Positions 1 to 64,000 of a stretch of 64,000 bases of DNA are shown here, in pieces. Made by a program: the position numbers and the translations under genes. Every line of letters begins with the position of its first letter. Positions within the stretch are counted from its first letter, which is position 1. The stretch is taken from positions 63,886 to 127,885 of the forward strand of contig JAYZEG010000011.1 in assembly GCA_036337435.1 (NCBI GenBank). The letters are read 5' to 3'. The notes below the pieces were generated by a model. The model saw nothing but the letters and a program-made list of their open reading frames with translations. It was not told the DNA's origin and searched no databases. The stretch comes from Myxococcota bacterium (GTDB taxonomy: Bacteria > Myxococcota_A > Bradymonadia > UBA7976 > UBA1532).

Positions 1-349
1 CATTATCGGCCAGCACCGCAAAGCCTTGATTTGGTCATCCATCAGTTGCGATCGCTGGGGGTCGCCATGGAAAGCGTTAAGATCGTTGCCATTGACGGCA
101 GCGACAAACATTAGAAAAAATGAAATGAAGTCAAGAACTACTTGAATTTCTAGGGTCCGCATTTTTGTAAACACCTGAAGGCAATCAGTAAAAAAGTTCG
201 AAAAAAGTTGTAACCAATCTTCAATCCCTGTTCTCCTCCATCGTACAACTTTACCGCGGGCGTCAAATCTCGAGGAGGCGCGCCCTTTCAAAAAACAGTA
301 CTGGCAACGAACTACGGGTCTGATGAGCCAGTCCAACCGGGAGTATTTC

Positions 350-1456
350 ATGAAGCTTCTTAAGAATTTGAGTGTTTGCATGCTCGCCCTTGCCGTCGCG
401 CTGACGCTGGGATGTGGTGATGACGACGACAGCGGTGCTGGTGGCACAGGCGGCGTAGGTGCCGCTGGTGGTGCTGGTGGTGCTGGTGGTGCTGGTGGTG
501 CTGGTGCCGAGGGCGGTGCTGGTGGCGCGGGCGCCGAAGGTGGTGCTGGTGGTGCTGGTGCCGAGGGCGGCGCTGGTGGCGCGGGTGCCGAAGGTGGTGC
601 TGGTGGTGCTGGTGCCGAAGGGGGTGCTGGCGGTGCGGGTGGTACTGAGCCATTGCCGACCATCGCTGAGATCGCATCCGGTGACGAACGCTTTTCGACA
701 TTGGTGAGCTTGGTCGAAAGTGCTGACCTGCTCGGTCTTTTCACTGGCACGGATGAGTACACTGTCTTTGCACCAACAAACGCAGCTTTTGAAGCACTAC
801 CACAGGCCACGTTGGATGCTGTGCAGGCTGATCCAGCGTTGCTTCAACGCGTCTTGTCGCTCCATGCGGTAGCGGGACGGGTCAATGCTGAAAGCGTCGT
901 TGCTGGCACGCTGGTCCAAACACTCGGCGGATATGTGTCCGTCGCCGTGGACGGTGACAATGTGTCCGTCGGAGGCGCACCTGTATCCGCGACCGATATT
1001 CAGGCGTCAAATGGTGTAGTGCACGTCATCGACAGTGTCATCACAGACAACGCAAGCATTGTTGAAATCGCCTCCGGCATCTCTGACTTCGAGACACTCG
1101 TCAGCTTGGTTGTGCAAGCCAATCTCGTCGACGCACTGTCCGCCGAGGGGCCGTTGACTGTCTTCGCGCCGACCAACGACGCATTCGCAGCCCTCCCTCA
1201 AGAGACGCTGGACGCTGTCATGGCAGACGCTGACTTATTGACGAGCGTTCTCACGCATCATGTCATCGACGGCGCAGTATTGGCTGCGGATGTCGCCGCG
1301 GGTGAGGTTGCTACTCTTGGTGGTAACGTCACAATCGCCGGAGATGCGGAGTCCGGATGGACCATCAATGGCGCACCGATTGTCACGACTGACATTCGCG
1401 CATCCAATGGGTGGATCCACATCATGGGTGGTGTCATCGTACCAGCCGCCGAATAA
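350..1456 (+). CDS. Lipoprotein with Gly-rich stalk and two fasciclin (FAS1) domains
   Basis: ATG at 350 follows GGGAG (the ORF track starts at 323). Lipobox LTLG-C, then GAGGAGAEG repeats, then two FAS1 repeats (YTVFAPTNAAF...NGVVHVIDSV; LTVFAPTNDAF...NGWIHIMGGV). Confidence 0.9.
   Translation: MKLLKNLSVCMLALAVALTLGCGDDDDSGAGGTGGVGAAGGAGGAGGAGGAGAEGGAGGAGAEGGAGGAGAEGGAGGAGAEGGAGGAGAEGGAGGAGGTEPLPTIAEIASGDERFSTLVSLVESADLLGLFTGTDEYTVFAPTNAAFEALPQATLDAVQADPALLQRVLSLHAVAGRVNAESVVAGTLVQTLGGYVSVAVDGDNVSVGGAPVSATDIQASNGVVHVIDSVITDNASIVEIASGISDFETLVSLVVQANLVDALSAEGPLTVFAPTNDAFAALPQETLDAVMADADLLTSVLTHHVIDGAVLAADVAAGEVATLGGNVTIAGDAESGWTINGAPIVTTDIRASNGWIHIMGGVIVPAAE
488..622 (+). repeat. Five tandem 27-bp units encoding GAGGAGAEG
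   Basis: Units at 488, 515, 542, 569 and 596. Units 1 and 3 are identical (ggtgctggtggtgctggtgccgagggc); units 2 and 4 are near-identical, giving a 54-bp higher-order period. Confidence 0.9.
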
Positions 1457-1478
1457 TCCCCCAGACGATTATTGCATC

Positions 1479-1514
1479 AAACCCCGCGCTGATTCAGCGC
1501 GGGGTTTTTTGTTT
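1479..1514 (+). terminator. Rho-independent terminator
   Basis: aaaccccgcgctga-t-tcagcgcggggttt hairpin followed by a T run, about 20 bp after the stop codon. Confidence 0.9.
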
Positions 1515-1640
1515 GGTAGACCGTACAACGTCATTTCACCCATTGACCTGCTTCGACGGCTCTCATATTCGCTGTGCGCGCAGCATCCTTGGCCAAGACC
1601 TCTGTCTCGGGCATGGTTTCATGTACGCTAAAAAGCGACG

Positions 1641-2354
1641 TTAGCCGAACTGCATCGATTTCAACCATGCCTTTGCCTCTGCCGTACACACGCCAACCAT
1701 TTCGAGTCCAGGCGAGATCACATCTCCAAAGGTGTCACAGAAGAGTCGACGGCGTGTCTCGCCACTGACTTCACCGTAGGCTTCAAGTTCATCGCTTGTC
1801 TCATCTGCAAGGATTTGTATGGCACCACTCGTCTTCAACATTGGCACAATGTCGCGTGACAACCAGCTCAGTGAGCTGGCTGCCGAGATGGTATTGAGAT
1901 AGGCCCAGCCAAGCCGGCTGTGCCAGATTTCGTCTCCTAAAAGCCGCCGCGCTGCCGCTTTGATGGATGGCCACTCCGACCGCTGGTAAATATAACCAAG
2001 TAAGGTCGAATTCCATGTTTCGTTAAGGCAGCATGTTTGTGTCATTTCACCGATGAGCTGCTCTTGAGAGTACTCGGGCAGCATCGCTGGATCTGCCTCG
2101 ACCATACGCATGGAATCCATCGGTCGACCTAGGAATTCTTGCGCTAACTCCAGACATAACCTGGCATGCCTGGCCTCATCTTGTGCCGAGCGCAGACAGA
2201 GTTCGATTAGGTCATTGGGCGCCTGGTGGGCGGCTAATGAGCGTGCCAGCGTCGCGTAGCGTGAGGATGCTTTTTCTTCCTCTTCCGCCCGATGTAGCCA
2301 AGTTGAGCCAATACGGGCTCTCTGTCGGTCAGTCAGTTGAGTTGGTCGCAGCAT
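1641..2354 (-). CDS. Ferritin-like (di-iron carboxylate) domain protein, myxobacterial type
   Basis: W..RA.EE..AS...DEARHA...CCLNET...DEIWH gives the paired E/ExxH ligand pattern. Start chosen at 2354 (ORF track 2384). Confidence 0.7.
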   Translation of the reverse strand: MLRPTQLTDRQRARIGSTWLHRAEEEEKASSRYATLARSLAAHQAPNDLIELCLRSAQDEARHARLCLELAQEFLGRPMDSMRMVEADPAMLPEYSQEQLIGEMTQTCCLNETWNSTLLGYIYQRSEWPSIKAAARRLLGDEIWHSRLGWAYLNTISAASSLSWLSRDIVPMLKTSGAIQILADETSDELEAYGEVSGETRRRLFCDTFGDVISPGLEMVGVCTAEAKAWLKSMQFG

Positions 2355-2647
2355 GGATGTCTTGGTTCTGGCATGAGCCAGCAACAGTTCGTTTGTTTCG
2401 ACTCGAGAGATTCCGGACAGAATTTCTCAGTCGCACTTCCACGCGTACATATTTCCGAGCAGTTCAGTGTTTTGCCCTCAGCTGCCACATCATTAGCTGC
2501 TTTTTCTGTTGGCCGGTCCGCCTCTTTTGGTTGGCTCGTCGGTGTTGGTTTTGCTGCTGACGTTGTGTCCGCTGGCGTAGCACCGCATCCATTGCTGAAT
2601 ACAAATCCGCCCATCACGAGGATTTGGTAATACCGTTCCAACTTCAT
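2333..2647 (-). CDS. Small putative lipoprotein with Cys-rich C-terminus
   Basis: GAGGGGG RBS before ATG 2647. Lipobox-like SNG-C, P/T/A linker, and C-terminal CSEIC..C..CCW..PCC. Confidence 0.65.
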   Translation of the reverse strand: MKLERYYQILVMGGFVFSNGCGATPADTTSAAKPTPTSQPKEADRPTEKAANDVAAEGKTLNCSEICTRGSATEKFCPESLESKQTNCCWLMPEPRHPCCDQLN

Positions 2648-2790
2648 CAAGTCGCCCCCTCGAATCGCACGTCTGACGGCAGAACATATCAATAGTCGTT
2701 ACGACTATTTGGCTGACCTCCAACGCGCACGTGTAGATCTTGTAGCACGCTGCCATCTTGAAGCCAATTAACAGCCTATGTATCCGGGGG

Positions 2791-2832
2791 CTAATCGGTA
2801 AAAACTACCAAATGGTAGATTTTGCCGATTAG
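2791..2832. promoter_or_regulatory. 42-bp imperfect palindrome between divergent genes (candidate operator)
   Basis: CTAATCGGTAAAAACTACCA-AA-TGGTAGATTTTGCCGATTAG; the arms match at 18 of 20 positions. Confidence 0.65.
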
Positions 2833-2877
2833 ACTTGTTAGAGTGCCCCGAATCGAATTGGGGGATTAGATTTAAGT

Positions 2878-3663
2878 ATGACACCTAAAATGACATTGAT
2901 TTTTTGTGCAGGTTTGTCCCTTCTGTCCATTGGTTGCGCGCGCTTATCAGAGATTGAAGCTCGGCCCTGTGCGACTCTTGCTCAGCACCTGACGACCTGC
3001 GGGGCGAGTGACACAACCGAATTTTTTCAGATATGCGATGACAGGGCGGCTGAGGCCTTAGTCGGGAGCGACTGCACGCGACTGTTGTCGGCTGTTGAAA
3101 ACCAGGAGCTAAACCTCATTCGGCCAAAAAATAGAGGCGGATCCATGCCATTCCTGTGCAGGCTTGGCTTCCTCGCCCATTGCCCATCCGCTGAATGTAC
3201 CGTTGATGAATTGATTGATACGCCGTCCGATGATGCCGATTGTATTGAATGGACTCGATTTTCCGGCTGCCAGGCGTGTGAGTACTATCGTTGCCGCGAG
3301 AGAGAATCCAACTGCGGATCCGATGGCTATCTGGTTGGCTACGTCGGAAAGTATTGCGAACGATTTTCAACAATTACCGAGAAAAGACTTAGCCCTGCCG
3401 GTGCGCGGTGGATGTCCGACGTACGCGCTTGTTTAATCGAGACGCTCGATCAGTGGACAGATTCGACGGACAGTTGTGAAACCATCGAGCGGGTCGGCGT
3501 TGATTCTCATTCAGGCTGTTATCTACAAGCCGGTTTTTGTTCACTGCCATTGACCGATTGGTTCGCGATCGTCCATACCATCGACGCCTTCGACATTCCT
3601 TTGCGTCAAATTTTCGCGACAGGACATGGCTGCATAAGACAATGGTTCCGCTTTGGTTATTGA
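2878..3663 (+). CDS. Cys-rich lipoprotein with a stanniocalcin-like C-terminal domain
   Basis: Lipobox SIG-C. C-terminal CEYYRC..CG..GY..GY..KYC..F...W...VR.CL...C......DSH..CY...GFC.L...DW pattern. Confidence 0.65.
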   Translation: MTPKMTLIFCAGLSLLSIGCARLSEIEARPCATLAQHLTTCGASDTTEFFQICDDRAAEALVGSDCTRLLSAVENQELNLIRPKNRGGSMPFLCRLGFLAHCPSAECTVDELIDTPSDDADCIEWTRFSGCQACEYYRCRERESNCGSDGYLVGYVGKYCERFSTITEKRLSPAGARWMSDVRACLIETLDQWTDSTDSCETIERVGVDSHSGCYLQAGFCSLPLTDWFAIVHTIDAFDIPLRQIFATGHGCIRQWFRFGY

Positions 3664-3800
3664 ATATTGGAACCGGCGCATGTCCTCAGTTGGCCACATG
3701 AGAGTGGACCCCGAGTCCCCATATTTGTGACAAAATCGCTTCAAATCATGGCCGATATAAACCTTCTGTCCGGTAGGTTTTTGGCACGTGCCTTGCAAAG

Positions 3801-6215
3801 ATGTTGGCACAGAGGAGATCGTCCATGACGCGAGCTGGATTTAACATTACGCTTATTTTGTCGGCGGTGCTGGGCTGTGCCGAGCTCCCTGAGCTTGCAG
3901 GATCCTCGCCGCAGTTAATCAAATCCATAGAACAGCTGCCTATTGGGGACGGTGTGGAGCTTGCTTTGGCTGACCTCAGCCGGGACATGCCTCACTATAG
4001 CTACGAGAACTTGCTCAGCAGTGGGGCTGTCATCGAGAATGGACGTCATTTTGGCACTCGGCAACTAGACACCCGGATCCGCTCTTTGCTTCTGGCCAGC
4101 TCCGAATATTCGACAGACCGTCTGGACCATATCGAAATTCATGTTCACCGAATTAAGCTCAACCACGCATTTAAACCGATGCGTTTGATTGGACGCTGGT
4201 CAGAACGAGTCTTACCCTTCACAATAAGAACGGGTGGTGAAATTGAGTTTGCATATGCACATGACCCAGCAGCTCATCACGAGGTGCCTCGATTTTCCCT
4301 TATGGACGTACCGGCTGATGCAGAATCCGCTCTTGCGCTCCCGGTGGGAACTGTCGTGACGATCCCCATTGAGGGGCGGGTTTTGTTTGATGTGTCCGGA
4401 CAATTTCTGACCAAGAGTCTCAGCCATGCCCTCGATTTCAGATCCTTGGTCTCTGCGTCTGCCTTTGGACATACATCCAGTGTGCGTACGGGCACTCTGA
4501 TTGGGGATGGTCAGTTTGTGTTGCAGCTCGCTCGTTTGTCTGGCGACAGGGTTCGCTTGAGATTGGTGTCCTCGTCTCGGCAACAGGCGGCCGCTCGCTT
4601 GGGTTCTTACGCACACGGTGTGGCCAATTATACCTTTCTACCCAGTGCGCCCCTAGACAAACTACGCAGCTTTCGCAGACGAATTGAACAGACACGACGA
4701 CAGATGAGGCGATTGGGCCAAGTCGATGAACAGATTTCGAGCTTGAGAGATGCCGCACCCTTAATGATTAGAGGTGTTTTCGATGCGGTCCCATTCGTCG
4801 AAGAATCCGCTCAACGCGCAATCGAAGATACGGTCTCCCGAAGAGCAGACCAAATTTTACAGCAAGCTGAACGAATGCTTGCGCCGCTCGAAGCCATTGA
4901 AAGTCATATTCGTACGCGCGTTGGTGAAATCACATCGACTGTGACCTCGGGTTGGGCCGACCAGCTGGTTCCTGTTATCGAATCTATCCGTCGCTGGTCC
5001 AGTCGTGGCTACAGTCTCGCCAAAAGCATCACGTTGTCCGATGAATTATCGAGAACGCTCACATTGCTGGCCGATTATGAGTTTGATCTCAGATCCGACG
5101 AAGCGACCATCGCGTTTGATCGTGCTGTGAGTGGGCAGACGATATGGACGGGTCTGACTCAAGCTCTCTCTGTCCGCCAACTGGATGTTATTCCGTTCAC
5201 CGACTTCACCTTGGCTGACACAATCGCAAATGTTGATTTAGGTCAGGACTCACCGCGTGTTCGTCGACTGGCCAGCGCGGGTCGGGATATGCGTGCTCGC
5301 AGATATCGAGTTGATATCGATGGTTTTGGACTCAGGGCCGGAGTGAACGGAGACTTCGACCGTCAGAGAATTCTGATGACCGACGAATCCGGTCGAACGC
5401 AAGAATGGAACAACATAGCCTGGGAGCGAGGTCAACATTCTGATGCTTTCGGTCAAATTCGATCGGAATCTTTTGCGTCTGGCGCATTCACTCAAACCGA
5501 TGGTGGCGACCTGGCGATGGGTGGTTATTGGTTTCGGTGGAAAAAGCAATTTGCCCCCAGTGTGCTTAAACCAGCAGCCCACTCATTTCTCCAAGCTCTA
5601 AATGACCTGGGCCCATTTGGCGTGAGAATTGGTCTTGCAGATGCCTATGCTGGTGAGACGGCTGGGCTTGTCGATGCAAATCTTTCTGTCGTTATCAACG
5701 GAGCGTCCATAGACGCCCTTTTTGATGCAGACAGAACACCTGATGAGCTGTTGTGGCGCGTCTTGGGTAACATGATGTCCCGGTATCAACGCCCGAGGTT
5801 CTTACCGTATGCCCATGCGCCAATCAGACCCGGCGAAGTTGATTCCAGTGACGTGATTCGAGAGGCCTGCGAGGCTGTTGCGCGCCGGTTAGGCGGACGG
5901 TATTGCTACAGCTTCACGGACAGGATTTTTCCCGCGCTGAGGTCGGCTCAAGCCTCGGCTGACCCCGATGCAAGATTGGCTTTTTTCGAATCATTCTACC
6001 GAGTCCCCCTCGGGGGAGCGGTCTTATCCACCCGGTTCCTGGTTCGATATCTGGTCGAAGTACTTGACGAAATTGGCCAGACAGATGGCATTCATATCAA
6101 TTTTCGAGTCAATAACCGGTCCGATGATTCTGCAGCCGCGTCGCCAAGTTTTAGTCGCGGTGAGGATGCGGCCCACACACTGATGGATACAACGGACTTA
6201 TCGGGCATCTTCTAG
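3801..6215 (+). CDS. Large hypothetical lipoprotein
   Basis: 804-aa ORF with lipobox VLG-C and a central helical/coiled-coil segment; no recognisable catalytic motif. The start may be ATG 3825. Confidence 0.7.
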   Translation: MLAQRRSSMTRAGFNITLILSAVLGCAELPELAGSSPQLIKSIEQLPIGDGVELALADLSRDMPHYSYENLLSSGAVIENGRHFGTRQLDTRIRSLLLASSEYSTDRLDHIEIHVHRIKLNHAFKPMRLIGRWSERVLPFTIRTGGEIEFAYAHDPAAHHEVPRFSLMDVPADAESALALPVGTVVTIPIEGRVLFDVSGQFLTKSLSHALDFRSLVSASAFGHTSSVRTGTLIGDGQFVLQLARLSGDRVRLRLVSSSRQQAAARLGSYAHGVANYTFLPSAPLDKLRSFRRRIEQTRRQMRRLGQVDEQISSLRDAAPLMIRGVFDAVPFVEESAQRAIEDTVSRRADQILQQAERMLAPLEAIESHIRTRVGEITSTVTSGWADQLVPVIESIRRWSSRGYSLAKSITLSDELSRTLTLLADYEFDLRSDEATIAFDRAVSGQTIWTGLTQALSVRQLDVIPFTDFTLADTIANVDLGQDSPRVRRLASAGRDMRARRYRVDIDGFGLRAGVNGDFDRQRILMTDESGRTQEWNNIAWERGQHSDAFGQIRSESFASGAFTQTDGGDLAMGGYWFRWKKQFAPSVLKPAAHSFLQALNDLGPFGVRIGLADAYAGETAGLVDANLSVVINGASIDALFDADRTPDELLWRVLGNMMSRYQRPRFLPYAHAPIRPGEVDSSDVIREACEAVARRLGGRYCYSFTDRIFPALRSAQASADPDARLAFFESFYRVPLGGAVLSTRFLVRYLVEVLDEIGQTDGIHINFRVNNRSDDSAAASPSFSRGEDAAHTLMDTTDLSGIF

Positions 6216-6574
6216 ACCTACGTTCGTTCATCTGGACTTGTGGCTCACCGATCGGTGTGTCTCACGGTCATCTTGACCCCCCGCCATCCGACCGGCGATC
6301 GAAGGTCTTACCAAGACCGACGGCTAACTGACCCCCGACCCACCTTTTGGAGACTATCGTAGACCGGCGGCTCACCGACCGGCCAGTTCTTACAGTCGCC
6401 CGGCCCAAGAGTATTGATGTTTGACCCATTGGCGGTCGTGTCGGGCCCGGGCATTGGATGGTTGCTTGGAATAATCCTAACCGGCTTTTTAGCCGATGGT
6501 GGTCTTGCAATGACTGATTTTGAAACGCTCCATCGTGATGGAGTTAGATTCCGTCTTTGGCACTCACCATTGGT

Positions 6575-7804
6575 CTAGCGGCCGACCACGTCGACAGCGT
6601 GGTAGATGATTTGCTCTCCAGGACGTACGCAGACTGAATCATCTCGCCAAACGCGGCCATTGTTTGACTCAAAAAGTTTGAGGTTCAGGGCTTCAAAGCT
6701 TGGTGTCGGCACACTAAAGCGTCTAGAATCCATGGTGTAATGACAGCCCATGCAGGAGTTTGGTGCCACTCGAATGGCATCTTCATTGGGTCGACGAGTT
6801 GGAAAATACGCATAGCTGACTCGATGTCCGATTCGGTCAAAAACCCAGAAAATATTTTGCTGTCCTGGACGCGCTACGATCACCTCAGTCTCGCGGGTTT
6901 CGCAATTTTCATCGGTCGACTCCGCGATGCTAATCAACGTGCCATCATCCAAGTGTCGCCTGCTGATGCGGCGGCCTGCCTGCTTGGCTGGACTGATGGG
7001 GTGAAACTCCTTGGTCCATTCACCAGCGACCGAAAAGTCCCCATACTCAGACTTAAATTCAGCCAAATCTCGGGGTGCATGGGTCACAGCAGCACCACAG
7101 TACGCAAGCCAGCCCTTGATGCCAGATTGATTGAACGGCTGCACCTGATTACGGTCACCATCGGCGACCGCCTGAATTTGTTCATCGAGGAGTCGACGCG
7201 TCGCCGCTCTAAAGCTGTCGGCAGGTCTGTCAATTTGTTTACCCAGGGCTTCAAGCCAGCTGAGAGCTTGGCAGCAGCCACCAATATCGTTGTTCTCCGC
7301 AACACATAGCTCCAACCTGATGGTGCCATCGACCACCGACTTTAGCTCTCTCGACAGAACACCGGGCTGCTGGACAGAGCGGGCGTCTCTCTCAACCTCT
7401 TCGGCAAAGGCTTGGTAGTCGGTCTCCGAGGCACCAACATTCTTGTATCGCAACAAAGCGCTGAACGAGAGTCCGGATGCATCTGCTTGCTCAGCCATTG
7501 CCATTGCAATCGGGACAACCTCAGTTTCGAATCCAATTCGCGTGTCACCAGTTAATTCAACCGCGTATCGTGCATAGGCGACAGCGTTGAGAACCAGCGG
7601 CGTCTCAGATCTAGTTTGCGTCGATGTGGTATAATGGACGTCTGGAGATTGTGGATAAATCTCAGTGATGTGATTTCCATGTCCCTGTTGTTTGATTTGG
7701 GGGTCATCGTTTTGAATCGGATCGAGCTGCCCGGCGCATGCCGAGACGTTGAGAGCAGTCGCGATCATGACGCGGTGTGAGATAGTTGAGCTGAAAAATC
7801 GCAT
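6575..7804 (-). CDS. Hypothetical lipoprotein with a C-terminal c-type haem motif
   Basis: Lipobox-like VSA-C; CMGCH near the C-terminus. Confidence 0.6.
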   Translation of the reverse strand: MRFFSSTISHRVMIATALNVSACAGQLDPIQNDDPQIKQQGHGNHITEIYPQSPDVHYTTSTQTRSETPLVLNAVAYARYAVELTGDTRIGFETEVVPIAMAMAEQADASGLSFSALLRYKNVGASETDYQAFAEEVERDARSVQQPGVLSRELKSVVDGTIRLELCVAENNDIGGCCQALSWLEALGKQIDRPADSFRAATRRLLDEQIQAVADGDRNQVQPFNQSGIKGWLAYCGAAVTHAPRDLAEFKSEYGDFSVAGEWTKEFHPISPAKQAGRRISRRHLDDGTLISIAESTDENCETRETEVIVARPGQQNIFWVFDRIGHRVSYAYFPTRRPNEDAIRVAPNSCMGCHYTMDSRRFSVPTPSFEALNLKLFESNNGRVWRDDSVCVRPGEQIIYHAVDVVGR

Positions 7805-8041
7805 CTTGGCTCCAGAGTCCGCTGGGTCGACCTAAGTGCCATGCAATCAATATACCAAATCTACCGAAGGGTTGGAATTGGCGTTGTAGCCCGAGAAAGC
7901 CATTGTGACGGACGGTGTGTTGCAACTCACTGGGGTGTTCCAACCCAACTTCGGTGCCGAGTTGGCCTGTGAGTGGTGTCTTTAGACCGCGGTCCGCCTA
8001 TCAGTGATATTGGACGAAGCGAAATTTCGGCAGGGTATCAT

Positions 8042-9010
8042 TTAGAGCGTGTCCAGGATCAGTTCGGCCATGTGTTGGCCACTGAGCCAAGCCCCTTCAA
8101 CTTTTGGTGTCGAAAGCGCATCGCCACAGAGACCAAGGCCTGTCTTTTGGTCGAATAAGGCAGATTGTCCATCGATCTCCACGCTTAATGCGTATCGCCA
8201 GCGATGCAAGTAAACATGGCTCGGGTCGGTGTTGCAGAGTTCTCTAAAAAAACCAGTCAGCACTCTTTCGGCGTCAGTCGCATCGAGTTCCAAGTTGTTT
8301 TTACTCCAGTTCGGGTCAGCATGAAGAACCCAACGTTCACCCGGTGCTCGACCGGGTTTGCTGCTGTCGCGACAAGCCCACGAGAGAATACTGTCCTTTA
8401 AATGGAAGCCGTCATAGTCGAGCGCCACCGGGTCTGTATAGCTGCACATAGCTGCCCAGCAGGGAAAGTATTGGAGCTGATTTGCGACGCTATGCAAGGC
8501 GGAATGCGCCGGAAGAAGTGCTGCAGCCTGTGGTCCAGGACATGTGACAATCACCATGTCATAAGGGCCGATGTTGTGCCGGCCGTCCGCGTCTAAGTAC
8601 CAGCCATCTCGAGTTTGCCTCATGGCCACAATCCGATGGCTTAAATGGCAGGTTAATCCACCAGACAGAGTCCGTCCAATCGCACTCATGCGCGGCGTAC
8701 CAACCCAACGAGTTGTCGTCAATTCTGTATCCTGAAATTGACCGCCATCGTAAATTCCGAATCGGCCATCCCATGCTGTGACGGCTTTAGCAGCCCGAAG
8801 GGTGTCGATAACTGACTCAAATTTGGGGTCACGTGCGGTGATATATTGCGCACCGTGGTCAAACCGACCCGAATCAGTCCGTTTTGTACAAATACGCCCA
8901 CCAAAACCTCTCGACTTGTCGAATAGGGTGGGTGAGAGGCCACGGTCCAAGAGGGTTCTCGCACACGCCAGACCCGCGATGCCAGAACCAACAATCGCAA
9001 TCTCTGCCAT
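8042..9010 (-). CDS. Renalase-like FAD/NAD(P)-dependent oxidoreductase
   Basis: GSGIAG..CA, DKSRG.GGR, FDHGAQY, RWRYA, CGD...VEGAWLSG. Confidence 0.9.
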   Translation of the reverse strand: MAEIAIVGSGIAGLACARTLLDRGLSPTLFDKSRGFGGRICTKRTDSGRFDHGAQYITARDPKFESVIDTLRAAKAVTAWDGRFGIYDGGQFQDTELTTTRWVGTPRMSAIGRTLSGGLTCHLSHRIVAMRQTRDGWYLDADGRHNIGPYDMVIVTCPGPQAAALLPAHSALHSVANQLQYFPCWAAMCSYTDPVALDYDGFHLKDSILSWACRDSSKPGRAPGERWVLHADPNWSKNNLELDATDAERVLTGFFRELCNTDPSHVYLHRWRYALSVEIDGQSALFDQKTGLGLCGDALSTPKVEGAWLSGQHMAELILDTL

Positions 9011-10410
9011 TACTTTATTTCCTCCTCTCGCGCACCCTCGCTCGCCGACTCGTCAAAGACGGCCAGCAGAATGCCTTTGTCTCGTCCATCTCGAGGCATC
9101 TTTAGCTCGCGACCATTATGGCTCAAGACGATCGTATCACCGTCCGCTGCGCTGATGGCACGATCGACGGCTGCTAAAAACGGGAACATGGAAAATAGCG
9201 GAGAAATGGCCCCATCTTCCCCGTCATCATTCACATCGAAGACAAACAGGGCGATCGTTGTGTTGTCTGCTGAGGCCGTGTCTTCGTTCAGCAGTTCTTC
9301 GCCGTTGAGCGTGAGTGAGTCACGTCCAAATTGAAATGAGCTACTCGCGTTATAGATAACGATAATCGATTTGTTCGGTGAACGATGAAATTGGCTCAAC
9401 AAGACCCCGGCCAAGGACGCTGGATCGGGCATTGTTCTTAAATAAAAGTGGGACTCGGTGGTTTTCGGTGCTGGGCGGAAATGCCGAACCGGTGGAATTT
9501 CTGGGTCCGGATGGTGGGCAACCAGTTCGATATTTTGTCCTGATGCTAGGGAAACTGGACCCCAACCCCCTTGAGGGCCGACTTCGATATCCCGTCCATC
9601 GGACAGCCGGCGTCCATTTGTTTCATCGACTTCATACAGGGTGATTCGACTGTCAGCGACAACCCGATTTTCGGCGAATGTGAGATACTTCCCGCTCAAG
9701 TAAATATCAGACTCTGGTTCGGCTTCGAGGTGTGCTGGCTGTGTACCCTCTAAAAATGTAAATATGGTCTCGAAGGAGGTTGTGTTGGTCGCGAGTCGAT
9801 AGTGGTCTACCTCTGGAATTTCGAGATTCATGGCCCCATCGATGTCTGCGCTTTCGACAATTTTATCGGCTGGCGACCAGATGTTGAGTGTGGGTATGGA
9901 CGAGTTGGGCGGACCCGCGGGGCCATCGCTTGGAAAGGAACCGATATGGACATAGCGTCGGACGAGCGTCGCACCCGTGTCTGACGACAAGAGCTCATAG
10001 CCTAAGCCACCGCCAGCCGAGTGACCGATCAGGTCCACTTGGGCACTTTCATCTGTTTCCAAAACGCCCTCGATAAACGCTGCTAGGTCGCCTGTATGAT
10101 CGATGTCACGGTCCAGAGTGTTCCAGTCAAATGTCCAATATCGGCGACGGCATTTGCCATTGGCGACAAATCGAGCCGTTTGTTGATTCCAGGTATCTCC
10201 AGACGCGAGGAAGCCGTGAACGTACACCACGGGTGGCGAGGTGTCATCACAGCGATTCAATTCGCCGGCTTGGGATCCACGTCCATCGCAGCTCCAGACT
10301 CCGCACAGAAGGCAAAGGTATAAGCCGGTTGCAAGTGCTCGGGAGTCCATAATGGGGAACAAATCAAAATTATTGTGCGAAAGCATGTATCTATCCCGGT
10401 TGTGTGACAT
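9010..10410 (-). CDS. Exported alpha/beta-hydrolase (lipase) with an extra C-terminal domain
   Basis: VYVHGF oxyanion motif, GHSAGG nucleophile elbow, DH catalytic His. The architecture recalls the Archaeoglobus AFL-type lipase. The true start may be 10350. Confidence 0.8.
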   Translation of the reverse strand: MSHNRDRYMLSHNNFDLFPIMDSRALATGLYLCLLCGVWSCDGRGSQAGELNRCDDTSPPVVYVHGFLASGDTWNQQTARFVANGKCRRRYWTFDWNTLDRDIDHTGDLAAFIEGVLETDESAQVDLIGHSAGGGLGYELLSSDTGATLVRRYVHIGSFPSDGPAGPPNSSIPTLNIWSPADKIVESADIDGAMNLEIPEVDHYRLATNTTSFETIFTFLEGTQPAHLEAEPESDIYLSGKYLTFAENRVVADSRITLYEVDETNGRRLSDGRDIEVGPQGGWGPVSLASGQNIELVAHHPDPEIPPVRHFRPAPKTTESHFYLRTMPDPASLAGVLLSQFHRSPNKSIIVIYNASSSFQFGRDSLTLNGEELLNEDTASADNTTIALFVFDVNDDGEDGAISPLFSMFPFLAAVDRAISAADGDTIVLSHNGRELKMPRDGRDKGILLAVFDESASEGAREEEIK

Positions 10411-10579
10411 CCTCTAGTGTCGGGTCTTAGAGGGGGACGTCGTTATGAATGCGCCGATAGAGACGCACTGTCGTGCGGTCGTGTTACACGTTTGCGCATA
10501 CTATTGGACGTTTCGCCTCGGCCGGTCAAGCTGTCTACCAGCTCGTTGTGCGATGCTGATGGACTCCCGGCCAGCGTAA

Positions 10580-12634
10580 ATGAGTGATTTAGCGCCCCGG
10601 TCTCTGGTTTCTTTTATTGCGTTTGTCGCACTGCTCGGCTGTTCCGGCGAGGGGGTGGACAAGGTCCAGTCGTCAGCCGGGCCAGTTCCTGTGGATCTGG
10701 ACCGAGGTCATGTTCGACTCGTCGATGCGGGGGCAGCTGACCAAGCATTCCCATTCGACGTGGACTGGTCGGACTCAGGTGGGATGACCAGAGATGCCGG
10801 TTCTCGTGCGGTCAGAGACGCAGCTACCATCGCCGATGTATCGGACCATGTTTTTACGGACAGTGGCGCGATTTTGGATATGCAGCCGGTGGACGCTCTG
10901 GCCATTGAGCGTGGTTTTGACGCCTTGATGGGACCAGAGCCAATTGGAATCTGCGGTGACGGAGTTTTGCTTGGTGCTGAGCAATGTGATGATGGGAATG
11001 TCATCAGTGGTGATGGGTGCGACTCCCTGTGCACCGTGGAGAATTGGTCTGTCGATACTGGGCGATTTACCCAACGAGTTACCATCGCGCCCGATGCGTC
11101 TGAAATCTATGCTTTCACCGTCGATGGTGCGGGTACCCTAGACTTTACCATTGGCCTCGAGGGTCAATGTATTTGGCCAAACTGGTTGGAGGCCCACATC
11201 ATTAGATTGGCGGATGAGCATGTCGTCGCCCACTGGCCTGCACATGCCGGCGACCATTCGTGTACACACTCTTTACAGCCGCTGGAGCCCGGTCTACACG
11301 AACTCCGATTCAGTCCTGATGGACCGGAAGATTTAATCACTTTTCAACTGGAGATGTCTGTCTATCAATTCATCGGGGCTGCGGGGCTTTACCCCATCCG
11401 GATTGCAGACGGAGGAGACGAGCGTTTCGAATTTCTGATCGATGATGAACAGCGTTGGGAGTTCGTCACCACAGGCGTTTTCAGAGACTGCGAAGTTGAC
11501 TCGTGGATGGACCTTTATCGGTTGGAAGACGATCGCGAGCGACGACTTGATTTCGATAACGATGGTGGACAAGGCACCTGTTCTCGGCTCACCGCTCGCT
11601 TCCTCCCCGGTCGCTACGCAATCCAAGTGCGAGAAAGATTTAATCGGGCCATAGATGAACTCCATTTGCGGGCTCGGACGGAAGGCGTGTGCGGCGATGG
11701 AATTATCAATGTTGAAGAAGAATGTGATGAGGCTGAGTTAAACGGACGCAGCACGTGTTCGCAGGACTGCCGACGGGTTGCGGTCTGTGGAAATGGTGAG
11801 GTTGAGCTCGGGGAAACATGTGACGACCAGAACCAGATTCCAGGCGATGGCTGTGATGAAAACTGTCAGCAAGAAATCCTGTGCGGGAACGCCGTTATCG
11901 ATCCGGGCGAAGACTGTGACGATGGCAATTTTGAAAACGGAGATGGGTGCGATTTTTTCTGTACCTTTGAATTCACAGAACTGGTTCGAGGAAAAACATT
12001 GCGTCGAGGGCATTTTCCAAGGAACGGAGCCGACTGGTACGAATTCACCGCAGACGGACCAGGACGGTTAGAGACGTATACGTTTGTGCCGGTCGATGAC
12101 AACTGGAATTGTCGACCCAGTGCAGATACGTTGCTCTCAGTTTTCATCCGGACGCCCGATGGGGATGACCTCTTACTGCATGAAAACGACAATGATCCAA
12201 ACAATGCGCCGTGCTCGTATCTCGACGTCGAAGTGGGGACTGGCCAACATTTTATTCGTGTGGCTGCAATTGATAATTTTGCAGCCATTAATGATTACTC
12301 TCTATCCTTTCGATTTTCGCGTGACATCACTGGTCTGCGCCAAGCTCAAGGCGGATTCGTTGCCAATGGCAGTGACCTTTACACGTTCCGAATGTTTGGA
12401 GGAGGGCGTGTGGAGGTAAGAATGATTCCATTTGGTGGGCCGTGCGAAGATGACGTAGAACTCACATTTTTCCGGCAGCGTTCCAGCTTAGTCATTCCAG
12501 CAGAATTGAATAGAATAAATGGCTGTATGCGTGCTGCGGCCGAACTCGAACCGGGCCTGTACGACGTGTCGATCTCACGGAATGGTGGGGGCGCATTAGA
12601 GGCCTATACGTTGGAGATAACGTGGCCTGAGTAG
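10580..12634 (+). CDS. Lipoprotein with Myxococcus Cys-rich repeats (DUF4215-type) and PPC/DVUA0089-like beta domains
   Basis: Lipobox LLG-C; four CG[DN]G.....E.CDD.N....DGC...C-type repeats; D..L.....DND....CS motifs. Confidence 0.8.
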   Translation: MSDLAPRSLVSFIAFVALLGCSGEGVDKVQSSAGPVPVDLDRGHVRLVDAGAADQAFPFDVDWSDSGGMTRDAGSRAVRDAATIADVSDHVFTDSGAILDMQPVDALAIERGFDALMGPEPIGICGDGVLLGAEQCDDGNVISGDGCDSLCTVENWSVDTGRFTQRVTIAPDASEIYAFTVDGAGTLDFTIGLEGQCIWPNWLEAHIIRLADEHVVAHWPAHAGDHSCTHSLQPLEPGLHELRFSPDGPEDLITFQLEMSVYQFIGAAGLYPIRIADGGDERFEFLIDDEQRWEFVTTGVFRDCEVDSWMDLYRLEDDRERRLDFDNDGGQGTCSRLTARFLPGRYAIQVRERFNRAIDELHLRARTEGVCGDGIINVEEECDEAELNGRSTCSQDCRRVAVCGNGEVELGETCDDQNQIPGDGCDENCQQEILCGNAVIDPGEDCDDGNFENGDGCDFFCTFEFTELVRGKTLRRGHFPRNGADWYEFTADGPGRLETYTFVPVDDNWNCRPSADTLLSVFIRTPDGDDLLLHENDNDPNNAPCSYLDVEVGTGQHFIRVAAIDNFAAINDYSLSFRFSRDITGLRQAQGGFVANGSDLYTFRMFGGGRVEVRMIPFGGPCEDDVELTFFRQRSSLVIPAELNRINGCMRAAAELEPGLYDVSISRNGGGALEAYTLEITWPE

Positions 12635-12651
12635 TTTGTCTTTGACGATGA

Positions 12652-14151
12652 TTAGCCAAGCCCAGGTAAATTGTCTTGTTGAGGATGCTTGTTGTATTTA
12701 GCGAGATACTCTTTGACCCGGAGTTTCCTGGCCGTGTTCGCACTGCTCATGAAACGAATTTTGCCGAAGATGGGCCGCTCAGGACCCCACGGTCGGTCAA
12801 ATCGGCCGAAAGTCCAACAAATGCCTGACCAGGAATTTGGATTTCGGCCATCTAAGGCGTACCGATTATTCAGTTCGACAATATAGTTAAAGGCGTCTTG
12901 TGGACTGGCACTCCACTCTATAATTTTTTTGCCCCAGAGCATTCTTAAATAGTTGTGTATATACCCTTCAGAGAGCAACTGGTGCTGCGCTGCATTCCAC
13001 AGTGGGTCGTGTGTTGTTCCCTGATCAAATGTGTCAAAATCATAGACGAACTCTCGTTTGTCTGATGCATGCACCGAGAGCGTTTCGATGGCCCATGGGG
13101 GTAAGGATTCGTATTGAAAGTAGTCGGAGGGATGTCTATGGCAGTAGACGTAGCCGAGTTCCCGCCACGTGATGATCTGGTCCAGGTAGCCTTCTACGCC
13201 CGGACTCAGGTTCCACCAGCCTGCGCGACTCCCTTTATTAACCCCTGAGGCGTCATCGATGGTCCAGTTTTCTCGGGTGAGAAGGTCTCTTACGATCCTG
13301 TGACTCGAAATATGCCCGAAATGCAGACGGGCTGACATGCGACTTGTACCGTTCTTCGATGGATGGTTCCGATCGGTATCGTACTGGTCTGCTCGGTTAT
13401 CGAGAAAACGGGCCCAACTGGCCAAAGCGGCAGTTTCCCCACCGGGCTCGTCGACACATCCAATTTTGTATCTTAACCCGCCGGGGATCAGCCCATCGTT
13501 GCACGTATCAGTACTGGACAAGGGTGCGGCTGGCCATTTCGTCTGAATGGGCTCTGGAACAGTTGCCCGTTGTGCAAAGCGACAATTTTGAAGGGGGTCT
13601 TCAATTGGAAAATTGTCTAAGAATTCTCTCATATTTTGCTGTAAAAAACGCCTAAACGAATAAGCCGTTTGGAATGTTCGCGGTGCATAGGCCAGGGGAC
13701 AGAGCCCATTGCCATCGACCAACTCAAAGCGGGCATGCACTTGTGGCGCGCTGGCTTCGACCATTCTGCTCAAAAAGTAACTTGGAAAGTGGTCTGTCAC
13801 GACGTGGACGGCCCTTTCCGAGAGAGATGACAAAAGGCCTTTTCCTGCATTTTTCTCGGGCTCGAGATAAGGGTAATAGGTGATATTGGCGGAGCGAAAA
13901 CGCTCTGCATTGGACCGCATCCCGTCGATCATATAGCTGGTGATACGGTCAGATGCCCAGGGATGGTCAAATCGTAGGGCTTCGAAAACCAAAAGGGGTT
14001 TGCTGTATTGGCGGCACAAATCGAGCGCGTATTGCAGAGCAAAGTTGTCTCGGGTGCGGCGCGCCGTTGTCATCCAATACAGAACATAATCGCGTTCCAG
14101 ATAAATCGGAGAGTCGTTGAGGGTTTTCAGTCGCAAAGACGGAATTGACAT
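12652..14151 (-). CDS. phr: Deoxyribodipyrimidine photolyase, class II CPD type
   Basis: YVLYWM..ARR..DNFAL, S.RLHFGHIS, THDPLWNAAQ, IHNYLRMLWGKK, DGRNPNS, FDRPWGPERPIFGKIRFM. Confidence 0.93.
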   Translation of the reverse strand: MSIPSLRLKTLNDSPIYLERDYVLYWMTTARRTRDNFALQYALDLCRQYSKPLLVFEALRFDHPWASDRITSYMIDGMRSNAERFRSANITYYPYLEPEKNAGKGLLSSLSERAVHVVTDHFPSYFLSRMVEASAPQVHARFELVDGNGLCPLAYAPRTFQTAYSFRRFLQQNMREFLDNFPIEDPLQNCRFAQRATVPEPIQTKWPAAPLSSTDTCNDGLIPGGLRYKIGCVDEPGGETAALASWARFLDNRADQYDTDRNHPSKNGTSRMSARLHFGHISSHRIVRDLLTRENWTIDDASGVNKGSRAGWWNLSPGVEGYLDQIITWRELGYVYCHRHPSDYFQYESLPPWAIETLSVHASDKREFVYDFDTFDQGTTHDPLWNAAQHQLLSEGYIHNYLRMLWGKKIIEWSASPQDAFNYIVELNNRYALDGRNPNSWSGICWTFGRFDRPWGPERPIFGKIRFMSSANTARKLRVKEYLAKYNKHPQQDNLPGLG

Positions 14152-14199
14152 GGGTACACATTGTCCTTGTTGTCTGCTTGTGGGCTGGAGTCGAGGCCG

Positions 14200-15135
14200 T
14201 CAGCTCGCGGTGGTTCTCATGGCCACGACGTCTCTAATGCGATTGGCCATTTCTTCAAGACCCAAGACCTCGCAGCCCGCGATGTCATTTCGCGCATCAG
14301 CACCACCAAGCCAAATTTGGATTTGGTCCGGTAAGATCGTTCGTAGGCGTCTGACGTAGGCGCGCTGGGTGCCCAACGGCACGTTGACCATCGACAAAGC
14401 AAGTGCGAATGGATGCTGTTTTAAAACGGCTTGGGCTACGATGTCGGCGGGTAACTGAGGCCCCAGGTTGATGACTTCTGCGCCGGCATCCGCCGCCACT
14501 CCAGCGGCGATCAAGAGACCAAGTTCGTGCTGTTCATCGTCAGGCGTTGTGAAGACAACCTTGGGCGCATTTGCGGGCGTCGAAGATGAATCGAATGTCC
14601 GCAATAACAGGCTCTTTAACGCTGCCGAGAGCAGATGTTCGGTCGCCATTGATATCTCGCCCTGCTCCCACAATGTGCCGACGCGTGTGAGCAAGACCCG
14701 GCAAAAGTGTGTTCTGAACGTTGAGGGTCCAAGTAAGCGGTATTGTATGCCCAAGCAGCGCTCAACATTTGTCGCGTCTAATTCCTTAGCATACCCGATC
14801 GCCTCCGTCACACTTCGGGGATCGAGAGTGACGTATTCGCCCTTTCGGGAGCTGCTTGGTCGTTCAACCGCTTTCGTCCGGACCGTCCCAGCGAGCTGTG
14901 CCAAAATCGCTTGGTCAAGCTCAACCAAGTCACTGATACGATGTCCGGCATCGACGGCAGCACCGAGAAGCTGAAACCGCTTTAGATGCGACTCAGTGTA
15001 TCGCCGTGTGCCTCCCTCGGATCGAAGGGGCGTCACAACGTTGTACCGTCGCTCCCACGCTCGGATCGTGTGCGCGCTCAAGTTTGCAAGTTGTGCGATC
15101 TTACCAATCGAGTATGTTTTCTGCTGCTCTGCCAA
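14200..15135 (-). CDS. carH: MerR-family B12-binding photoreceptor/repressor (CarH/CarA/LitR type)
   Basis: MerR HTH (IRAWERRY..V.P.RSEGG.RRY), W-x9-EH motif (WEQGEISMATEH), and B12 motif ExHxxG (EQHELG) followed by LGPQLP. TTG start. Confidence 0.88.
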   Translation of the reverse strand: MAEQQKTYSIGKIAQLANLSAHTIRAWERRYNVVTPLRSEGGTRRYTESHLKRFQLLGAAVDAGHRISDLVELDQAILAQLAGTVRTKAVERPSSSRKGEYVTLDPRSVTEAIGYAKELDATNVERCLGIQYRLLGPSTFRTHFCRVLLTRVGTLWEQGEISMATEHLLSAALKSLLLRTFDSSSTPANAPKVVFTTPDDEQHELGLLIAAGVAADAGAEVINLGPQLPADIVAQAVLKQHPFALALSMVNVPLGTQRAYVRRLRTILPDQIQIWLGGADARNDIAGCEVLGLEEMANRIRDVVAMRTTAS

Positions 15136-15168
15136 CGTCGAACCTGTTTCTGAAAGTGTTACAGTTTT

Positions 15169-15299
15169 AGTATAGCATACTTTAGACAGAATGGAATAAG
15201 TCTATACAAAAATATCGACAAAAGAATTTTTTGTATAGATTTAATGTTGACATGTCTAAGTTTGAACGGTAAAACCTAGACATGGTTAGCGTTTGTCTA
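15169..15299. promoter_or_regulatory. Divergent carH / ECF sigma promoter region with candidate CarH operator
   Basis: Plus strand TTGACA(15247-52)-17-TAAAAC(15270-75). Minus strand extended -10 TGcTATACT (15169-77). Perfect 12-bp inverted repeat TCTATACAAAAA (15201-12) / TTTTTGTATAGA (15228-39). Many TnnACA hexamers on both strands. Confidence 0.7.
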
Positions 15300-15441
15300 A
15301 ATAAACGACGCAAGCCAGTTGAGAAAGTCGCAGAACGCATTCGATGCCAACTGTTCCCATAGTGAACTGTAAGGCAGCGGTGTGGGCCACGTCCGGCTCA
15401 TTTGTCGGGCACAGCCAGCCAAAAAGAAAGGGCACGTTGCC

Positions 15442-16032
15442 ATGGGACGTCAAGCAAAGCCAGTCGTTGACACAAGCATCGTCGAAGCCGCTCAAGCGGG
15501 TGACTCGCGAGCTCTCGAGAAGTTGATCGGAGCGCACTATCCGGCGATGTGTCGCCTCGCTCTCCGCTATACCAACGACCCAGACCTGGCCAAAGATGCA
15601 GTGCAAGACGCGTGCATTCAGGTCATGCGGTATTTCCCGCAGCTGCGCGATACAAGCAGCTTCAAGTCTTGGATGAGCCGTATCGTCATTAACTGCGTCC
15701 GATTACACCAGCGTCGGAATAAGAGATTTGTCGCGTTTGGCGATGGTATTGAGCGGACCCAAGAAGTTTGCCAGCAACAACCCGACGAAGTGGTGATGAC
15801 CCGTGAAGAACTCGTCATTGTAGACGATTTTCTAAAGAGTGCCCAAAATGACGAACGGGCCATCTTTCTACAGCTTTACGTTGGCGGTGATGCGGTCGCG
15901 ACTGTAAGCGAAAAAACGGGCATCTCCGTCGCAGCACTGAAGACGCGCGTTCATCGAGCTCGGCGTCGACTTAAAAAATATATGCACACCAAGCATGACA
16001 CGGATCTTGGCTTTGGCCAAATGGGTCTCTAA
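15442..16032 (+). CDS. ECF RNA polymerase sigma factor
   Basis: AQAGD..ALE.L, DAVQDA, F.SW..RI..N, region 4 IS...LKTRVHRAR. ATG 15442 follows AAAGGG. Confidence 0.9.
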   Translation: MGRQAKPVVDTSIVEAAQAGDSRALEKLIGAHYPAMCRLALRYTNDPDLAKDAVQDACIQVMRYFPQLRDTSSFKSWMSRIVINCVRLHQRRNKRFVAFGDGIERTQEVCQQQPDEVVMTREELVIVDDFLKSAQNDERAIFLQLYVGGDAVATVSEKTGISVAALKTRVHRARRRLKKYMHTKHDTDLGFGQMGL

Positions 16033-16112
16033 GCGGGCGAGCAGTTACTGCTGGAGACGATAGAGCGCAACACGACGTATGCGCTGAGACCATATGTCAA
16101 CCGGGGGGATTC

Positions 16113-17084
16113 ATGGCATATTCGACTCAATCGAGCCCGGATTACGATAAACCACTACTCGGAATCAGCCGTTGTCTCCTCGGAGACACTGTCCGCTTTG
16201 ATGGCGGGCACAAACGGTCTCGCTACGCCGAGCAAACCCTCAGCCAGTATTTTCGATGGTACCCAGTCTGTCCCGAGGTTGAGTCTGGCATGTCTTCGCC
16301 CCGGCCCTCCATTAGGCAGGTTCGCGATGGAGGCGAGCTTCGTGTCGTGAGCGCGACGGGGGTGGATGTAACAGACGCGCTCAGGAAAGCGTCCGACAGG
16401 CGATTAGAGCAGATGCGTACAAAGCCGCTGCGCGGCTTTATCGTTGTGAATGATTCGCCGTCGTGCGGCCTGGAGCGCGTTCGAGTGTACGAGGGTTCTC
16501 ATCCCGTTCGCACCGGGGTTGGAGTGTTTACAGCAGCACTCAGGAATGCGTATCCCAATATGCCAGTCGAAGAAAGCGGTCGTCTCAACGATGCACGCCT
16601 CAGAGAGAACTTCATCCTGCGGGTCTATACATACCACCGGTTCAAAGAAATGGTCGACGATGGTCCATCGGTTTCCGATTTAATGCGATTTCACGCAGAG
16701 CACAAATACCTGTTGCTGGCCCACAATCCGTCGATGGCACGTCATCTCGGCGGACTGGTCGCGCAATGTTGCCGAGCAAACCTGGCGGCGGTACTGGCCG
16801 AATACGAGTCGGGTATGATGGATTCGCTGGCCAAACCTGCGAAAGTAGGAGGTCATGTCGACGCCCTTCAGCACATCGTTGGTTTCATATCCGACCAGTT
16901 CACTCCAGAGACAAGCCAGCACATGCAGGAAACCATCGCGGCCTACGGTTCTGGTGAAATACCGCTGATTACACCGATTACGTTAATCAATCACTATCTT
17001 GCGGTTGCCGGTACCGATTGGGTCCGGCGGCAGTGGTACCTCAAACCGTACCCAGCCGCGTTATCATTGCGAAGTCGGATCTGA
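16113..17084 (+). CDS. ybgA: DUF523-DUF1722 fusion (YbgA/RudS, thiouridine desulfidase family)
   Basis: GISRCLLG..VRFDGGHK, CPEVE.G, SPSCG, EE.GRLND..LRENF, FH..HKYLLLAH, YL.PYP. Confidence 0.9.
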   Translation: MAYSTQSSPDYDKPLLGISRCLLGDTVRFDGGHKRSRYAEQTLSQYFRWYPVCPEVESGMSSPRPSIRQVRDGGELRVVSATGVDVTDALRKASDRRLEQMRTKPLRGFIVVNDSPSCGLERVRVYEGSHPVRTGVGVFTAALRNAYPNMPVEESGRLNDARLRENFILRVYTYHRFKEMVDDGPSVSDLMRFHAEHKYLLLAHNPSMARHLGGLVAQCCRANLAAVLAEYESGMMDSLAKPAKVGGHVDALQHIVGFISDQFTPETSQHMQETIAAYGSGEIPLITPITLINHYLAVAGTDWVRRQWYLKPYPAALSLRSRI

Positions 17085-17085
17085 A

Positions 17086-18309
17086 TCAGGGCTGCATTGA
17101 GCCGAAGGTGAGCCTTACAGCACCACGGAGATTAGCCCGGAAACCGTGAACGATAACAAAATAGCGCGTCTGGGCTCGGGCGAAGTACTCCACGCGGCTC
17201 TGAAAACCATGGCCGCCATCATCGTCACAATACAGTTCCGTATCGATATCGCCACAGTTTGTCCGCACGGAGAGAACCGTATCGAACTCCGAGCCGCTGG
17301 TGTCGAGGAAAACCATTGCGTCATCCCGAGCAACAAAAGAGAACACTTGTTCTGACCCTCTCCCAGATTGTCCGCAGTTCGCATCGAGTTCATCTGCTGA
17401 ATCCGCATTTGAACCCCAGTAGACACCGAACGTGTCCATTTCTATCGCGTCGATACAATTGTTAACGGTCTGCATCTGGCCGTCTGCTGGATCTGACCTA
17501 TGGATACTGCCGCTTGAATCCATCCGATTGTTTGCAACGCAAATGCGCTGTTGGCAGTCCGGTTGAGTTGTATGGCAGCCACACCTTTGAGTCGCTGGAC
17601 AATCGGCGTCGAGACTACATTGTGCTTGGCAGGCTGCGTTCAAACAGATTGAACCAACGGGACAATCGGTCACCGCCGAACAGGCTTGATTAAGGGAAGT
17701 CCGCGATACGCAGAGTCCATCTCGGCAATGCTCTGTAGGTCCGCAGTGTTCGTTAAGTGAACAGCAGAGTTCGTTGTCGAAGCCTTCGTCGCTTATGCCA
17801 TCGCAATCGTTGTCGATGCCGTCGCAAACTTCCACTGATGCTGTGGCTGTGCCTGTTTGGCATACCGCCCCTACTTGGTTTGTTGAACACACAAGTTCGC
17901 CCAATGCGGTGCACCTATTTGCAAGCTGTGCCGAGCAAAGGGAACCAAGATAAAAAGCCTCATCAGTCTGGCCATCACAATCATCATCGTGGTCGTTACA
18001 AAACTCAATTCCTTGCCCGCAGGCACTCCAAATACCATTTACACATTGTCTCACACCACACCTGTCCAAGCAGGGTATGCGGTCACCTGTCGCGCAGGTG
18101 GAATCCGAGGTGGCGCGGCCGCTGGGTGTGCTTCTTTCTGTTGGCGAATCAATGAAGGTCAAGCCAGTGCTCTCGAGACTCGCATCGCGTTCATTTTGAA
18201 GGGACGGGGCTCCTTGCCTCAACGAATTTTCATCGAGTCCTGAAAACTCAGCGCAACCGATTGATGCCAAAACGACTAGGGGTGACAATAACCGGCGCAT
18301 CATTTCCAT
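17086..18309 (-). CDS. Cys-rich exported protein with MopE-type putative metal-binding repeats and a C-terminal PPC-like domain
   Basis: Lipobox SIG-C; EFCNDHDDDCDGQTDE and EVCDGIDNDCDGISDE; DTSGSEFDTVLSVR..C.....CDDD. Confidence 0.75.
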   Translation of the reverse strand: MEMMRRLLSPLVVLASIGCAEFSGLDENSLRQGAPSLQNERDASLESTGLTFIDSPTERSTPSGRATSDSTCATGDRIPCLDRCGVRQCVNGIWSACGQGIEFCNDHDDDCDGQTDEAFYLGSLCSAQLANRCTALGELVCSTNQVGAVCQTGTATASVEVCDGIDNDCDGISDEGFDNELCCSLNEHCGPTEHCRDGLCVSRTSLNQACSAVTDCPVGSICLNAACQAQCSLDADCPATQRCGCHTTQPDCQQRICVANNRMDSSGSIHRSDPADGQMQTVNNCIDAIEMDTFGVYWGSNADSADELDANCGQSGRGSEQVFSFVARDDAMVFLDTSGSEFDTVLSVRTNCGDIDTELYCDDDGGHGFQSRVEYFARAQTRYFVIVHGFRANLRGAVRLTFGSMQP

Positions 18310-18370
18310 CCTCCATGGGGGTCACTTCTTGTAGGTAAAGAGAGAAACCCAGTATCTCCCACTGGATGGC

Positions 18371-18399
18371 AATATTCTTACGATCGGTAGATTTGTCAA
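18371..18399 (-). promoter_or_regulatory. Sigma70-like promoter with an AATCTACC half-site in the spacer
   Basis: Minus strand TTGACA-AATCTACCGATCGTAAG-AATATT, upstream of the 18309 start. Confidence 0.45.
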
Positions 18400-18601
18400 G
18401 CTGTAAACAGAGGTTTTCTATTTTGAAGGGGATTGCCCGCTGGAGTCTCCGATTGGGTTTTCCGCTTGCTTACGTTCAGTCATGGGTGTCGCATGAGCGA
18501 TAATGGACATGTAAAGACCCTGCTACGGGAGTCTGGCTGCTCAAAAGCATATGATCATGGCAGAGGGTGCTGGGACACTTGTCATTAGAAATGGTCCGCC
18601 C

Positions 18602-19423
18602 TCACTGGAAGTGACCGCGTGTTGGCTCGGGAAGCGAGTTCACATCGATTTCGATGAGAAGGCCTTGAATGCCGTCGAGAATAACCAACGAATTCGTCTG
18701 CCTATCAAACGTCAAACCGGCAATGTCTTGGACGTTGAATGATGCCAGAGAGCTCAATGGGGTTAATGTGCCCTCATGAACTTTAAAAAGCGTGAGGCTA
18801 TGACCGCTACCCATCAGTAAGTTACCCGTCGACAGGAGCAGCATGCCCCCCGCTTGAAAAGTCGGATTTGGAAGTGGTCTCCACTCGATATCCTCGCCAC
18901 TTACGAGCGAATAGGTGGCAATTTCTGACCTCACGGGTTCATTGCCCTGAGTCACGTTCACTGTCTGCGGCTGTCCATAAATCATTCGCTTGGTCAGATC
19001 ACATGCGACGGCGCGGTTTTGATGTCGCAGGGCATCATCAAAGTCGGGATCCCATCCAGGTTCTAAGCAGAAATGCTGTTTCGCACTCCCAAGTGCTAGA
19101 TCGATGATGTACCCATCGCCGTCCGCAGCCAAGACAAACCGACCACCACCGATGACACAGATATCTGTGAATCGCGGCAATTCGTTTGAGCGCACCCACA
19201 GTTGTTTCGCCGTGCCATCGGCTTGTAACTTAAAAATACCTGACTCGGCATCTAGAATGTATGTTGTGCCAGACGCCTCATCTATGGCGACGCCACTCGC
19301 ATGGGCGAGTTGAAATTGATCAAGTGTTCGATAGATGGTTTCCGTCGAGGTCTGTTCCAGGGAACAGCCAAGCTGAGCCCCACAGGCGGAAATCAAGCCG
19401 AAGTAGATGAAGATAAAGCGCAC
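18602..19423 (-). CDS. Hypothetical exported protein, probable beta-propeller
   Basis: Signal peptide/lipobox; repeated short beta-strand blades (ASGVAIDE..TYILD; IAGLTFD...LVILD). Confidence 0.6.
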   Translation of the reverse strand: MRFIFIYFGLISACGAQLGCSLEQTSTETIYRTLDQFQLAHASGVAIDEASGTTYILDAESGIFKLQADGTAKQLWVRSNELPRFTDICVIGGGRFVLAADGDGYIIDLALGSAKQHFCLEPGWDPDFDDALRHQNRAVACDLTKRMIYGQPQTVNVTQGNEPVRSEIATYSLVSGEDIEWRPLPNPTFQAGGMLLLSTGNLLMGSGHSLTLFKVHEGTLTPLSSLASFNVQDIAGLTFDRQTNSLVILDGIQGLLIEIDVNSLPEPTRGHFQ

Positions 19424-19491
19424 GTGGAGTCCCTCAGTATTCGTTACTACTGATAAACTCTACGTTTGGGTCGACGTTCCTTACCGCGTTT

Positions 19492-20082
19492 CTATTCGTC
19501 GTCGTTTGCAGGGAGGCTGATTACGGTTTCAAGCGCATGTAACCTGCCGTTTGTCGCAACGATGTCTGCTTCTAAAACTTTCGAATTCCCGATGAGAACC
19601 TCACCATCGGCCGATGGAGAAATGTCCACCGCTCGACCAATCATTTCAACTTCGGTCACTTGTGCTAAGTCGCTCGTTGAGTAGTCGCCTTCTGCGACGT
19701 GAGTCAGAATGAACTCATGCAGGTAATTTTGGTCGGTTCGAATCTCTTCGAGCAGGGTTTCTGGCATTGCTTGCACCGCGGAATTAATCGGGACGAATAC
19801 AGTAAATGGTCCAGGGCTGCGCATTGCATCGAGCAGACCGATTAAATTGACCAGCTCCAGGACCTCGGAAAAACGTGGATCGGTCTCCAAGATCTCAGCG
19901 ATGGTTTGGGTTGGCTCCGTTGGGATTGTATCTGCATTGTTGGCCATATTGTCTAGTTGGGGACCCGAGCTGCTCATTTGCCCTTCATTCGTCGGTGCGT
20001 TCTCGGATGTTGATTCTTCTCCGCAGCCGGTCAGAAGGCCAGTGAACAAGACGGTGACCAAAAGGATTCTAGATGTCTTCAT
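19492..20082 (-). CDS. Single-domain fasciclin lipoprotein
   Basis: Lipobox LTG-C; GPFTVFVP.N.A; ADIVATNGRLHALETV. Confidence 0.88.
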   Translation of the reverse strand: MKTSRILLVTVLFTGLLTGCGEESTSENAPTNEGQMSSSGPQLDNMANNADTIPTEPTQTIAEILETDPRFSEVLELVNLIGLLDAMRSPGPFTVFVPINSAVQAMPETLLEEIRTDQNYLHEFILTHVAEGDYSTSDLAQVTEVEMIGRAVDISPSADGEVLIGNSKVLEADIVATNGRLHALETVISLPANDDE

Positions 20083-20116
20083 GTTTTAATCTCTCAAAAT
20101 TGGGGGAATTGGGGAC

Positions 20117-21298
20117 CTAATTGGCCGTCGCGAGCTTTGCTTCGACAACCTGCGCAATGGAACGAGTTTTGTGAATCGCAACGAGTTCAAGACCAGCCGC
20201 ATTGAGCAGGCTCTCAAATTCCGCTGGAGTACGCTCTTTACCCGCAAACATAGTCATCATCAGGAGGTCGATAGTCGTTCGTCCTCGTTCCATGTTTGAC
20301 CGTTGTTTGTTAGCGGCACGACCCAGCTCGATCAAAATAATACGACTGTCTTGACTGGTCATTGCTGAAGCCAGGTTCGTTAAGATCTGCTCGCACTTTG
20401 AATCAGACCAATCGTGCAGAATGTTTCTCAGAACAAAGGCTGCACCGGCTCCGATTTTAGGAATTGTATCGTGATCGAAGAAGTCGCCACTCTGAAAGTT
20501 TAAGCGCCCTGACGAATTTTCGCGATGATCGGATAGTGCACGCTTGCTCTCCTCAATGACTTTGGGGAGGTCAAAGATGGTTGCATTGAGTTTCGTATAC
20601 TTGTCCATCAACGGGAGAATAAAGGACCCTTGCGACCCGCCAATATCGATCACGCTGTCAAAACGAGACCAGCTGAAGTCGTCCATGACCGCGCGATCTG
20701 TAAAGGCGCTGCTGGCTGTCATCGCATTCGCAAATTGAGCATGACTCGTGGGTCTCGCCTCCAGGTAATCAGAGAAGAAATCCATGCCGGGTTGCTCATG
20801 GTACAGCTCAAAAGCTGATGCTTGCGAATTTAAGGCGTCCAATAGACGTGTCGAAGGCCCGTAGCAATCTTCGACCCAGTGAAAGAGTAATGGACGAATC
20901 GTATTTGGATGACTCTGGATTAAGACTTCGGTTTTTGCTGTGTTCATCCACCGCGCAGTCCCCATAGACCGTACTATTTTGAAGTACCCCTGCTGACAAA
21001 GGGCGTGCATCAAACGTTCGATCCGATCAGGACAGGCATCCACTGTGTTTGCGATCTCTGCACTGGTCAGGGCGCGGCGATGGAGCATCTCAGGGATATT
21101 TAACTTTGCGACGGCATACATCCACTGTGGCAGCATGAACATAGATGCATCCATGAGAGCCTGAACGGGGGCGGGCCGAAATCCGAGCCAGTTTAAAAAT
21201 CGAAACAGCCACTTCGGTGGTAACCAGCGTAACTGATCTCGGAACGCTAGCGGTTGGCTGTCGGACCCAGACGGATCGATTTTCGAGGTGGTTAACAC
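20117..21298 (-). CDS. SAM-dependent O-methyltransferase, family 2 (dimerisation plus MTase domain)
   Basis: VIDIGGSQG, FDLP.VI, GDFF, RNILHDWSD, GKERT..EF..LL..AG. Confidence 0.9.
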   Translation of the reverse strand: MLTTSKIDPSGSDSQPLAFRDQLRWLPPKWLFRFLNWLGFRPAPVQALMDASMFMLPQWMYAVAKLNIPEMLHRRALTSAEIANTVDACPDRIERLMHALCQQGYFKIVRSMGTARWMNTAKTEVLIQSHPNTIRPLLFHWVEDCYGPSTRLLDALNSQASAFELYHEQPGMDFFSDYLEARPTSHAQFANAMTASSAFTDRAVMDDFSWSRFDSVIDIGGSQGSFILPLMDKYTKLNATIFDLPKVIEESKRALSDHRENSSGRLNFQSGDFFDHDTIPKIGAGAAFVLRNILHDWSDSKCEQILTNLASAMTSQDSRIILIELGRAANKQRSNMERGRTTIDLLMMTMFAGKERTPAEFESLLNAAGLELVAIHKTRSIAQVVEAKLATAN

Positions 21299-21422
21299 TG
21301 GCTTGACTATCCTTGTGGGTCAGCATGAGGCCCGGGCGACGAATCTAATATTGGCCGTCAGCGGTGGCTGGTTTGTCGGTCACACCGCTGACATCCAATG
21401 GGTCTTTTTGGTCGCCGACCGC

Positions 21423-22154
21423 CTACTCTTGGGGTGGGCCATTCTCGCAGACATCAGCGAAGGTCGCGTCCACAGTCCGTGCCAGCCCGATAAGTATTCC
21501 GCACATGGTCTGTGTGCAGATAAGACCAGCTTGACCGCATTGGTCCTGAACGCAGCCTTCGTACAAAGGAATGTAACTGTCGTCTCCCAAGGGGTCGCAT
21601 TGCTCGATAGCGCAGGCTGCAAAGAACGCACAAGCGGCGGCGCATTGTTCGTCACCGCCACCGGGACATTCAGGGCCGGCTGCTGGTGGAGCCGTATCGC
21701 ATGCGACGCCGCATTCACCGTCGATGCACGTTGCTTCACAGCGAGGAACGGTCGAGCCAGCACAATCTGATGCAGCTACACATTCAGGCATTGGACCACC
21801 GGCCCCGCCTTCAGCACCCGCACCACCGGCACCACCCTCGGCACCGGCACCACCCGTGCCACCGACTGCACCCGTTCCACCAGCACCGCCTTCAGCACCA
21901 GCACCGCCAGCACCACCGATTGCACCAGTACCGCCAGCACCGCCCTCGGCACCAGCACCGCCAGCACCGCCAGCACCACCGGCACCACCGGCACCACCGG
22001 CACCACCGACCGCACCGGCACCACCGGCACCACCTACTGCACCCGTACCACCAGCACCGCCGAAGTTATTGGTATCATCGGATGAACTGTCGCTCTCGCC
22101 GCCACAGGCAGCCAGAACTAAACTCAAAATAAAATAAACGCCTTGCTTCTTCAT
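21423..22154 (-). CDS. Lipoprotein with Gly-rich stalk and Cys-rich C-terminal domains
   Basis: GAAGGAAG RBS; lipobox LAA-C; GGAGGAGAE/GAV repeats; Cys-rich tail. Confidence 0.8.
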   Translation of the reverse strand: MKKQGVYFILSLVLAACGGESDSSSDDTNNFGGAGGTGAVGGAGGAGAVGGAGGAGGAGGAGGAGGAGAEGGAGGTGAIGGAGGAGAEGGAGGTGAVGGTGGAGAEGGAGGAGAEGGAGGPMPECVAASDCAGSTVPRCEATCIDGECGVACDTAPPAAGPECPGGGDEQCAAACAFFAACAIEQCDPLGDDSYIPLYEGCVQDQCGQAGLICTQTMCGILIGLARTVDATFADVCENGPPQE

Positions 22155-22235
22155 TGCTTCCTTCTTTCAAACAGGCTTTCTGTGTTGCGATGTGTAACGC
22201 ATCGATTATTCGTCGTCGGCGCTTGTAGCCGAAAT

Positions 22236-23534
22236 TTAACTTAAGTCCAAGGTTCTTGTTGCACCACTTTGCTCATGACCCAGCGCTCGCGCAGTGTTTT
22301 CGAGCCGATTTTGTCCTTGGCTGCGCAGCGGCATAACCAGTCCTGCTAAGAAAGCTGGGACATGCTGCAAAGGGAGTTTCCAGACTGCGCGTTTACCCAT
22401 ATTGGCTTCGAGAAAATGAGTGAGCAGTCCCGGGCTACGTGATAACCCGCGGATCGCCAACCGTCTTAGGAGGGGCACTCTCGCCAACACGAGTGCCAGC
22501 TTGACCATGCGTACACTTTTCCAGTAAATCCGAAAAATGCGCCGGCCAAGACCGCTTAGGTCATCCGCACCTAATCGATTGGTTCGCACCAATATTGGGA
22601 GCTCATGTGCTACAACCTCTGCCTGCTGTAATGCCACGGAAAGGCCCTCTCCCGTGATGCCGTCCACGTAGCCCAGGGCATCACCCAACAGAATAGTTCG
22701 ATCTTGGGTTGCAACCTTTGCTTGGACTGCCAGTGGGCCCGTTGCTTGTTGATTAGATACGGTCTTACATCCGCTCACTCGTCTTTCTAGTTGGGGAAAG
22801 TTCTTTAACAGAACGGACATCAGATTTCGTCCAGCTCGGGCCGGTTTAAAACGTGATTTATCCCAAAGAAATGCGACTTCGACACGACTTTCAGACGAGG
22901 GTGTAACGTAAGCTTCTATTCCATTTGACCAATACACTTCGACGTGATTTGTCCACGGAGTAACCTGAAAGTGTTGGCGCGCGCCCCAACGCTTGTCCCT
23001 CACCGCTGGAGAACCGTCGAGTTTCAATAGTTTCCTGACTTTCGAATTTCGGCCGTCTGCACCGATCACGACAGCGGCTTTCATTCCGAACTGGCCGTCG
23101 ATACCGCGAAGTTTTATATCAACATGGGATTCGAATGATTCGATAGCCAGAAGCTGAGTCGACTCCATCAGGGTTACGTAAGGGCTGTCTTGGGCCGCCT
23201 TGTAAAGTGCATCGCTCAGTCCTGTTCTACGAATGCCATAACCAACCCCGCTGTCGAAGTTTGCTTGCGCGATCGCACCTTGGTCACAAATCCAGCGTAT
23301 GCCATAAAATGCCCGGAGTGAATCATGATCGATCTGTTCGAAGATCCCCATTCGGTCTAGCGTTTCGACGCCACAAGGCATCAGGCCTTCGCCACAAACT
23401 TTATCGATTGGCCATTGCTTCTTGTCGACAACCGTTACGAACAGCCGCCTTTTCGCGAGGGCTATCGCACAGGCGAGCCCGGCAGGACCGCCTCCGACGA
23501 TGACAACATCCACTTTTCGTTGGGTAAGACTCAT
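22236..23534 (-). CDS. FAD-dependent monooxygenase/oxidoreductase (FtpE/SrsC-like)
   Basis: GGGPAG, DKVCGEGLMP, GADG..S.VR, LLGDA.GYVD.ITGEG; last gene of the PKS operon. Confidence 0.88.
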   Translation of the reverse strand: MSLTQRKVDVVIVGGGPAGLACAIALAKRRLFVTVVDKKQWPIDKVCGEGLMPCGVETLDRMGIFEQIDHDSLRAFYGIRWICDQGAIAQANFDSGVGYGIRRTGLSDALYKAAQDSPYVTLMESTQLLAIESFESHVDIKLRGIDGQFGMKAAVVIGADGRNSKVRKLLKLDGSPAVRDKRWGARQHFQVTPWTNHVEVYWSNGIEAYVTPSSESRVEVAFLWDKSRFKPARAGRNLMSVLLKNFPQLERRVSGCKTVSNQQATGPLAVQAKVATQDRTILLGDALGYVDGITGEGLSVALQQAEVVAHELPILVRTNRLGADDLSGLGRRIFRIYWKSVRMVKLALVLARVPLLRRLAIRGLSRSPGLLTHFLEANMGKRAVWKLPLQHVPAFLAGLVMPLRSQGQNRLENTARALGHEQSGATRTLDLS

Positions 23535-23538
23535 GGAA

Positions 23539-25302
23539 TCACCGCGTTCGCTCGACAAGCCTGATGTGGCTTGCTCGATGTCGAATGTGTTGAACCAAAC
23601 CACTGCCCATCTCTTTGAGGATGAGCCCACGGGTTACTTTTTTTCCAGCACTTAAGGTGCCGTTAAGCCAGCAACTTCGCGCTTCGCTGCGCCTAATTTT
23701 ACCCGATGAGGTTCGTGGTAATGTGCCGGGGTCAAGTAATTCGAATTCGGATACGGACAGACCCACGCCGGCCTGAACCGCTGCAATGGCTTCATTGACC
23801 ACGGCGTCTGCATCCACATGCTCTCGCCCTTTTTCGGCCAGCAGAATCAATCGCTCACTACCGGCCTGCTCGTCATGAACTCCAAAAGCAGCGACACAAC
23901 CAGGTCGAATTCCATCAAGACCATCCAGGGATTGTTCGACGAGTGCGGGGTCATGATTTCGACCGTTTATGATGACGATGTCCTTTTCGCGACCGCACAG
24001 ATACAGCTCGCCATTCAGAATGAAGCCTGTGTCTCCCGTATCGAGCCAGCCATCCTCGTCCAACGTCTCAGCGGTCGCATCCGGTCGGTTGAGGTAGCAT
24101 TGCATGACGCCCGGACTCTTCACGTGGACACGTCCGACTCGTGCGTCCGAGAGTTTGGCTCCGTCGCCGTTGCGAACTTCGATAGAGCAGCCGGCGAGTG
24201 GTTTACCGAGGGATGGAATTTGGCGACCGTCCGCCGTGATTTCCGCGATCCCTGATTGTTCCAACCGGTCTGCATCGAAATGGGTCCATTGTGGCTTCTG
24301 GTTGGGTTCTGAAAAGGTGACGGCCAGCGTCGCTTCCGCAAGGCCATAAACGGGCGTGATTGCGGTCGAGTCGAAGCCGACAGCCGAGAATCGACTTGAA
24401 AACTCCTCCAGGGTTCGCGGATGAACTGGCTCTGCTCCACACAGCGCCACTTTCCAGTTCGCTAGATCGAGGCCATCCAAATCGCAATCACGGGTCTTGT
24501 TCGCTGTGAGTCCGAAAGCAAAATTGGGAGCCACCGATATTGTCGCCTGGCTTTCAGACAGAGCTTGGAGCCAACGAACCGGTTTGGTCACAAACCGTTC
24601 TGGACCGAGCAGGGTCAGTGGCGATGAACTCACAACGGCCGAAATCATACAGCCAACGAGCCCCATGTCATGATAGAGCGGCAACCAACTGACACCGCTC
24701 CGTTCATCAGCGGCAACCGGTAGGGCGTCTAAAATGGCGCGCGCGTTGTACAGGATGTTTTCATGGCTGAGAGCCACCGGTTTCGGATCACCGGTGCTGC
24801 CGGAGCTGAACTGGATGGCTGCAATATCTGCGGCGGGTGCAGTCGGCGTGTATCCAACATGGCCATTTTTCTGCAGCTGCGCCACAGTGTGACAGCCGAG
24901 TTTTGGATCCGCCATTCGCACAGGGGTCCCCAAAAGGGGCATCAACCGCTTATCGGTCAAAACGGCAGCGCACTCTACTGAAACCAGCATCTTTGCCGTG
25001 CGAATCTTCCACTCTTCGACTTTACCCAGTCGCGCTGGTGGATAGAGCGCCGTCGGCACCCCACCGGCAATGCAAACGCCGAAGAACGCTGCATAGAATT
25101 CTGGACCGGTGCCGAGAACAATGGCCACGGTGTCTTTAGGCTTTAGACCGCGATGGACCAAACTGTCTGCAACGGCGCGTGCGCTTTGCATTAAAATTTC
25201 GTAGCGATAAAACTGTGACCGGCCCGGATCAGACCAAAAGGTTACGCCGCTGACCCCCAGACTGGCTCGCTCTAAAGCTTGAATCAGCGTGTCAGCTTGC
25301 AT
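23539..25302 (-). CDS. Fatty acyl-AMP ligase (FtpD-like)
   Basis: QFSSGSTGDPK, SWLPLYHDMGL, APNFAF, YGLAEATL, TGDTGF, LPRTSSGKIRR; adjacent to an ACP gene. Confidence 0.92.
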   Translation of the reverse strand: MQADTLIQALERASLGVSGVTFWSDPGRSQFYRYEILMQSARAVADSLVHRGLKPKDTVAIVLGTGPEFYAAFFGVCIAGGVPTALYPPARLGKVEEWKIRTAKMLVSVECAAVLTDKRLMPLLGTPVRMADPKLGCHTVAQLQKNGHVGYTPTAPAADIAAIQFSSGSTGDPKPVALSHENILYNARAILDALPVAADERSGVSWLPLYHDMGLVGCMISAVVSSSPLTLLGPERFVTKPVRWLQALSESQATISVAPNFAFGLTANKTRDCDLDGLDLANWKVALCGAEPVHPRTLEEFSSRFSAVGFDSTAITPVYGLAEATLAVTFSEPNQKPQWTHFDADRLEQSGIAEITADGRQIPSLGKPLAGCSIEVRNGDGAKLSDARVGRVHVKSPGVMQCYLNRPDATAETLDEDGWLDTGDTGFILNGELYLCGREKDIVIINGRNHDPALVEQSLDGLDGIRPGCVAAFGVHDEQAGSERLILLAEKGREHVDADAVVNEAIAAVQAGVGLSVSEFELLDPGTLPRTSSGKIRRSEARSCWLNGTLSAGKKVTRGLILKEMGSGLVQHIRHRASHIRLVERTR

Positions 25303-25555
25303 CTCGCATCTCCGACTGTCGGTATAAAATAAGGCGCGCGATATCGTCGACAGTTTCGGGTGGATTATCTGCATCTTCACCCAGATACATTTCGAATTCG
25401 TTCTCTAATTCGAGGGCCAAACTCAGGAGACCGACACTATCCAATCCGAGATCAGCTTGTAGCCTCGCCTTTGGTCCCACCAAGCTTCGCTCCACCCCGC
25501 AGTGTTCTTCGAGTATGTTTTTGATAACCATCAGGCAATCGGCATAGGTACTCAT
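25292..25555 (-). CDS. Acyl carrier protein (FtpC-like)
   Basis: 87 aa, acidic, with the DLGLDSV phosphopantetheine site. Confidence 0.9.
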   Translation of the reverse strand: MSTYADCLMVIKNILEEHCGVERSLVGPKARLQADLGLDSVGLLSLALELENEFEMYLGEDADNPPETVDDIARLILYRQSEMRDAS

Positions 25556-26130
25556 GACGTCCGTCCAATCGGTAAAAAGCGATTTTTATTTTCAAACGTT
25601 GCCTCATAATTATTAAGTCGGCTGAGTTCTCTCTCTTCCGTTCGGATGCGCACCAGTAGCAACCATGCGTTTGCGATGCTGAAAACAGCGGCCGTAATCC
25701 AGCCATTGAAAATAAGTGGAAGAGCCGCGATCTCGAGTACAACCCCTAAATAATTGGGGTGTCGGATGAATCGGAAGATGCCCTCGTTAACGACTCGAGC
25801 GTGAGGCAACACAATGATCCGTGTGGTCCATCGAGGGCCTAGCGTTTTAATGGCGATCAGCCGCAGCGCTTGACCCGCAATGAGCAAAGCGAGTCCCGTG
25901 ACAACGAGAAAGACCGGTGGGGTTTGATTTCGCCATAGTGCTTCACCAACGCAGGCGAAAAGCCAAATGGTATGAAGGCTTGCCATCACAGGGTAGTGTC
26001 CTGACCCGACCTCGATTGCACCTTGTTCCAAAAGGCGCTTCGTATTGTGTTTTGACAAGCGCAGTTCAAGTAACCGCTGGACCGAAACGACCAGGACGAG
26101 TCCGATGTATAGTGTCGTGCTTGCAATCAT
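25552..26130 (-). CDS. ICMT-family membrane methyltransferase (FtpB/SrsB/BpsB-like)
   Basis: QRL.EL..S..N, GA.E.G..HY..M..LH, LG.RW.TRI, RHPNY, RI..EE. Confidence 0.9.
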   Translation of the reverse strand: MIASTTLYIGLVLVVSVQRLLELRLSKHNTKRLLEQGAIEVGSGHYPVMASLHTIWLFACVGEALWRNQTPPVFLVVTGLALLIAGQALRLIAIKTLGPRWTTRIIVLPHARVVNEGIFRFIRHPNYLGVVLEIAALPLIFNGWITAAVFSIANAWLLLVRIRTEERELSRLNNYEATFENKNRFLPIGRTS

Positions 26131-27194
26131 CAGTGCACCGTTTCTAACAAATTAAGCTCTGCGCAAAAGGCCGGGCCCATCGCAGCCATCATGCCAACCG
26201 AGCCGGCCGGCGGTAGATTCTTCATGCGTTCTCTAAGTACGAATAAAACTGAGGACGAACTCATATTCCCGTACCGAGCCAAACTGTCCCAAGACAGCGC
26301 CAGCGCATCTTCATCCAGACCTAACGCAGTCTCCATCGCCTTCATCACTTTGGGGCCGCCTGGGTGGGCTACGAGGAAATCGGGTCTCGCTTGCTCTAGG
26401 CCGGAATCGGCCATCAGTGCCTCCACCTCGGATGGGAGTTCTTCCGCGACGATCTTGGGTACGTCGGGTGACAGGACGACTTTGAACCCGCTGTCAACAA
26501 CGTCCCAGCCCATCACCCGTTCAGTGTCCTGAAAGAACGCTGACCTTGGGTTAGACCATCTGAGCGGTGCTGTTGCAGCCAGTGGGTGTTCATCTCCAAC
26601 CATCAAGACAGCCGCACAGCCGTCACCAAACAGACCAGAGGCAACAATGTTGGCCACTGACAAATCCTGTTTCTGGAGTGTGAGCGAACACAGTTCCACG
26701 GAGACCAGCAACGCCGCTTGATCTGGATGCCCGTCCAGATAGTCACCGACGCGATTAATACCTGCGACACCGGCTAGACACCCTAAACCGAACAAGGGCA
26801 TCCGCCGCGTGTCACGCCGGAACGGGAGTTGATTCATGAGACGCGCATCTAAGCTGGGTACGGCGAGCCCCGTGACGGTGGTACTGACGATCGCGTCAAT
26901 GTCACTTGCATCTAGGGCCGCTGCGTCAAGCACTTTAGCGACCGCTTCTGTTGCCATCGGAACGGCGGCTTTGACCCACGCGGTATTGAACGATCCAAAG
27001 CCGGATAGCTCCTGGTATGCTTCCAGGGGGATTGCCAAATGTCGGCCTCCGACGAGCACATTACGTTGGAAGTCAATGATGCGCTGCGGATTAAAATACC
27101 GTTCCCGCCAGTCCGCCATCAAAGCGTCTGTGAGTTGATCCTGATCATAATAGTGCGGTGCAAGGCTGCACTCGACGCTGTGTATGTACGGCAT
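26130..27194 (-). CDS. Type III polyketide synthase (FtpA/SrsA-like)
   Basis: Catalytic triad Cys (GLGCLAG), His (AHPGG), Asn (YGNMSS); also LFGDG and AMGP.F. Confidence 0.95.
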   Translation of the reverse strand: MPYIHSVECSLAPHYYDQDQLTDALMADWRERYFNPQRIIDFQRNVLVGGRHLAIPLEAYQELSGFGSFNTAWVKAAVPMATEAVAKVLDAAALDASDIDAIVSTTVTGLAVPSLDARLMNQLPFRRDTRRMPLFGLGCLAGVAGINRVGDYLDGHPDQAALLVSVELCSLTLQKQDLSVANIVASGLFGDGCAAVLMVGDEHPLAATAPLRWSNPRSAFFQDTERVMGWDVVDSGFKVVLSPDVPKIVAEELPSEVEALMADSGLEQARPDFLVAHPGGPKVMKAMETALGLDEDALALSWDSLARYGNMSSSSVLFVLRERMKNLPPAGSVGMMAAMGPAFCAELNLLETVH

Positions 27195-27277
27195 GGTCAG
27201 GATCTCCCCTCTTCAGTGGCAAAACCGAGAACGATGAAGCCGGACTGACCCCTGCTCCGAACCGATTTTCCGCATAT

Positions 27278-27322
27278 AATCTACCGTCCGGAAGATTAAT
27301 TGTCAACATTTTGTCTAGGTTT
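27278..27322 (-). promoter_or_regulatory. PKS operon promoter with 11-bp-spaced TnnACA repeats
   Basis: Minus strand AAACCTAGACA-AAATGTTGACA-ATTAATCTTCCGGACGG-TAGATT: a perfect -35 TTGACA, 17-bp spacer, -10 TAGATT, with TAGACA and TTGACA 11 bp apart. Confidence 0.7.
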
Positions 27323-27431
27323 AATGGATAAATCTATGCAAAAACCTGTTCGAAAAATTATTTAAGTTAGTTAACGCCGTGCCGTCCAACCCGACATCGG
27401 TTGGCAGGACGCATGCTCAAGTCATCGTATC

Positions 27432-28172
27432 TCAGCAACCGCCTTCGGTATTCAGCCTGAAAATTTTGGTTGCTATTCCTTGATACATGACAGAACTAAA
27501 TGGTTGCTGCCCAAATGTAAAACCGCCTTTCCATCCCACGGGACCAATTCCGGTTTTTCGTTCAATTTTTGCCCCATCTTTTCTGAGCCATGATTCTAAC
27601 TCGTTGGGTTTAATAAACTTTTTCCAGTCATGGGTGCCTTTAGGAACCACCCCAATTAAATTTTCAGCAAGTGTAATCATGACAACTTTCGCTAAGAAAG
27701 TTCGGTTTATGCAGCTGAAGAAGAGCCGTCCGCCTGGTTTCAAAACGCGGAGTATTTCTGTCAGTACAACCCGTGGATCGTCGACATGGACGAGGACGTC
27801 TGTGCAGATGACCAGGTCGAACACCTCATCTCCGAAGGGGAGTTTTTCCGCTGCCCCAACTCGGTAGTCGACATGCAAACCATCCTGTTCAGCTTTGTTA
27901 CGCGCTGCCTGAATGGCACCAGCTGCTGAATCGATACCGGTCACGTGGGCACCGGCCTTGGCGACCAGCGTGCTTAAAAAACCTCCGCCACAGCCGACAT
28001 CCAATAGGTGCATGCCGAACGGGTCGACGAAACGCGACAGGTAGGCCATGCGAGGATGAGCCAGACGGCGTAAAGGGTCGAGTAGAGTGGCCTCTTCATC
28101 CCACCATGGATCCACTTGATCGTAGATCGTGAGGTCATTTCGAATCACTTTTGGTTGGCGTATCATAGACAT
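27432..28172 (-). CDS. UbiG-like SAM-dependent O-methyltransferase
   Basis: NDL.IYD....WW, LLDVGCGGG, LKPGG......INRT, GTHDW.KFIKP.EL. The real start is about 28172/28166, not 28661. Confidence 0.85.
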   Translation of the reverse strand: MSMIRQPKVIRNDLTIYDQVDPWWDEEATLLDPLRRLAHPRMAYLSRFVDPFGMHLLDVGCGGGFLSTLVAKAGAHVTGIDSAAGAIQAARNKAEQDGLHVDYRVGAAEKLPFGDEVFDLVICTDVLVHVDDPRVVLTEILRVLKPGGRLFFSCINRTFLAKVVMITLAENLIGVVPKGTHDWKKFIKPNELESWLRKDGAKIERKTGIGPVGWKGGFTFGQQPFSSVMYQGIATKIFRLNTEGGC

Positions 28173-28195
28173 CCGGTCGTGATAGAAAGTCGTGG

Positions 28196-28633
28196 TTAGT
28201 GAGTCGCGCGTCGGGCTAGGCTGGGTGCCCACAACCGCTCTGAGGTTTGTGCGGCAAGCCAGTTGCCCGTCGGTATAAAAGCGGCAAAGAATAATGTCAT
28301 CGCGAGGGAGAAGTTTCGCTCTCCCAACAGCGTGTCGATGATGTTGCCCTGAAATGCAATCGATGTCTCGAAAGCGTATCCACAGATTTCCAGAAGGCCA
28401 AGTACCAGAAGTCCCCACAAATACTGGTCGAATGCGGGTTTCGTACGGCACACGATCGATGCAGGAATGAGGTAGAGACCGTAACACGTCAGAACCTGCC
28501 ACCAGTTGGCAAACATGGCTATTTCCGCGTATTGGCCAATGGCGTTCATTGTAAAGCCCAGGGGTATATAAACCACAACATAAGCCAGCAATAGTCGCTT
28601 GGGTACGTCTAGTCGGTCGATCACATTGCGCAT
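28196..28633 (-). CDS. Hypothetical integral membrane protein (about 4 TM)
   Basis: GGAG RBS before ATG 28633; hydrophobic segments; directly upstream of the UbiG-like gene. Confidence 0.65.
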   Translation of the reverse strand: MRNVIDRLDVPKRLLLAYVVVYIPLGFTMNAIGQYAEIAMFANWWQVLTCYGLYLIPASIVCRTKPAFDQYLWGLLVLGLLEICGYAFETSIAFQGNIIDTLLGERNFSLAMTLFFAAFIPTGNWLAAQTSERLWAPSLARRATH

Positions 28634-28675
28634 GGGTCGCTCCACGAATCCGAAAGGACACACATTATACACATA

Positions 28676-28720
28676 AATCTACCAATTGGAAGGTTTTTGT
28701 TTACATTTTTGTCCAGATTT
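28676..28720 (-). promoter_or_regulatory. Promoter/operator paralogous to the PKS promoter
   Basis: Plus strand aatctaccaattggaaggtttttgtttacatttttgtccagattt aligns end to end with 27278-27322 (aatctaccgtccggaagattaattgtcaacattttgtctaggttt). Confidence 0.65.
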
Positions 28721-29364
28721 CTTCATCAGTGAGTATTCGCCAACTGCGATCCAGGCAGTCAGAGGTCCGTTTGTGGTGGTCATCTTTGGGGTCTTGTTTG
28801 CCAACAAACAGTCATATCAGCGACGCGCTCGATTAAAGCCTACTGAAATTTAACACGGCCACGTAGTGACGTTTCGAAGACTGAAAGCGAAAAGACCCTC
28901 TCCAGGTCACTGGGCGGTGAATGAAAACCGTGCCAGCGTTCGTCGCTCTAGCTGAATCGCACAGCAGTCCGAACGAGTCGATGCACACTGGGGCCGCTCT
29001 TCGCAACCGTCCCATTCGCACACCAGAACGATCGCAGCAGGCATAAACGCTGCGTGACGGCCCGCTGAGACGCTGTCGGTTTGCCCACACTCCATCGGGA
29101 ACCTAAAGGCACTTCCCATCAGCAGATCCAATCATCGTTATCCGCCAGGTCTCAATCCAGGACGACATACAGTCTGTCTTCGATCTGTTACAGTTTCGAT
29201 GTAGACCGAGATGGAGGGTCAGTTCAGTCGAACGATCCGCGGTGGCCCAGACGCATTCTGCAACAGAATGTCTGGTAACCTTGGCGCATTGGACCGCATC
29301 TGCACAGTGGACCAGCCGTAATGTATATATCCGGCGTGTTATTTTTGTCAGGACCAGCGTGCTT

Positions 29365-30258
29365 ATGAACAGTCTAGTGACCGGCGCAACCGGTTTAATC
29401 GGTCAGGCCCTTATCAAACGACTCGACGACCCGGTCCTCATGTCTCGTCGACCGGAGGCATTGGCATCTGGGTCTCGTCTGAAATGGCCTGTGGACGCCG
29501 GCACCGCGGCACCCGATCGGGCTGTTGACGTGGTTTTTCACCTTGCGGGAGAACCGGTTGCCGGACGTCGCTGGACTCAACAGCGCATGGATGAAATACG
29601 AAACAGCCGTGTTGATGGGACTCGGCAGTTGGTTTCCTGGATTGCCAACTGGCCGTCGGCGCCAAAGGTGCTTGTCTGCGCGTCGGCTATCGGATTTTAC
29701 GGAGACCGGGGAGACGAAATTCTCGTCGAGAACAGTCAGCCAGGGTCGAGTTTTCTCGCCGAGCTGTGCCAGGACTGGGAAGCAGAGGCGGCGAAAGCCG
29801 AGGCCCTTGGCGTGAGAGTTGTCTTTGCACGAATCGGGATCGTCCTAGCCAAAAACGGCGGCGCCCTAGAAAAAATGCTGCCGCCGTTTAAGATGGGCAT
29901 AGGTGGGCCGCTCGGGAGCGGGCGCCAATGGATGTCGTGGATTCATCTGGATGACGTTGTCGGTCTTCTCCTCCATGCGGCACACGCCGATATATCGGGA
30001 CCACTCAACACAGTCGCCCCCCAACCCAGCACAAATGCCGACTTCAGTCGAGTCTTAGCGGGCCACCTCAGTCGCCCGTCAGTACTGCGCGCCCCGGCAT
30101 TCGCCCTAAGGCTGGCCTTAGGGAAAATGAGCGACATTGTCCTCGCGTCCCAAAAAGTGCTGCCGCGGGTTGCTGAAGAAACTGGCTACGTCTTTCAACA
30201 GCCCACACTCGATGGGGCGATTAAATCATGTCTAAGAATCAAGGGAGAACAGCCGTGA
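29365..30258 (+). CDS. TIGR01777 family epimerase/oxidoreductase (YfcH-like)
   Basis: VTGATGLIG, HLAGE, SAIGFYG, LC.DWE, GG.LGSG.QWMSWIH. Confidence 0.92.
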   Translation: MNSLVTGATGLIGQALIKRLDDPVLMSRRPEALASGSRLKWPVDAGTAAPDRAVDVVFHLAGEPVAGRRWTQQRMDEIRNSRVDGTRQLVSWIANWPSAPKVLVCASAIGFYGDRGDEILVENSQPGSSFLAELCQDWEAEAAKAEALGVRVVFARIGIVLAKNGGALEKMLPPFKMGIGGPLGSGRQWMSWIHLDDVVGLLLHAAHADISGPLNTVAPQPSTNADFSRVLAGHLSRPSVLRAPAFALRLALGKMSDIVLASQKVLPRVAEETGYVFQQPTLDGAIKSCLRIKGEQP

Positions 30259-30746
30259 CGATTGAGCCCAATGGAAACGAATATATCCTTCATCAGGAAC
30301 AGTTCATCGCCCAACCGCTGAGCGAGGTGTGGGCCTTTTTTTCGAACGCAGAAAACTTAGAACGTCTGACACCCGATTTCCTCAACTTCAAAATATTGAC
30401 ACCGACCCCAATCGACATGTTCGAGGGCACTTTGATCGATTACCGCATTCGGCTTTTCGGTGTCCCCATGAATTGGCGTACCGAGATCATACATCTCGAA
30501 CCTGAGGTGCGCTTCGTAGACCAGCAACTCAAGGGACCCTACGCAAAGTGGTACCATGAGCATCGATTTGAGGAGGTTGACGGTGGTACGCTGATGACCG
30601 ACCGGGTCGAATATCGAGTTCCTTTTTCAGCCCTAGGACATCTGGCTCATTCGGTGATGGTAAAGCGCACTTTGCAGCGTATCTTTCAATATCGATATGA
30701 CGCCGTGAGTGAGGTCTTCGGCGAGCCGTCCGAGCAAGCTGCCTAG
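30255..30746 (+). CDS. SRPBCC family protein
   Basis: FFS...NL..LTP, F.D.Q..GPY..W.H.H.F, M.D.V.Y; GTGA overlap with the previous stop. Confidence 0.9.
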   Translation: MTIEPNGNEYILHQEQFIAQPLSEVWAFFSNAENLERLTPDFLNFKILTPTPIDMFEGTLIDYRIRLFGVPMNWRTEIIHLEPEVRFVDQQLKGPYAKWYHEHRFEEVDGGTLMTDRVEYRVPFSALGHLAHSVMVKRTLQRIFQYRYDAVSEVFGEPSEQAA

Positions 30747-31510
30747 GGGTCGGGGTGCATGATCAACTCGAGTCGCCGCAAGCACTCAAAACTCCATTGA
30801 GCGACCGTTTGGAAATCACGCACTGTCGGAGACTCTGCATTCACGTCCAGCTTGCCTAACCACGCTTCATCAACAGCAATGGGCTCACCGAAAAGGACTC
30901 GCACCTGTTGACCACGCTTGGGCACTGTGGTGCCGATGGGCAACAGTTCGTGCATACCATAATGGTAGAATGGAGCCAGCATAGGTTTTGCGTCGAGGAT
31001 CAATTGGCCAATGCCCAATTTGAACGGTGTTTTCATCCTCGCATGTTCGTCTCGAGTTCGCCCACCTTCTGGAAAAATATGAACCCAATCTCCCAATTTC
31101 AGTCTCTCGGATAAAAAGGTTAAACCGGGCTGGTCGAGCCCTGCACCCCTGACGATGGGTACGCACTTTCCTGCAGCCGAGATGAAGCCCTTCAATGCGC
31201 TTCCGTAAAAGTTCTTATGGTCTGCTCCGATCCACCGGACATCCGAGAATTTCACTCGGCCCAAGTTAGAGACCAGTAGGGGATCATCAAAGAGAGAAAC
31301 GTGATTACTAAACGATAAGATGCCACGCTTTGTTGTTTGAAACGCGGAGTCCCAATTTTGCCGCTCAATAAACTCAAGATGATTTAATTTGGTCATCACA
31401 AATCGTGAATAGCCGACGACAGCAGCACATAGAATTTTTTGATACGGGCGCGCTTTAGGATTCCAATGACGTAATTCAAAGTCCAAATCCAATGCATCTT
31501 TATCTGACAA
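30743..31510 (-). CDS. Lysophospholipid acyltransferase, tafazzin-like
   Basis: SNHVSLFDDP (HX4D), WVHIFPEG, FKLGIGQLI. Confidence 0.8.
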   Translation of the reverse strand: MSDKDALDLDFELRHWNPKARPYQKILCAAVVGYSRFVMTKLNHLEFIERQNWDSAFQTTKRGILSFSNHVSLFDDPLLVSNLGRVKFSDVRWIGADHKNFYGSALKGFISAAGKCVPIVRGAGLDQPGLTFLSERLKLGDWVHIFPEGGRTRDEHARMKTPFKLGIGQLILDAKPMLAPFYHYGMHELLPIGTTVPKRGQQVRVLFGEPIAVDEAWLGKLDVNAESPTVRDFQTVAQWSFECLRRLELIMHPDP

Positions 31511-31757
31511 GAGCCTGCCCTTTCGTCACCGGAGAACCATGTCGTTCTGGTATCGGTTCTCACCAGATAGAAGGTTATCACCGAAACCAGGGCAGTAACA
31601 TGTGCATCGCAGAACTATTTGTTTTTCTCTGGGAGTCATGGGATTTTGAAAAGCGGCCTCCACGGTAACTCCTGTCGGGTTTGGAGTATCCAGGTGGCTC
31701 GGGTCGCTTACAGACTGATCTTGAAAATCACTGCGTGCGTGTCTAGGAGGGAGAGAT

Positions 31758-34700
31758 ATGGCCGCGGATAGAACGGCAGCGGTGCTGTACCTGCTCGGTT
31801 GCTTCGCCGTGATCGGATGTACATCCGAGTCCACAAATACAACAGACCAATGCGTAGAACCATGGGCATCGCACTACGGTGCCCGATTTTTGGCTGGTGA
31901 GACCTTCTACCTGCCCAAGGTGCGACCCGATGGGCCTTGCAGGTCTGCGCGTTGGACATTGGTTGACGCACCGGCAACAAATGCAGCCGATGTCCAGACA
32001 GCAGCTACCCTTACTCGCTTTAATCCAATGGTGCCGGGGCGATTCAAGTTTGACCTGACAGCCGGCGATGGAGCTCGAGTCCTCGCCGAAGTTATGCTGA
32101 CGGTCATCGACCCCTTGTCTCGACCGTTTCACAACTACAACTACTTTCCCGCGCCCAATGCAGGTGTGGCCATCGGTGATATTCTTTGGGTAGCAGGGGT
32201 CTACACGCCTCAGATCGCACGCTTTGATACCAAAACGGGCGAAGCTCAGGAACCGATCTTAGTCGGCCAATGGCCGACGTCGTTGGCTTATGTTGACACT
32301 CTAAACCAAGTTTTGGTGACCAACAAAGCGAGCGACACTCTAGGCTTTGTCGATGTGGCGACGGGGCGCCAAGTGGATAGCATCTGGGTTGGCGATGAAC
32401 CGGCCAGTGTCATCTACAACGCTGACTCGGGGCACGCCTACATTTCTCTGTCTGGCGCAAACTCTGTTGCTGTAGTTGACGTCGCAGACCGCCAATTAAT
32501 TAAAACGATCCCCGTGGTCTTCGATCCGCTCGCAATCGCCCTGTCACCGGATGGTGAGCGGGTTGCGGTGGCTTCACATCGTTCAGGGCAGGTTGATATG
32601 TATCCCTACGACGACCGGTCTGTGACCGAGGAAAAGGATATTGCCATTATCGATACGATGTCGTTAGAGGTCAAAAGTCATATCTTGGATGTTGCCTCGA
32701 CGATTCATGCCATGGATTTCAATCGGGACGGCGCATTGCGGTTGATCGGTACGATAAACCGCATTGAGGGACCACTCAATGATGTGGATACGGAGAGCTT
32801 TCAGCATCGTATTCTGGAATTTGAAAACGACTCAGGTACGGCAACGCCAACGGTGAGTATCGATCTCAGCAGACAGGCGTCATCAACAGGGTCCACGGGC
32901 ACCCTACATGGGTTTGTCGAATGTGGAGGTTCATTTTGGGTGGTGGCCGAAGGTTCGGATTCGCTACTCAAGCTCGATTCTGATTATCAAGAAGTCGCCC
33001 GCATTTCCGTGACCGGCAGGCCAAGAGTCGTTCAGTGTGTTAACGGCACTCCATATGTTGTCGCCTCCAATCGAATGACGGTTACGAAGATCGATGGCGA
33101 GCCCGAGCCCCAATCCCTCGGGTTGACTGAACGCCGACATCCGCTCTTGATCGAAGGACTCGAGCGCTTCACTGGCCAGGGTGATGGGCCTGCGGACAAT
33201 CGCAGTTGCAACAATTGCCATGTTGATGGACTGACTGACCGAGTCATTTGGAATGCTGGGCCCGTTGTAAGCCGTCTAATGACTCGGCCGCTACGTTGGT
33301 TAGAAGGCACGGATATGATCGGTTGGGATGGTTACGTTGGAAGTGTACGAATCAGCGGTTACGTCGGCGGTTCGACCATTAACCGTCGTGGCAATACCCA
33401 AGAATCGGAGCAATTGGGCGCTTATCTCGCGTCACTTATGCCATCGCCGCCGGCCAATAGTTTAACCCGGCGGGATGGATCCTTGTCAGAACAAGCACAG
33501 AGGGGAAAACGGCTGTTTGAAACCGAAGCCGGCTGCAGTGGGTGTCATCTCGGTCCGCTGACGACAAGTCGACTTGTTCTCCCAGACGGCCTGACCCCTG
33601 GTCAGACTGATATTCCGAGTTTGATCGATGTCGCTCGAATCGGTTCCTGGTATAAAACCGGTGCCATGACGTCCTTGGCCGATACGGTCATCGACACTGC
33701 AGAAAAGTTCGGACGGCCCTTGTCGGACCCTGAAGTTGCCGATGTCGTTCGTTACCTGGGAGAGCTTACAGGTCGAGAGTTTTTTCCATTGAAAGTGGAT
33801 TTTGGTCCAGACTCAAATCGGTTTCCCATCGATGGTGAGATTAAGATTACGTTCTCCTATCCTATGCTCGATGTTCAAGCCAACTTAGCGATAGCCAAGC
33901 TCATCTCAAATACGGGCAATGAAATGCCAGTCGAACACCGCGTAGACGGTCGCGATTTGTTCATAAAGCCTGAATCTCGCCTCGCCGCTGACCAGGGTTA
34001 TCAGCTGCAAATTGAAAAGGGGTTTTTGGGGGACCATGGCGTACCCCTAGACGACGATTTTATTGCTCCGTTTAAGACCGCTGCCGGTAGTGAGCTCATT
34101 CTTGAAGGGGACTACAAGGTCACCATCAAAGTCCCGATGTTTGACTTTAACACGGGCGAATTTGACTGGGACAACTTGGTCGACCAGAGCTTCAAGCTCA
34201 ATGCTGTGCCCACCGCCCAGGGGGCTCGCACCATCTTGGACTTCGGTGGAGACATGGTCTACGAAACCACCGTCGTTCTCGATGGAGAATTCATCTACAC
34301 AGAACACCTCCCCATCGCCGTCGGTCCCTCGTTTCTAAATGGCTCACCGATGGTTGGTGCCCTGGTCGATTCGGACTCAGACGGCATTGTGGATGGCATC
34401 TCCGGCCGGTTGACTTTGACAGGACCGGGGATTGAGCTACCTGACCTGAATTTTCAATTCGAGGTTGATACCCCCGGCGGTTGTGAGGTCGGTACGCAAG
34501 GCGACGCTGCGCCAATGATACAACGCGATGGCGAGTCCGTGTCCATCGACTGGGGGACTGGTGGTGCCCTCGCATTTTTTGTCACTACACCCGATGCGAC
34601 GCTTCCCCTCGGCCCGGGTGTCGTCGATGGTGGTCAAACCTTTTGGGCATTGAGCGCCTCAGATTTCCCCAATACCTTTAATGGGCCCATCATTTATGGA

Positions 34701-34841
34701 GTTACACCGGACGGGGCACTTGACATTACTGCCGATAATGGTGGATCAACGGGCGGCATACCATTGGAATCGGGGCAGTGCTACCGGTTTAGTGTGGTGG
34801 TTGACTTTGCCTATTCGCATACGACATTGATTTGGCCATGA
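31758..34841 (+). CDS. Lipoprotein: YVTN-type beta-propeller, dihaem cytochrome c, Ig-like domains
   Basis: AGGAGG RBS; lipobox VIG-C; VG..P....LVTN..SD-type blades; CNNCH and CSGCH; G..LF....C..CH. Confidence 0.8.
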   Translation: MAADRTAAVLYLLGCFAVIGCTSESTNTTDQCVEPWASHYGARFLAGETFYLPKVRPDGPCRSARWTLVDAPATNAADVQTAATLTRFNPMVPGRFKFDLTAGDGARVLAEVMLTVIDPLSRPFHNYNYFPAPNAGVAIGDILWVAGVYTPQIARFDTKTGEAQEPILVGQWPTSLAYVDTLNQVLVTNKASDTLGFVDVATGRQVDSIWVGDEPASVIYNADSGHAYISLSGANSVAVVDVADRQLIKTIPVVFDPLAIALSPDGERVAVASHRSGQVDMYPYDDRSVTEEKDIAIIDTMSLEVKSHILDVASTIHAMDFNRDGALRLIGTINRIEGPLNDVDTESFQHRILEFENDSGTATPTVSIDLSRQASSTGSTGTLHGFVECGGSFWVVAEGSDSLLKLDSDYQEVARISVTGRPRVVQCVNGTPYVVASNRMTVTKIDGEPEPQSLGLTERRHPLLIEGLERFTGQGDGPADNRSCNNCHVDGLTDRVIWNAGPVVSRLMTRPLRWLEGTDMIGWDGYVGSVRISGYVGGSTINRRGNTQESEQLGAYLASLMPSPPANSLTRRDGSLSEQAQRGKRLFETEAGCSGCHLGPLTTSRLVLPDGLTPGQTDIPSLIDVARIGSWYKTGAMTSLADTVIDTAEKFGRPLSDPEVADVVRYLGELTGREFFPLKVDFGPDSNRFPIDGEIKITFSYPMLDVQANLAIAKLISNTGNEMPVEHRVDGRDLFIKPESRLAADQGYQLQIEKGFLGDHGVPLDDDFIAPFKTAAGSELILEGDYKVTIKVPMFDFNTGEFDWDNLVDQSFKLNAVPTAQGARTILDFGGDMVYETTVVLDGEFIYTEHLPIAVGPSFLNGSPMVGALVDSDSDGIVDGISGRLTLTGPGIELPDLNFQFEVDTPGGCEVGTQGDAAPMIQRDGESVSIDWGTGGALAFFVTTPDATLPLGPGVVDGGQTFWALSASDFPNTFNGPIIYGVTPDGALDITADNGGSTGGIPLESGQCYRFSVVVDFAYSHTTLIWP

Positions 34842-34940
34842 ACGGTGGTCGGATATGCGACTGGTTGTCTGAGTATTGTTCGAATTAATTACTTTATCAT
34901 CGACTCTCTTGGTCGAGACTTTTAACGGAGGATATCCACA

Positions 34941-35453
34941 ATGAGATCCATGTTTTTTCAAACTCTTTTAGCTTTGGGGCTGACTTTTTCGCTGACCGCC
35001 TGTGGCAGTGACAGTGACAGCAGTGATGGTGCTGGTGGTGCCGGTGCCGAAGGCGGTGCTGGTGGTGCCGGTGCCGCAGGGGGTGCTGGTGGTGCTGGCG
35101 CCGAAGGGGGTGCTGGTGGTGCCGGTGCCGAAGGCGGTGCAGGCGGTGCTGGTGCCGAAGGTGGCGCTGGCGGTGCTGGTGGTGCCGGTGGTGCCGGTGG
35201 CAGCGATGCTGATTCTTGGGGCGAGACATGCGCTGAAGACAGTGACTGTGCTGCACCCACTGACCTATGCGTGAAACAGCCTGGTGCTACCGAGGGCTAC
35301 TGCTCCATCTCTTGTGGAACAAACGCCGATTGTTCTTATGCGGACTGGACCTGCAATGCAGTCGGTGGTTGTGGCGACAGTGCCCTTGCTGTCTGGTGTG
35401 GTCCACCTTCAGAAATTGAAGAGGGTGGCGGCATTTTGGTCGAGTGCCAATAG
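34941..35453 (+). CDS. Lipoprotein with GAGGAGAEG stalk and small Cys-rich domain
   Basis: GGAGG RBS; lipobox LTA-C; 9-aa Gly repeats; C-terminal Cys-rich module. Confidence 0.82.
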   Translation: MRSMFFQTLLALGLTFSLTACGSDSDSSDGAGGAGAEGGAGGAGAAGGAGGAGAEGGAGGAGAEGGAGGAGAEGGAGGAGGAGGAGGSDADSWGETCAEDSDCAAPTDLCVKQPGATEGYCSISCGTNADCSYADWTCNAVGGCGDSALAVWCGPPSEIEEGGGILVECQ

Positions 35454-35558
35454 CCCAATATTTGATTAAATAACGTCCTCCGACTTGGAGCCTGACATCG
35501 GTTTTTGGTGTGGGCTCCCTCGGGTGGCGACATACCTGAGGGCTTTGGGGGAGGCATC

Positions 35559-36020
35559 ATGGTGAGCATCACAGTAAACGGGCAGATGAGAACCATTGAT
35601 GTACCCGACGAAAAACCCATTCTCTGGGTCCTGCGCGAAGACCTTGCGCTGAAAGGCGCAAAGTACGGTTGTGGCGTAGGTATGTGCGGCGCATGTACGG
35701 TGCTTGTCGATGGACAGGCTCTGCGTGCATGCGTGACACCAATAAATCAGGCACATGAAAAAACGGTGACCACCATTGAAGGCCTCGATGATGAGCTGGG
35801 TCTTCTTCTCAAGAACAAATGGAAGGCGTTGAAGGTAGCTCAATGTGGCTATTGTCAAACCGGCCAGATCATGGCCGCTTACAGTCTACTCAGCGAGCGC
35901 GAACAAACGTCCCCTCAACCGCTGTCCCAGCGGCTGAATAATCTTTGTCGATGCGGAACCTATACTCGCATACATCAGGCTGTGTCGGAGGTCTCGTTGG
36001 AGATGGGGCGGGGAGACTAG
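35559..36020 (+). CDS. iorA: 2Fe-2S subunit of isoquinoline 1-oxidoreductase/aldehyde oxidase-type enzyme
   Basis: KYGCG.G.CGACTV, QCGYCQ.GQIM, NLCRCGTY. Confidence 0.9.
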   Translation: MVSITVNGQMRTIDVPDEKPILWVLREDLALKGAKYGCGVGMCGACTVLVDGQALRACVTPINQAHEKTVTTIEGLDDELGLLLKNKWKALKVAQCGYCQTGQIMAAYSLLSEREQTSPQPLSQRLNNLCRCGTYTRIHQAVSEVSLEMGRGD

Positions 36021-36023
36021 GCC

Positions 36024-38201
36024 ATGGGACACGAACTGGATCGAAGGCGATTTCTTAAGACGACAGCCGCGAGCTCTGTTGCCTTGATCGTTGCCTGTTC
36101 TGACGATGGTCAGATCGAAAGCAGGGCGATTGATGCCGGATCCTTGGACGACGGCTCTCTCGTTGATATGGACGTGCAAACCGACGGGGGCTTAACAGCA
36201 AATCGAACCCTCCAGACCTGGATTCGCATCGACGAAGAAGAGACCATTCATATCGCGATGCACAAAGCTGAAATGGGGCAGGGCATTCATACGGCGCTTC
36301 CCCTCATCGTTGCCGAGGAACTCGATGCTGCCGTGTCACAAATCAAGGTGACCGTGGTCGGAGAGATGGGTGATTACAACCTGCGAACCGGACTTCCGAT
36401 GACATCGGCAAGTAATTCAGTGAGCAGCAGTTTTCAACCGTTCCGAAGGGTTGGTGCCTCGGCGAAACACGTTTTGAAGCAGGCTGCAGCGGCCCGTTGG
36501 AATGTTGACATCGATCTGATTACGACACGCGACGGGGCATGCTATCACCCAAATGGGGACCGCTTGAGTTACGGGGCCCTCGTGGACGCAGCCAGTTTGC
36601 TTCAGCCGCCTGATGAACCACAACTCAAAAGCTTTGATGAGTTTCGTTTAATCGGCAAAGACCAAGCGCGTTTCATCGATGCAGAGATTGTCGATGGGCG
36701 AGCTGTCTTCGGAATCGACAGCGCACCCGATGGCGCACTCTACGCTGCAATTCGACATGCACCGACGCCCAATGGCGTTCCGATGAATGTGGATACATTG
36801 AGTTCATCCAACGCTGATGTACGCTCTATTGTTGCTTTACCGAACGCAATTGCCGTTGTCGCATCCAGTTTCTGGACGGCAAAAAACGTTGTTGAAACCC
36901 TCCCGGTGGAGTTTTTAGCGCCTGATTCAGATCGAGAGATCAGCAGCGCAGCCATCGAATCACAGCTCATTGCGGGTTTGCAGACCGATGGCAACGAGAT
37001 CCTCACGCTTGGCGATGTCACCTCTGTTTTCGCCGCCAGTGGGTCGGTTCAAACAAGCGATTACTTTGTGCCGCACTTAGCTCACGTTCCACTTGAGCCA
37101 GTCAATGCAACGGTTCGTATTGACGAGACAGGGTGTGATATTTGGCTACCGACCCAGGCACCTACCTACGTGCAAAGGGCGGTGGCCGAGACCGCAGGAC
37201 TGGAGTTGGAACAAGTTCGTGTCCATGCGACGCTTCTGGGAGGTGGATTTGGTCGAAAGGTCGATACAGACTATGCCATTGCTGCCGTTCAAATTGCCCA
37301 GTCTGTTGGCGAGACCGTCCAGTTGATTTGGTCTCGTGAAGAAGACATTAGACGGGATCGATTCCGGCCTGCATTTTCCGGACGTCTGTCCGGGGTCATC
37401 GACGAAGAGGGACGGCTCGCTGGCTTTGAAGCGATCAATTGTGGTGATTCCGTCCTTGGTTTTGGCGCTGGAGATCCTCTGTCCGCTCAGGGACTCAACG
37501 CATTGCCCTATGAGATAGCAAATCAGCGCATCGTACATGTTTATCAAGATTCGCCTATTGAATCTGGTTTTTGGAGGTCCATTGGACACTCTCAAAATAC
37601 GTTCTTTGCGGAAAGCTTTATCGACGAGATGGCGCACCATGCCTCTCGTGACCCACTTGAGTTCAGATTGAGTATGCTGACACAGTCTCCCCGCATAGCC
37701 GATGTCGTGCGCCGAGCGGCTGAGCTTGGTCGTTGGGGGCAAGACAATAACCCGAACATCGGTCAGGGGCTTGCTCTCTGTGTCGATTACGGCTCAATCC
37801 TTGCTGTTGTGGCTGACGTGAGTGTAGACGGCGACACCAAAGAAATTCGGGTTCACAAATTGAGTGCAGCAGTCGATTGCGGTTTGGTCATTCAGCCAAC
37901 CGGTGTTCGAGCCCAGATAGAAGGTGGGCTGCTCTTTGGATTGAGTGCTGCCCTGTTCGAGGAAATTACCTTGGAGGCTGGTTCAGTCCAGCAATCCAAT
38001 TTCTTTGATTATCCTGTTCTCTATGGACGGGATGCACCGGACATTCAGGTCGACATCTCAATCAGCCAAGAGCCACCAGGCGGTGTGGGAGAGATCGCTG
38101 TTGGCCCCGTAGCCCCCGCCATCGCCAATGCAATTCATCAGCTGGTCGGTATCCGGTTGCGGCGCCTCCCACTCCAGACAACCATTCGCCAAGATTCGTA
38201 A
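36024..38201 (+). CDS. iorB: Molybdopterin-binding subunit (IorB-like) with Tat signal
   Basis: DRRRFLK twin-arginine signal, EMGQG..T.L, GGGFGR, Q.EGG..FGLS, GGVGE. Confidence 0.9.
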   Translation: MGHELDRRRFLKTTAASSVALIVACSDDGQIESRAIDAGSLDDGSLVDMDVQTDGGLTANRTLQTWIRIDEEETIHIAMHKAEMGQGIHTALPLIVAEELDAAVSQIKVTVVGEMGDYNLRTGLPMTSASNSVSSSFQPFRRVGASAKHVLKQAAAARWNVDIDLITTRDGACYHPNGDRLSYGALVDAASLLQPPDEPQLKSFDEFRLIGKDQARFIDAEIVDGRAVFGIDSAPDGALYAAIRHAPTPNGVPMNVDTLSSSNADVRSIVALPNAIAVVASSFWTAKNVVETLPVEFLAPDSDREISSAAIESQLIAGLQTDGNEILTLGDVTSVFAASGSVQTSDYFVPHLAHVPLEPVNATVRIDETGCDIWLPTQAPTYVQRAVAETAGLELEQVRVHATLLGGGFGRKVDTDYAIAAVQIAQSVGETVQLIWSREEDIRRDRFRPAFSGRLSGVIDEEGRLAGFEAINCGDSVLGFGAGDPLSAQGLNALPYEIANQRIVHVYQDSPIESGFWRSIGHSQNTFFAESFIDEMAHHASRDPLEFRLSMLTQSPRIADVVRRAAELGRWGQDNNPNIGQGLALCVDYGSILAVVADVSVDGDTKEIRVHKLSAAVDCGLVIQPTGVRAQIEGGLLFGLSAALFEEITLEAGSVQQSNFFDYPVLYGRDAPDIQVDISISQEPPGGVGEIAVGPVAPAIANAIHQLVGIRLRRLPLQTTIRQDS

Positions 38202-38340
38202 TCGCCGCCTTTTTTTGTTGAACATCTTTGTTGGTGGTCAGCCTGGTGTCGATGCTTGCGCAGTCGCTATTGCCCTTGCGAAAGCAAGGTTAGGAATTTT
38301 TGTTGGCAAAAAATCCGCCCTTTGGATACTATGTAGGTGT

Positions 38341-40356
38341 ATGTATTGCAAAGTCGTTAAATTACTGACCTGTGTGCTGCTTCTGTCGGGGTCCATCGCA
38401 TGTTCGAATGTGATGATGGCCAAGCCGACGAGCCAGACCGATTGTATGGCTGGCCATGGGTTGGCGACAGGGGCTGGGCACGCATTAGATTGTCCGGTAA
38501 ATCCGTCGAGTACACCCGCAACACCTAAAGTTCAAACTCAGGCTGAACGCATCGCGGCTGCGTGGCCACACAGCGTGAGTGTCGGACGACCTAATCGAGG
38601 CGCATTGATCAATCCTGTTAAACTGACCAGCGATCATACGTTGTCGAGCCGCAAATATAAAAATTATGGCACCCAAGAGTTGGTCGATATCATTCGCGCG
38701 GCGACTCATGCTGTACACGCGAAGCATAAGAATAGTCCACGTATCCATGTCGGCGACCTGTCTAGAAAAAAAGGGGGTCGATTCAGACCACACGTATCAC
38801 ACCAATCTGGACGCGATGTAGACATTGGCTATTACATGCTTGAAGGACAGAGAGCCAACCGACTTCAGAAGGTGAAACGACGAAACCTAGATATTCCTCG
38901 CACTTGGACCATGATGGAATCCTTTCTCCGTAGCGGTCAAATACAGTACATGTTTTCCCACAGAGGATTTATACCTGCACTTCGCCGGTATGCGAAGCGG
39001 CAGCCTCATATTACTGAAGATGAGCTGCTAGAATGGTTCGGAAACAAAAAAAGGCGTGGCTTGATCCGACACCTCAAAGGACACGATTGCCACCTGCACA
39101 TTCGGATTTATGCTCCGGATTCACTGGCTGCCAATGAGGAATATATCCGGCGACATGGTGAAGACGCGTTACGTGCGCACATCCGATCGATACCCATTCG
39201 AAGCCGTGTTCGGCGTGGTGACACGCTCAAAAGCATTGCAGGGCGTGCGGGTATCAGCGTCAAGGAACTCAAGAAATTAAACAAGATGAAACGAAAGCCA
39301 AAGCGGTTGTATCGGGGTCGTAGATTAGTCATTGGGCATCGTCATCCATGGGATAGGCAGCCGCCTTCCTATGTCTTATATCAACGCCGACTGGCCAAAA
39401 AAGCGCGAAGGGCCAAGGCTCGAATGGCCCGTCTTCTTGTTCAAGAAACCAATGGGAACTCTGGTGTTGCCAAGCCGGTCACAACATCTCGCGATACTGA
39501 AATACAAGGCGCATCCACTCCGACTGGGCTGGCCAAATTGCCTGCTCAAGACTTGAGGCGACTTTTGGCTCTCTCTAATTTGATGGAAGCCAAAGTGGTA
39601 AATCGCCTGAAAGTAATGCGGGTTGAGGCAGTTGAACGCAAGCCGGTTGAAGCAAAGCGAATCACAATTCAAGTCATCGCGAAGCGCAATCCGTCGACTC
39701 CAGGTCCTAAACCTCAGCTTGCAACCGCTGTAACCACGCCGACGGCAGCACACGAGAAAGGTGCAACTCAGCTTACGATGGACGTTAAACGCATCGTTGG
39801 ACATCAGAGCAAGCTTGGGAAAAGTCATCAAGAAAGGGGTTTGGGTAGACCGCTCGCTTACTTTCTGAGACTCGGTCAAAATCATTGGAAACAGGGAAGA
39901 AGAACACGCATCGTAGAGCAGCCGGTGGTGGATTCTAGTCTAGTTGCCTTTTTAAAGCCTCAAATCGTGAAGGCGAAGAGTTCGGTGGGACAAGCTGTGT
40001 CTCCAGCGAAAGCCCTTGAGAAAAAAAACACCAATGCGACTCGTGACAGCGTAGCACTAAAAACTGCTGGACATGTCAAGACGGTGTCACCGATCAAAGT
40101 GAAGATGAAGCACTTACAACCGGTTCAAATTGCTCAGGCTGTAGGACCGAAGGCTACTCCGAGTATTTTGAATTACAAGGTTCAAAAGGGCGATTCACTT
40201 TGGCGGATTGCCCGAAAATTCAAGATCTCTATGCCGGAGCTCTGCCGTTCTAACCAGATTCAGCCCGATTGCAGCATCAGCGGTCTTAAGCGCGGTACGC
40301 GGGCGATCTTGCCGGGGCGAGTGTTGCAAATTGCAGCACCAAAACGCCGTGGGTAA
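38341..40356 (+). CDS. Penicillin-insensitive murein endopeptidase (MepA-like) with two LysM domains
   Basis: GDLS...GG....H.SHQ.GRDVD and H..HLH zinc motifs; VRRGDTL..IA and YKVQKGDSLWRIA LysM motifs. The start is estimated at 38341. Confidence 0.82.
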   Translation: MYCKVVKLLTCVLLLSGSIACSNVMMAKPTSQTDCMAGHGLATGAGHALDCPVNPSSTPATPKVQTQAERIAAAWPHSVSVGRPNRGALINPVKLTSDHTLSSRKYKNYGTQELVDIIRAATHAVHAKHKNSPRIHVGDLSRKKGGRFRPHVSHQSGRDVDIGYYMLEGQRANRLQKVKRRNLDIPRTWTMMESFLRSGQIQYMFSHRGFIPALRRYAKRQPHITEDELLEWFGNKKRRGLIRHLKGHDCHLHIRIYAPDSLAANEEYIRRHGEDALRAHIRSIPIRSRVRRGDTLKSIAGRAGISVKELKKLNKMKRKPKRLYRGRRLVIGHRHPWDRQPPSYVLYQRRLAKKARRAKARMARLLVQETNGNSGVAKPVTTSRDTEIQGASTPTGLAKLPAQDLRRLLALSNLMEAKVVNRLKVMRVEAVERKPVEAKRITIQVIAKRNPSTPGPKPQLATAVTTPTAAHEKGATQLTMDVKRIVGHQSKLGKSHQERGLGRPLAYFLRLGQNHWKQGRRTRIVEQPVVDSSLVAFLKPQIVKAKSSVGQAVSPAKALEKKNTNATRDSVALKTAGHVKTVSPIKVKMKHLQPVQIAQAVGPKATPSILNYKVQKGDSLWRIARKFKISMPELCRSNQIQPDCSISGLKRGTRAILPGRVLQIAAPKRRG

Positions 40357-40410
40357 GCCTCAATACGGCACTCGCTAACTTGGCGCGACGAGGCGTTTAT
40401 TGCGCTCACC

Positions 40411-42432
40411 TCAATCCTCTTCCTCACCTCCAGCGGTGGGTGCTGCCGATTCGACGAGACGCACGGAGCGGGCTGGAAGCAGCTCTCCGTTTTGACTGTG
40501 TTGCTGGTCATTCCAATTGAATACGAGAACATTGCCGTCTGACAGTGTCCAATGACTGGGGATTTGATGTCGGCTTTGCCCCTCACCATGATCGCTCAAC
40601 GAGCTGGAAAGGACGTCTGGCACGACTCGGGGCAGTCCGATAGGTTGGGCTGTCATTCCGCCGAGCGCGTAGGTAAATACGTCGCCAGTTACAGACTCGA
40701 AAAGTCTGTTTCCGAGTAGACGTAAATCATCGGATAGGATCATGGAGCCTCCGGCCAATGCGTTGGTCCAAACGCCCACCGTGCGTTCATTGTCTGGCAG
40801 CTGCCGCAGTACAATTGGGTCCGGATCGCAGGCGATAGCAAAACAATAGGGCCATCGGACGCTTAAGGTTCTCGCCACGCCTGTGATGTAGTGCCAGCTT
40901 GGTCCGATGAGTTGAACAGCAATGTTCGGTCCAAAACGCCATGAATCGAGGTGCTCGAAACCAGCGATTGGTAATGCGCCTACACCTACAATAGTCGTTT
41001 CAGGCCCAGCCGCATCTCGAATCAATTCCAATGCTAGGTTGTAGGCCTCAAGCCCTGTGACCGGTTGATGACGTCGACCCAGATGGGCTCCAACAAAAAG
41101 ATAATCGACCTTCAACAGGCTAAAGCCAGCGTTGACTAAGGCTCTAATCGTGGCTTTTAAAAAAGCGGCCGCATCGGGATGGGTGACATCCAGAATACGC
41201 ATCTCTCCATGACGGAGGTGACGGAAGCTCACATCAGCGACAAACCAGTCAGGTTCCTCAACAGCAACGGGCACGTTCGCCTTGACGAGCAAAGGTGCGA
41301 GCCAAATACCGGGCTGATAACCATTTTGATTGAGCTGGCGTGCTAATGATTCGAGTCCGCTTCCGAATTGCTCATTTGCATCCCACTCACCCCAGGCACG
41401 TTGCCAGCCATCATTAACAACGATCCGTCGGCCAACTCTCGGCCAGTTAAGCAGCATGGACATATCGGTAAATCGGTCCATATTGTCGAGAATCGATTGT
41501 TCGTCTATCCCATCCCACAATTGATACCAAGAATTCCAGCCGATCGCGGGTTGCAGGATGCTTACGTCCCGTCTGGGTAAATGTCGCCCATAATCTTCTA
41601 GTGTCTTGTTTGGGACCTGGGTAAGTGCCAAGAACCAAGATTCAAATTCAATCTCAGTGCCGTTAGCGAGCGCTCGGCTATCACCGAGTCCACCGCTGGT
41701 AATCTGTATTTGGTATCGAGGTCCGAGACCGTTGAGGCCAATCCAAGATCTAAAATACTTGGCTGTTGTGCTGCCGATTACGAGCGATACATCGGCGAAT
41801 ACGGTTGTGTGCCACCAAGAATTTTCTCGTCCAGACCGAATGACTTCCACATCGTTCAATGCCGTGAGGGCGGACACTCTCTCCCGGTTTGAGATGGTGT
41901 CTGGTATTGAAATGATGCCTGTTTGCGACCATGACTGTAGGCCGTTCGAGGACCAACCGCTCGCATTGGTAGCATCCAGAGTGCCAATCAGTCGAAACCC
42001 ATCGACGGTTTGGTCGCGAGACGAAGCAAGGCTGGGGGTGATGATTGAGCCATCGATGTGTAAACTGAGTGTCCCTAATGAGTCGAATACGCACCGATAT
42101 GTGGGGCCAGCGTGTGCCAGGCATTCATCGGGTCGCAGCCATTCATCATTGGCGCTGATCTGGGGCTCGACGGTCAGTGTTGTCGATTGGCAGTGGAGCT
42201 TAAGTGTCCGGTCCCTGAGTGACCATTTAGCCGACCGGCAGGCACCGTCAGACGGACCCGATGCACCGGGGTCTATCACTGGTGAAATGGCGTCAGGTGC
42301 GCCGTTAGAAAAGCCCATGTCAGACGAGCCATCAGTTGGCGGTAGCACTTGCCGCTGATGCGATACAGTCTCCGCACAGCCGCAGTAAAATACCAGCGGC
42401 AGCAATATGGATGACAATCTATGACGATGCAT
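40411..42432 (-). CDS. GH36 alpha-galactosidase-like exported protein with atypical catalytic residues
   Basis: GWNSWY, NDGWQ, PGIWLAP, LD.THP, LKVDY, RFGPN, DPD....R. Confidence 0.75.
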   Translation of the reverse strand: MHRHRLSSILLPLVFYCGCAETVSHQRQVLPPTDGSSDMGFSNGAPDAISPVIDPGASGPSDGACRSAKWSLRDRTLKLHCQSTTLTVEPQISANDEWLRPDECLAHAGPTYRCVFDSLGTLSLHIDGSIITPSLASSRDQTVDGFRLIGTLDATNASGWSSNGLQSWSQTGIISIPDTISNRERVSALTALNDVEVIRSGRENSWWHTTVFADVSLVIGSTTAKYFRSWIGLNGLGPRYQIQITSGGLGDSRALANGTEIEFESWFLALTQVPNKTLEDYGRHLPRRDVSILQPAIGWNSWYQLWDGIDEQSILDNMDRFTDMSMLLNWPRVGRRIVVNDGWQRAWGEWDANEQFGSGLESLARQLNQNGYQPGIWLAPLLVKANVPVAVEEPDWFVADVSFRHLRHGEMRILDVTHPDAAAFLKATIRALVNAGFSLLKVDYLFVGAHLGRRHQPVTGLEAYNLALELIRDAAGPETTIVGVGALPIAGFEHLDSWRFGPNIAVQLIGPSWHYITGVARTLSVRWPYCFAIACDPDPIVLRQLPDNERTVGVWTNALAGGSMILSDDLRLLGNRLFESVTGDVFTYALGGMTAQPIGLPRVVPDVLSSSLSDHGEGQSRHQIPSHWTLSDGNVLVFNWNDQQHSQNGELLPARSVRLVESAAPTAGGEEED

Positions 42433-42517
42433 TGCGAAGACCCAGTCTCATGAATCAGTCCACGGCGAGGGACCCCACTATCTCATGTGGTGGAAAATTA
42501 CTCTGCGTATTGGACGT

Positions 42518-43933
42518 TTATGAGCGCAAAAGACGTGGGATAGCAATCCGCTGTTCACATGGGTCCAGCAGGTCTCCGCGGCACTCAGGGACTCTTAGGT
42601 CAGGTTCTTCACCGATCCCGACTTCATCAAAGAGAGTTTGTAATACGTGCTCAGGACGAATGACTTCGCCGTCTTGATCGAACTCGCCCGTGTACAAGTT
42701 GGTTGTGGTTGGCTGCATACCCACATCGGATGACCGCCCAATGACAGTCCCGCCGCGAACGCTGCCGCCAGCCAAGAAACAGGCGTTCATGAGCGCATGG
42801 TCACGGCCTCCACGCGTGTTAATCAGAGGCGTTCTCGTAAACTCACTAAAACCGACAATCACAGTGCGGTCCAACCAAGATTCGCCACTGTCGCCGTACT
42901 GGCGTGCATCCAGTTCTTCAATGATTCTGGAGACCACTCGAAAGCCCTGCTCCTGATTTGCGCCCTGATTGGTTTGCCAATCATCGAAATGAGTGTCAAG
43001 ACCACCACAGACCGATAGGCTGACACAGCGGCTGATGCCTGTTGTGATTGCTTGTACGGCCATCGCCCCACGAACCTCAGGGCTGTTGGTTTGATTCTGA
43101 TTGAATCCAAACCGAGTCCGCAGAGCTTGCATCTCCAGAGTGTTAGCTCGAAAATCGAAAGCGTCGCCATAGTTACCGACGACCATTTCTCGCGCCTTTT
43201 TTCGAGACGCTTCAGCTGACTGCCACAGTGACGACCGTTGACTGCGAGGACAAAGGGCTGCATCGCTCAAACGCGCATTCAACTGTTGCATGACCCGTGC
43301 ACTGACGTTTGGTTCTGCAGGGCGTAGTGCCCTCAAAAGATCGCTCACGCTGTTGGCACTGAGTGCCGTCGCGTAATTTTCTAAGCCTTTGTTGTACGAT
43401 TCGACTTGCACAGCCAGATTTGGAATAGGCTCTTGGCCGCCAAAGTGACTTGCAAGCCATGTGGCTGCCGACGACCCCCGAGCTTGCAGACCACTTGGGG
43501 CTTTTCCGGTGAGAAAGCGTCGTCGGCCGACCTCGTGGGTCAGCGTATCCATACTCATCCCACGGACAACGCTGATGCGACTTGCGTGATTTGCAAGCTC
43601 ACCAATATGTGGACCGAATGTGATGCCACCCGATTCGATCAGGCGTCCGTCTGTGTTTTGTAAGAGCTCATAACCCGGCTGTATCTGCGTCGACCGCAAA
43701 TTGCCGTTGGTGAAGACAGCAGGGTCTCTCGGATCCAGGGAGAGCAGAACATCCCATCCGCCCGGAAAATAACAAAAAATATAGTACCGGTCGGGGGCAT
43801 CAGGATGATGACTCTGCGCGTGGGACAAGGGCGTAAAATTGGGCCAGAGGCTAAAACTCGTCGCAGCACCAGTCGCGGCCAATGTTTGCAAGAAGCGACG
43901 CCGCCCAATCAGATTCTTTGTCTGCTTTTTCAT
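42518..43933 (-). CDS. DUF1501 family Tat-exported protein
   Basis: GRRRFL Tat signal; F.GGWD, DTH, SEF.RTP..N..GGRDH, GG.V.GG..IG. Confidence 0.88.
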   Translation of the reverse strand: MKKQTKNLIGRRRFLQTLAATGAATSFSLWPNFTPLSHAQSHHPDAPDRYYIFCYFPGGWDVLLSLDPRDPAVFTNGNLRSTQIQPGYELLQNTDGRLIESGGITFGPHIGELANHASRISVVRGMSMDTLTHEVGRRRFLTGKAPSGLQARGSSAATWLASHFGGQEPIPNLAVQVESYNKGLENYATALSANSVSDLLRALRPAEPNVSARVMQQLNARLSDAALCPRSQRSSLWQSAEASRKKAREMVVGNYGDAFDFRANTLEMQALRTRFGFNQNQTNSPEVRGAMAVQAITTGISRCVSLSVCGGLDTHFDDWQTNQGANQEQGFRVVSRIIEELDARQYGDSGESWLDRTVIVGFSEFTRTPLINTRGGRDHALMNACFLAGGSVRGGTVIGRSSDVGMQPTTTNLYTGEFDQDGEVIRPEHVLQTLFDEVGIGEEPDLRVPECRGDLLDPCEQRIAIPRLLRS

Positions 43934-43943
43934 GGCGAACCCC

Positions 43944-44702
43944 CTAGTACGAATAGAAGTCAGGATGAGTGAACAAAGCGACACACACGGCGTGCCAGGT
44001 TTGTTCTTCGGTCTCAGCAACGTGCCTCAGAGACTCAACAAACCAGCGCCATTGTGCCAAGTCGTTTGAGCTGTCATCCAGCAGCCGATTATGAAAACGG
44101 CGAACCAGGTTGCTCAGATGCCCGTTGATGGTCATGTCTGACTGGCGGTCGAAGAGTAGAATTGGATTTTCTTCCCCGCGAGCTGAATCTCGCGCGATCA
44201 TCTTCTGACAGACCTGGCGTGCCGCATCATCTAAAAATTTCTGAAAAAGAGCCGTTGGCTCCAAGGCTTCGTTGGTGACTTGGATAAAATCTGGCTTTCC
44301 CAAAGTGGCCGATAACGTCTGAAAGAGTGACACATCGTTCCCATTTCGCCGTTCCGTCCAATTTAGGCTACCGCTCACGCGTAGGAAGGCGGCTTCTAAC
44401 TGATCCAGGTTCATTCGACGCCTGGAACGGCCTGGCTCCACGACCACGTCTGGTTCTTTCAGGTCAACGCCCGTTGATGGACCCCAGTGGCCATCGGTCA
44501 TGGTCACCTGTGGTGTATTGCGTTGGTCGCCGTTCCCATCTGAGGACATGGACGGCATTGGTTGCGGCCGCGGTTCTGGAGTTTGGCTTGTTTCAGGGCT
44601 CGGTTCAGGGCGCTCAACCGCTGTGTTCCCAGACTCGGTCGTTTGCGGACTGGAGTCGCATGCCCAAACCGCGAAGATGCTGAGGACGAGTAGGATTCTC
44701 AT
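43944..44702 (-). CDS. Hypothetical lipoprotein of the DUF1501 operon
   Basis: Lipobox VWA-C; RRM..DQL, TLG.PDF, C-terminal W..VC.AL..HPDF..Y. Confidence 0.75.
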   Translation of the reverse strand: MRILLVLSIFAVWACDSSPQTTESGNTAVERPEPSPETSQTPEPRPQPMPSMSSDGNGDQRNTPQVTMTDGHWGPSTGVDLKEPDVVVEPGRSRRRMNLDQLEAAFLRVSGSLNWTERRNGNDVSLFQTLSATLGKPDFIQVTNEALEPTALFQKFLDDAARQVCQKMIARDSARGEENPILLFDRQSDMTINGHLSNLVRRFHNRLLDDSSNDLAQWRWFVESLRHVAETEEQTWHAVCVALFTHPDFYSY

Positions 44703-46273
44703 CGGACCCTCCTGTATCGAGGACTCATTACGATTTGTTTGACTAACGCTTGGTAGCTGAGATCGCTGAAAACGAATTGCCTGGCCAATTCGTCAACCCA
44801 CTGGACGTCTTCATCCCCGGCGATTCCTTGGCCCAACAGCCATTCGGCTGCTCGCCGCGCGACACAACCGGGCATCCGATTGTCCGTCACGGTCGATAAA
44901 GCGAGCAGCTTCGGTCCGACCTCGACGTTTCGGACATGATCCGCTCGCCTAAATTTATACGCATTGAGCATGCCCAAGAAATCATCCTCTGCGGGCGCGA
45001 ATGATTGAATGGCATAGAAGTTTCTACATTCGCGATTACAGGATTGCCCACGGAGGGCGCAGGCTTCACAGTCACCGCGCGTTGCTGGGAAATCTTCCGG
45101 TGTCAAATACCCAACACCTTGTTCGGTCCATCGACCCCAGTGCGCTGCAGCCGGTTCAAGCAAAGCGTGACAATATTTGCAACCAGCGCGCAATTGGAGG
45201 TCTGGGTTTCGTGCGCTTTCTTCATCGGCAACTGGCAGACCTCCGTCCGGAGGATTGAACGGTTGGCATAAGAACGCATCGTAGAAGCGGTTGGCTCGTG
45301 AGCGATTGGTCTGAAAACGAAGTAAGAATGCGGTTCGGGTAAGAACACCGGCATGAGATTCAGGTAATTCAACTTCGCGCCAGGCATCCCTGGCTGTGTA
45401 GGGCATAGGCATCAATGTGTCTTTGTTCAAGGGGGCCGGTTCGAAAACAAGACCGGCATTGGCCCCCGTTTGGTTCAACCAAAAATAAGTAAGTGGACCG
45501 TTAATGAAACCCATGCGGCTCGTGAAGAGGTCTGTGTATGGCCGATTGCCTCGAAAAATTGAAAACATGAATCGGTCTAGAGCTTCGCCCATTGACTCTG
45601 TGATGCTGCGCTGCTCTTGGCCCGTCGTACACCATCTTAGGCTCGGTCCGCACCCACAAGCCGTATCTGACGTACCAGATTGCAGTCGACACTCAGCACC
45701 GCCCTCCGAAACCAGTCGGTCTTGAGCGTCGAAAGCACAGATGCGTACAGGCTCTCGGTCCGCACTCCAGTACGGAATGATTTCGACATACCCTTCGATC
45801 CCGTTTTCATCCGTGATGATCGAGCCATCTGCACTAAACTGCGCAGGTTCGTCCCGACACGGTACGGACTGTCCTCGATAGCGCATGGCACGGTTTCGAA
45901 TCCATAAGATACCGTTTTGGCGGCCCAACCTAAAACCTGCACTGAATAGGTTGATGTTGCTCACATTGTTCCAGAGCAACTTCCGATGAAAGCGGACAGC
46001 TTGAGTTGCGAATGCATCGGACTGTAACCAGTCATCGATGAGGCTTTCCGGCACTTCGCCTTGCTCCTGAACTAACTGGAGTTCATCGAGAGTGGGTACT
46101 GTACCACGAAGGTCTAAACTCAGTGCCCTGAGGTAGCGTAACGGCTCCATGAATTCCAGTGCGGGGTCACACGCCAGAACACCAAGCGACGTTGGTTCTG
46201 TTGGACTCGTCTGACTATGCCCGCAGAGTGGCATTAATGTGAGTATGACTGTCAGGAACACGTTGTATTTCAT
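44699..46273 (-). CDS. DUF1585/DUF1588-like exported protein with haem-c motif
   Basis: LR.LSLDLRG..P, HAGVLT..AFL.RF.TNR.RAN, CKYCH..LEP, C-terminal L.KQIV.S..Y. Confidence 0.75.
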   Translation of the reverse strand: MKYNVFLTVILTLMPLCGHSQTSPTEPTSLGVLACDPALEFMEPLRYLRALSLDLRGTVPTLDELQLVQEQGEVPESLIDDWLQSDAFATQAVRFHRKLLWNNVSNINLFSAGFRLGRQNGILWIRNRAMRYRGQSVPCRDEPAQFSADGSIITDENGIEGYVEIIPYWSADREPVRICAFDAQDRLVSEGGAECRLQSGTSDTACGCGPSLRWCTTGQEQRSITESMGEALDRFMFSIFRGNRPYTDLFTSRMGFINGPLTYFWLNQTGANAGLVFEPAPLNKDTLMPMPYTARDAWREVELPESHAGVLTRTAFLLRFQTNRSRANRFYDAFLCQPFNPPDGGLPVADEESARNPDLQLRAGCKYCHALLEPAAAHWGRWTEQGVGYLTPEDFPATRGDCEACALRGQSCNRECRNFYAIQSFAPAEDDFLGMLNAYKFRRADHVRNVEVGPKLLALSTVTDNRMPGCVARRAAEWLLGQGIAGDEDVQWVDELARQFVFSDLSYQALVKQIVMSPRYRRVR

Positions 46274-46276
46274 GTG

Positions 46277-47788
46277 CTACTCCAAAAAGTCCGATTCTTG
46301 CCAGCCCCGCACCAGCTCGATGAGTTCATCGCTGAGTCGTGGCAGACCGTAAGGCATTCGCCCTGTCTCGATGTCGTCTATGATCCAAGTGATTTCTGCC
46401 ACCCAAGTGTCTCGCGACACCATTCGATGGGCAGAGCCGCCATCGCCGTGACACCCGATACAGTAGGTCTGAGAGATTGGTTCTATATCAGCAGTCCAGG
46501 TTGGAGGCCCCCAGAATTCGATGGTTTGTTCTAGTGCGAGCCCATCCATGTATTGAATTTCGATGGTGAGCCGGTGCTGACCGGGTCCCACTTGCATTGG
46601 GTCAAGCTCGATCAACCAGCCCTCCGTCGCATCGATTGCGAGCTCTACTGTCTCATTCAATGTTGCCTTAACTGCATCAACAGCATCGGTTTCACTCGGG
46701 GCGATAGTGACCGCTCTCTGCGTCGTCAGGCGGTCATCACTGGCCAAGCCGTCGATGATCACGAAGCGCTGACCAAGCACTTTCTCGATACCGTTTGCTG
46801 TACCCAGATAGAGAGCACCGCTTGTATCGGTCCTCAGCACTGAGTGGACGGGTGCCTGCGGGCGTTCGCGCAACGCATCCCCGTCCCATTGGTAAAGAGC
46901 AAACCCCGAACTCAACCAAAGATTGTCACTGTTCGGACTGCCTAAACCACTGGATGCCTGAACGGGTTTAGACCAGGCGGTGATGTTCCCCTCAGGACCA
47001 ACCAATTGAAGTTCAGAGCCTGTCGCAACCCACAGCCCGGCTGTCGTTGTGGTAATCCAATCGAGCGTTGTCTCCCATTGGAAATGCCATGTCTGTGTTT
47101 CGCCGACGCCCAGCAGTGTCCGTCCGTCACTCAGCCAAAGGACATCTTCGTTTTGATAACGACCAATTGCGGCCCGTGCATCTTGGAACGACAGATCAGA
47201 ATCAGAGATTGTTTGACGCCTCAAATCCCCCCGTCGCCAATGACTCACACCATCTTCATCCAATAGCCAAAGCCCGCCTTTTTGATCGGACATAATTTCT
47301 TGGATCTGCCCGAGAGCGTCAATGAGGGGGGAGGCGTCGAGCTGATTGGTTGCAGCGACGAACAGACCGGTCGTGGTAAGAAGCACGATTTCGTTATCGA
47401 CCAGCGCAGCGGATTTCAAATCGCCCTCAGCGAAACCCAACGAAATCGTTTCATCGGCAGTTTGCATCCAAAACTGTTGACCATCGCTGTAGACCAAGCT
47501 GCCATCTGATAATACATCCCAAGCCGTCGGTATCGCGTCGAGCAGGCGTCGCGGACTGGCCGCTGCCGCTGCTTGAGTTGGCAGTTGATCATCTACCGGA
47601 TCCTCAATCGCCACATCGGGCGCGGGGCTTTGATCGAGGGAGACCTCAGCGTCCAAGGCCATGTCGACGCCCGCATCGGCCATCGAAGGCGTACCGGCGT
47701 CGTCGCCACTCTCCGAACAGGCCAGGCAAAAGCTACAGAGCAATACAACCCCGCTCAATAGACTTAATTTTGAAATCAGTTTCATCAT
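46277..47788 (-). CDS. Lipoprotein: beta-propeller, Ig-like domain and C-terminal monohaem cytochrome c
   Basis: Lipobox CLA-C; G.LW repeats; PTW..DI.PI....CIGCH....G.MP. Start at about 47788. Confidence 0.75.
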   Translation of the reverse strand: MMKLISKLSLLSGVVLLCSFCLACSESGDDAGTPSMADAGVDMALDAEVSLDQSPAPDVAIEDPVDDQLPTQAAAAASPRRLLDAIPTAWDVLSDGSLVYSDGQQFWMQTADETISLGFAEGDLKSAALVDNEIVLLTTTGLFVAATNQLDASPLIDALGQIQEIMSDQKGGLWLLDEDGVSHWRRGDLRRQTISDSDLSFQDARAAIGRYQNEDVLWLSDGRTLLGVGETQTWHFQWETTLDWITTTTAGLWVATGSELQLVGPEGNITAWSKPVQASSGLGSPNSDNLWLSSGFALYQWDGDALRERPQAPVHSVLRTDTSGALYLGTANGIEKVLGQRFVIIDGLASDDRLTTQRAVTIAPSETDAVDAVKATLNETVELAIDATEGWLIELDPMQVGPGQHRLTIEIQYMDGLALEQTIEFWGPPTWTADIEPISQTYCIGCHGDGGSAHRMVSRDTWVAEITWIIDDIETGRMPYGLPRLSDELIELVRGWQESDFLE

Positions 47789-48003
47789 CTTCACAACGTA
47801 TAGACGCAGTCCACAATCAGTATTTAACCACATTGATGTCGGCAAGTTGCCCTTCCCTGACGCCAAACCTGTCCCCGCAGGTATACCCCATTCGGCTCGA
47901 AAGAGGGTCCGAGGGAGATTGTAGCATATCGTTCGATCTAATTCGTGCCAAAATGCTCGGCCTTCGTTATTGTCATCGCACACGCAACACGGGGGATGTC
48001 TGC

Positions 48004-51000
48004 ATGCGGTCGGTCACAAATCTGGTTCTTCTTGTTTTAATGACAGCGGTTGGTTGTCAGGAGTCGAGTTCGAATGCGGACGCGCCCGTCGCAGATGCGC
48101 AGCCCGATCAGACCGTCGAGACCGATGGCCAAGTTACGCCGCCGGTGGACGCCGGTGACCAGGTGGATGCCATTGGGCCCATGCCGGACCTGGGTCCAGC
48201 AGTCGACATGGAGATTCGGGACCAAGGGTCTGCGGATTCATCGCTGGCTCATTGCGAGCCCGCCCTGGAGCTCTCGGCACCGCAAAGAGCTGCGAGACCC
48301 TACGATTTGGTTCGATTCATCGCGGGTGGTGGAACCGGACAATGGCGATTTACAATTGAAAACAACGCATCCGGTGCCCTGCTGAATGAAACAACCGGCA
48401 CTTATTTAGCGGGTGAGACCGTCGGACAAATCGACACCATTCTACTCACGGACGATGGGTGTCTCGGCGAAGCTCGTATCGAGATGAGAGTCGTTGAGAC
48501 CATGCTTGTTCTTCCCAGTGAGGGTGAAGTAGGCCGTGGTGGTCAATTTACATTTGAAGTTCGTGGTGGTTCGAACTCGTTTGAATTTACGGCTTTATCG
48601 ATGGCGAGCGGTGGGGAGATTACCCTCAATGGTGACTATACCGCAGGAGACCGCGATGGCCTGGACCGGATCCGCGTGACCGATGCTGAGACCGGCCAAA
48701 GCCAAGACATTGAGTTGGCTGTCATCGAGCGCGTCGAACTCCAGGCTAACCCCAACACCCTCTTTGTACCGCTGGGGTCCAGCATTCCCCTCTCGATCGA
48801 CGGTGGAACGGGGCACTTTGTCGTTGAAAATATTGGCGATGGTATCCGCTACGAAAACGGCGTGTTCACAGGCCTTCGTGCGGGTGCTTACGAACTCGCC
48901 ATCCGCGACCGTTTCGCTGATGTGAGAACACCCATTCGATTGACGGTCGTCGAATCGTTGCAAGCCAATATTGACCCATTTGATGATGGGCGCACGACAG
49001 CGAGGACCATATCGCCGGGCGATCTCAACGGAGATGGTCTAGCGGATCTCGTCATCGCCATGGAATCAGCCGATGTAAATGCGGGTAATTCAGGGGCTGT
49101 GTTCGTCTACCTCGCCGATGAGACCGGCTACTCAGGGCAACCAGACCAAGTGTTGTCTGGATTTGCAACGGACGACCAGTTCGGCCGTGATGTCGCTTTT
49201 GGTGACTTAAACGGAGATGGAATGCTCGACCTCGTCGTTGGTGCTGCCGGCTACGATCCAGGTCTGAACAATGCGGGTGGTCTTTTCATCTATTATGGGA
49301 CGCCCAACGGGCTTTTTTCACCTCAACCAGACGATGTCTTGAGCGGTGTGAGGGGGGACGATAATCTGGGTTATGCGGTCGCCGTCTGCGATTTTAATGG
49401 CGATGGACGATTAGATATTGCCGGAGGTGCGACGCTCCATGAAGACAGACAAGCCGAGCCGGTTCGTAGCAATCAAGGCGGCGTATTGATTTTTCTTGGC
49501 TACGAGGATGGATTTTTAGAGCAGCCTGATCAAATCGTACTCGGCACTCGGCTAACGGGGGAGGGCGAGTGGAGCAACTATGAAAATCTGCAACTCGGTG
49601 CAGAACTTCACGGGGGCGATCTCAATGGCGATAATTTTTGCGATTTGGTTGTTGGTGCGAACCGATATGCAGTCAATGGTATGGGGAACGCGGGTGCGGT
49701 CTTTGTGTTCGCTGGCAGGCCTGCAGATGGCCTTAGTCAAGGGGGCGTCACCCCAAATGCGGCTCAGCTAATTGTTAATGATTCCGCAGCGATTAACAGT
49801 CCGTCCTTGGGTCGTAGACTGGCTGTCGATGACATGAACGGCGATGGCTTAGTCGACATTGTGGTGGGTGAAAATGGCGGTGATACTGGCGGCCGTGACC
49901 GCGGGGCTGTCCATTTATTCTTGGGCCACCAATTCGATGCGGTTCAAACCACTCAGTCCCGGTCTATTCTGACCGCTGAATTTGCGGCGTATGGCAACTC
50001 CAACTTTGATCAAATGGGCATCGGGATGGCAACCGGCGATGTGACGGGAGATGGGTTTCCTGACCTGATCGTCGGTGCGTATGTTGATGACCGACCCGGT
50101 TTGGCAAATTGTGGTGTTTTAAGTGTATACGAAGGCCGTGCGGGGGATGTGCCATTGCCAGACCCGGTGCGCATCATTGCGGGTGAGGCTCCCGAGACAC
50201 GACTTGGCGAGGCGATTGCGGTTGTCAGCGACTTTAGTGGCGATGGGCTGGCCGACATCGTCTCTCACGGCAATCGGGCATCGACCACGTATCCAAACGG
50301 CGGCCAGACGTTTTTGATCACACAGACGGTGCCTGAAGAGCCGGAAGGGGGTATGGATGACCCGGATGCTGGTATAGATGACCCGGATGTTGGTCCACCA
50401 GAAAACGTGGTTCCTATCGACATTCACACGCCCATCGATTACCCGCGGACAGCCGCCGCTGCCCGTTTCGGTACAGGCGTCGCTTTTGTTGGGGACGTTA
50501 CCGGTGATGGTTTTGAAGACGTCATTGTGACCGCTCCGTTTAGTGCATCACCCAATCGAGGAAGTGGTAGCATTTGGCTGTACCGAGGGCTGCCCAATGG
50601 CGAGATTACATCCGACGGTGAGTCCATTGGCGGTTTTCCTAATCACACCGATGGAGATAGAGCATGGGCAGTCAGTCCCGTTGGCGACTTTGACGGTGAT
50701 GGCCATAACGATTTTGCCGTGCTGCTCAGGGATGACGAGCGACCCAATTACAGTGCCATGGTGCGAGCCCCCTGGATGGCCCCAGCCCCAGCATGTGTCA
50801 ACGCATCGACCTGCAATGCAGGCTGGAGTTGCAACGATGGGTCTTGTCGTGGACCCCGCCAAACACGCTGCCAAGAAGATGCTGAATGCTTGGCTGGACA
50901 GGTCTGCCAAGATGGTGACTGCAGAGTCCCGGGCCAATGCCGAGCCCGGGGGTCCGCGACGGGGGGCATTTACATTTATCGGGGTGGTCCGAACATTTAT

Positions 51001-51981
51001 ACCGGTGCGCCCAGTTTTGCCTACTGGAGTCCCCATAGCAGTAACTCGCCAGAGGTCTTGTCTGGGCAATTTGACTTCAATGGGGATGGCTACGACGACA
51101 TTGTGCTTGGTGCATATCGTTACGATGGTCCGCTCGGGAATGATGCTGGCTCTACCTATGTGATTACAGGTCGCCCTTTTGCCCAAGAGGCAGGCGAAAT
51201 TCAGGTCATTTGCGACACCTACTATCAATATTCTGGGAGCCAGCGAGGGGGTAATTCAGGTCGTGCTGTCGTTGCGATGGGAGACCTGAATGGGGACGGT
51301 TGTGGAGAGTTCGCCTTGGGCAGCCGGACCCAGGACCGAGATGGTGTGAGGGACGAGGGTGCTGTTCGTATCGTTTTTGGTTTTGGTGCTGTTGGGTGTC
51401 CGCCGGCTGCTCGAATGATTCGGTTGGCGACAGGTGAGGCGAATGGTCAGGCTGGTTGGTCGCTCGCGAGTGGCGATTTAGACGGAGATGGTCGACCGGA
51501 ATTAGCGGTTGGGGCTTGGGTGCGGCGAACCAATAATGTTCCTGTCGGCGGCGTGTGGGTCGTACCGGGGACAGCGTTCGAAGAATACCAATTGAAAAGT
51601 GTAGCCGTCGCGAATTCAGAGCCACCGGAACTCTTGAATCAATGGGGCCGCGAATGGTTGGTGCAGGGACAGACTCGAGACTCGCAGATGGGGTATGCAC
51701 TGGCCATCGCCGGAGAGTATCTTGCCGTTGGGATTCCGCAAGCCAATAGCGGGGAGACCAGTCGTGTTGGTCAAGTCAGTCTCTACCGGGTTACGGGTGA
51801 TGGTGTGAGTAATGCGCCGGCTGCAATCATGGTTGGTGAGACAGACGATCCAGGCAGTCGACTCGGCAGGGTTTTGTCCAGCGGCAGCCTTGGCGGTCAA
51901 CCCGCGTTTGCTACAGGTGCTGATTTTGGCGAGGCGACCGGTCTGGACAATGGCTCCGTCTATCTCATACAGCTCGACTAG
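48004..51981 (+). CDS. Large FG-GAP (integrin-alpha-like) repeat lipoprotein
   Basis: Lipobox AVG-C; more than 10 GD.NGDG..D..VGA repeats; N-terminal Ig-like repeats. Start at 48004. Confidence 0.88.
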   Translation: MRSVTNLVLLVLMTAVGCQESSSNADAPVADAQPDQTVETDGQVTPPVDAGDQVDAIGPMPDLGPAVDMEIRDQGSADSSLAHCEPALELSAPQRAARPYDLVRFIAGGGTGQWRFTIENNASGALLNETTGTYLAGETVGQIDTILLTDDGCLGEARIEMRVVETMLVLPSEGEVGRGGQFTFEVRGGSNSFEFTALSMASGGEITLNGDYTAGDRDGLDRIRVTDAETGQSQDIELAVIERVELQANPNTLFVPLGSSIPLSIDGGTGHFVVENIGDGIRYENGVFTGLRAGAYELAIRDRFADVRTPIRLTVVESLQANIDPFDDGRTTARTISPGDLNGDGLADLVIAMESADVNAGNSGAVFVYLADETGYSGQPDQVLSGFATDDQFGRDVAFGDLNGDGMLDLVVGAAGYDPGLNNAGGLFIYYGTPNGLFSPQPDDVLSGVRGDDNLGYAVAVCDFNGDGRLDIAGGATLHEDRQAEPVRSNQGGVLIFLGYEDGFLEQPDQIVLGTRLTGEGEWSNYENLQLGAELHGGDLNGDNFCDLVVGANRYAVNGMGNAGAVFVFAGRPADGLSQGGVTPNAAQLIVNDSAAINSPSLGRRLAVDDMNGDGLVDIVVGENGGDTGGRDRGAVHLFLGHQFDAVQTTQSRSILTAEFAAYGNSNFDQMGIGMATGDVTGDGFPDLIVGAYVDDRPGLANCGVLSVYEGRAGDVPLPDPVRIIAGEAPETRLGEAIAVVSDFSGDGLADIVSHGNRASTTYPNGGQTFLITQTVPEEPEGGMDDPDAGIDDPDVGPPENVVPIDIHTPIDYPRTAAAARFGTGVAFVGDVTGDGFEDVIVTAPFSASPNRGSGSIWLYRGLPNGEITSDGESIGGFPNHTDGDRAWAVSPVGDFDGDGHNDFAVLLRDDERPNYSAMVRAPWMAPAPACVNASTCNAGWSCNDGSCRGPRQTRCQEDAECLAGQVCQDGDCRVPGQCRARGSATGGIYIYRGGPNIYTGAPSFAYWSPHSSNSPEVLSGQFDFNGDGYDDIVLGAYRYDGPLGNDAGSTYVITGRPFAQEAGEIQVICDTYYQYSGSQRGGNSGRAVVAMGDLNGDGCGEFALGSRTQDRDGVRDEGAVRIVFGFGAVGCPPAARMIRLATGEANGQAGWSLASGDLDGDGRPELAVGAWVRRTNNVPVGGVWVVPGTAFEEYQLKSVAVANSEPPELLNQWGREWLVQGQTRDSQMGYALAIAGEYLAVGIPQANSGETSRVGQVSLYRVTGDGVSNAPAAIMVGETDDPGSRLGRVLSSGSLGGQPAFATGADFGEATGLDNGSVYLIQLD

Positions 51982-51993
51982 GGACAACGCTCT

Positions 51994-54900
51994 GTGACCA
52001 TCTCGTCGGACGGCTCTCAAATTGGGCTCGGCCCCTTCGAAATCCTTGAGCAGGCGGGCTCAGGTGCAATGGCCGAGGTCTGGCGCGCACGACACTGTGC
52101 TCAAGATGTCCCTGTTGCCATCAAATTTGTCACAGCCCCAGTGTCGAAACAGGCATTCTATCGTGATCGGTTCGCCGCTGAAGTACGCGCTGTCGCTCGC
52201 CTGAATCACCCAGGCATTATTCAGCTTGCAGATTATGGTGCTGTGCCTCAGTTTCAACATCGCGATTTGAAACACCTCGCTCTGGGGTCGCCTTTCCTTG
52301 TGATGGAATGGGTAGACGGTGGCACGTTACGCGAGCGTCTCGGTCGAATGAAATGGACAGAGATTCGAGCAGTTTTATTGTCTTTGTTAGACGCGTTGTC
52401 GGTGGCTCACGCACACGAAATTATCCATCGAGATTTGAAGCCCGACAACGTTCTATTAGCCGACCGGGGTCCCGTTCTCAGTGATTTTGGAGTTGCCTTT
52501 GCCGGTGACTCTCAAGATGCCCAGCACATGAACCACGCGATGGTCGGAACCCCAAACTATATGGCACCAGAGCAGATTAGGGGCGATTGGAGAGCCTTTG
52601 GCCCTTGGACCGATTTGTACGCATTGGGCTGCTTAGCATACGCCCTCGTCGATGGGCGCGCACCGTATTCTTGTGATTCTTTCAACGACGTCATTAGAGG
52701 CCATTTAAAGGCTGAAGTACCTCCATTGCAATATGCCGCATCCGTTCCTGTCGGATTCGAAAAGTGGGTGCATCGATTATTGGAAAAACGAACTGGAGCT
52801 CGGTTTCGATTGGCGGCTGATGCAGCCATTGCGCTTTTGGACTTACCAAACATAGAAATCCCGCGACGCCGGTCTGAGTGTCACGCTGGCGATTTAAGTG
52901 AGAATGATTCAACTGTTGTAATGCCCCAGGTCTTTGTCCCGGTCACTGATTTAACCTGGATTCAAGATGCGAACTCACCGTCGGGCCCAGGTCTGCCAAC
53001 AACGTGGCGCGTTCCCGAGTATGAGCGGTCGATGCCATCATTGAGTGGCACAGGGCGTTCACTGTTTGATCTGGCAACGCCACCGCTTTTTGGTCGTGAA
53101 CGTGAACGTGACATTCTCTGGTCTTTACTCGGGGGGATTGCGAGCGAATCGAGCTACAAATCGGCATACATCGTGGGGCAGGCGGGTCAGGGAAAATCCG
53201 CGCTTGCTCACTGGATATCGAAGCGTGCCCACGCCCTTGGCGTAGCGATTCCCCATGTGATTTCACATCAGCAACCCAACACGGAGCGCTGTGGTCTCGG
53301 TGGACTCTTGCTTAAATACTTTCGCTGTGAGGGACTGGATGCGAACAGCATGCAGACCCGTATCCATTCGGTGACCAAACAGATCGGTCTCGATGGGTTT
53401 AGCTCGGTGTTCTGTGAAATGATGTCCGGCCAGCGTAAGAACACGTCTGGTGTGCAGTCGGCCTATTATCATAGTAATCGTGAGCGTTTTGAGGCTGTCT
53501 GCCAGCTACTGAACTATCTGACTCAAGAACGCGCCCGAATTTTAGTTCTCGATGATGTTCAATGGGGCGATGAGACAGCCTTGTTTCTGAAGTACATGAG
53601 CCAACATTGGTCTTCACTTCCTGTGTTGGTGCTCGCGACCGTACGTGACGACGGTCAACTCGGCCAGTCCCTCGCATCCCGGACGCTTAAAGCACTGTTT
53701 AAGGCGGAAAATTCAACCGTGCTCGCCTTGGGTCCGTTGTCTGATATGGCTCATCGACAGTTGCTGACGTACCGGCTCTCCCTCGACTCGAGCGTCGTTG
53801 ACCTGCTCAGCAGTCGTGCAGCGCGAAATCCCTTGTTCGCCCGCGAGATGATCAGTCACTTTATTGCGACGGGGATTTTGGTCCCTGGACCCGATGGATT
53901 CAAGCTCACGACAGATGCGTCAATCTCATTGCCGAGCAGCATCAAAGACTTATGGGAAGAACGTTTGCAAAGCGCGCTGGCACCATTCCCTATGGCAGCC
54001 AGGCAAGTCCTCGAAGTGGCATCGCTGGTTGGCCGTCAAGTTGACCATCAGCTTTTGGAACGAGTCTGCGCAGCGGTCGGTTTGTCAATCGACAAGAGAT
54101 GGATTGAATCATGCTTCGACGCCCGATTGATCGAATCCAATGGAGTCGGTCAATGGGCCTTTGTCCACGGCTTACTCCAAGAGACCCTACAGTCAGCAGT
54201 GCGAACATCCGGTCGGTGGCAGGTAATTAATGGCGCCTGCGCAGACGAACTCTTGCGCTTATCTCATCCTGCAAAAGCCCGAATTGCCGGCCACCTATTT
54301 CAAGCTGGTCGATACGCAGATGCATACACGCATTACGTGAGTGCCGCTGACAATCTCCGATACCGCTCTGACTATCATCGCGCTCAAAAAAGCTTGTTGC
54401 AAGCAGCGAAGGCCTGCCGATTTGCCGGTTATAGACTCGACAGTCCGAAATGGGTGGATATTCGCTGGCGTTGGGCGATTTGTTCGCGGGTGCGCGGCAC
54501 TTTCGACAGTGCGCTTCGCCATGCAAAGCGCACATTGACCGCGGCGGAAAGACTCAACGAAGTGTCACTCAAGGCGCGTGGTCTTCTCGAGATTGCACGA
54601 TGCATTGATATCGCCGATGGGTCCGATAAAGCATTGGGTCACTATGTCAAAGCGGCTCAAACAGCACGCGAAGGGCCTCAGTCGCAGCTTTTGATCAATT
54701 GCTTGAGTGCCTTAGGCAGGGCGTATCGCACTCTATCTCAGTTCGACAAAGCACGAGCCATCTACAGGGAGGCTCTAGGACTTTGCCGGCAATTCGGCTC
54801 GCCGATGTCGCACGGAAATACGCTTCTTGGGCTTGCTCGAATCGAAATCACCGTTGGGCATATTAAAGCGGGTAAATCGCTCGCGAAAGACGCACATCTC

Positions 54901-55455
54901 CTCTTTCTTAAAACCGGCTCTAAGTGGTCCATTGCTCAGTCTCTGAATGTCATCGGAGACGCAGAGCGTTTGCTCGGTCATCTTCCGGCTGCGGAGGCGG
55001 CCTACCACGGGGCGACTGAGCTTTTACACTCCATAAGTAGCATTGATGCGCCGTATGGCGATGCAAACATGGCGATTGCCCTGATGGAACAACAGAAATG
55101 GGTGGAGGCTGCCCAACGCCTCGATTTAGCCATCGACGGTGCCAGGAAAACAGGTGCAAAGCGGTCATTATTAATGATAACCGCAGTGTCTCTTCTACCA
55201 GATGCAATGCTCCACCGATGGTCACATTATGACCGGAAGACTCAATTTCTGGAGCCACTCCTCCATGGTAAATTAGCCGACCTCGACATCCCTTTATTCG
55301 TCGAAAAAGCGGCGCGCTATCTCACGCAAATTGATGAGCGAGAACGAGCCGAATTTGCGTGGCACCTCACGGTCAATCAACTCAGTCGGTTGGGTCGTGT
55401 CGACGACGCGGAGAAGATTCGAGCCGAGTGGCGCAGTCTGGTGCCGGGCTCCTAG
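51994..55455 (+). CDS. Ser/Thr protein kinase with AAA ATPase and TPR domains
   Basis: GSGAMAEV, VAIK, HRDLKPDN, DFG, GTPNYMAPEQ; Walker A GQAGQGKS, Walker B LVLDDVQW; helical TPR-like tail. Confidence 0.92.
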   Translation: MTISSDGSQIGLGPFEILEQAGSGAMAEVWRARHCAQDVPVAIKFVTAPVSKQAFYRDRFAAEVRAVARLNHPGIIQLADYGAVPQFQHRDLKHLALGSPFLVMEWVDGGTLRERLGRMKWTEIRAVLLSLLDALSVAHAHEIIHRDLKPDNVLLADRGPVLSDFGVAFAGDSQDAQHMNHAMVGTPNYMAPEQIRGDWRAFGPWTDLYALGCLAYALVDGRAPYSCDSFNDVIRGHLKAEVPPLQYAASVPVGFEKWVHRLLEKRTGARFRLAADAAIALLDLPNIEIPRRRSECHAGDLSENDSTVVMPQVFVPVTDLTWIQDANSPSGPGLPTTWRVPEYERSMPSLSGTGRSLFDLATPPLFGRERERDILWSLLGGIASESSYKSAYIVGQAGQGKSALAHWISKRAHALGVAIPHVISHQQPNTERCGLGGLLLKYFRCEGLDANSMQTRIHSVTKQIGLDGFSSVFCEMMSGQRKNTSGVQSAYYHSNRERFEAVCQLLNYLTQERARILVLDDVQWGDETALFLKYMSQHWSSLPVLVLATVRDDGQLGQSLASRTLKALFKAENSTVLALGPLSDMAHRQLLTYRLSLDSSVVDLLSSRAARNPLFAREMISHFIATGILVPGPDGFKLTTDASISLPSSIKDLWEERLQSALAPFPMAARQVLEVASLVGRQVDHQLLERVCAAVGLSIDKRWIESCFDARLIESNGVGQWAFVHGLLQETLQSAVRTSGRWQVINGACADELLRLSHPAKARIAGHLFQAGRYADAYTHYVSAADNLRYRSDYHRAQKSLLQAAKACRFAGYRLDSPKWVDIRWRWAICSRVRGTFDSALRHAKRTLTAAERLNEVSLKARGLLEIARCIDIADGSDKALGHYVKAAQTAREGPQSQLLINCLSALGRAYRTLSQFDKARAIYREALGLCRQFGSPMSHGNTLLGLARIEITVGHIKAGKSLAKDAHLLFLKTGSKWSIAQSLNVIGDAERLLGHLPAAEAAYHGATELLHSISSIDAPYGDANMAIALMEQQKWVEAAQRLDLAIDGARKTGAKRSLLMITAVSLLPDAMLHRWSHYDRKTQFLEPLLHGKLADLDIPLFVEKAARYLTQIDERERAEFAWHLTVNQLSRLGRVDDAEKIRAEWRSLVPGS

Positions 55456-55458
55456 GCT

Positions 55459-56220
55459 ATGTGTACCATTCTAATCCTCTCCAGACCGACATCTTCGACG
55501 CCACTGATTTTGGGAGCCAATCGCGATGAGTTCTATGACCGACCCACGGCAGCCCCGAGTATGGTCAGTCAATCTCCTCCGATTTTTGCGGGTCGTGACC
55601 TCCGCGCGGGTGGAACCTGGTTCGGCGTTCGCCCTGATGGTTTCCTTGTCGCTCTCACAAACCAACCAGAGTCAAACAGGAGGTTGAGTGGACGGATTTC
55701 CCGTGGCACTTTAGTCACAGAACTTCTGACATTGGCAGACACAGAGTCTGCACGTCGTTTTCTTTCCAGGTTGACGCTGAATCCCTACAATCATTTTAAT
55801 CTCTTGGCTGGTTATCCTGATGACATCTTTGTCGCATATGGCCGGGATGGGGTCGCGCTCGATACTGTACCAACGGGTTTTTCTGTGCTTGGAAATGGCC
55901 GTTTAAACAGCCCTTCTCTCGCTAAAGTAGCTAGAGCTCGAGACCTTTTCTGTCATCGGGGCCCCAGCACTGACCCGAGCCTTGTCATCCAATCGATCTT
56001 AGCAGACCGATTCTTCTCCAATGATGACCAGGTGAAACACTCTTTCCGGCCCCCCGCACTCGATTCCATTTGTGTTAAAACGCCCCTGTACGGAACGCGT
56101 TCATCTGTCCGTGTCACTTTTGGTCGGCGTGCGATTGAGTCCTATTATTATGCGGATGGCCCACCGGATGAGGTGCCCTTTGTTGACCTGACACGAAAAA
56201 TCAGACCTGCCCAACCATAA
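55459..56220 (+). CDS. NRDE/TANGO2 family protein
   Basis: MC start, ANRDEFY.RP, GRD..AGGTW, SRG.LV, YGTRSS. Confidence 0.92.
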   Translation: MCTILILSRPTSSTPLILGANRDEFYDRPTAAPSMVSQSPPIFAGRDLRAGGTWFGVRPDGFLVALTNQPESNRRLSGRISRGTLVTELLTLADTESARRFLSRLTLNPYNHFNLLAGYPDDIFVAYGRDGVALDTVPTGFSVLGNGRLNSPSLAKVARARDLFCHRGPSTDPSLVIQSILADRFFSNDDQVKHSFRPPALDSICVKTPLYGTRSSVRVTFGRRAIESYYYADGPPDEVPFVDLTRKIRPAQP

Positions 56221-56243
56221 GAACCAATGATAGGCTTGACGTC

Positions 56244-57134
56244 ATGACGGATTTTTCAACTCGACTTGCCCAATTACCGCACCTGGGTATCGGTGTATCG
56301 ACCGAATATAACGCGGCGATACAAACGGGCGCGCTACACATTGAACAATTGGTGCGACATCATCCGCAATACGCTCGTTTTCTCGAGGTCGGCGTAAGTG
56401 TTGAGACGGGCTTAGATAGCCAAGCACTGGCCTGGGTCGAGTCAGGACGGCCTACGACCTATCACTTTTTGGACATCAACCTCGATGACCCGCGAGACCT
56501 GGATGGAGACTGGGTCGAAAAATTCCTGGCTCTGAGAGCGACACTGGACCCAGTTTGGATCTGTGGCGATGCCGGTCTCTGGCATTTTGGTCCTCGCGAT
56601 CGTGGCCACATGCTCCTCCTTCCGCCCATTCTGACCCGCGACAGTGCCAAGGAGATGGCTGAGGGCATCATCAAGCTCCGCGAACTCAGTGGGTTGGAGG
56701 TGCTGCCAGAAAACCCACCAGGCCACGTATTTGTAGGTGACCTGCATCTCCTTGACTTTTTTGCCCTCGTCCAAGACGAAGCGGATACAGGGATGCTCTT
56801 GGACGCGGCCCATTTGGCCATCTATCAGGATGTGATGGGTCATGGACCACTGACCGGCCTGGATGGTTTCCCCATGGATCGAATCGTCGAGATGCACATC
56901 GCCGGGGCAACGTTCATTGATGCAGACGGCCTGCAAGTCATCGAAGACGATCACACCACCGATGTCTTACCGGCCACTTGGGCCATCGCGAAACGGATCG
57001 TAGACCAGGGTTCGGGGCTTAAAGCCATCATCTTTGAATGCGAGCGGAATCCGCTGTCTGAATGCCTTCAAGGCTTTAGACAAATCGACCATTTGGTGCG
57101 AGGCACACCTTTTGGTCAGGCCTCGCCGTCATGA
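56244..57134 (+). CDS. DUF692 family multinuclear non-haem iron enzyme (MNIO), divergent
   Basis: LG.G, FLEV, H, ENPP, LLD..H, E.HIAG, D.H, ..E metal-ligand order on a TIM barrel. Confidence 0.82.
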   Translation: MTDFSTRLAQLPHLGIGVSTEYNAAIQTGALHIEQLVRHHPQYARFLEVGVSVETGLDSQALAWVESGRPTTYHFLDINLDDPRDLDGDWVEKFLALRATLDPVWICGDAGLWHFGPRDRGHMLLLPPILTRDSAKEMAEGIIKLRELSGLEVLPENPPGHVFVGDLHLLDFFALVQDEADTGMLLDAAHLAIYQDVMGHGPLTGLDGFPMDRIVEMHIAGATFIDADGLQVIEDDHTTDVLPATWAIAKRIVDQGSGLKAIIFECERNPLSECLQGFRQIDHLVRGTPFGQASPS

Positions 57135-57952
57135 ACGCCAAAGACCTTCAAAAAATCGTTGTTCGCATGCTGTTTGACCAGACGTTTTGCGATTCGATCT
57201 ACAAAGACCCAACAGCCGTATTAGGCGATCTGCCCATTGCTGCGAAAACATATGAATGGTTGCGGCGAGCCGATCGCCGACGATGGCATGTCGACACCTT
57301 ACGATGCGCCCGAACATTATCTGTCCTGTTAGAAGAATATCCAGCCTCAGCGGTTTTGTATGCTCGGCATCGAAGCCTCAACTCAATGCTCTCGTTTTTT
57401 TCATCCAAATTTTTTCACGACGCCATTATGGACGAGGTGCCGCTCCCCTTGGCTTTCGGCTCGTGGCTCGAGACCAGTTTATTTGTCGATTCATCCATGG
57501 TCAAACTTGAACTGGCGATTGCCAGGCGTCGTCGTCTCATTCCGCACGCTGGCAATCAGAGCCCTTATTGCCTGTCACCCACCACAGAGCTTCTGTCCTT
57601 GGAGGAGGGCACTCTGCTCCGCTACCAGAAAATCAAGGCGACCTTACCAAGTGATCCCCAAGACATGGTCAAACACCTGATGGCACTCCCAACGCGCCAG
57701 GACATTTCCAAACGACCAAGGTCAACGAAGACAGAAGAATTCGTGATCGTTGACTTGTCACCGAATGGAGGCATTGGTGACTCCAGCGAAGAGCTCTACC
57801 GGTGGCTGAGCCATTTCGGAGATGGGCTGACTCACGAGGAGATGGTGGCGATGTCTCTAACGCTCGGTTTGCAGCACAATGACTCCCTATCACTCCTCCA
57901 AGAAATGGCTGCCGATGGCCTACTCATCGTCAACACCAACGTCCCTACATAA
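57131..57952 (+). CDS. Putative MNIO partner protein (DUF2063/RRE-like)
   Basis: ATGA overlap with DUF692; helical N-domain, ..L...YP.S, F..WL, ..LE.A and a C-terminal L..M...GLL winged-helix-like end. Confidence 0.6.
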   Translation: MNAKDLQKIVVRMLFDQTFCDSIYKDPTAVLGDLPIAAKTYEWLRRADRRRWHVDTLRCARTLSVLLEEYPASAVLYARHRSLNSMLSFFSSKFFHDAIMDEVPLPLAFGSWLETSLFVDSSMVKLELAIARRRRLIPHAGNQSPYCLSPTTELLSLEEGTLLRYQKIKATLPSDPQDMVKHLMALPTRQDISKRPRSTKTEEFVIVDLSPNGGIGDSSEELYRWLSHFGDGLTHEEMVAMSLTLGLQHNDSLSLLQEMAADGLLIVNTNVPT

Positions 57953-58147
57953 ACTCGACGCGAGACGAAAAAACTTACATTTACTTTACAGACCTTCGTC
58001 TCTACTAACCGTCAGGCTCTTTTTTTAGCTTTTTCGATTATTTTTTAACTCAATGAAAACTTTTGCACTTGCTGTGATTGACCATTCTGATCAATACACC
58101 CAGCACTAATTTGCAAAAATGATAAACTTTAGGATGGAGTTATCGTC

Positions 58148-59476
58148 ATGATAAACCGACTCGTTCGCGCGTCTCTCGCACTTGTCTCCGTACTCGCTCT
58201 GGTGGCATGTGGCGGTGATAGCGACGGTGGCAATGCCGCCGCAGGCAGCCCTTGTTCAGATAGCAGTGATTGTGCCGCTGGTGTATGTGCCAGCATCCCC
58301 TCAGCTGGTCAAATTTGTGTAGAACCCTGTAATGCAGGCATGTGTGCAGCAGGCTTCGCTTGTAGTCAGGACTTCTGTCTACCCGTCGCCGGTGGTGCCG
58401 GTGGTGCCGGAGGTACTGGTGGTACTCTCGATAACGGTGCAGGCGGAACTGGTGGCGGAACAGGTGGCATCGGAGGCGGTACAGGAGGAACGGGTGGCGG
58501 CGCCGGCGGCGCAGGCGGCGGTTCTGGTGGTGCTGGCGGCGGTGCCGGTGGCGCAGGCGGCGGTGCAGACCCTGGCGTTGCTGAGTGTCAATCTCTTGTT
58601 CAATGTTTGAATGGCTGCAATGATGGAGCGTGCCAACAGCAGTGTTTGGGAGCGGCGAGCCCAGAAGCACAAAGCCGATTCCAATCTATCCAAACCTGCA
58701 TCCAAGCGAATCAATGCGCTGACCAGGTCTCCATGATGATAGACCAGCAGTGCTTGGCTGATAATTGCGGCCCAGAACTTGACGCGTGTGGTCTCGGCGG
58801 CGGTGCCGGGCCAATGGGCAACGGAACATGCGACGGTTTGTTCGCCTGCGCAAACCAGTGTCCTATGGGCAACCAAGACTGCATTAACCAATGCATCGAG
58901 TCCACCTCTGAAGAAGGCTGGAACCAGGCGCAATCCCTGTTGCAATGTGGCCAAACAAACTGCCCTGATAGTTCCAACGCATGCCTGCAAGAACAATGCG
59001 CAGACCAATGGAATGCCTGTTTTGGCGCACCAGCCATGCCGAGTGGAAATGGCACCTGTTCTGGATTTCTACAATGCGTCAATGGCATGCAGCAGACTCG
59101 AAATGAATGCATTGAGGCAACAAGCCCTGAATCCTACGCCCTTTTTGAGGCAATCATCTCTTGCGGCTCGGCAAATAACTGCATGACCGATGAGTGTATC
59201 AATGAGAACTGCGGTGCTCAAATCGAGGCATGCACCGTCGATGGTCGTCAATTCGGAATGACCGGTTGCGGTGAGACGCTCACGTGCGTCAATGCCTGCC
59301 CCAATGATGCGAACGCTCAAGCATGCGTCTCGGCGTGTACGGACGCATTGTCTGAAGCTGGCTTCGGTTTATTTCAATCTGTCGCATCATGCGTAACTGA
59401 AAATATGTGCCAGGCTCTCAGCGCCGAGGCATGCGCAGCATGTGCTAACGACATCAACGCCTGTAACGCCAACTAA
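58148..59476 (+). CDS. Lipoprotein with Gly-rich stalk and four Cys-rich helical repeats
   Basis: GGAG RBS; lipobox LVA-C; an 8-Cys module, Gly linker, then repeats with 10, 10, 8 and 10 Cys (47 Cys in total). Confidence 0.85.
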   Translation: MINRLVRASLALVSVLALVACGGDSDGGNAAAGSPCSDSSDCAAGVCASIPSAGQICVEPCNAGMCAAGFACSQDFCLPVAGGAGGAGGTGGTLDNGAGGTGGGTGGIGGGTGGTGGGAGGAGGGSGGAGGGAGGAGGGADPGVAECQSLVQCLNGCNDGACQQQCLGAASPEAQSRFQSIQTCIQANQCADQVSMMIDQQCLADNCGPELDACGLGGGAGPMGNGTCDGLFACANQCPMGNQDCINQCIESTSEEGWNQAQSLLQCGQTNCPDSSNACLQEQCADQWNACFGAPAMPSGNGTCSGFLQCVNGMQQTRNECIEATSPESYALFEAIISCGSANNCMTDECINENCGAQIEACTVDGRQFGMTGCGETLTCVNACPNDANAQACVSACTDALSEAGFGLFQSVASCVTENMCQALSAEACAACANDINACNAN

Positions 59477-59531
59477 GCCCTCGGCGACAGAGGGGGGAGT
59501 CTGGATATGCCGAGAGACGCTGTTTGAGCGC

Positions 59532-60065
59532 ATGTCCAGATTTACCCCATTTCAATACCTAGCGCCTTTTTTCACGGCGTCATTCCTTAAATTCTGTACG
59601 GTTGGTGCCAGTGGCGTCGTCGTCAACCTGGGTATGTTGGCTCTACTCAGGCAGCTCGATACGAGAAGCTCGTTCGCATCGGCTATCGCCATATTTATTT
59701 CCATCATCACCAACTTCATCATGAATGAGTTGTGGACCTTCAGAGACCGGCGAACGACCTCAGGAATGGTGATGCGCGCCCTTCGATTTCAGCTGGTCTC
59801 GTTGGTTGGCGCCCTCGTCCAATGGACCGTGTTCTTGGTGTCTAACGTGGCTTTGTTGGCTCTTATTTTCGGCGACGGGCCATTTGATCAATATCTTGGC
59901 GAGGCGGGTCAGACCTTAAGTGCAAAGCTCAAGACTTTGGTGGTCAAACCGCCCGAGATCGGTGGCTACATCTATTTGTCTCAACTCATCGGCATTGCGG
60001 TTGCGACGGTTTGGAATTACCTAGCGAACTTCAACTGGACCTGGGGCTCAAAAGACGGCGCTTAA
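59532..60065 (+). CDS. GtrA family membrane protein
   Basis: FLKFC.VGASGVVVN, NF..N..WTF, WNY..N..WTW. Confidence 0.85.
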   Translation: MSRFTPFQYLAPFFTASFLKFCTVGASGVVVNLGMLALLRQLDTRSSFASAIAIFISIITNFIMNELWTFRDRRTTSGMVMRALRFQLVSLVGALVQWTVFLVSNVALLALIFGDGPFDQYLGEAGQTLSAKLKTLVVKPPEIGGYIYLSQLIGIAVATVWNYLANFNWTWGSKDGA

Positions 60066-60397
60066 TCTAGGTCGTCGGCGATCTGGTCCCGCAGCCCTTG
60101 GATTTCACCAAGGGCCTTTTGATGATTGAGCTGAGCTGCGTATTCGAGTCCACTATCGAGCGCGTCGAGCGCAGATTCAATGTCATCCAGATCATAGAAA
60201 AGTTCGCCCAGCTGGTAGTATATATAGACCTCTGGGTTCTCCCCTCCAAGTGCCTTTTTGAGCAGTATGATCGCATCTTCGTTTCGACCGAGAGCCTTGT
60301 ATTCCAAGGCGAGACCATAAAGTGCAAAGGGATCATCCGGATTCTCTGCCAGCATGCCCTTCAGTGCGGCAATTCGATTGTCTCTGGCGTCTACCAT
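60062..60397 (-). CDS. Small TPR protein
   Basis: P.DPF..YGLALEY, YYQLG. Confidence 0.8.
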   Translation of the reverse strand: MVDARDNRIAALKGMLAENPDDPFALYGLALEYKALGRNEDAIILLKKALGGENPEVYIYYQLGELFYDLDDIESALDALDSGLEYAAQLNHQKALGEIQGLRDQIADDLD

Positions 60398-61620
60398 AAG
60401 ATGCGCAACCGAATTGTTTCGTCGTATGACAAAAGCTGCTCGCGCAGTTCAGCTTCTCGATCTGACGCTGCAATATCGAGAATTAAATATGAGTAATTTG
60501 GGTTCGACTGCAGGTATTCGGCCGCAATGTTAATTCCCAATTTGGCGATCCCCGTATGGAGCTTGCTGAGAACACCGGGGACGTTGTGGTGAAAGTGGAT
60601 GATGCGGTGATGATTTGCATGTAATCTAGGCAGCTGGACGGCTGGAACATTTACGGCCGATGCCGTCGCACCATTATTCATTAACCGAATCAACCGGGTT
60701 GCTGCTGATTCAGCGATGTTTTTTTGCGCCTCGATGGTCGAACCGCCGATGTGCGGTGTGAGAATCACATTGTCCAAGCCTTGTAGTGGACTTTGAAAAG
60801 GCTCGTCATTCGATGCAGGCTCGCTGGGAAATACATCGACAGCAGCCCCTGCTAAATGGCCCGTCTCAAGGGCTATTTTTAATGCGTCTAGGTCAACGAC
60901 ATTCCCGCGAGCATTGTTGATCAGGTAAGCACCCTGCTTCATGCATGCGATTTCTGGCTGGCCGATCAGATTGCCGGTCATGGCTGTGGCCGGTACATGA
61001 AGAGTGACGACATCCGAGTTTTCCAGTAGGTCATTGAGCGATGCTGCTTCTTGTGCGTTCCCCATGGGTAGGACATCGACAATATCGTGATAAATGACCT
61101 GCATGCCCATGGCTTCAGCCAACACGGAGACTTGCGAGCCGATCCGTCCATACCCGATGATCCCTAAAGTACGCCCGCGGATTTCATGAGCGCCTAGGGC
61201 TGACTTCATCCATTGACCCGCGTGCATGCCAGCAGATCGATCAAAAAGTCGTCTATGCAATGCGACAATTTCTGAAATGACCAACTCTGCGACCGAGCGC
61301 GTATTTTGGAAGGGTGCATTAAAGACGGGGACACCGTGGGCCGCAGCGGCGTCCAAGTCTACCTGGTTGGTCCCGATGCAAAAACAACCGATGCCCCAAA
61401 GGTGTTTGGCGGCTTTGAAAAAATCCTCTCGGAGATGAGTCTTTGATCTCAAGCCAATGAGATGAGCATCTCCGGCAACATCGATGAGTTCTTGACCCTG
61501 ATATGCCACGGCATGGGTTTCTACTTGGAAACCAGCATCCCTCAAAAGGTGTGCTGCACGTTCGTGGACACCCTCTAGTAGGACGACTTTGATTTTCTTT
61601 AATGGATAGGACGTTTTCAT
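60391..61620 (-). CDS. serA: D-3-phosphoglycerate dehydrogenase
   Basis: GLRSKT, CFCIGTNQVDL, GIIGYGRIG, LTPHIGGST.EAQ, ACT domain H.NVPGVL. Confidence 0.95.
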   Translation of the reverse strand: MKTSYPLKKIKVVLLEGVHERAAHLLRDAGFQVETHAVAYQGQELIDVAGDAHLIGLRSKTHLREDFFKAAKHLWGIGCFCIGTNQVDLDAAAAHGVPVFNAPFQNTRSVAELVISEIVALHRRLFDRSAGMHAGQWMKSALGAHEIRGRTLGIIGYGRIGSQVSVLAEAMGMQVIYHDIVDVLPMGNAQEAASLNDLLENSDVVTLHVPATAMTGNLIGQPEIACMKQGAYLINNARGNVVDLDALKIALETGHLAGAAVDVFPSEPASNDEPFQSPLQGLDNVILTPHIGGSTIEAQKNIAESAATRLIRLMNNGATASAVNVPAVQLPRLHANHHRIIHFHHNVPGVLSKLHTGIAKLGINIAAEYLQSNPNYSYLILDIAASDREAELREQLLSYDETIRLRILW

Positions 61621-61888
61621 TGGTGCCTCCGTTTCGGTGCGGACCATATCTTGATTAGCCTCTGAAGAGAACGCCTTCTCGCATCATCTGGGGTCTGACT
61701 GTCTTCTCTAACATGTGCAAGTTCATTTTTTTGCAGCGGTCAGAGAAGAAAGCAAGAGATAGACGCACCCGCAGGCGGTTTGAGCGATTCCCTGCCCAGC
61801 CTTTTTCAGACGTCGACCCAAAGGGTCCGATCATGTTTTTCATGCTCTGCGGAAAGGTCGCCGAAACCAGGCCATCAGGGGGTATGGT

Positions 61889-62398
61889 TCATCCTGTTTT
61901 GATGAAGGTACCATGCTCGGGTGATTTCTGGACGCCTGGAAATGACAGTATTTTATTGTGGATCGCGAGGTAGACGCCCGCATCTAGAATCTGAACAGAC
62001 AAAAGTGCTTCTGTGACGTTTTGTACCGCATCAGTGTGCTTCATTTCGTAGGGGCGCATCGCGCCTGTAAAGACGATGGGCACGGTCAGGTTGGGGTTCA
62101 GTTTCAAAGTCCTATCACCCGATTCAGTGAGTCGATCCGTCCCGTGGACGACCACAACGCCATCGTGTAATTCAGCCATCGCGCCTGCCGTTCTGGCAAT
62201 TAAGGTATGGTCGGCGTCGCTCATTGTTAGGCTATCTTTGTTCATCAGCGGAACCCGGATGAGCTCTACACCCCGTAATTGCAAGGAGGCGAGTAAGACA
62301 TCGAGCACATTGACTTGATTCGCCATCACGCCGCTCATTTCATCGTATGTCTTCTCGATGGTGCCTCCGGTCGAGATAAGCGCGATTTTTCTTTTCAT
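61889..62398 (-). CDS. Short single-domain L-asparaginase
   Basis: STGGTIEK, KDSL, HGTD, TGAMRP; 169 aa. The ATG overlaps the upstream stop. Confidence 0.85.
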   Translation of the reverse strand: MKRKIALISTGGTIEKTYDEMSGVMANQVNVLDVLLASLQLRGVELIRVPLMNKDSLTMSDADHTLIARTAGAMAELHDGVVVVHGTDRLTESGDRTLKLNPNLTVPIVFTGAMRPYEMKHTDAVQNVTEALLSVQILDAGVYLAIHNKILSFPGVQKSPEHGTFIKTG

Positions 62399-63492
62399 GA
62401 GATTGACCGTCCACTGTCCTTTACTGGGCTTAGCAACGCCGAGGAAATGTCGCCGATCGTTGGGCAGCCACAGAGTGCCATGGCTTCTAGCAATTCTGAA
62501 CGTAAAAGGCCAAGAGTTGTCTCTACGCCCGTCTGACCGTCGTAGGCCAGTCCCCAAATAATAGGTCGTCCAACCAAAACGGCTTTAGCACCTAAGGCTA
62601 AGGCTTTGACGATGTCCGTTCCCCGGCGGATTGCGCCGTCGACCAAAACATCAATTTCTCCAGCGATGGCCTCCACAATATAGGGAAGTGCCATGGAAGT
62701 GGGTGGGGCTGTATCGAGTTGGCGTCCACCATGGTTGGAGACGATGACAGCGGCGGCACCGCAATTCATGGCCCTGGTCGCGTCATCTGGATGTATAATC
62801 CCCTTGATAACAATCGGAAGCTGAGTCTGAGTTCGCAACCATTCGACATCACTCCAAGTGACGGATGGATCGAGCATGTCACGAACATACTTTGCCAGAG
62901 CGGAACCGCTTTCGATCCGGTGCAAGCTGTTCAAGCCTGACGCTTTGAGGTTGGCTATTTCAAGGGTTGAGGGCAGATGGAAAGACGTTTGTTGATCACC
63001 TTCTCTGGTGCCGATCTCTGCCGCGTCAACGGTGAGTACGATCGCTTTGTAGCCTGCAGCGTCAGCTCTCTGGACCAGTGATTTGGTGATCTCGCGGTCC
63101 TTGTAGACGTACAGTTGGAACCAAAGGGGTCGCGTCGCATCCTCGGCTAGAGTCTCCAGTGACACATTGGATAGGGTGCTGATGCAGGCAATTGTCCCAA
63201 AAGCACCTGCAGCTCTCACTGTGGCACTCTCCGCATCCTGATGCGCTAAGCCGTGAAATGCGGTCGGTGCAATCAGGACGGGTGCGGAAAGCTCGGTCCC
63301 CAGCACTGATGTTGAGCAATCCCTTTGCGAAACATCGACAAGTACTCGATACCACAGGTGAATTTTATCCCAAGTGGCTCGATTCATCCGAAGAGTGATT
63401 TCATCTCTCGACCCACCACGAAAATATGTGGCCGCCATCTGACTCATGTGTGAATAAGCAATCTCTTCTAGGTCGTAGAGCGATTGAATCAT
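62395..63492 (-). CDS. FMN-dependent alpha-hydroxy acid oxidase
   Basis: WFQLY, LTVD, KGI...DA, VSNHGGRQLD, DG.IRRG.D..KALALGA, GRP. Confidence 0.93.
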   Translation of the reverse strand: MIQSLYDLEEIAYSHMSQMAATYFRGGSRDEITLRMNRATWDKIHLWYRVLVDVSQRDCSTSVLGTELSAPVLIAPTAFHGLAHQDAESATVRAAGAFGTIACISTLSNVSLETLAEDATRPLWFQLYVYKDREITKSLVQRADAAGYKAIVLTVDAAEIGTREGDQQTSFHLPSTLEIANLKASGLNSLHRIESGSALAKYVRDMLDPSVTWSDVEWLRTQTQLPIVIKGIIHPDDATRAMNCGAAAVIVSNHGGRQLDTAPPTSMALPYIVEAIAGEIDVLVDGAIRRGTDIVKALALGAKAVLVGRPIIWGLAYDGQTGVETTLGLLRSELLEAMALCGCPTIGDISSALLSPVKDSGRSIS

Positions 63493-63608
63493 TTGGATGG
63501 CTATCTCGTCTTTCCGCTTTGCTTTGGTTTTGCGAACTGTATCGCGGAGTTGATTACAACTCCGTTTTTATTGTGAACAAGCTTACCCTGCTGAGCAAGC
63601 AACACCAT

Positions 63609-64000
63609 TCAGGCATGTTTTGAAATGATTGTGACCATCAAAGCAATGGCTAAAATGAGGGTTCCGTTTAAAGTCATGCTGATCCAAAGTGCGGAACGCG
63701 TCCATTCTCTAAGCTGCAAATGGCCCGCATCATCATCACTCTGTTGCGCTAAGCCTTCAGGGGGGTTACCGAGTCTCGGAGACTCTAACTGGAAACTGAG
63801 GACATCAAAAATATCTACTGAATCGTCAGATTGGGATGGCGCGTTTTCCTGAACGCACGCAAGTGCATGTTCCTGAAGCCTGAGAACTGGAATGTCTCGC
63901 AAAGTTGGCATTGAACGCTCAGTACTTGTGGCCTGCTCATTGAGCACTTCCAACAACTTCCTGAGCATCGACCGGGCATCGGGGAATCGGGCCTCAGGTT
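63609..64000 (-). CDS. C-terminal part of a probable membrane-anchored Ser/Thr kinase (truncated by the window edge)
   Basis: The frame is open to the window end and reads PEARFPDARSML..L, resembling kinase subdomain XI; ends in a hydrophobic helix. Confidence 0.55.
   Translation of the reverse strand, partial: PEARFPDARSMLRKLLEVLNEQATSTERSMPTLRDIPVLRLQEHALACVQENAPSQSDDSVDIFDVLSFQLESPRLGNPPEGLAQQSDDDAGHLQLREWTRSALWISMTLNGTLILAIALMVTIISKHA

Follow-up and report, generated by a model that had tools for sequence, protein, structure and literature searches.

A candidate CarH- and TetR-controlled type III polyketide synthase operon in a Myxococcota genome

Genes of the locus

The DNA analysed here (the window) is a stretch of 64,000 nucleotides from a Myxococcota assembly (G000; 4.38 Mb, 87% complete). 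The genus consists of uncultured marine bacteria. Pfam and NCBIfam profile searches bear out the gene order given in the preliminary description. A gene for a class II CPD-like DNA photolyase (12652..14151, minus strand; Pfam photolyase/FAD_binding_7; TIGR00591 at 325 bits, under the cut-off of that model) is located immediately 3' of carH (14200..15135, minus strand), an order repeated in G001, G002 and G003 of the same genus. Beyond a divergent promoter region (15160..15300) are an ECF sigma-factor gene (15442..16032, plus strand; Pfam sigma70_r2/r4_2), which appears to occupy a LitS-like position, and a ybgA-like gene (16113..17084, plus strand) with 2-thiouracil desulfurase and DUF1722 domains (Pfam). 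Such carH-ECF pairs recur across the class.

The polyketide operon had been placed between this group and a TIGR01777-SRPBCC pair. The order is correct, but five further genes separate ybgA from the oxidoreductase gene, encoding a lipoprotein (17086-18309), a hypothetical protein, a fasciclin, an O-methyltransferase and a Gly-rich lipoprotein. The O-methyltransferase is of the COMT type (20117..21298, minus strand; Pfam Methyltransf_2 plus dimerisation domain) and is a possible tailoring enzyme; its gene is missing at the matching locus of G001. The operon itself, on the minus strand, comprises a type III polyketide synthase (PKS; 26130..27194), an ICMT-family methyltransferase (25552..26130; Pfam ICMT) that is presumably SrsB/BpsB-like, an acyl carrier protein with an LDSV motif (ACP; 25292..25555), a fatty acyl-AMP ligase (FAAL; 23539..25380) and an FAD-dependent oxidoreductase (22236..23537). 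The top NCBIfam match of the FAAL is PRK09192 (454 bits, under the cut-off), and its real start is probably ~80 nt downstream of 25380. The oxidoreductase, of the GG-reductase/UbiH-like superfamily (all NCBIfam matches under cut-off), is probably a hydroxylase. Upstream of the PKS are genes for a UbiG-like O-methyltransferase (27432..28166, minus strand; TIGR01983 at 177 bits, above the cut-off) and a 145-residue membrane protein (TM; 28196..28633, minus strand). A conserved stem-loop-like inverted repeat 3' of the UbiG-like gene (27386..27404) may be a terminator. The membrane protein, for which no Pfam or NCBIfam match was found, belongs to an unnamed family frequent in Bacteroidota (Atlas score 0.96 to unnamed clusters). 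The TIGR01777 (YfcH) oxidoreductase (29365..30258; NCBIfam) and SRPBCC (30228..30746; Pfam) genes follow on the plus strand.

The top PDB match of the PKS is M. tuberculosis PKS11 (E = 2.5e-87), to which the triad C139, H277 and N310 and also W230 align in invariant columns. The tryptophan equivalent to W230 has been tied to resorcinol-type cyclisation (PMC5916927; PMC6274091). The run of PKS, ICMT, ACP, FAAL and flavoenzyme genes has the content of an ftp-type cluster and, as had been proposed, its order (PKS-ICMT-(ACP)-FAAL-oxidoreductase) is also that of Myxococcus, Pyxidicoccus and Corallococcus loci, including the M. xanthus ftp/alkylpyrone cluster (Hayashi 2011 and Hug 2019, as cited in the available parts of PMC5916927, PMC10896814 and PMC12766979). 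The Myxococcaceae enzymes are ~50% identical to the window PKS and share W230. Unlike the M. xanthus cluster, the window adds UbiG-like, membrane-protein and O-methyltransferase genes, and its PKS groups with marine and Bacteriovoracaceae sequences in a distinct supported clade. carH was not found within the examined flanks of the Myxococcaceae ftp loci.

The sole CarH of the assembly, CarH1, combines a MerR DNA-binding domain with a B12-binding domain and has T. thermophilus CarH/LitR (3whp and 5c8d) as its top PDB matches; its score against the NCBIfam CarH model (92.7) is far under the equivalog cut-off of 400. It carries the three signatures given in the available part of PMC9304148, namely RxWERRY in the recognition helix (RAWERRY, residues 25-31), D/E-x-H-x2-G-x41-S-x-T/V-x22-27-GG in the B12 domain (E201 Q H203 E L G206...S248 M V250...G276 G277, with the spacing E201-x-H203-x2-G-x41-S-x-V-x25-GG) and W-x9-EH, which distinguishes CarH from CarA (W156...E166 H167). 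By all three motifs CarH1 would be a B12 photoreceptor, with AdoB12 binding and light release predicted. The genome encodes AdoB12 enzymes, namely a methylmalonyl-CoA mutase and a fused mutase; PduO or CobA adenosyltransferase was not found in G000 or G002.

The reported lack of crt genes in the window extends to the genome, in which crtB, crtY, blh and a close crtI were not found, and no carotenoid control by CarH was seen. Searches of G000, G002 and G003 gave no matches to crtB, rhodopsin or a close crtI; these PKS-bearing genomes are 81-89% complete, so that the absence of crt genes is not proven. The statement that carotenoid genes usually sit at this position holds at the family level only, where carH lies within ~3 kb in 6 of 16 crtB-bearing genomes. 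In the PKS-less genus member G001 (100% complete) the equivalent slot contains a CAP-domain gene and no crt genes, which in that genome occur solely in a rhodopsin/retinal cluster.

Two motifs at the PKS promoter

The PKS promoter reads TTGACA-17-TAGATT, a 10/12 match to sigma-70. As reported, the hexamers TAGACA (27317-27312) and TTGACA (27306-27301) on the minus strand start 11 bp apart, the latter serving both as the -35 and as the core of the second CarH repeat. The top CarH-like site, AAACCTAGACAA (27311..27322, minus strand; 16.1 bits), precedes the -35 core by 11 bp and is accompanied by an inverted site, AAATCTATGCAAA (27330..27342, plus strand; 10.9 bits). The 11-mer AAACCTAGACA is indeed shared with the carH/ECF promoter (15272-82, plus strand; 27312-22, minus strand) and occurs four times in the whole 4.38-Mb assembly. 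The other shared feature, the frame AATGTTGACA-N13-ACGGTA (15243-71, plus strand; 27282-310, minus strand), has exactly two genome copies, but in the PKS promoter its ACGGTA half is the right arm of a palindromic operator (27278-27297) and its AATGTTGACA half is not kept in the close relative L118, which has AAACTTGACT. In L118 the site AAACCTAGACAA is identical although the upstream flanks diverge; AAATCTAGACGAA replaces the inverted site with unchanged spacing, and the -35 core is TTGACT.

A CarH operator consists of three or four tandem 11-bp TnnACA repeats, or of one or two perfect repeats plus pseudo-repeats, over the -35 or -10. The carH/ECF promoter contains nine TnnACA cores (15130-15450), with AAWCTAKACA-type sites clustered in both orientations, and the cores are kept in G001, G002 and two G003 loci. 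The PKS promoter has two perfect cores 11 bp apart over the -35 and one inverted site. The second, paralogous 45-bp element reported at ~28670-28720 does exist in the membrane-protein/UbiG promoter (28676..28720, minus strand) and aligns with the PKS promoter, but it is largely a TetR-type dyad (28676-95), and its two CarH-like cores (28710-15 and 28698-703) are spaced by 12 bp, not 11. A four-repeat array is found solely before carH2, a paralogue described below. The case for a canonical CarH operator at the PKS promoter is thin.

A CarH1 matrix trained only on the carH promoters of G001 and G003 was used to score 1153 host intergenic regions. The carH/ECF promoter ranked first, the PKS promoter second and the membrane-protein/UbiG promoter third, and the score of the PKS promoter was not reached by any of its 1000 dinucleotide-shuffled versions, which is more than chance would give. 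Under unguided EM training, the rank of the PKS promoter stayed within 2-16 in 12/12 runs (rank 2 in six), compared with 135-946 for the promoter of the 17086-18309 lipoprotein gene, which carries the dyad only and served as an internal negative control. Among 154 PKS upstream regions, high scores are confined to those of L118 (28.0) and the window (27.0), and the next best reaches 12.3. A CarH-like cluster was not found upstream of the TIGR01777 gene (p 0.15, CarH1 matrix).

A TetR-type dyad unrelated to CarH accounts for part of the earlier motif evidence (the ACGGTA frame and the 45-bp element). This palindrome, AATCTACCG-NN-CGGAAGATT (27278..27297; 25-26 bits), lies over the -10 and spacer of the PKS promoter, where it is a stronger and better conserved motif than the CarH sites, being retained in L118, L122 and L201 and in all four PKS promoters of the genus. 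There are 23 such sites genome-wide; the reversed genome yields one, and permuted matrices yield 0-6. The target promoters belong mostly to secreted hydrolases and lipoproteins. The site before the lipoprotein gene (18374..18393; 22.5 bits from a matrix that excluded the sites of the window) is conserved in G002 and G001 and has no CarH-like cluster.

The dyad conforms to the AibR-type operator CTACCG-N2-CGGTAG and nearly equals the M. xanthus palindrome ACCTACCG-2N-CGGTAGGT given in the available part of PMC5389471. One host TetR (C81, L305) carries the K-x3-Y-x-H-x3-K helix pattern of AibR (K47/Y51/H53/K57); its match to AibR (5k7f) is weak and involves the DNA-binding domain only (E = 3.7e-6). 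AibR is not among the matches listed for TetR L311, and a clear orthologue was not found among the two of seven host TetRs searched against the PDB. Unlike the operator of AibR, a regulator of isovaleryl-CoA synthesis genes that controls two loci, the dyad here has many sites and hydrolase or lipoprotein targets; those annotated so far are not the aib operon, and one is a Zn-oxidoreductase matching 5k1s.

Linkage of carH and PKS in relatives

A second carH-PKS linkage exists within the genus. In G003 and L122 a different CarH paralogue, CarH2, which shares 27% identity with CarH1 and also contains the W-x9-EH motif, is encoded directly before the PKS in the order (TM)-UbiG-carH2-PKS, and carH2 is preceded by a conserved 4x11-bp array (0/300 and 1/300 shuffles). 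The PKS promoters of G003 (p 0.054) and L122 (p 0.168) did not score with the CarH1 matrix; with a CarH2 matrix L122 was significant (0/300 shuffles) and G003 was not (27/300). Elsewhere in the class, carH was not found near the PKS in any of 16 further genomes that carry one. Both of the loci with carH at the PKS, out of 160, are from this genus, and the link is confined to it. In the sister clusters L119 and L120 neither the CarH-like motif nor the dyad was found; L120 encodes its own TetR. The PKS block is a variable insert among the genus loci, and G001 has the same light locus without it, which indicates that the PKS is dispensable for some members of the genus.

Proposed dual-input control and its alternatives

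The motifs and locus first observed are confirmed, and their interpretation as a CarH-controlled PKS pathway is partly supported. Three findings support control of the PKS and membrane-protein/UbiG promoters by CarH: the ranks from independent training, the conservation of the footprint and the second linkage. The AibR-like dyad at the PKS promoter means that there are probably two inputs. From the motifs, their conservation and ranks, the gene content and the protein signatures, we think it reasonably probable that CarH1, through light, and a TetR act together on the PKS-ICMT-ACP-FAAL-oxidoreductase operon and the membrane-protein/UbiG pair, with a protective alkyl(hydro)quinone as the result. 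The binding, light response, TetR identity and ligand, product and protective role would then be as follows. In the dark, AdoB12-bound CarH1 would occupy AAWCTAKACA-type repeats upstream of and over the -35 and block sigma-70 RNA polymerase. Light would break the Co-C bond and displace CarH, freeing the operon along with carH-photolyase and ECF-ybgA. The second, metabolic input would be a TetR-family repressor on the palindrome over the spacer and -10, which would also act at ~20 other promoters, mostly of secreted hydrolases and lipoproteins, and whose ligand is probably an acyl-CoA. The FAAL would charge the ACP with a fatty acid for the PKS to extend and aldol-cyclise (W230) to an alkylresorcylate/alkylresorcinol, from which the methyltransferases and flavoenzyme would make a membrane-borne methoxylated alkyl(hydro)quinone. 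This compound would probably serve to buffer light-driven oxidative damage in cells without the carotenoid cluster of the family.

CarH1 resembles CarH/class I LitR of T. thermophilus, B. megaterium and Myxococcales in domain layout and signature motifs, in TnnACA-core repeats over a -35 and in its photolyase and ECF sigma neighbours; the carH2 array has the four 11-bp repeats of B. megaterium CarH. Compared with the systems described in the available part of PMC9304148, the target here is a type III PKS operon and not crt genes, the CarH1 promoter repeats are pairs at 11 or 12 bp plus inverted copies rather than three or four clean tandem repeats, and the promoter is also overlapped by a site for a second repressor. 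A further parallel is class II LitR of Pseudomonas (PplR/PmlR), a T(G/A)TACA-core repressor of photolyase and of the lipid enzyme UfaM, a furan fatty acid synthase; carotenoid genes are absent from the targets listed in the available part of PMC9758184. Unlike the window CarH, PplR/PmlR do not have the complete B12 domain and work with a LOV anti-repressor, with a site spacing of N12 and a modified fatty acid rather than a polyketide as output.

The operon might instead belong only to an AibR-like TetR regulon for feeding or acyl-CoA, the CarH-like sites being AT-rich look-alikes and the block simply having landed in the light locus. The dyad is real by its genome-wide counts and its retention, and six of its 23 sites are inside the window, which makes the region a patchwork of the TetR regulon; the variability of the PKS insert, the TetR of L120 and the presence within the CarH motif of the -35 core and of TAGATT in reverse point the same way. 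We nevertheless regard this as unlikely, as among the 23 dyad promoters only those of the PKS (16.1 bits) and TM (14.7 bits) have a CarH-like site above 11 bits, both rank at the top with independent training, conservation in L118 is exact beyond the -35/-10, and a second carH paralogue directly precedes the PKS in two species. Light control could also be indirect, if CarH repressed no promoters but its own and that of the ECF gene, and the ECF sigma factor transcribed the PKS from a TTGAY-N15-CGRTARA signature. The genome contains that frame only seven times, with the ECF and PKS promoters among the five intergenic copies; 5/5 aligned ECF promoters keep CGRT ahead of the -10, and LitR-LitS cascades exist in Streptomyces (PMC11519972). 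The good sigma-70 match of the PKS promoter and the explanation of its CGGTA by the dyad make such a cascade improbable here; another conserved element, of GTAACC type, before the fasciclin gene at 323 and TIGR01777 is, weakly, the likelier ECF target.

That CarH controls the operon while the product is something other than a photoprotectant (an alkylquinone electron carrier, a membrane modifier or an alkylpyrone that serves in sunlit surface water, with light as a habitat cue), or that CarH acts as a B12-status sensor, strikes us as somewhat unlikely. Mycobacteria use related clusters to produce polyketide quinones for respiration, and in S. griseus such clusters produce lipids that confer resistance; no ecological role has been assigned to the myxobacterial cluster (PMC12766979; PMC5916927). 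The locus has UbiG-like and UbiH-like tailoring genes, and G001 has the light locus without a replacement pigment pathway. Against this, the regulon mates photolyase and YbgA are photo-stress genes, alkylresorcinols are antioxidants, and in other systems LitR regulons include a synthase for an antioxidant lipid (PMC9758184).

More tentative than dual-input control itself is the wider proposal of a rewiring from carotenoids to an ftp-type pathway, by two CarH paralogues in two lineages, with light and an acyl-CoA-sensing TetR forming an AND gate and with an alkylhydroquinone membrane antioxidant as carotenoid substitute; we consider it possible but doubtful. The B12-dependent CarH regulons that we found in the literature all end in carotenoid genes, and no published report of a carH-type III PKS link was found. 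The light-PKS claim is restricted to one genus and rests on sequence; if it is true, a type III PKS output would widen the range of the B12 photoreceptor and would suggest phenolic or quinone lipids as an alternative means of photoprotection in marine bacteria. Such an output would also make the role of the myxobacterial 'alkylpyrone' cluster testable: among five clusters conserved across Myxococcota, the alkylpyrone/type III PKS one alone has no known ecological function (PMC12766979), and the wider proposal would give it its first. M. xanthus or E. coli could host a reconstruction of the whole system, with its small promoter, single-gene regulator and five to eight pathway genes. The AibR-like regulon, with its 23 sites, provides a second lead, on global regulation in this uncultured group.

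CarH-like sites and a TetR-type dyad at the PKS promoter

The carH–ECF intergenic region contains AAWCTAKACA-type sites in both orientations, which are kept in the source genome (G000; 4.38 Mb in 95 contigs, 87% complete, with the window at C11:63886–127885), in the genomes G001 (100% complete) and G002 (81%) of the same genus and at two loci of a third, G003 (89%). Twelve such sites, all from G001 and G003 and selected with a pattern that drew on the window motif, with TGTATA ghost hits excluded, formed a guided matrix. By crude ORF calls G000 has 1153 intergenic regions, and each was scored with this matrix as the best two sites within 100 bp. The carH/ECF region ranked first (30.3), the promoter of the type III PKS operon (about 27278–27342) second (27.0) and the promoter before the membrane-protein/UbiG-like pair (the TM promoter, 28676–28720) third (22.6), the next region scoring 20.9. 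In 1000 shuffles the two-site score of neither the PKS nor the TM promoter was attained, and the sites at the PKS promoter are more than chance would give.

Because the 12 sites had been picked with a window-informed pattern, the search was repeated by unguided EM in 12 settings. The carH/ECF region ranked first in all of them and the PKS promoter second in six and 7–16 in the remaining six; the TM promoter ranked 5–49 and a dyad-only lipoprotein promoter used as a control (18374–18393) 135–946. A first matrix, trained on G002 as well and on a few palindromic ghost sites among the rest, placed the PKS promoter 4th and the TM promoter 124th in a whole-genome scan of 3314 clusters. In L118, a metagenome contig closely matching G002 (PKS identity 93%), AAACCTAGACAAAA is identical to that of the window and the inverted site lies at the same spacing; the upstream flank has diverged and the −35 core is TTGACT. 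Only the window and L118 scored above 13 among 154 PKS upstream regions. At six carH–crt loci of the family no operators stood out clearly with the CarH1 matrix (best single sites 7.5–12.5 bits), and the matrix is therefore genus-specific. Judged from the sequence, the putative CarH-like operator at the PKS promoter is non-canonical, with one strong site.

In the PKS promoter a palindrome, AATCTACCG-NN-CGGAAGATT (27278–27297), spans the spacer and the −10. This dyad (AAWCTACCR-NN-YGGTAGWTT) occurs in the window at 27278, 28676, 18374, 2802, 3760 and 7858. G000 holds 23 sites of at least 17 bits, 17 of them outside the window, the next score being 15.4; judged by crude ORF calls, 19 of them fall between genes. 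The reversed genome gave one site and 15 permuted matrices gave 0–6, and a matrix trained without the window sites recovered all six window dyads. The dyad is conserved in G001, G002, G003, L118 and L122, a PKS locus from a species other than that of G003. The exact pattern was found in 10 of 151 genomes of a phylum-level sample, mostly as single sites, and in none of 11 other genomes of the family. The annotated genes beside the sites encode mostly secreted hydrolases and unknown lipoproteins, together with PFK, TauD-like, aldo-keto reductase and methyltransferase proteins. Elsewhere in the window, a lipoprotein has a Gly/Ala-rich stretch encoded by 9-bp periodic repeats (21768–22117), whose copy number differs among G000, G001 and G002.

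Since the dyad overlaps the PKS and TM promoters, two elements of the preliminary description are mixtures of CarH-like and dyad operators. The frame AATGTTGACA-N13-ACGGTA, said to be shared with the promoter opposite carH, is real (two occurrences in the genome) but was rejected as a CarH signature: ACGGTA in the PKS promoter forms the dyad's right arm, no dyad is present in the ECF promoter (best score −0.9) and the left half is altered in L118. The paralogous element before the membrane-protein/UbiG-like pair exists, but its cores are spaced 12 bp and it blends the two operators. The shared 11-mer occurs four times in G000, and all coordinates agree with the sequence. The gene identities hold as well, but five additional genes lie between ybgA and the oxidoreductase.

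The dyad sequence is nearly the same as the operator of M. xanthus AibR, ACCTACCG-2N-CGGTAGGT, AibR being an isovaleryl-CoA-sensing TetR protein (PMC5389471). Two proteins are candidate regulators of the dyad regulon on sequence grounds, neither of them a clear AibR orthologue. L305 has an AibR-type helix pattern, its gene follows those for biotin carboxylase and methylmalonyl-CoA mutase, and two of its relatives in G003 have the dyad upstream; L311 has dyad-like sites in its own promoter.

CarH proteins and their linkage to the PKS

CarH1 (14200–15135), encoded by the only carH in the G000 assembly, has 311 residues with RAWERRY, W156-x9-EH and the full E-x-H...S-x-V...GG motif, three features which define CarH against CarA (PMC9304148). 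Among solved structures it is closest to T. thermophilus CarH/LitR. G000 encodes two B12-dependent mutases; an adenosyltransferase was not found in the 87% and 81% complete assemblies of G000 and G002, and PduO is present in G001 and G003.

In G003 and at L122 a different paralogue, CarH2, has its gene on the same strand as the PKS, with the UbiG-like gene on one side of it and the PKS on the other. The two CarH2 proteins are 69% identical and retain all signatures, but are only 27% identical to CarH1 and nearer (about 36–44%) to CarH proteins from other families of the class. Four tandem 11-bp repeats, TTTGAnWnnnT, lie upstream of carH2 in both species, with 11 the best of periods 8–14 (0/300 and 1/300 shuffles). 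Their PKS promoters have weak repeats only, over −10/+1, significant in L122 but not in G003. The history of carH2 may be one of independent recruitment or of loss in G000 and G002.

The carH–PKS synteny that the preliminary description proposed to test was seen within the genus and nowhere else in a class-wide survey of 113 genomes or among 160 PKS loci, many of these loci being short, with flanks of at most 10 kb in which the window arrangement (carH 11 kb away) is undetectable. No carH lay near the PKS in the 16 PKS-bearing genomes of the class outside the genus. The link is thus seen in one genus with incomplete genomes, and a PKS contig of this genus is labelled Myxococcota.

Two CarH1-type loci, both of them with ECF and photolyase genes, are present in G003, together with the CarH2 gene ahead of the PKS and a gene for a MerR protein lacking B12 motifs that adjoins a DUF1722 gene (among L095, L096, L051 and L100); with contamination at 7%, some of these loci may reflect binning. 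On one contig, G018:C123, an ECF–carH pair and a divergent type III PKS (28% identity) are about 37 kb apart. Sister PKS clusters (L120:5600–5795 and L119:200–321; 72–73% identity) lack both motifs and have a common CTAGTCAG word upstream; in L120 a TetR gene directly follows the oxidoreductase.

Polyketide product and carotenoid genes

The nearest solved structure to the PKS is M. tuberculosis PKS11, and C139/H277/N310 and W230 are present. The tryptophan equivalent to W230 has been linked to resorcinol-type cyclisation in ArsB, FtpA, SrsA and PKS10/11 (PMC5916927; PMC6274091). Loci of Myxococcus, Pyxidicoccus and Corallococcus have the same PKS-ICMT-FAAL-oxidoreductase order, with about 50% identity. 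The window PKS, however, belongs to a different clade, which is supported (43 rows). Such resorcinols are oxidised to alkylquinones in S. griseus and M. xanthus (PMC10896814). Given the ICMT, UbiG-like, OMT and UbiH-like enzymes, the likeliest product would be a methoxylated alkyl(hydro)quinone. Alkylresorcinols raised the peroxide resistance of E. coli (PMC13730376).

An unnamed 145-residue membrane protein (28196–28633), common in Bacteroidota by Atlas, precedes the UbiG-like gene; another UbiG-like paralogue (42%; L281:2651–3918, on G000:C90) likewise comes after an unannotated gene, of 190 residues.

The preliminary description saw no crt genes in the window and suggested looking for them elsewhere: crtB had no match in the three PKS carriers, G000, G002 and G003 (81–89% complete), and rhodopsin was not found in them. 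G001 has crtB and lacks the PKS. Its light locus is the same (acyltransferase-SRPBCC-TIGR01777...ybgA-ECF, carH-photolyase), but a CAP-domain gene takes the place of the PKS block, which makes that block a variable insert. The proposal that the PKS occupies a crt-gene slot fails on this point, and the crt genes of G001 belong to a retinal cluster (rhodopsin-blh-crtY-crtI-crtB-crtE; L110:2535–9815, on G001:C42) with no significant CarH-like sites. Across the family, crtB is present in 16 of 27 genomes, six of which have carH within about 3 kb of it.

Control of the operon

We consider direct control of the operon by CarH in the source organism probable. CarH and a TetR protein would both repress the PKS and TM promoters, and light and metabolic state would together gate a phenolic or quinone lipid. 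Control by the TetR protein alone would account for the dyad at both promoters, but among the 23 dyad promoters these two have the best CarH-like sites, and we consider it unlikely. Still more improbable is control through the ECF sigma factor, the PKS promoter being a sigma-70 match (TTGACA-17-TAGATT). Should CarH control the operon, a role in photoprotection would be somewhat likelier than a different one.

Parts of the region are present in RNA runs from seawater metagenomes. The three runs, from two studies, gave short patchy contigs, including some over the PKS, FAAL, oxidoreductase and PKS promoter, which are too sparse to inform on transcript abundance, strand or response to light and may include DNA carry-over.

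No native link between CarH/LitR and a type III PKS was found in the accessible main texts, and LitR gene-neighbourhood tables in supplements could hold a precedent; PMC5241685 and PMC8460268 added nothing further. The sole co-occurrence was an engineered light-inducible vector driving rppA (PMC11519972). In Pseudomonas, photolyase and an antioxidant-lipid enzyme are known members of a LitR-family regulon (PMC9758184), and CarH control of the PKS would therefore not be new in kind.

A conserved GTAACC element lies upstream of the fasciclin gene at 323 (about 210–245) and of TIGR01777 (about 29272–29300) and is found in G000 and G002/L118; it is possibly a promoter element used by the CarH-controlled ECF sigma factor. 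A renalase-like flavoprotein (8042–9010) and a double fasciclin protein (323–1456) are encoded near the light locus, and both families are frequent in photo-oxidative stress regulons. Elsewhere, carH lies beside fasciclin genes in G035, G048 and G060. Further along the window (56244–57952), a gene for an MbnB/TglH/ChrH (DUF692-type) RiPP-modifying enzyme is followed by an unannotated gene of 273 residues.
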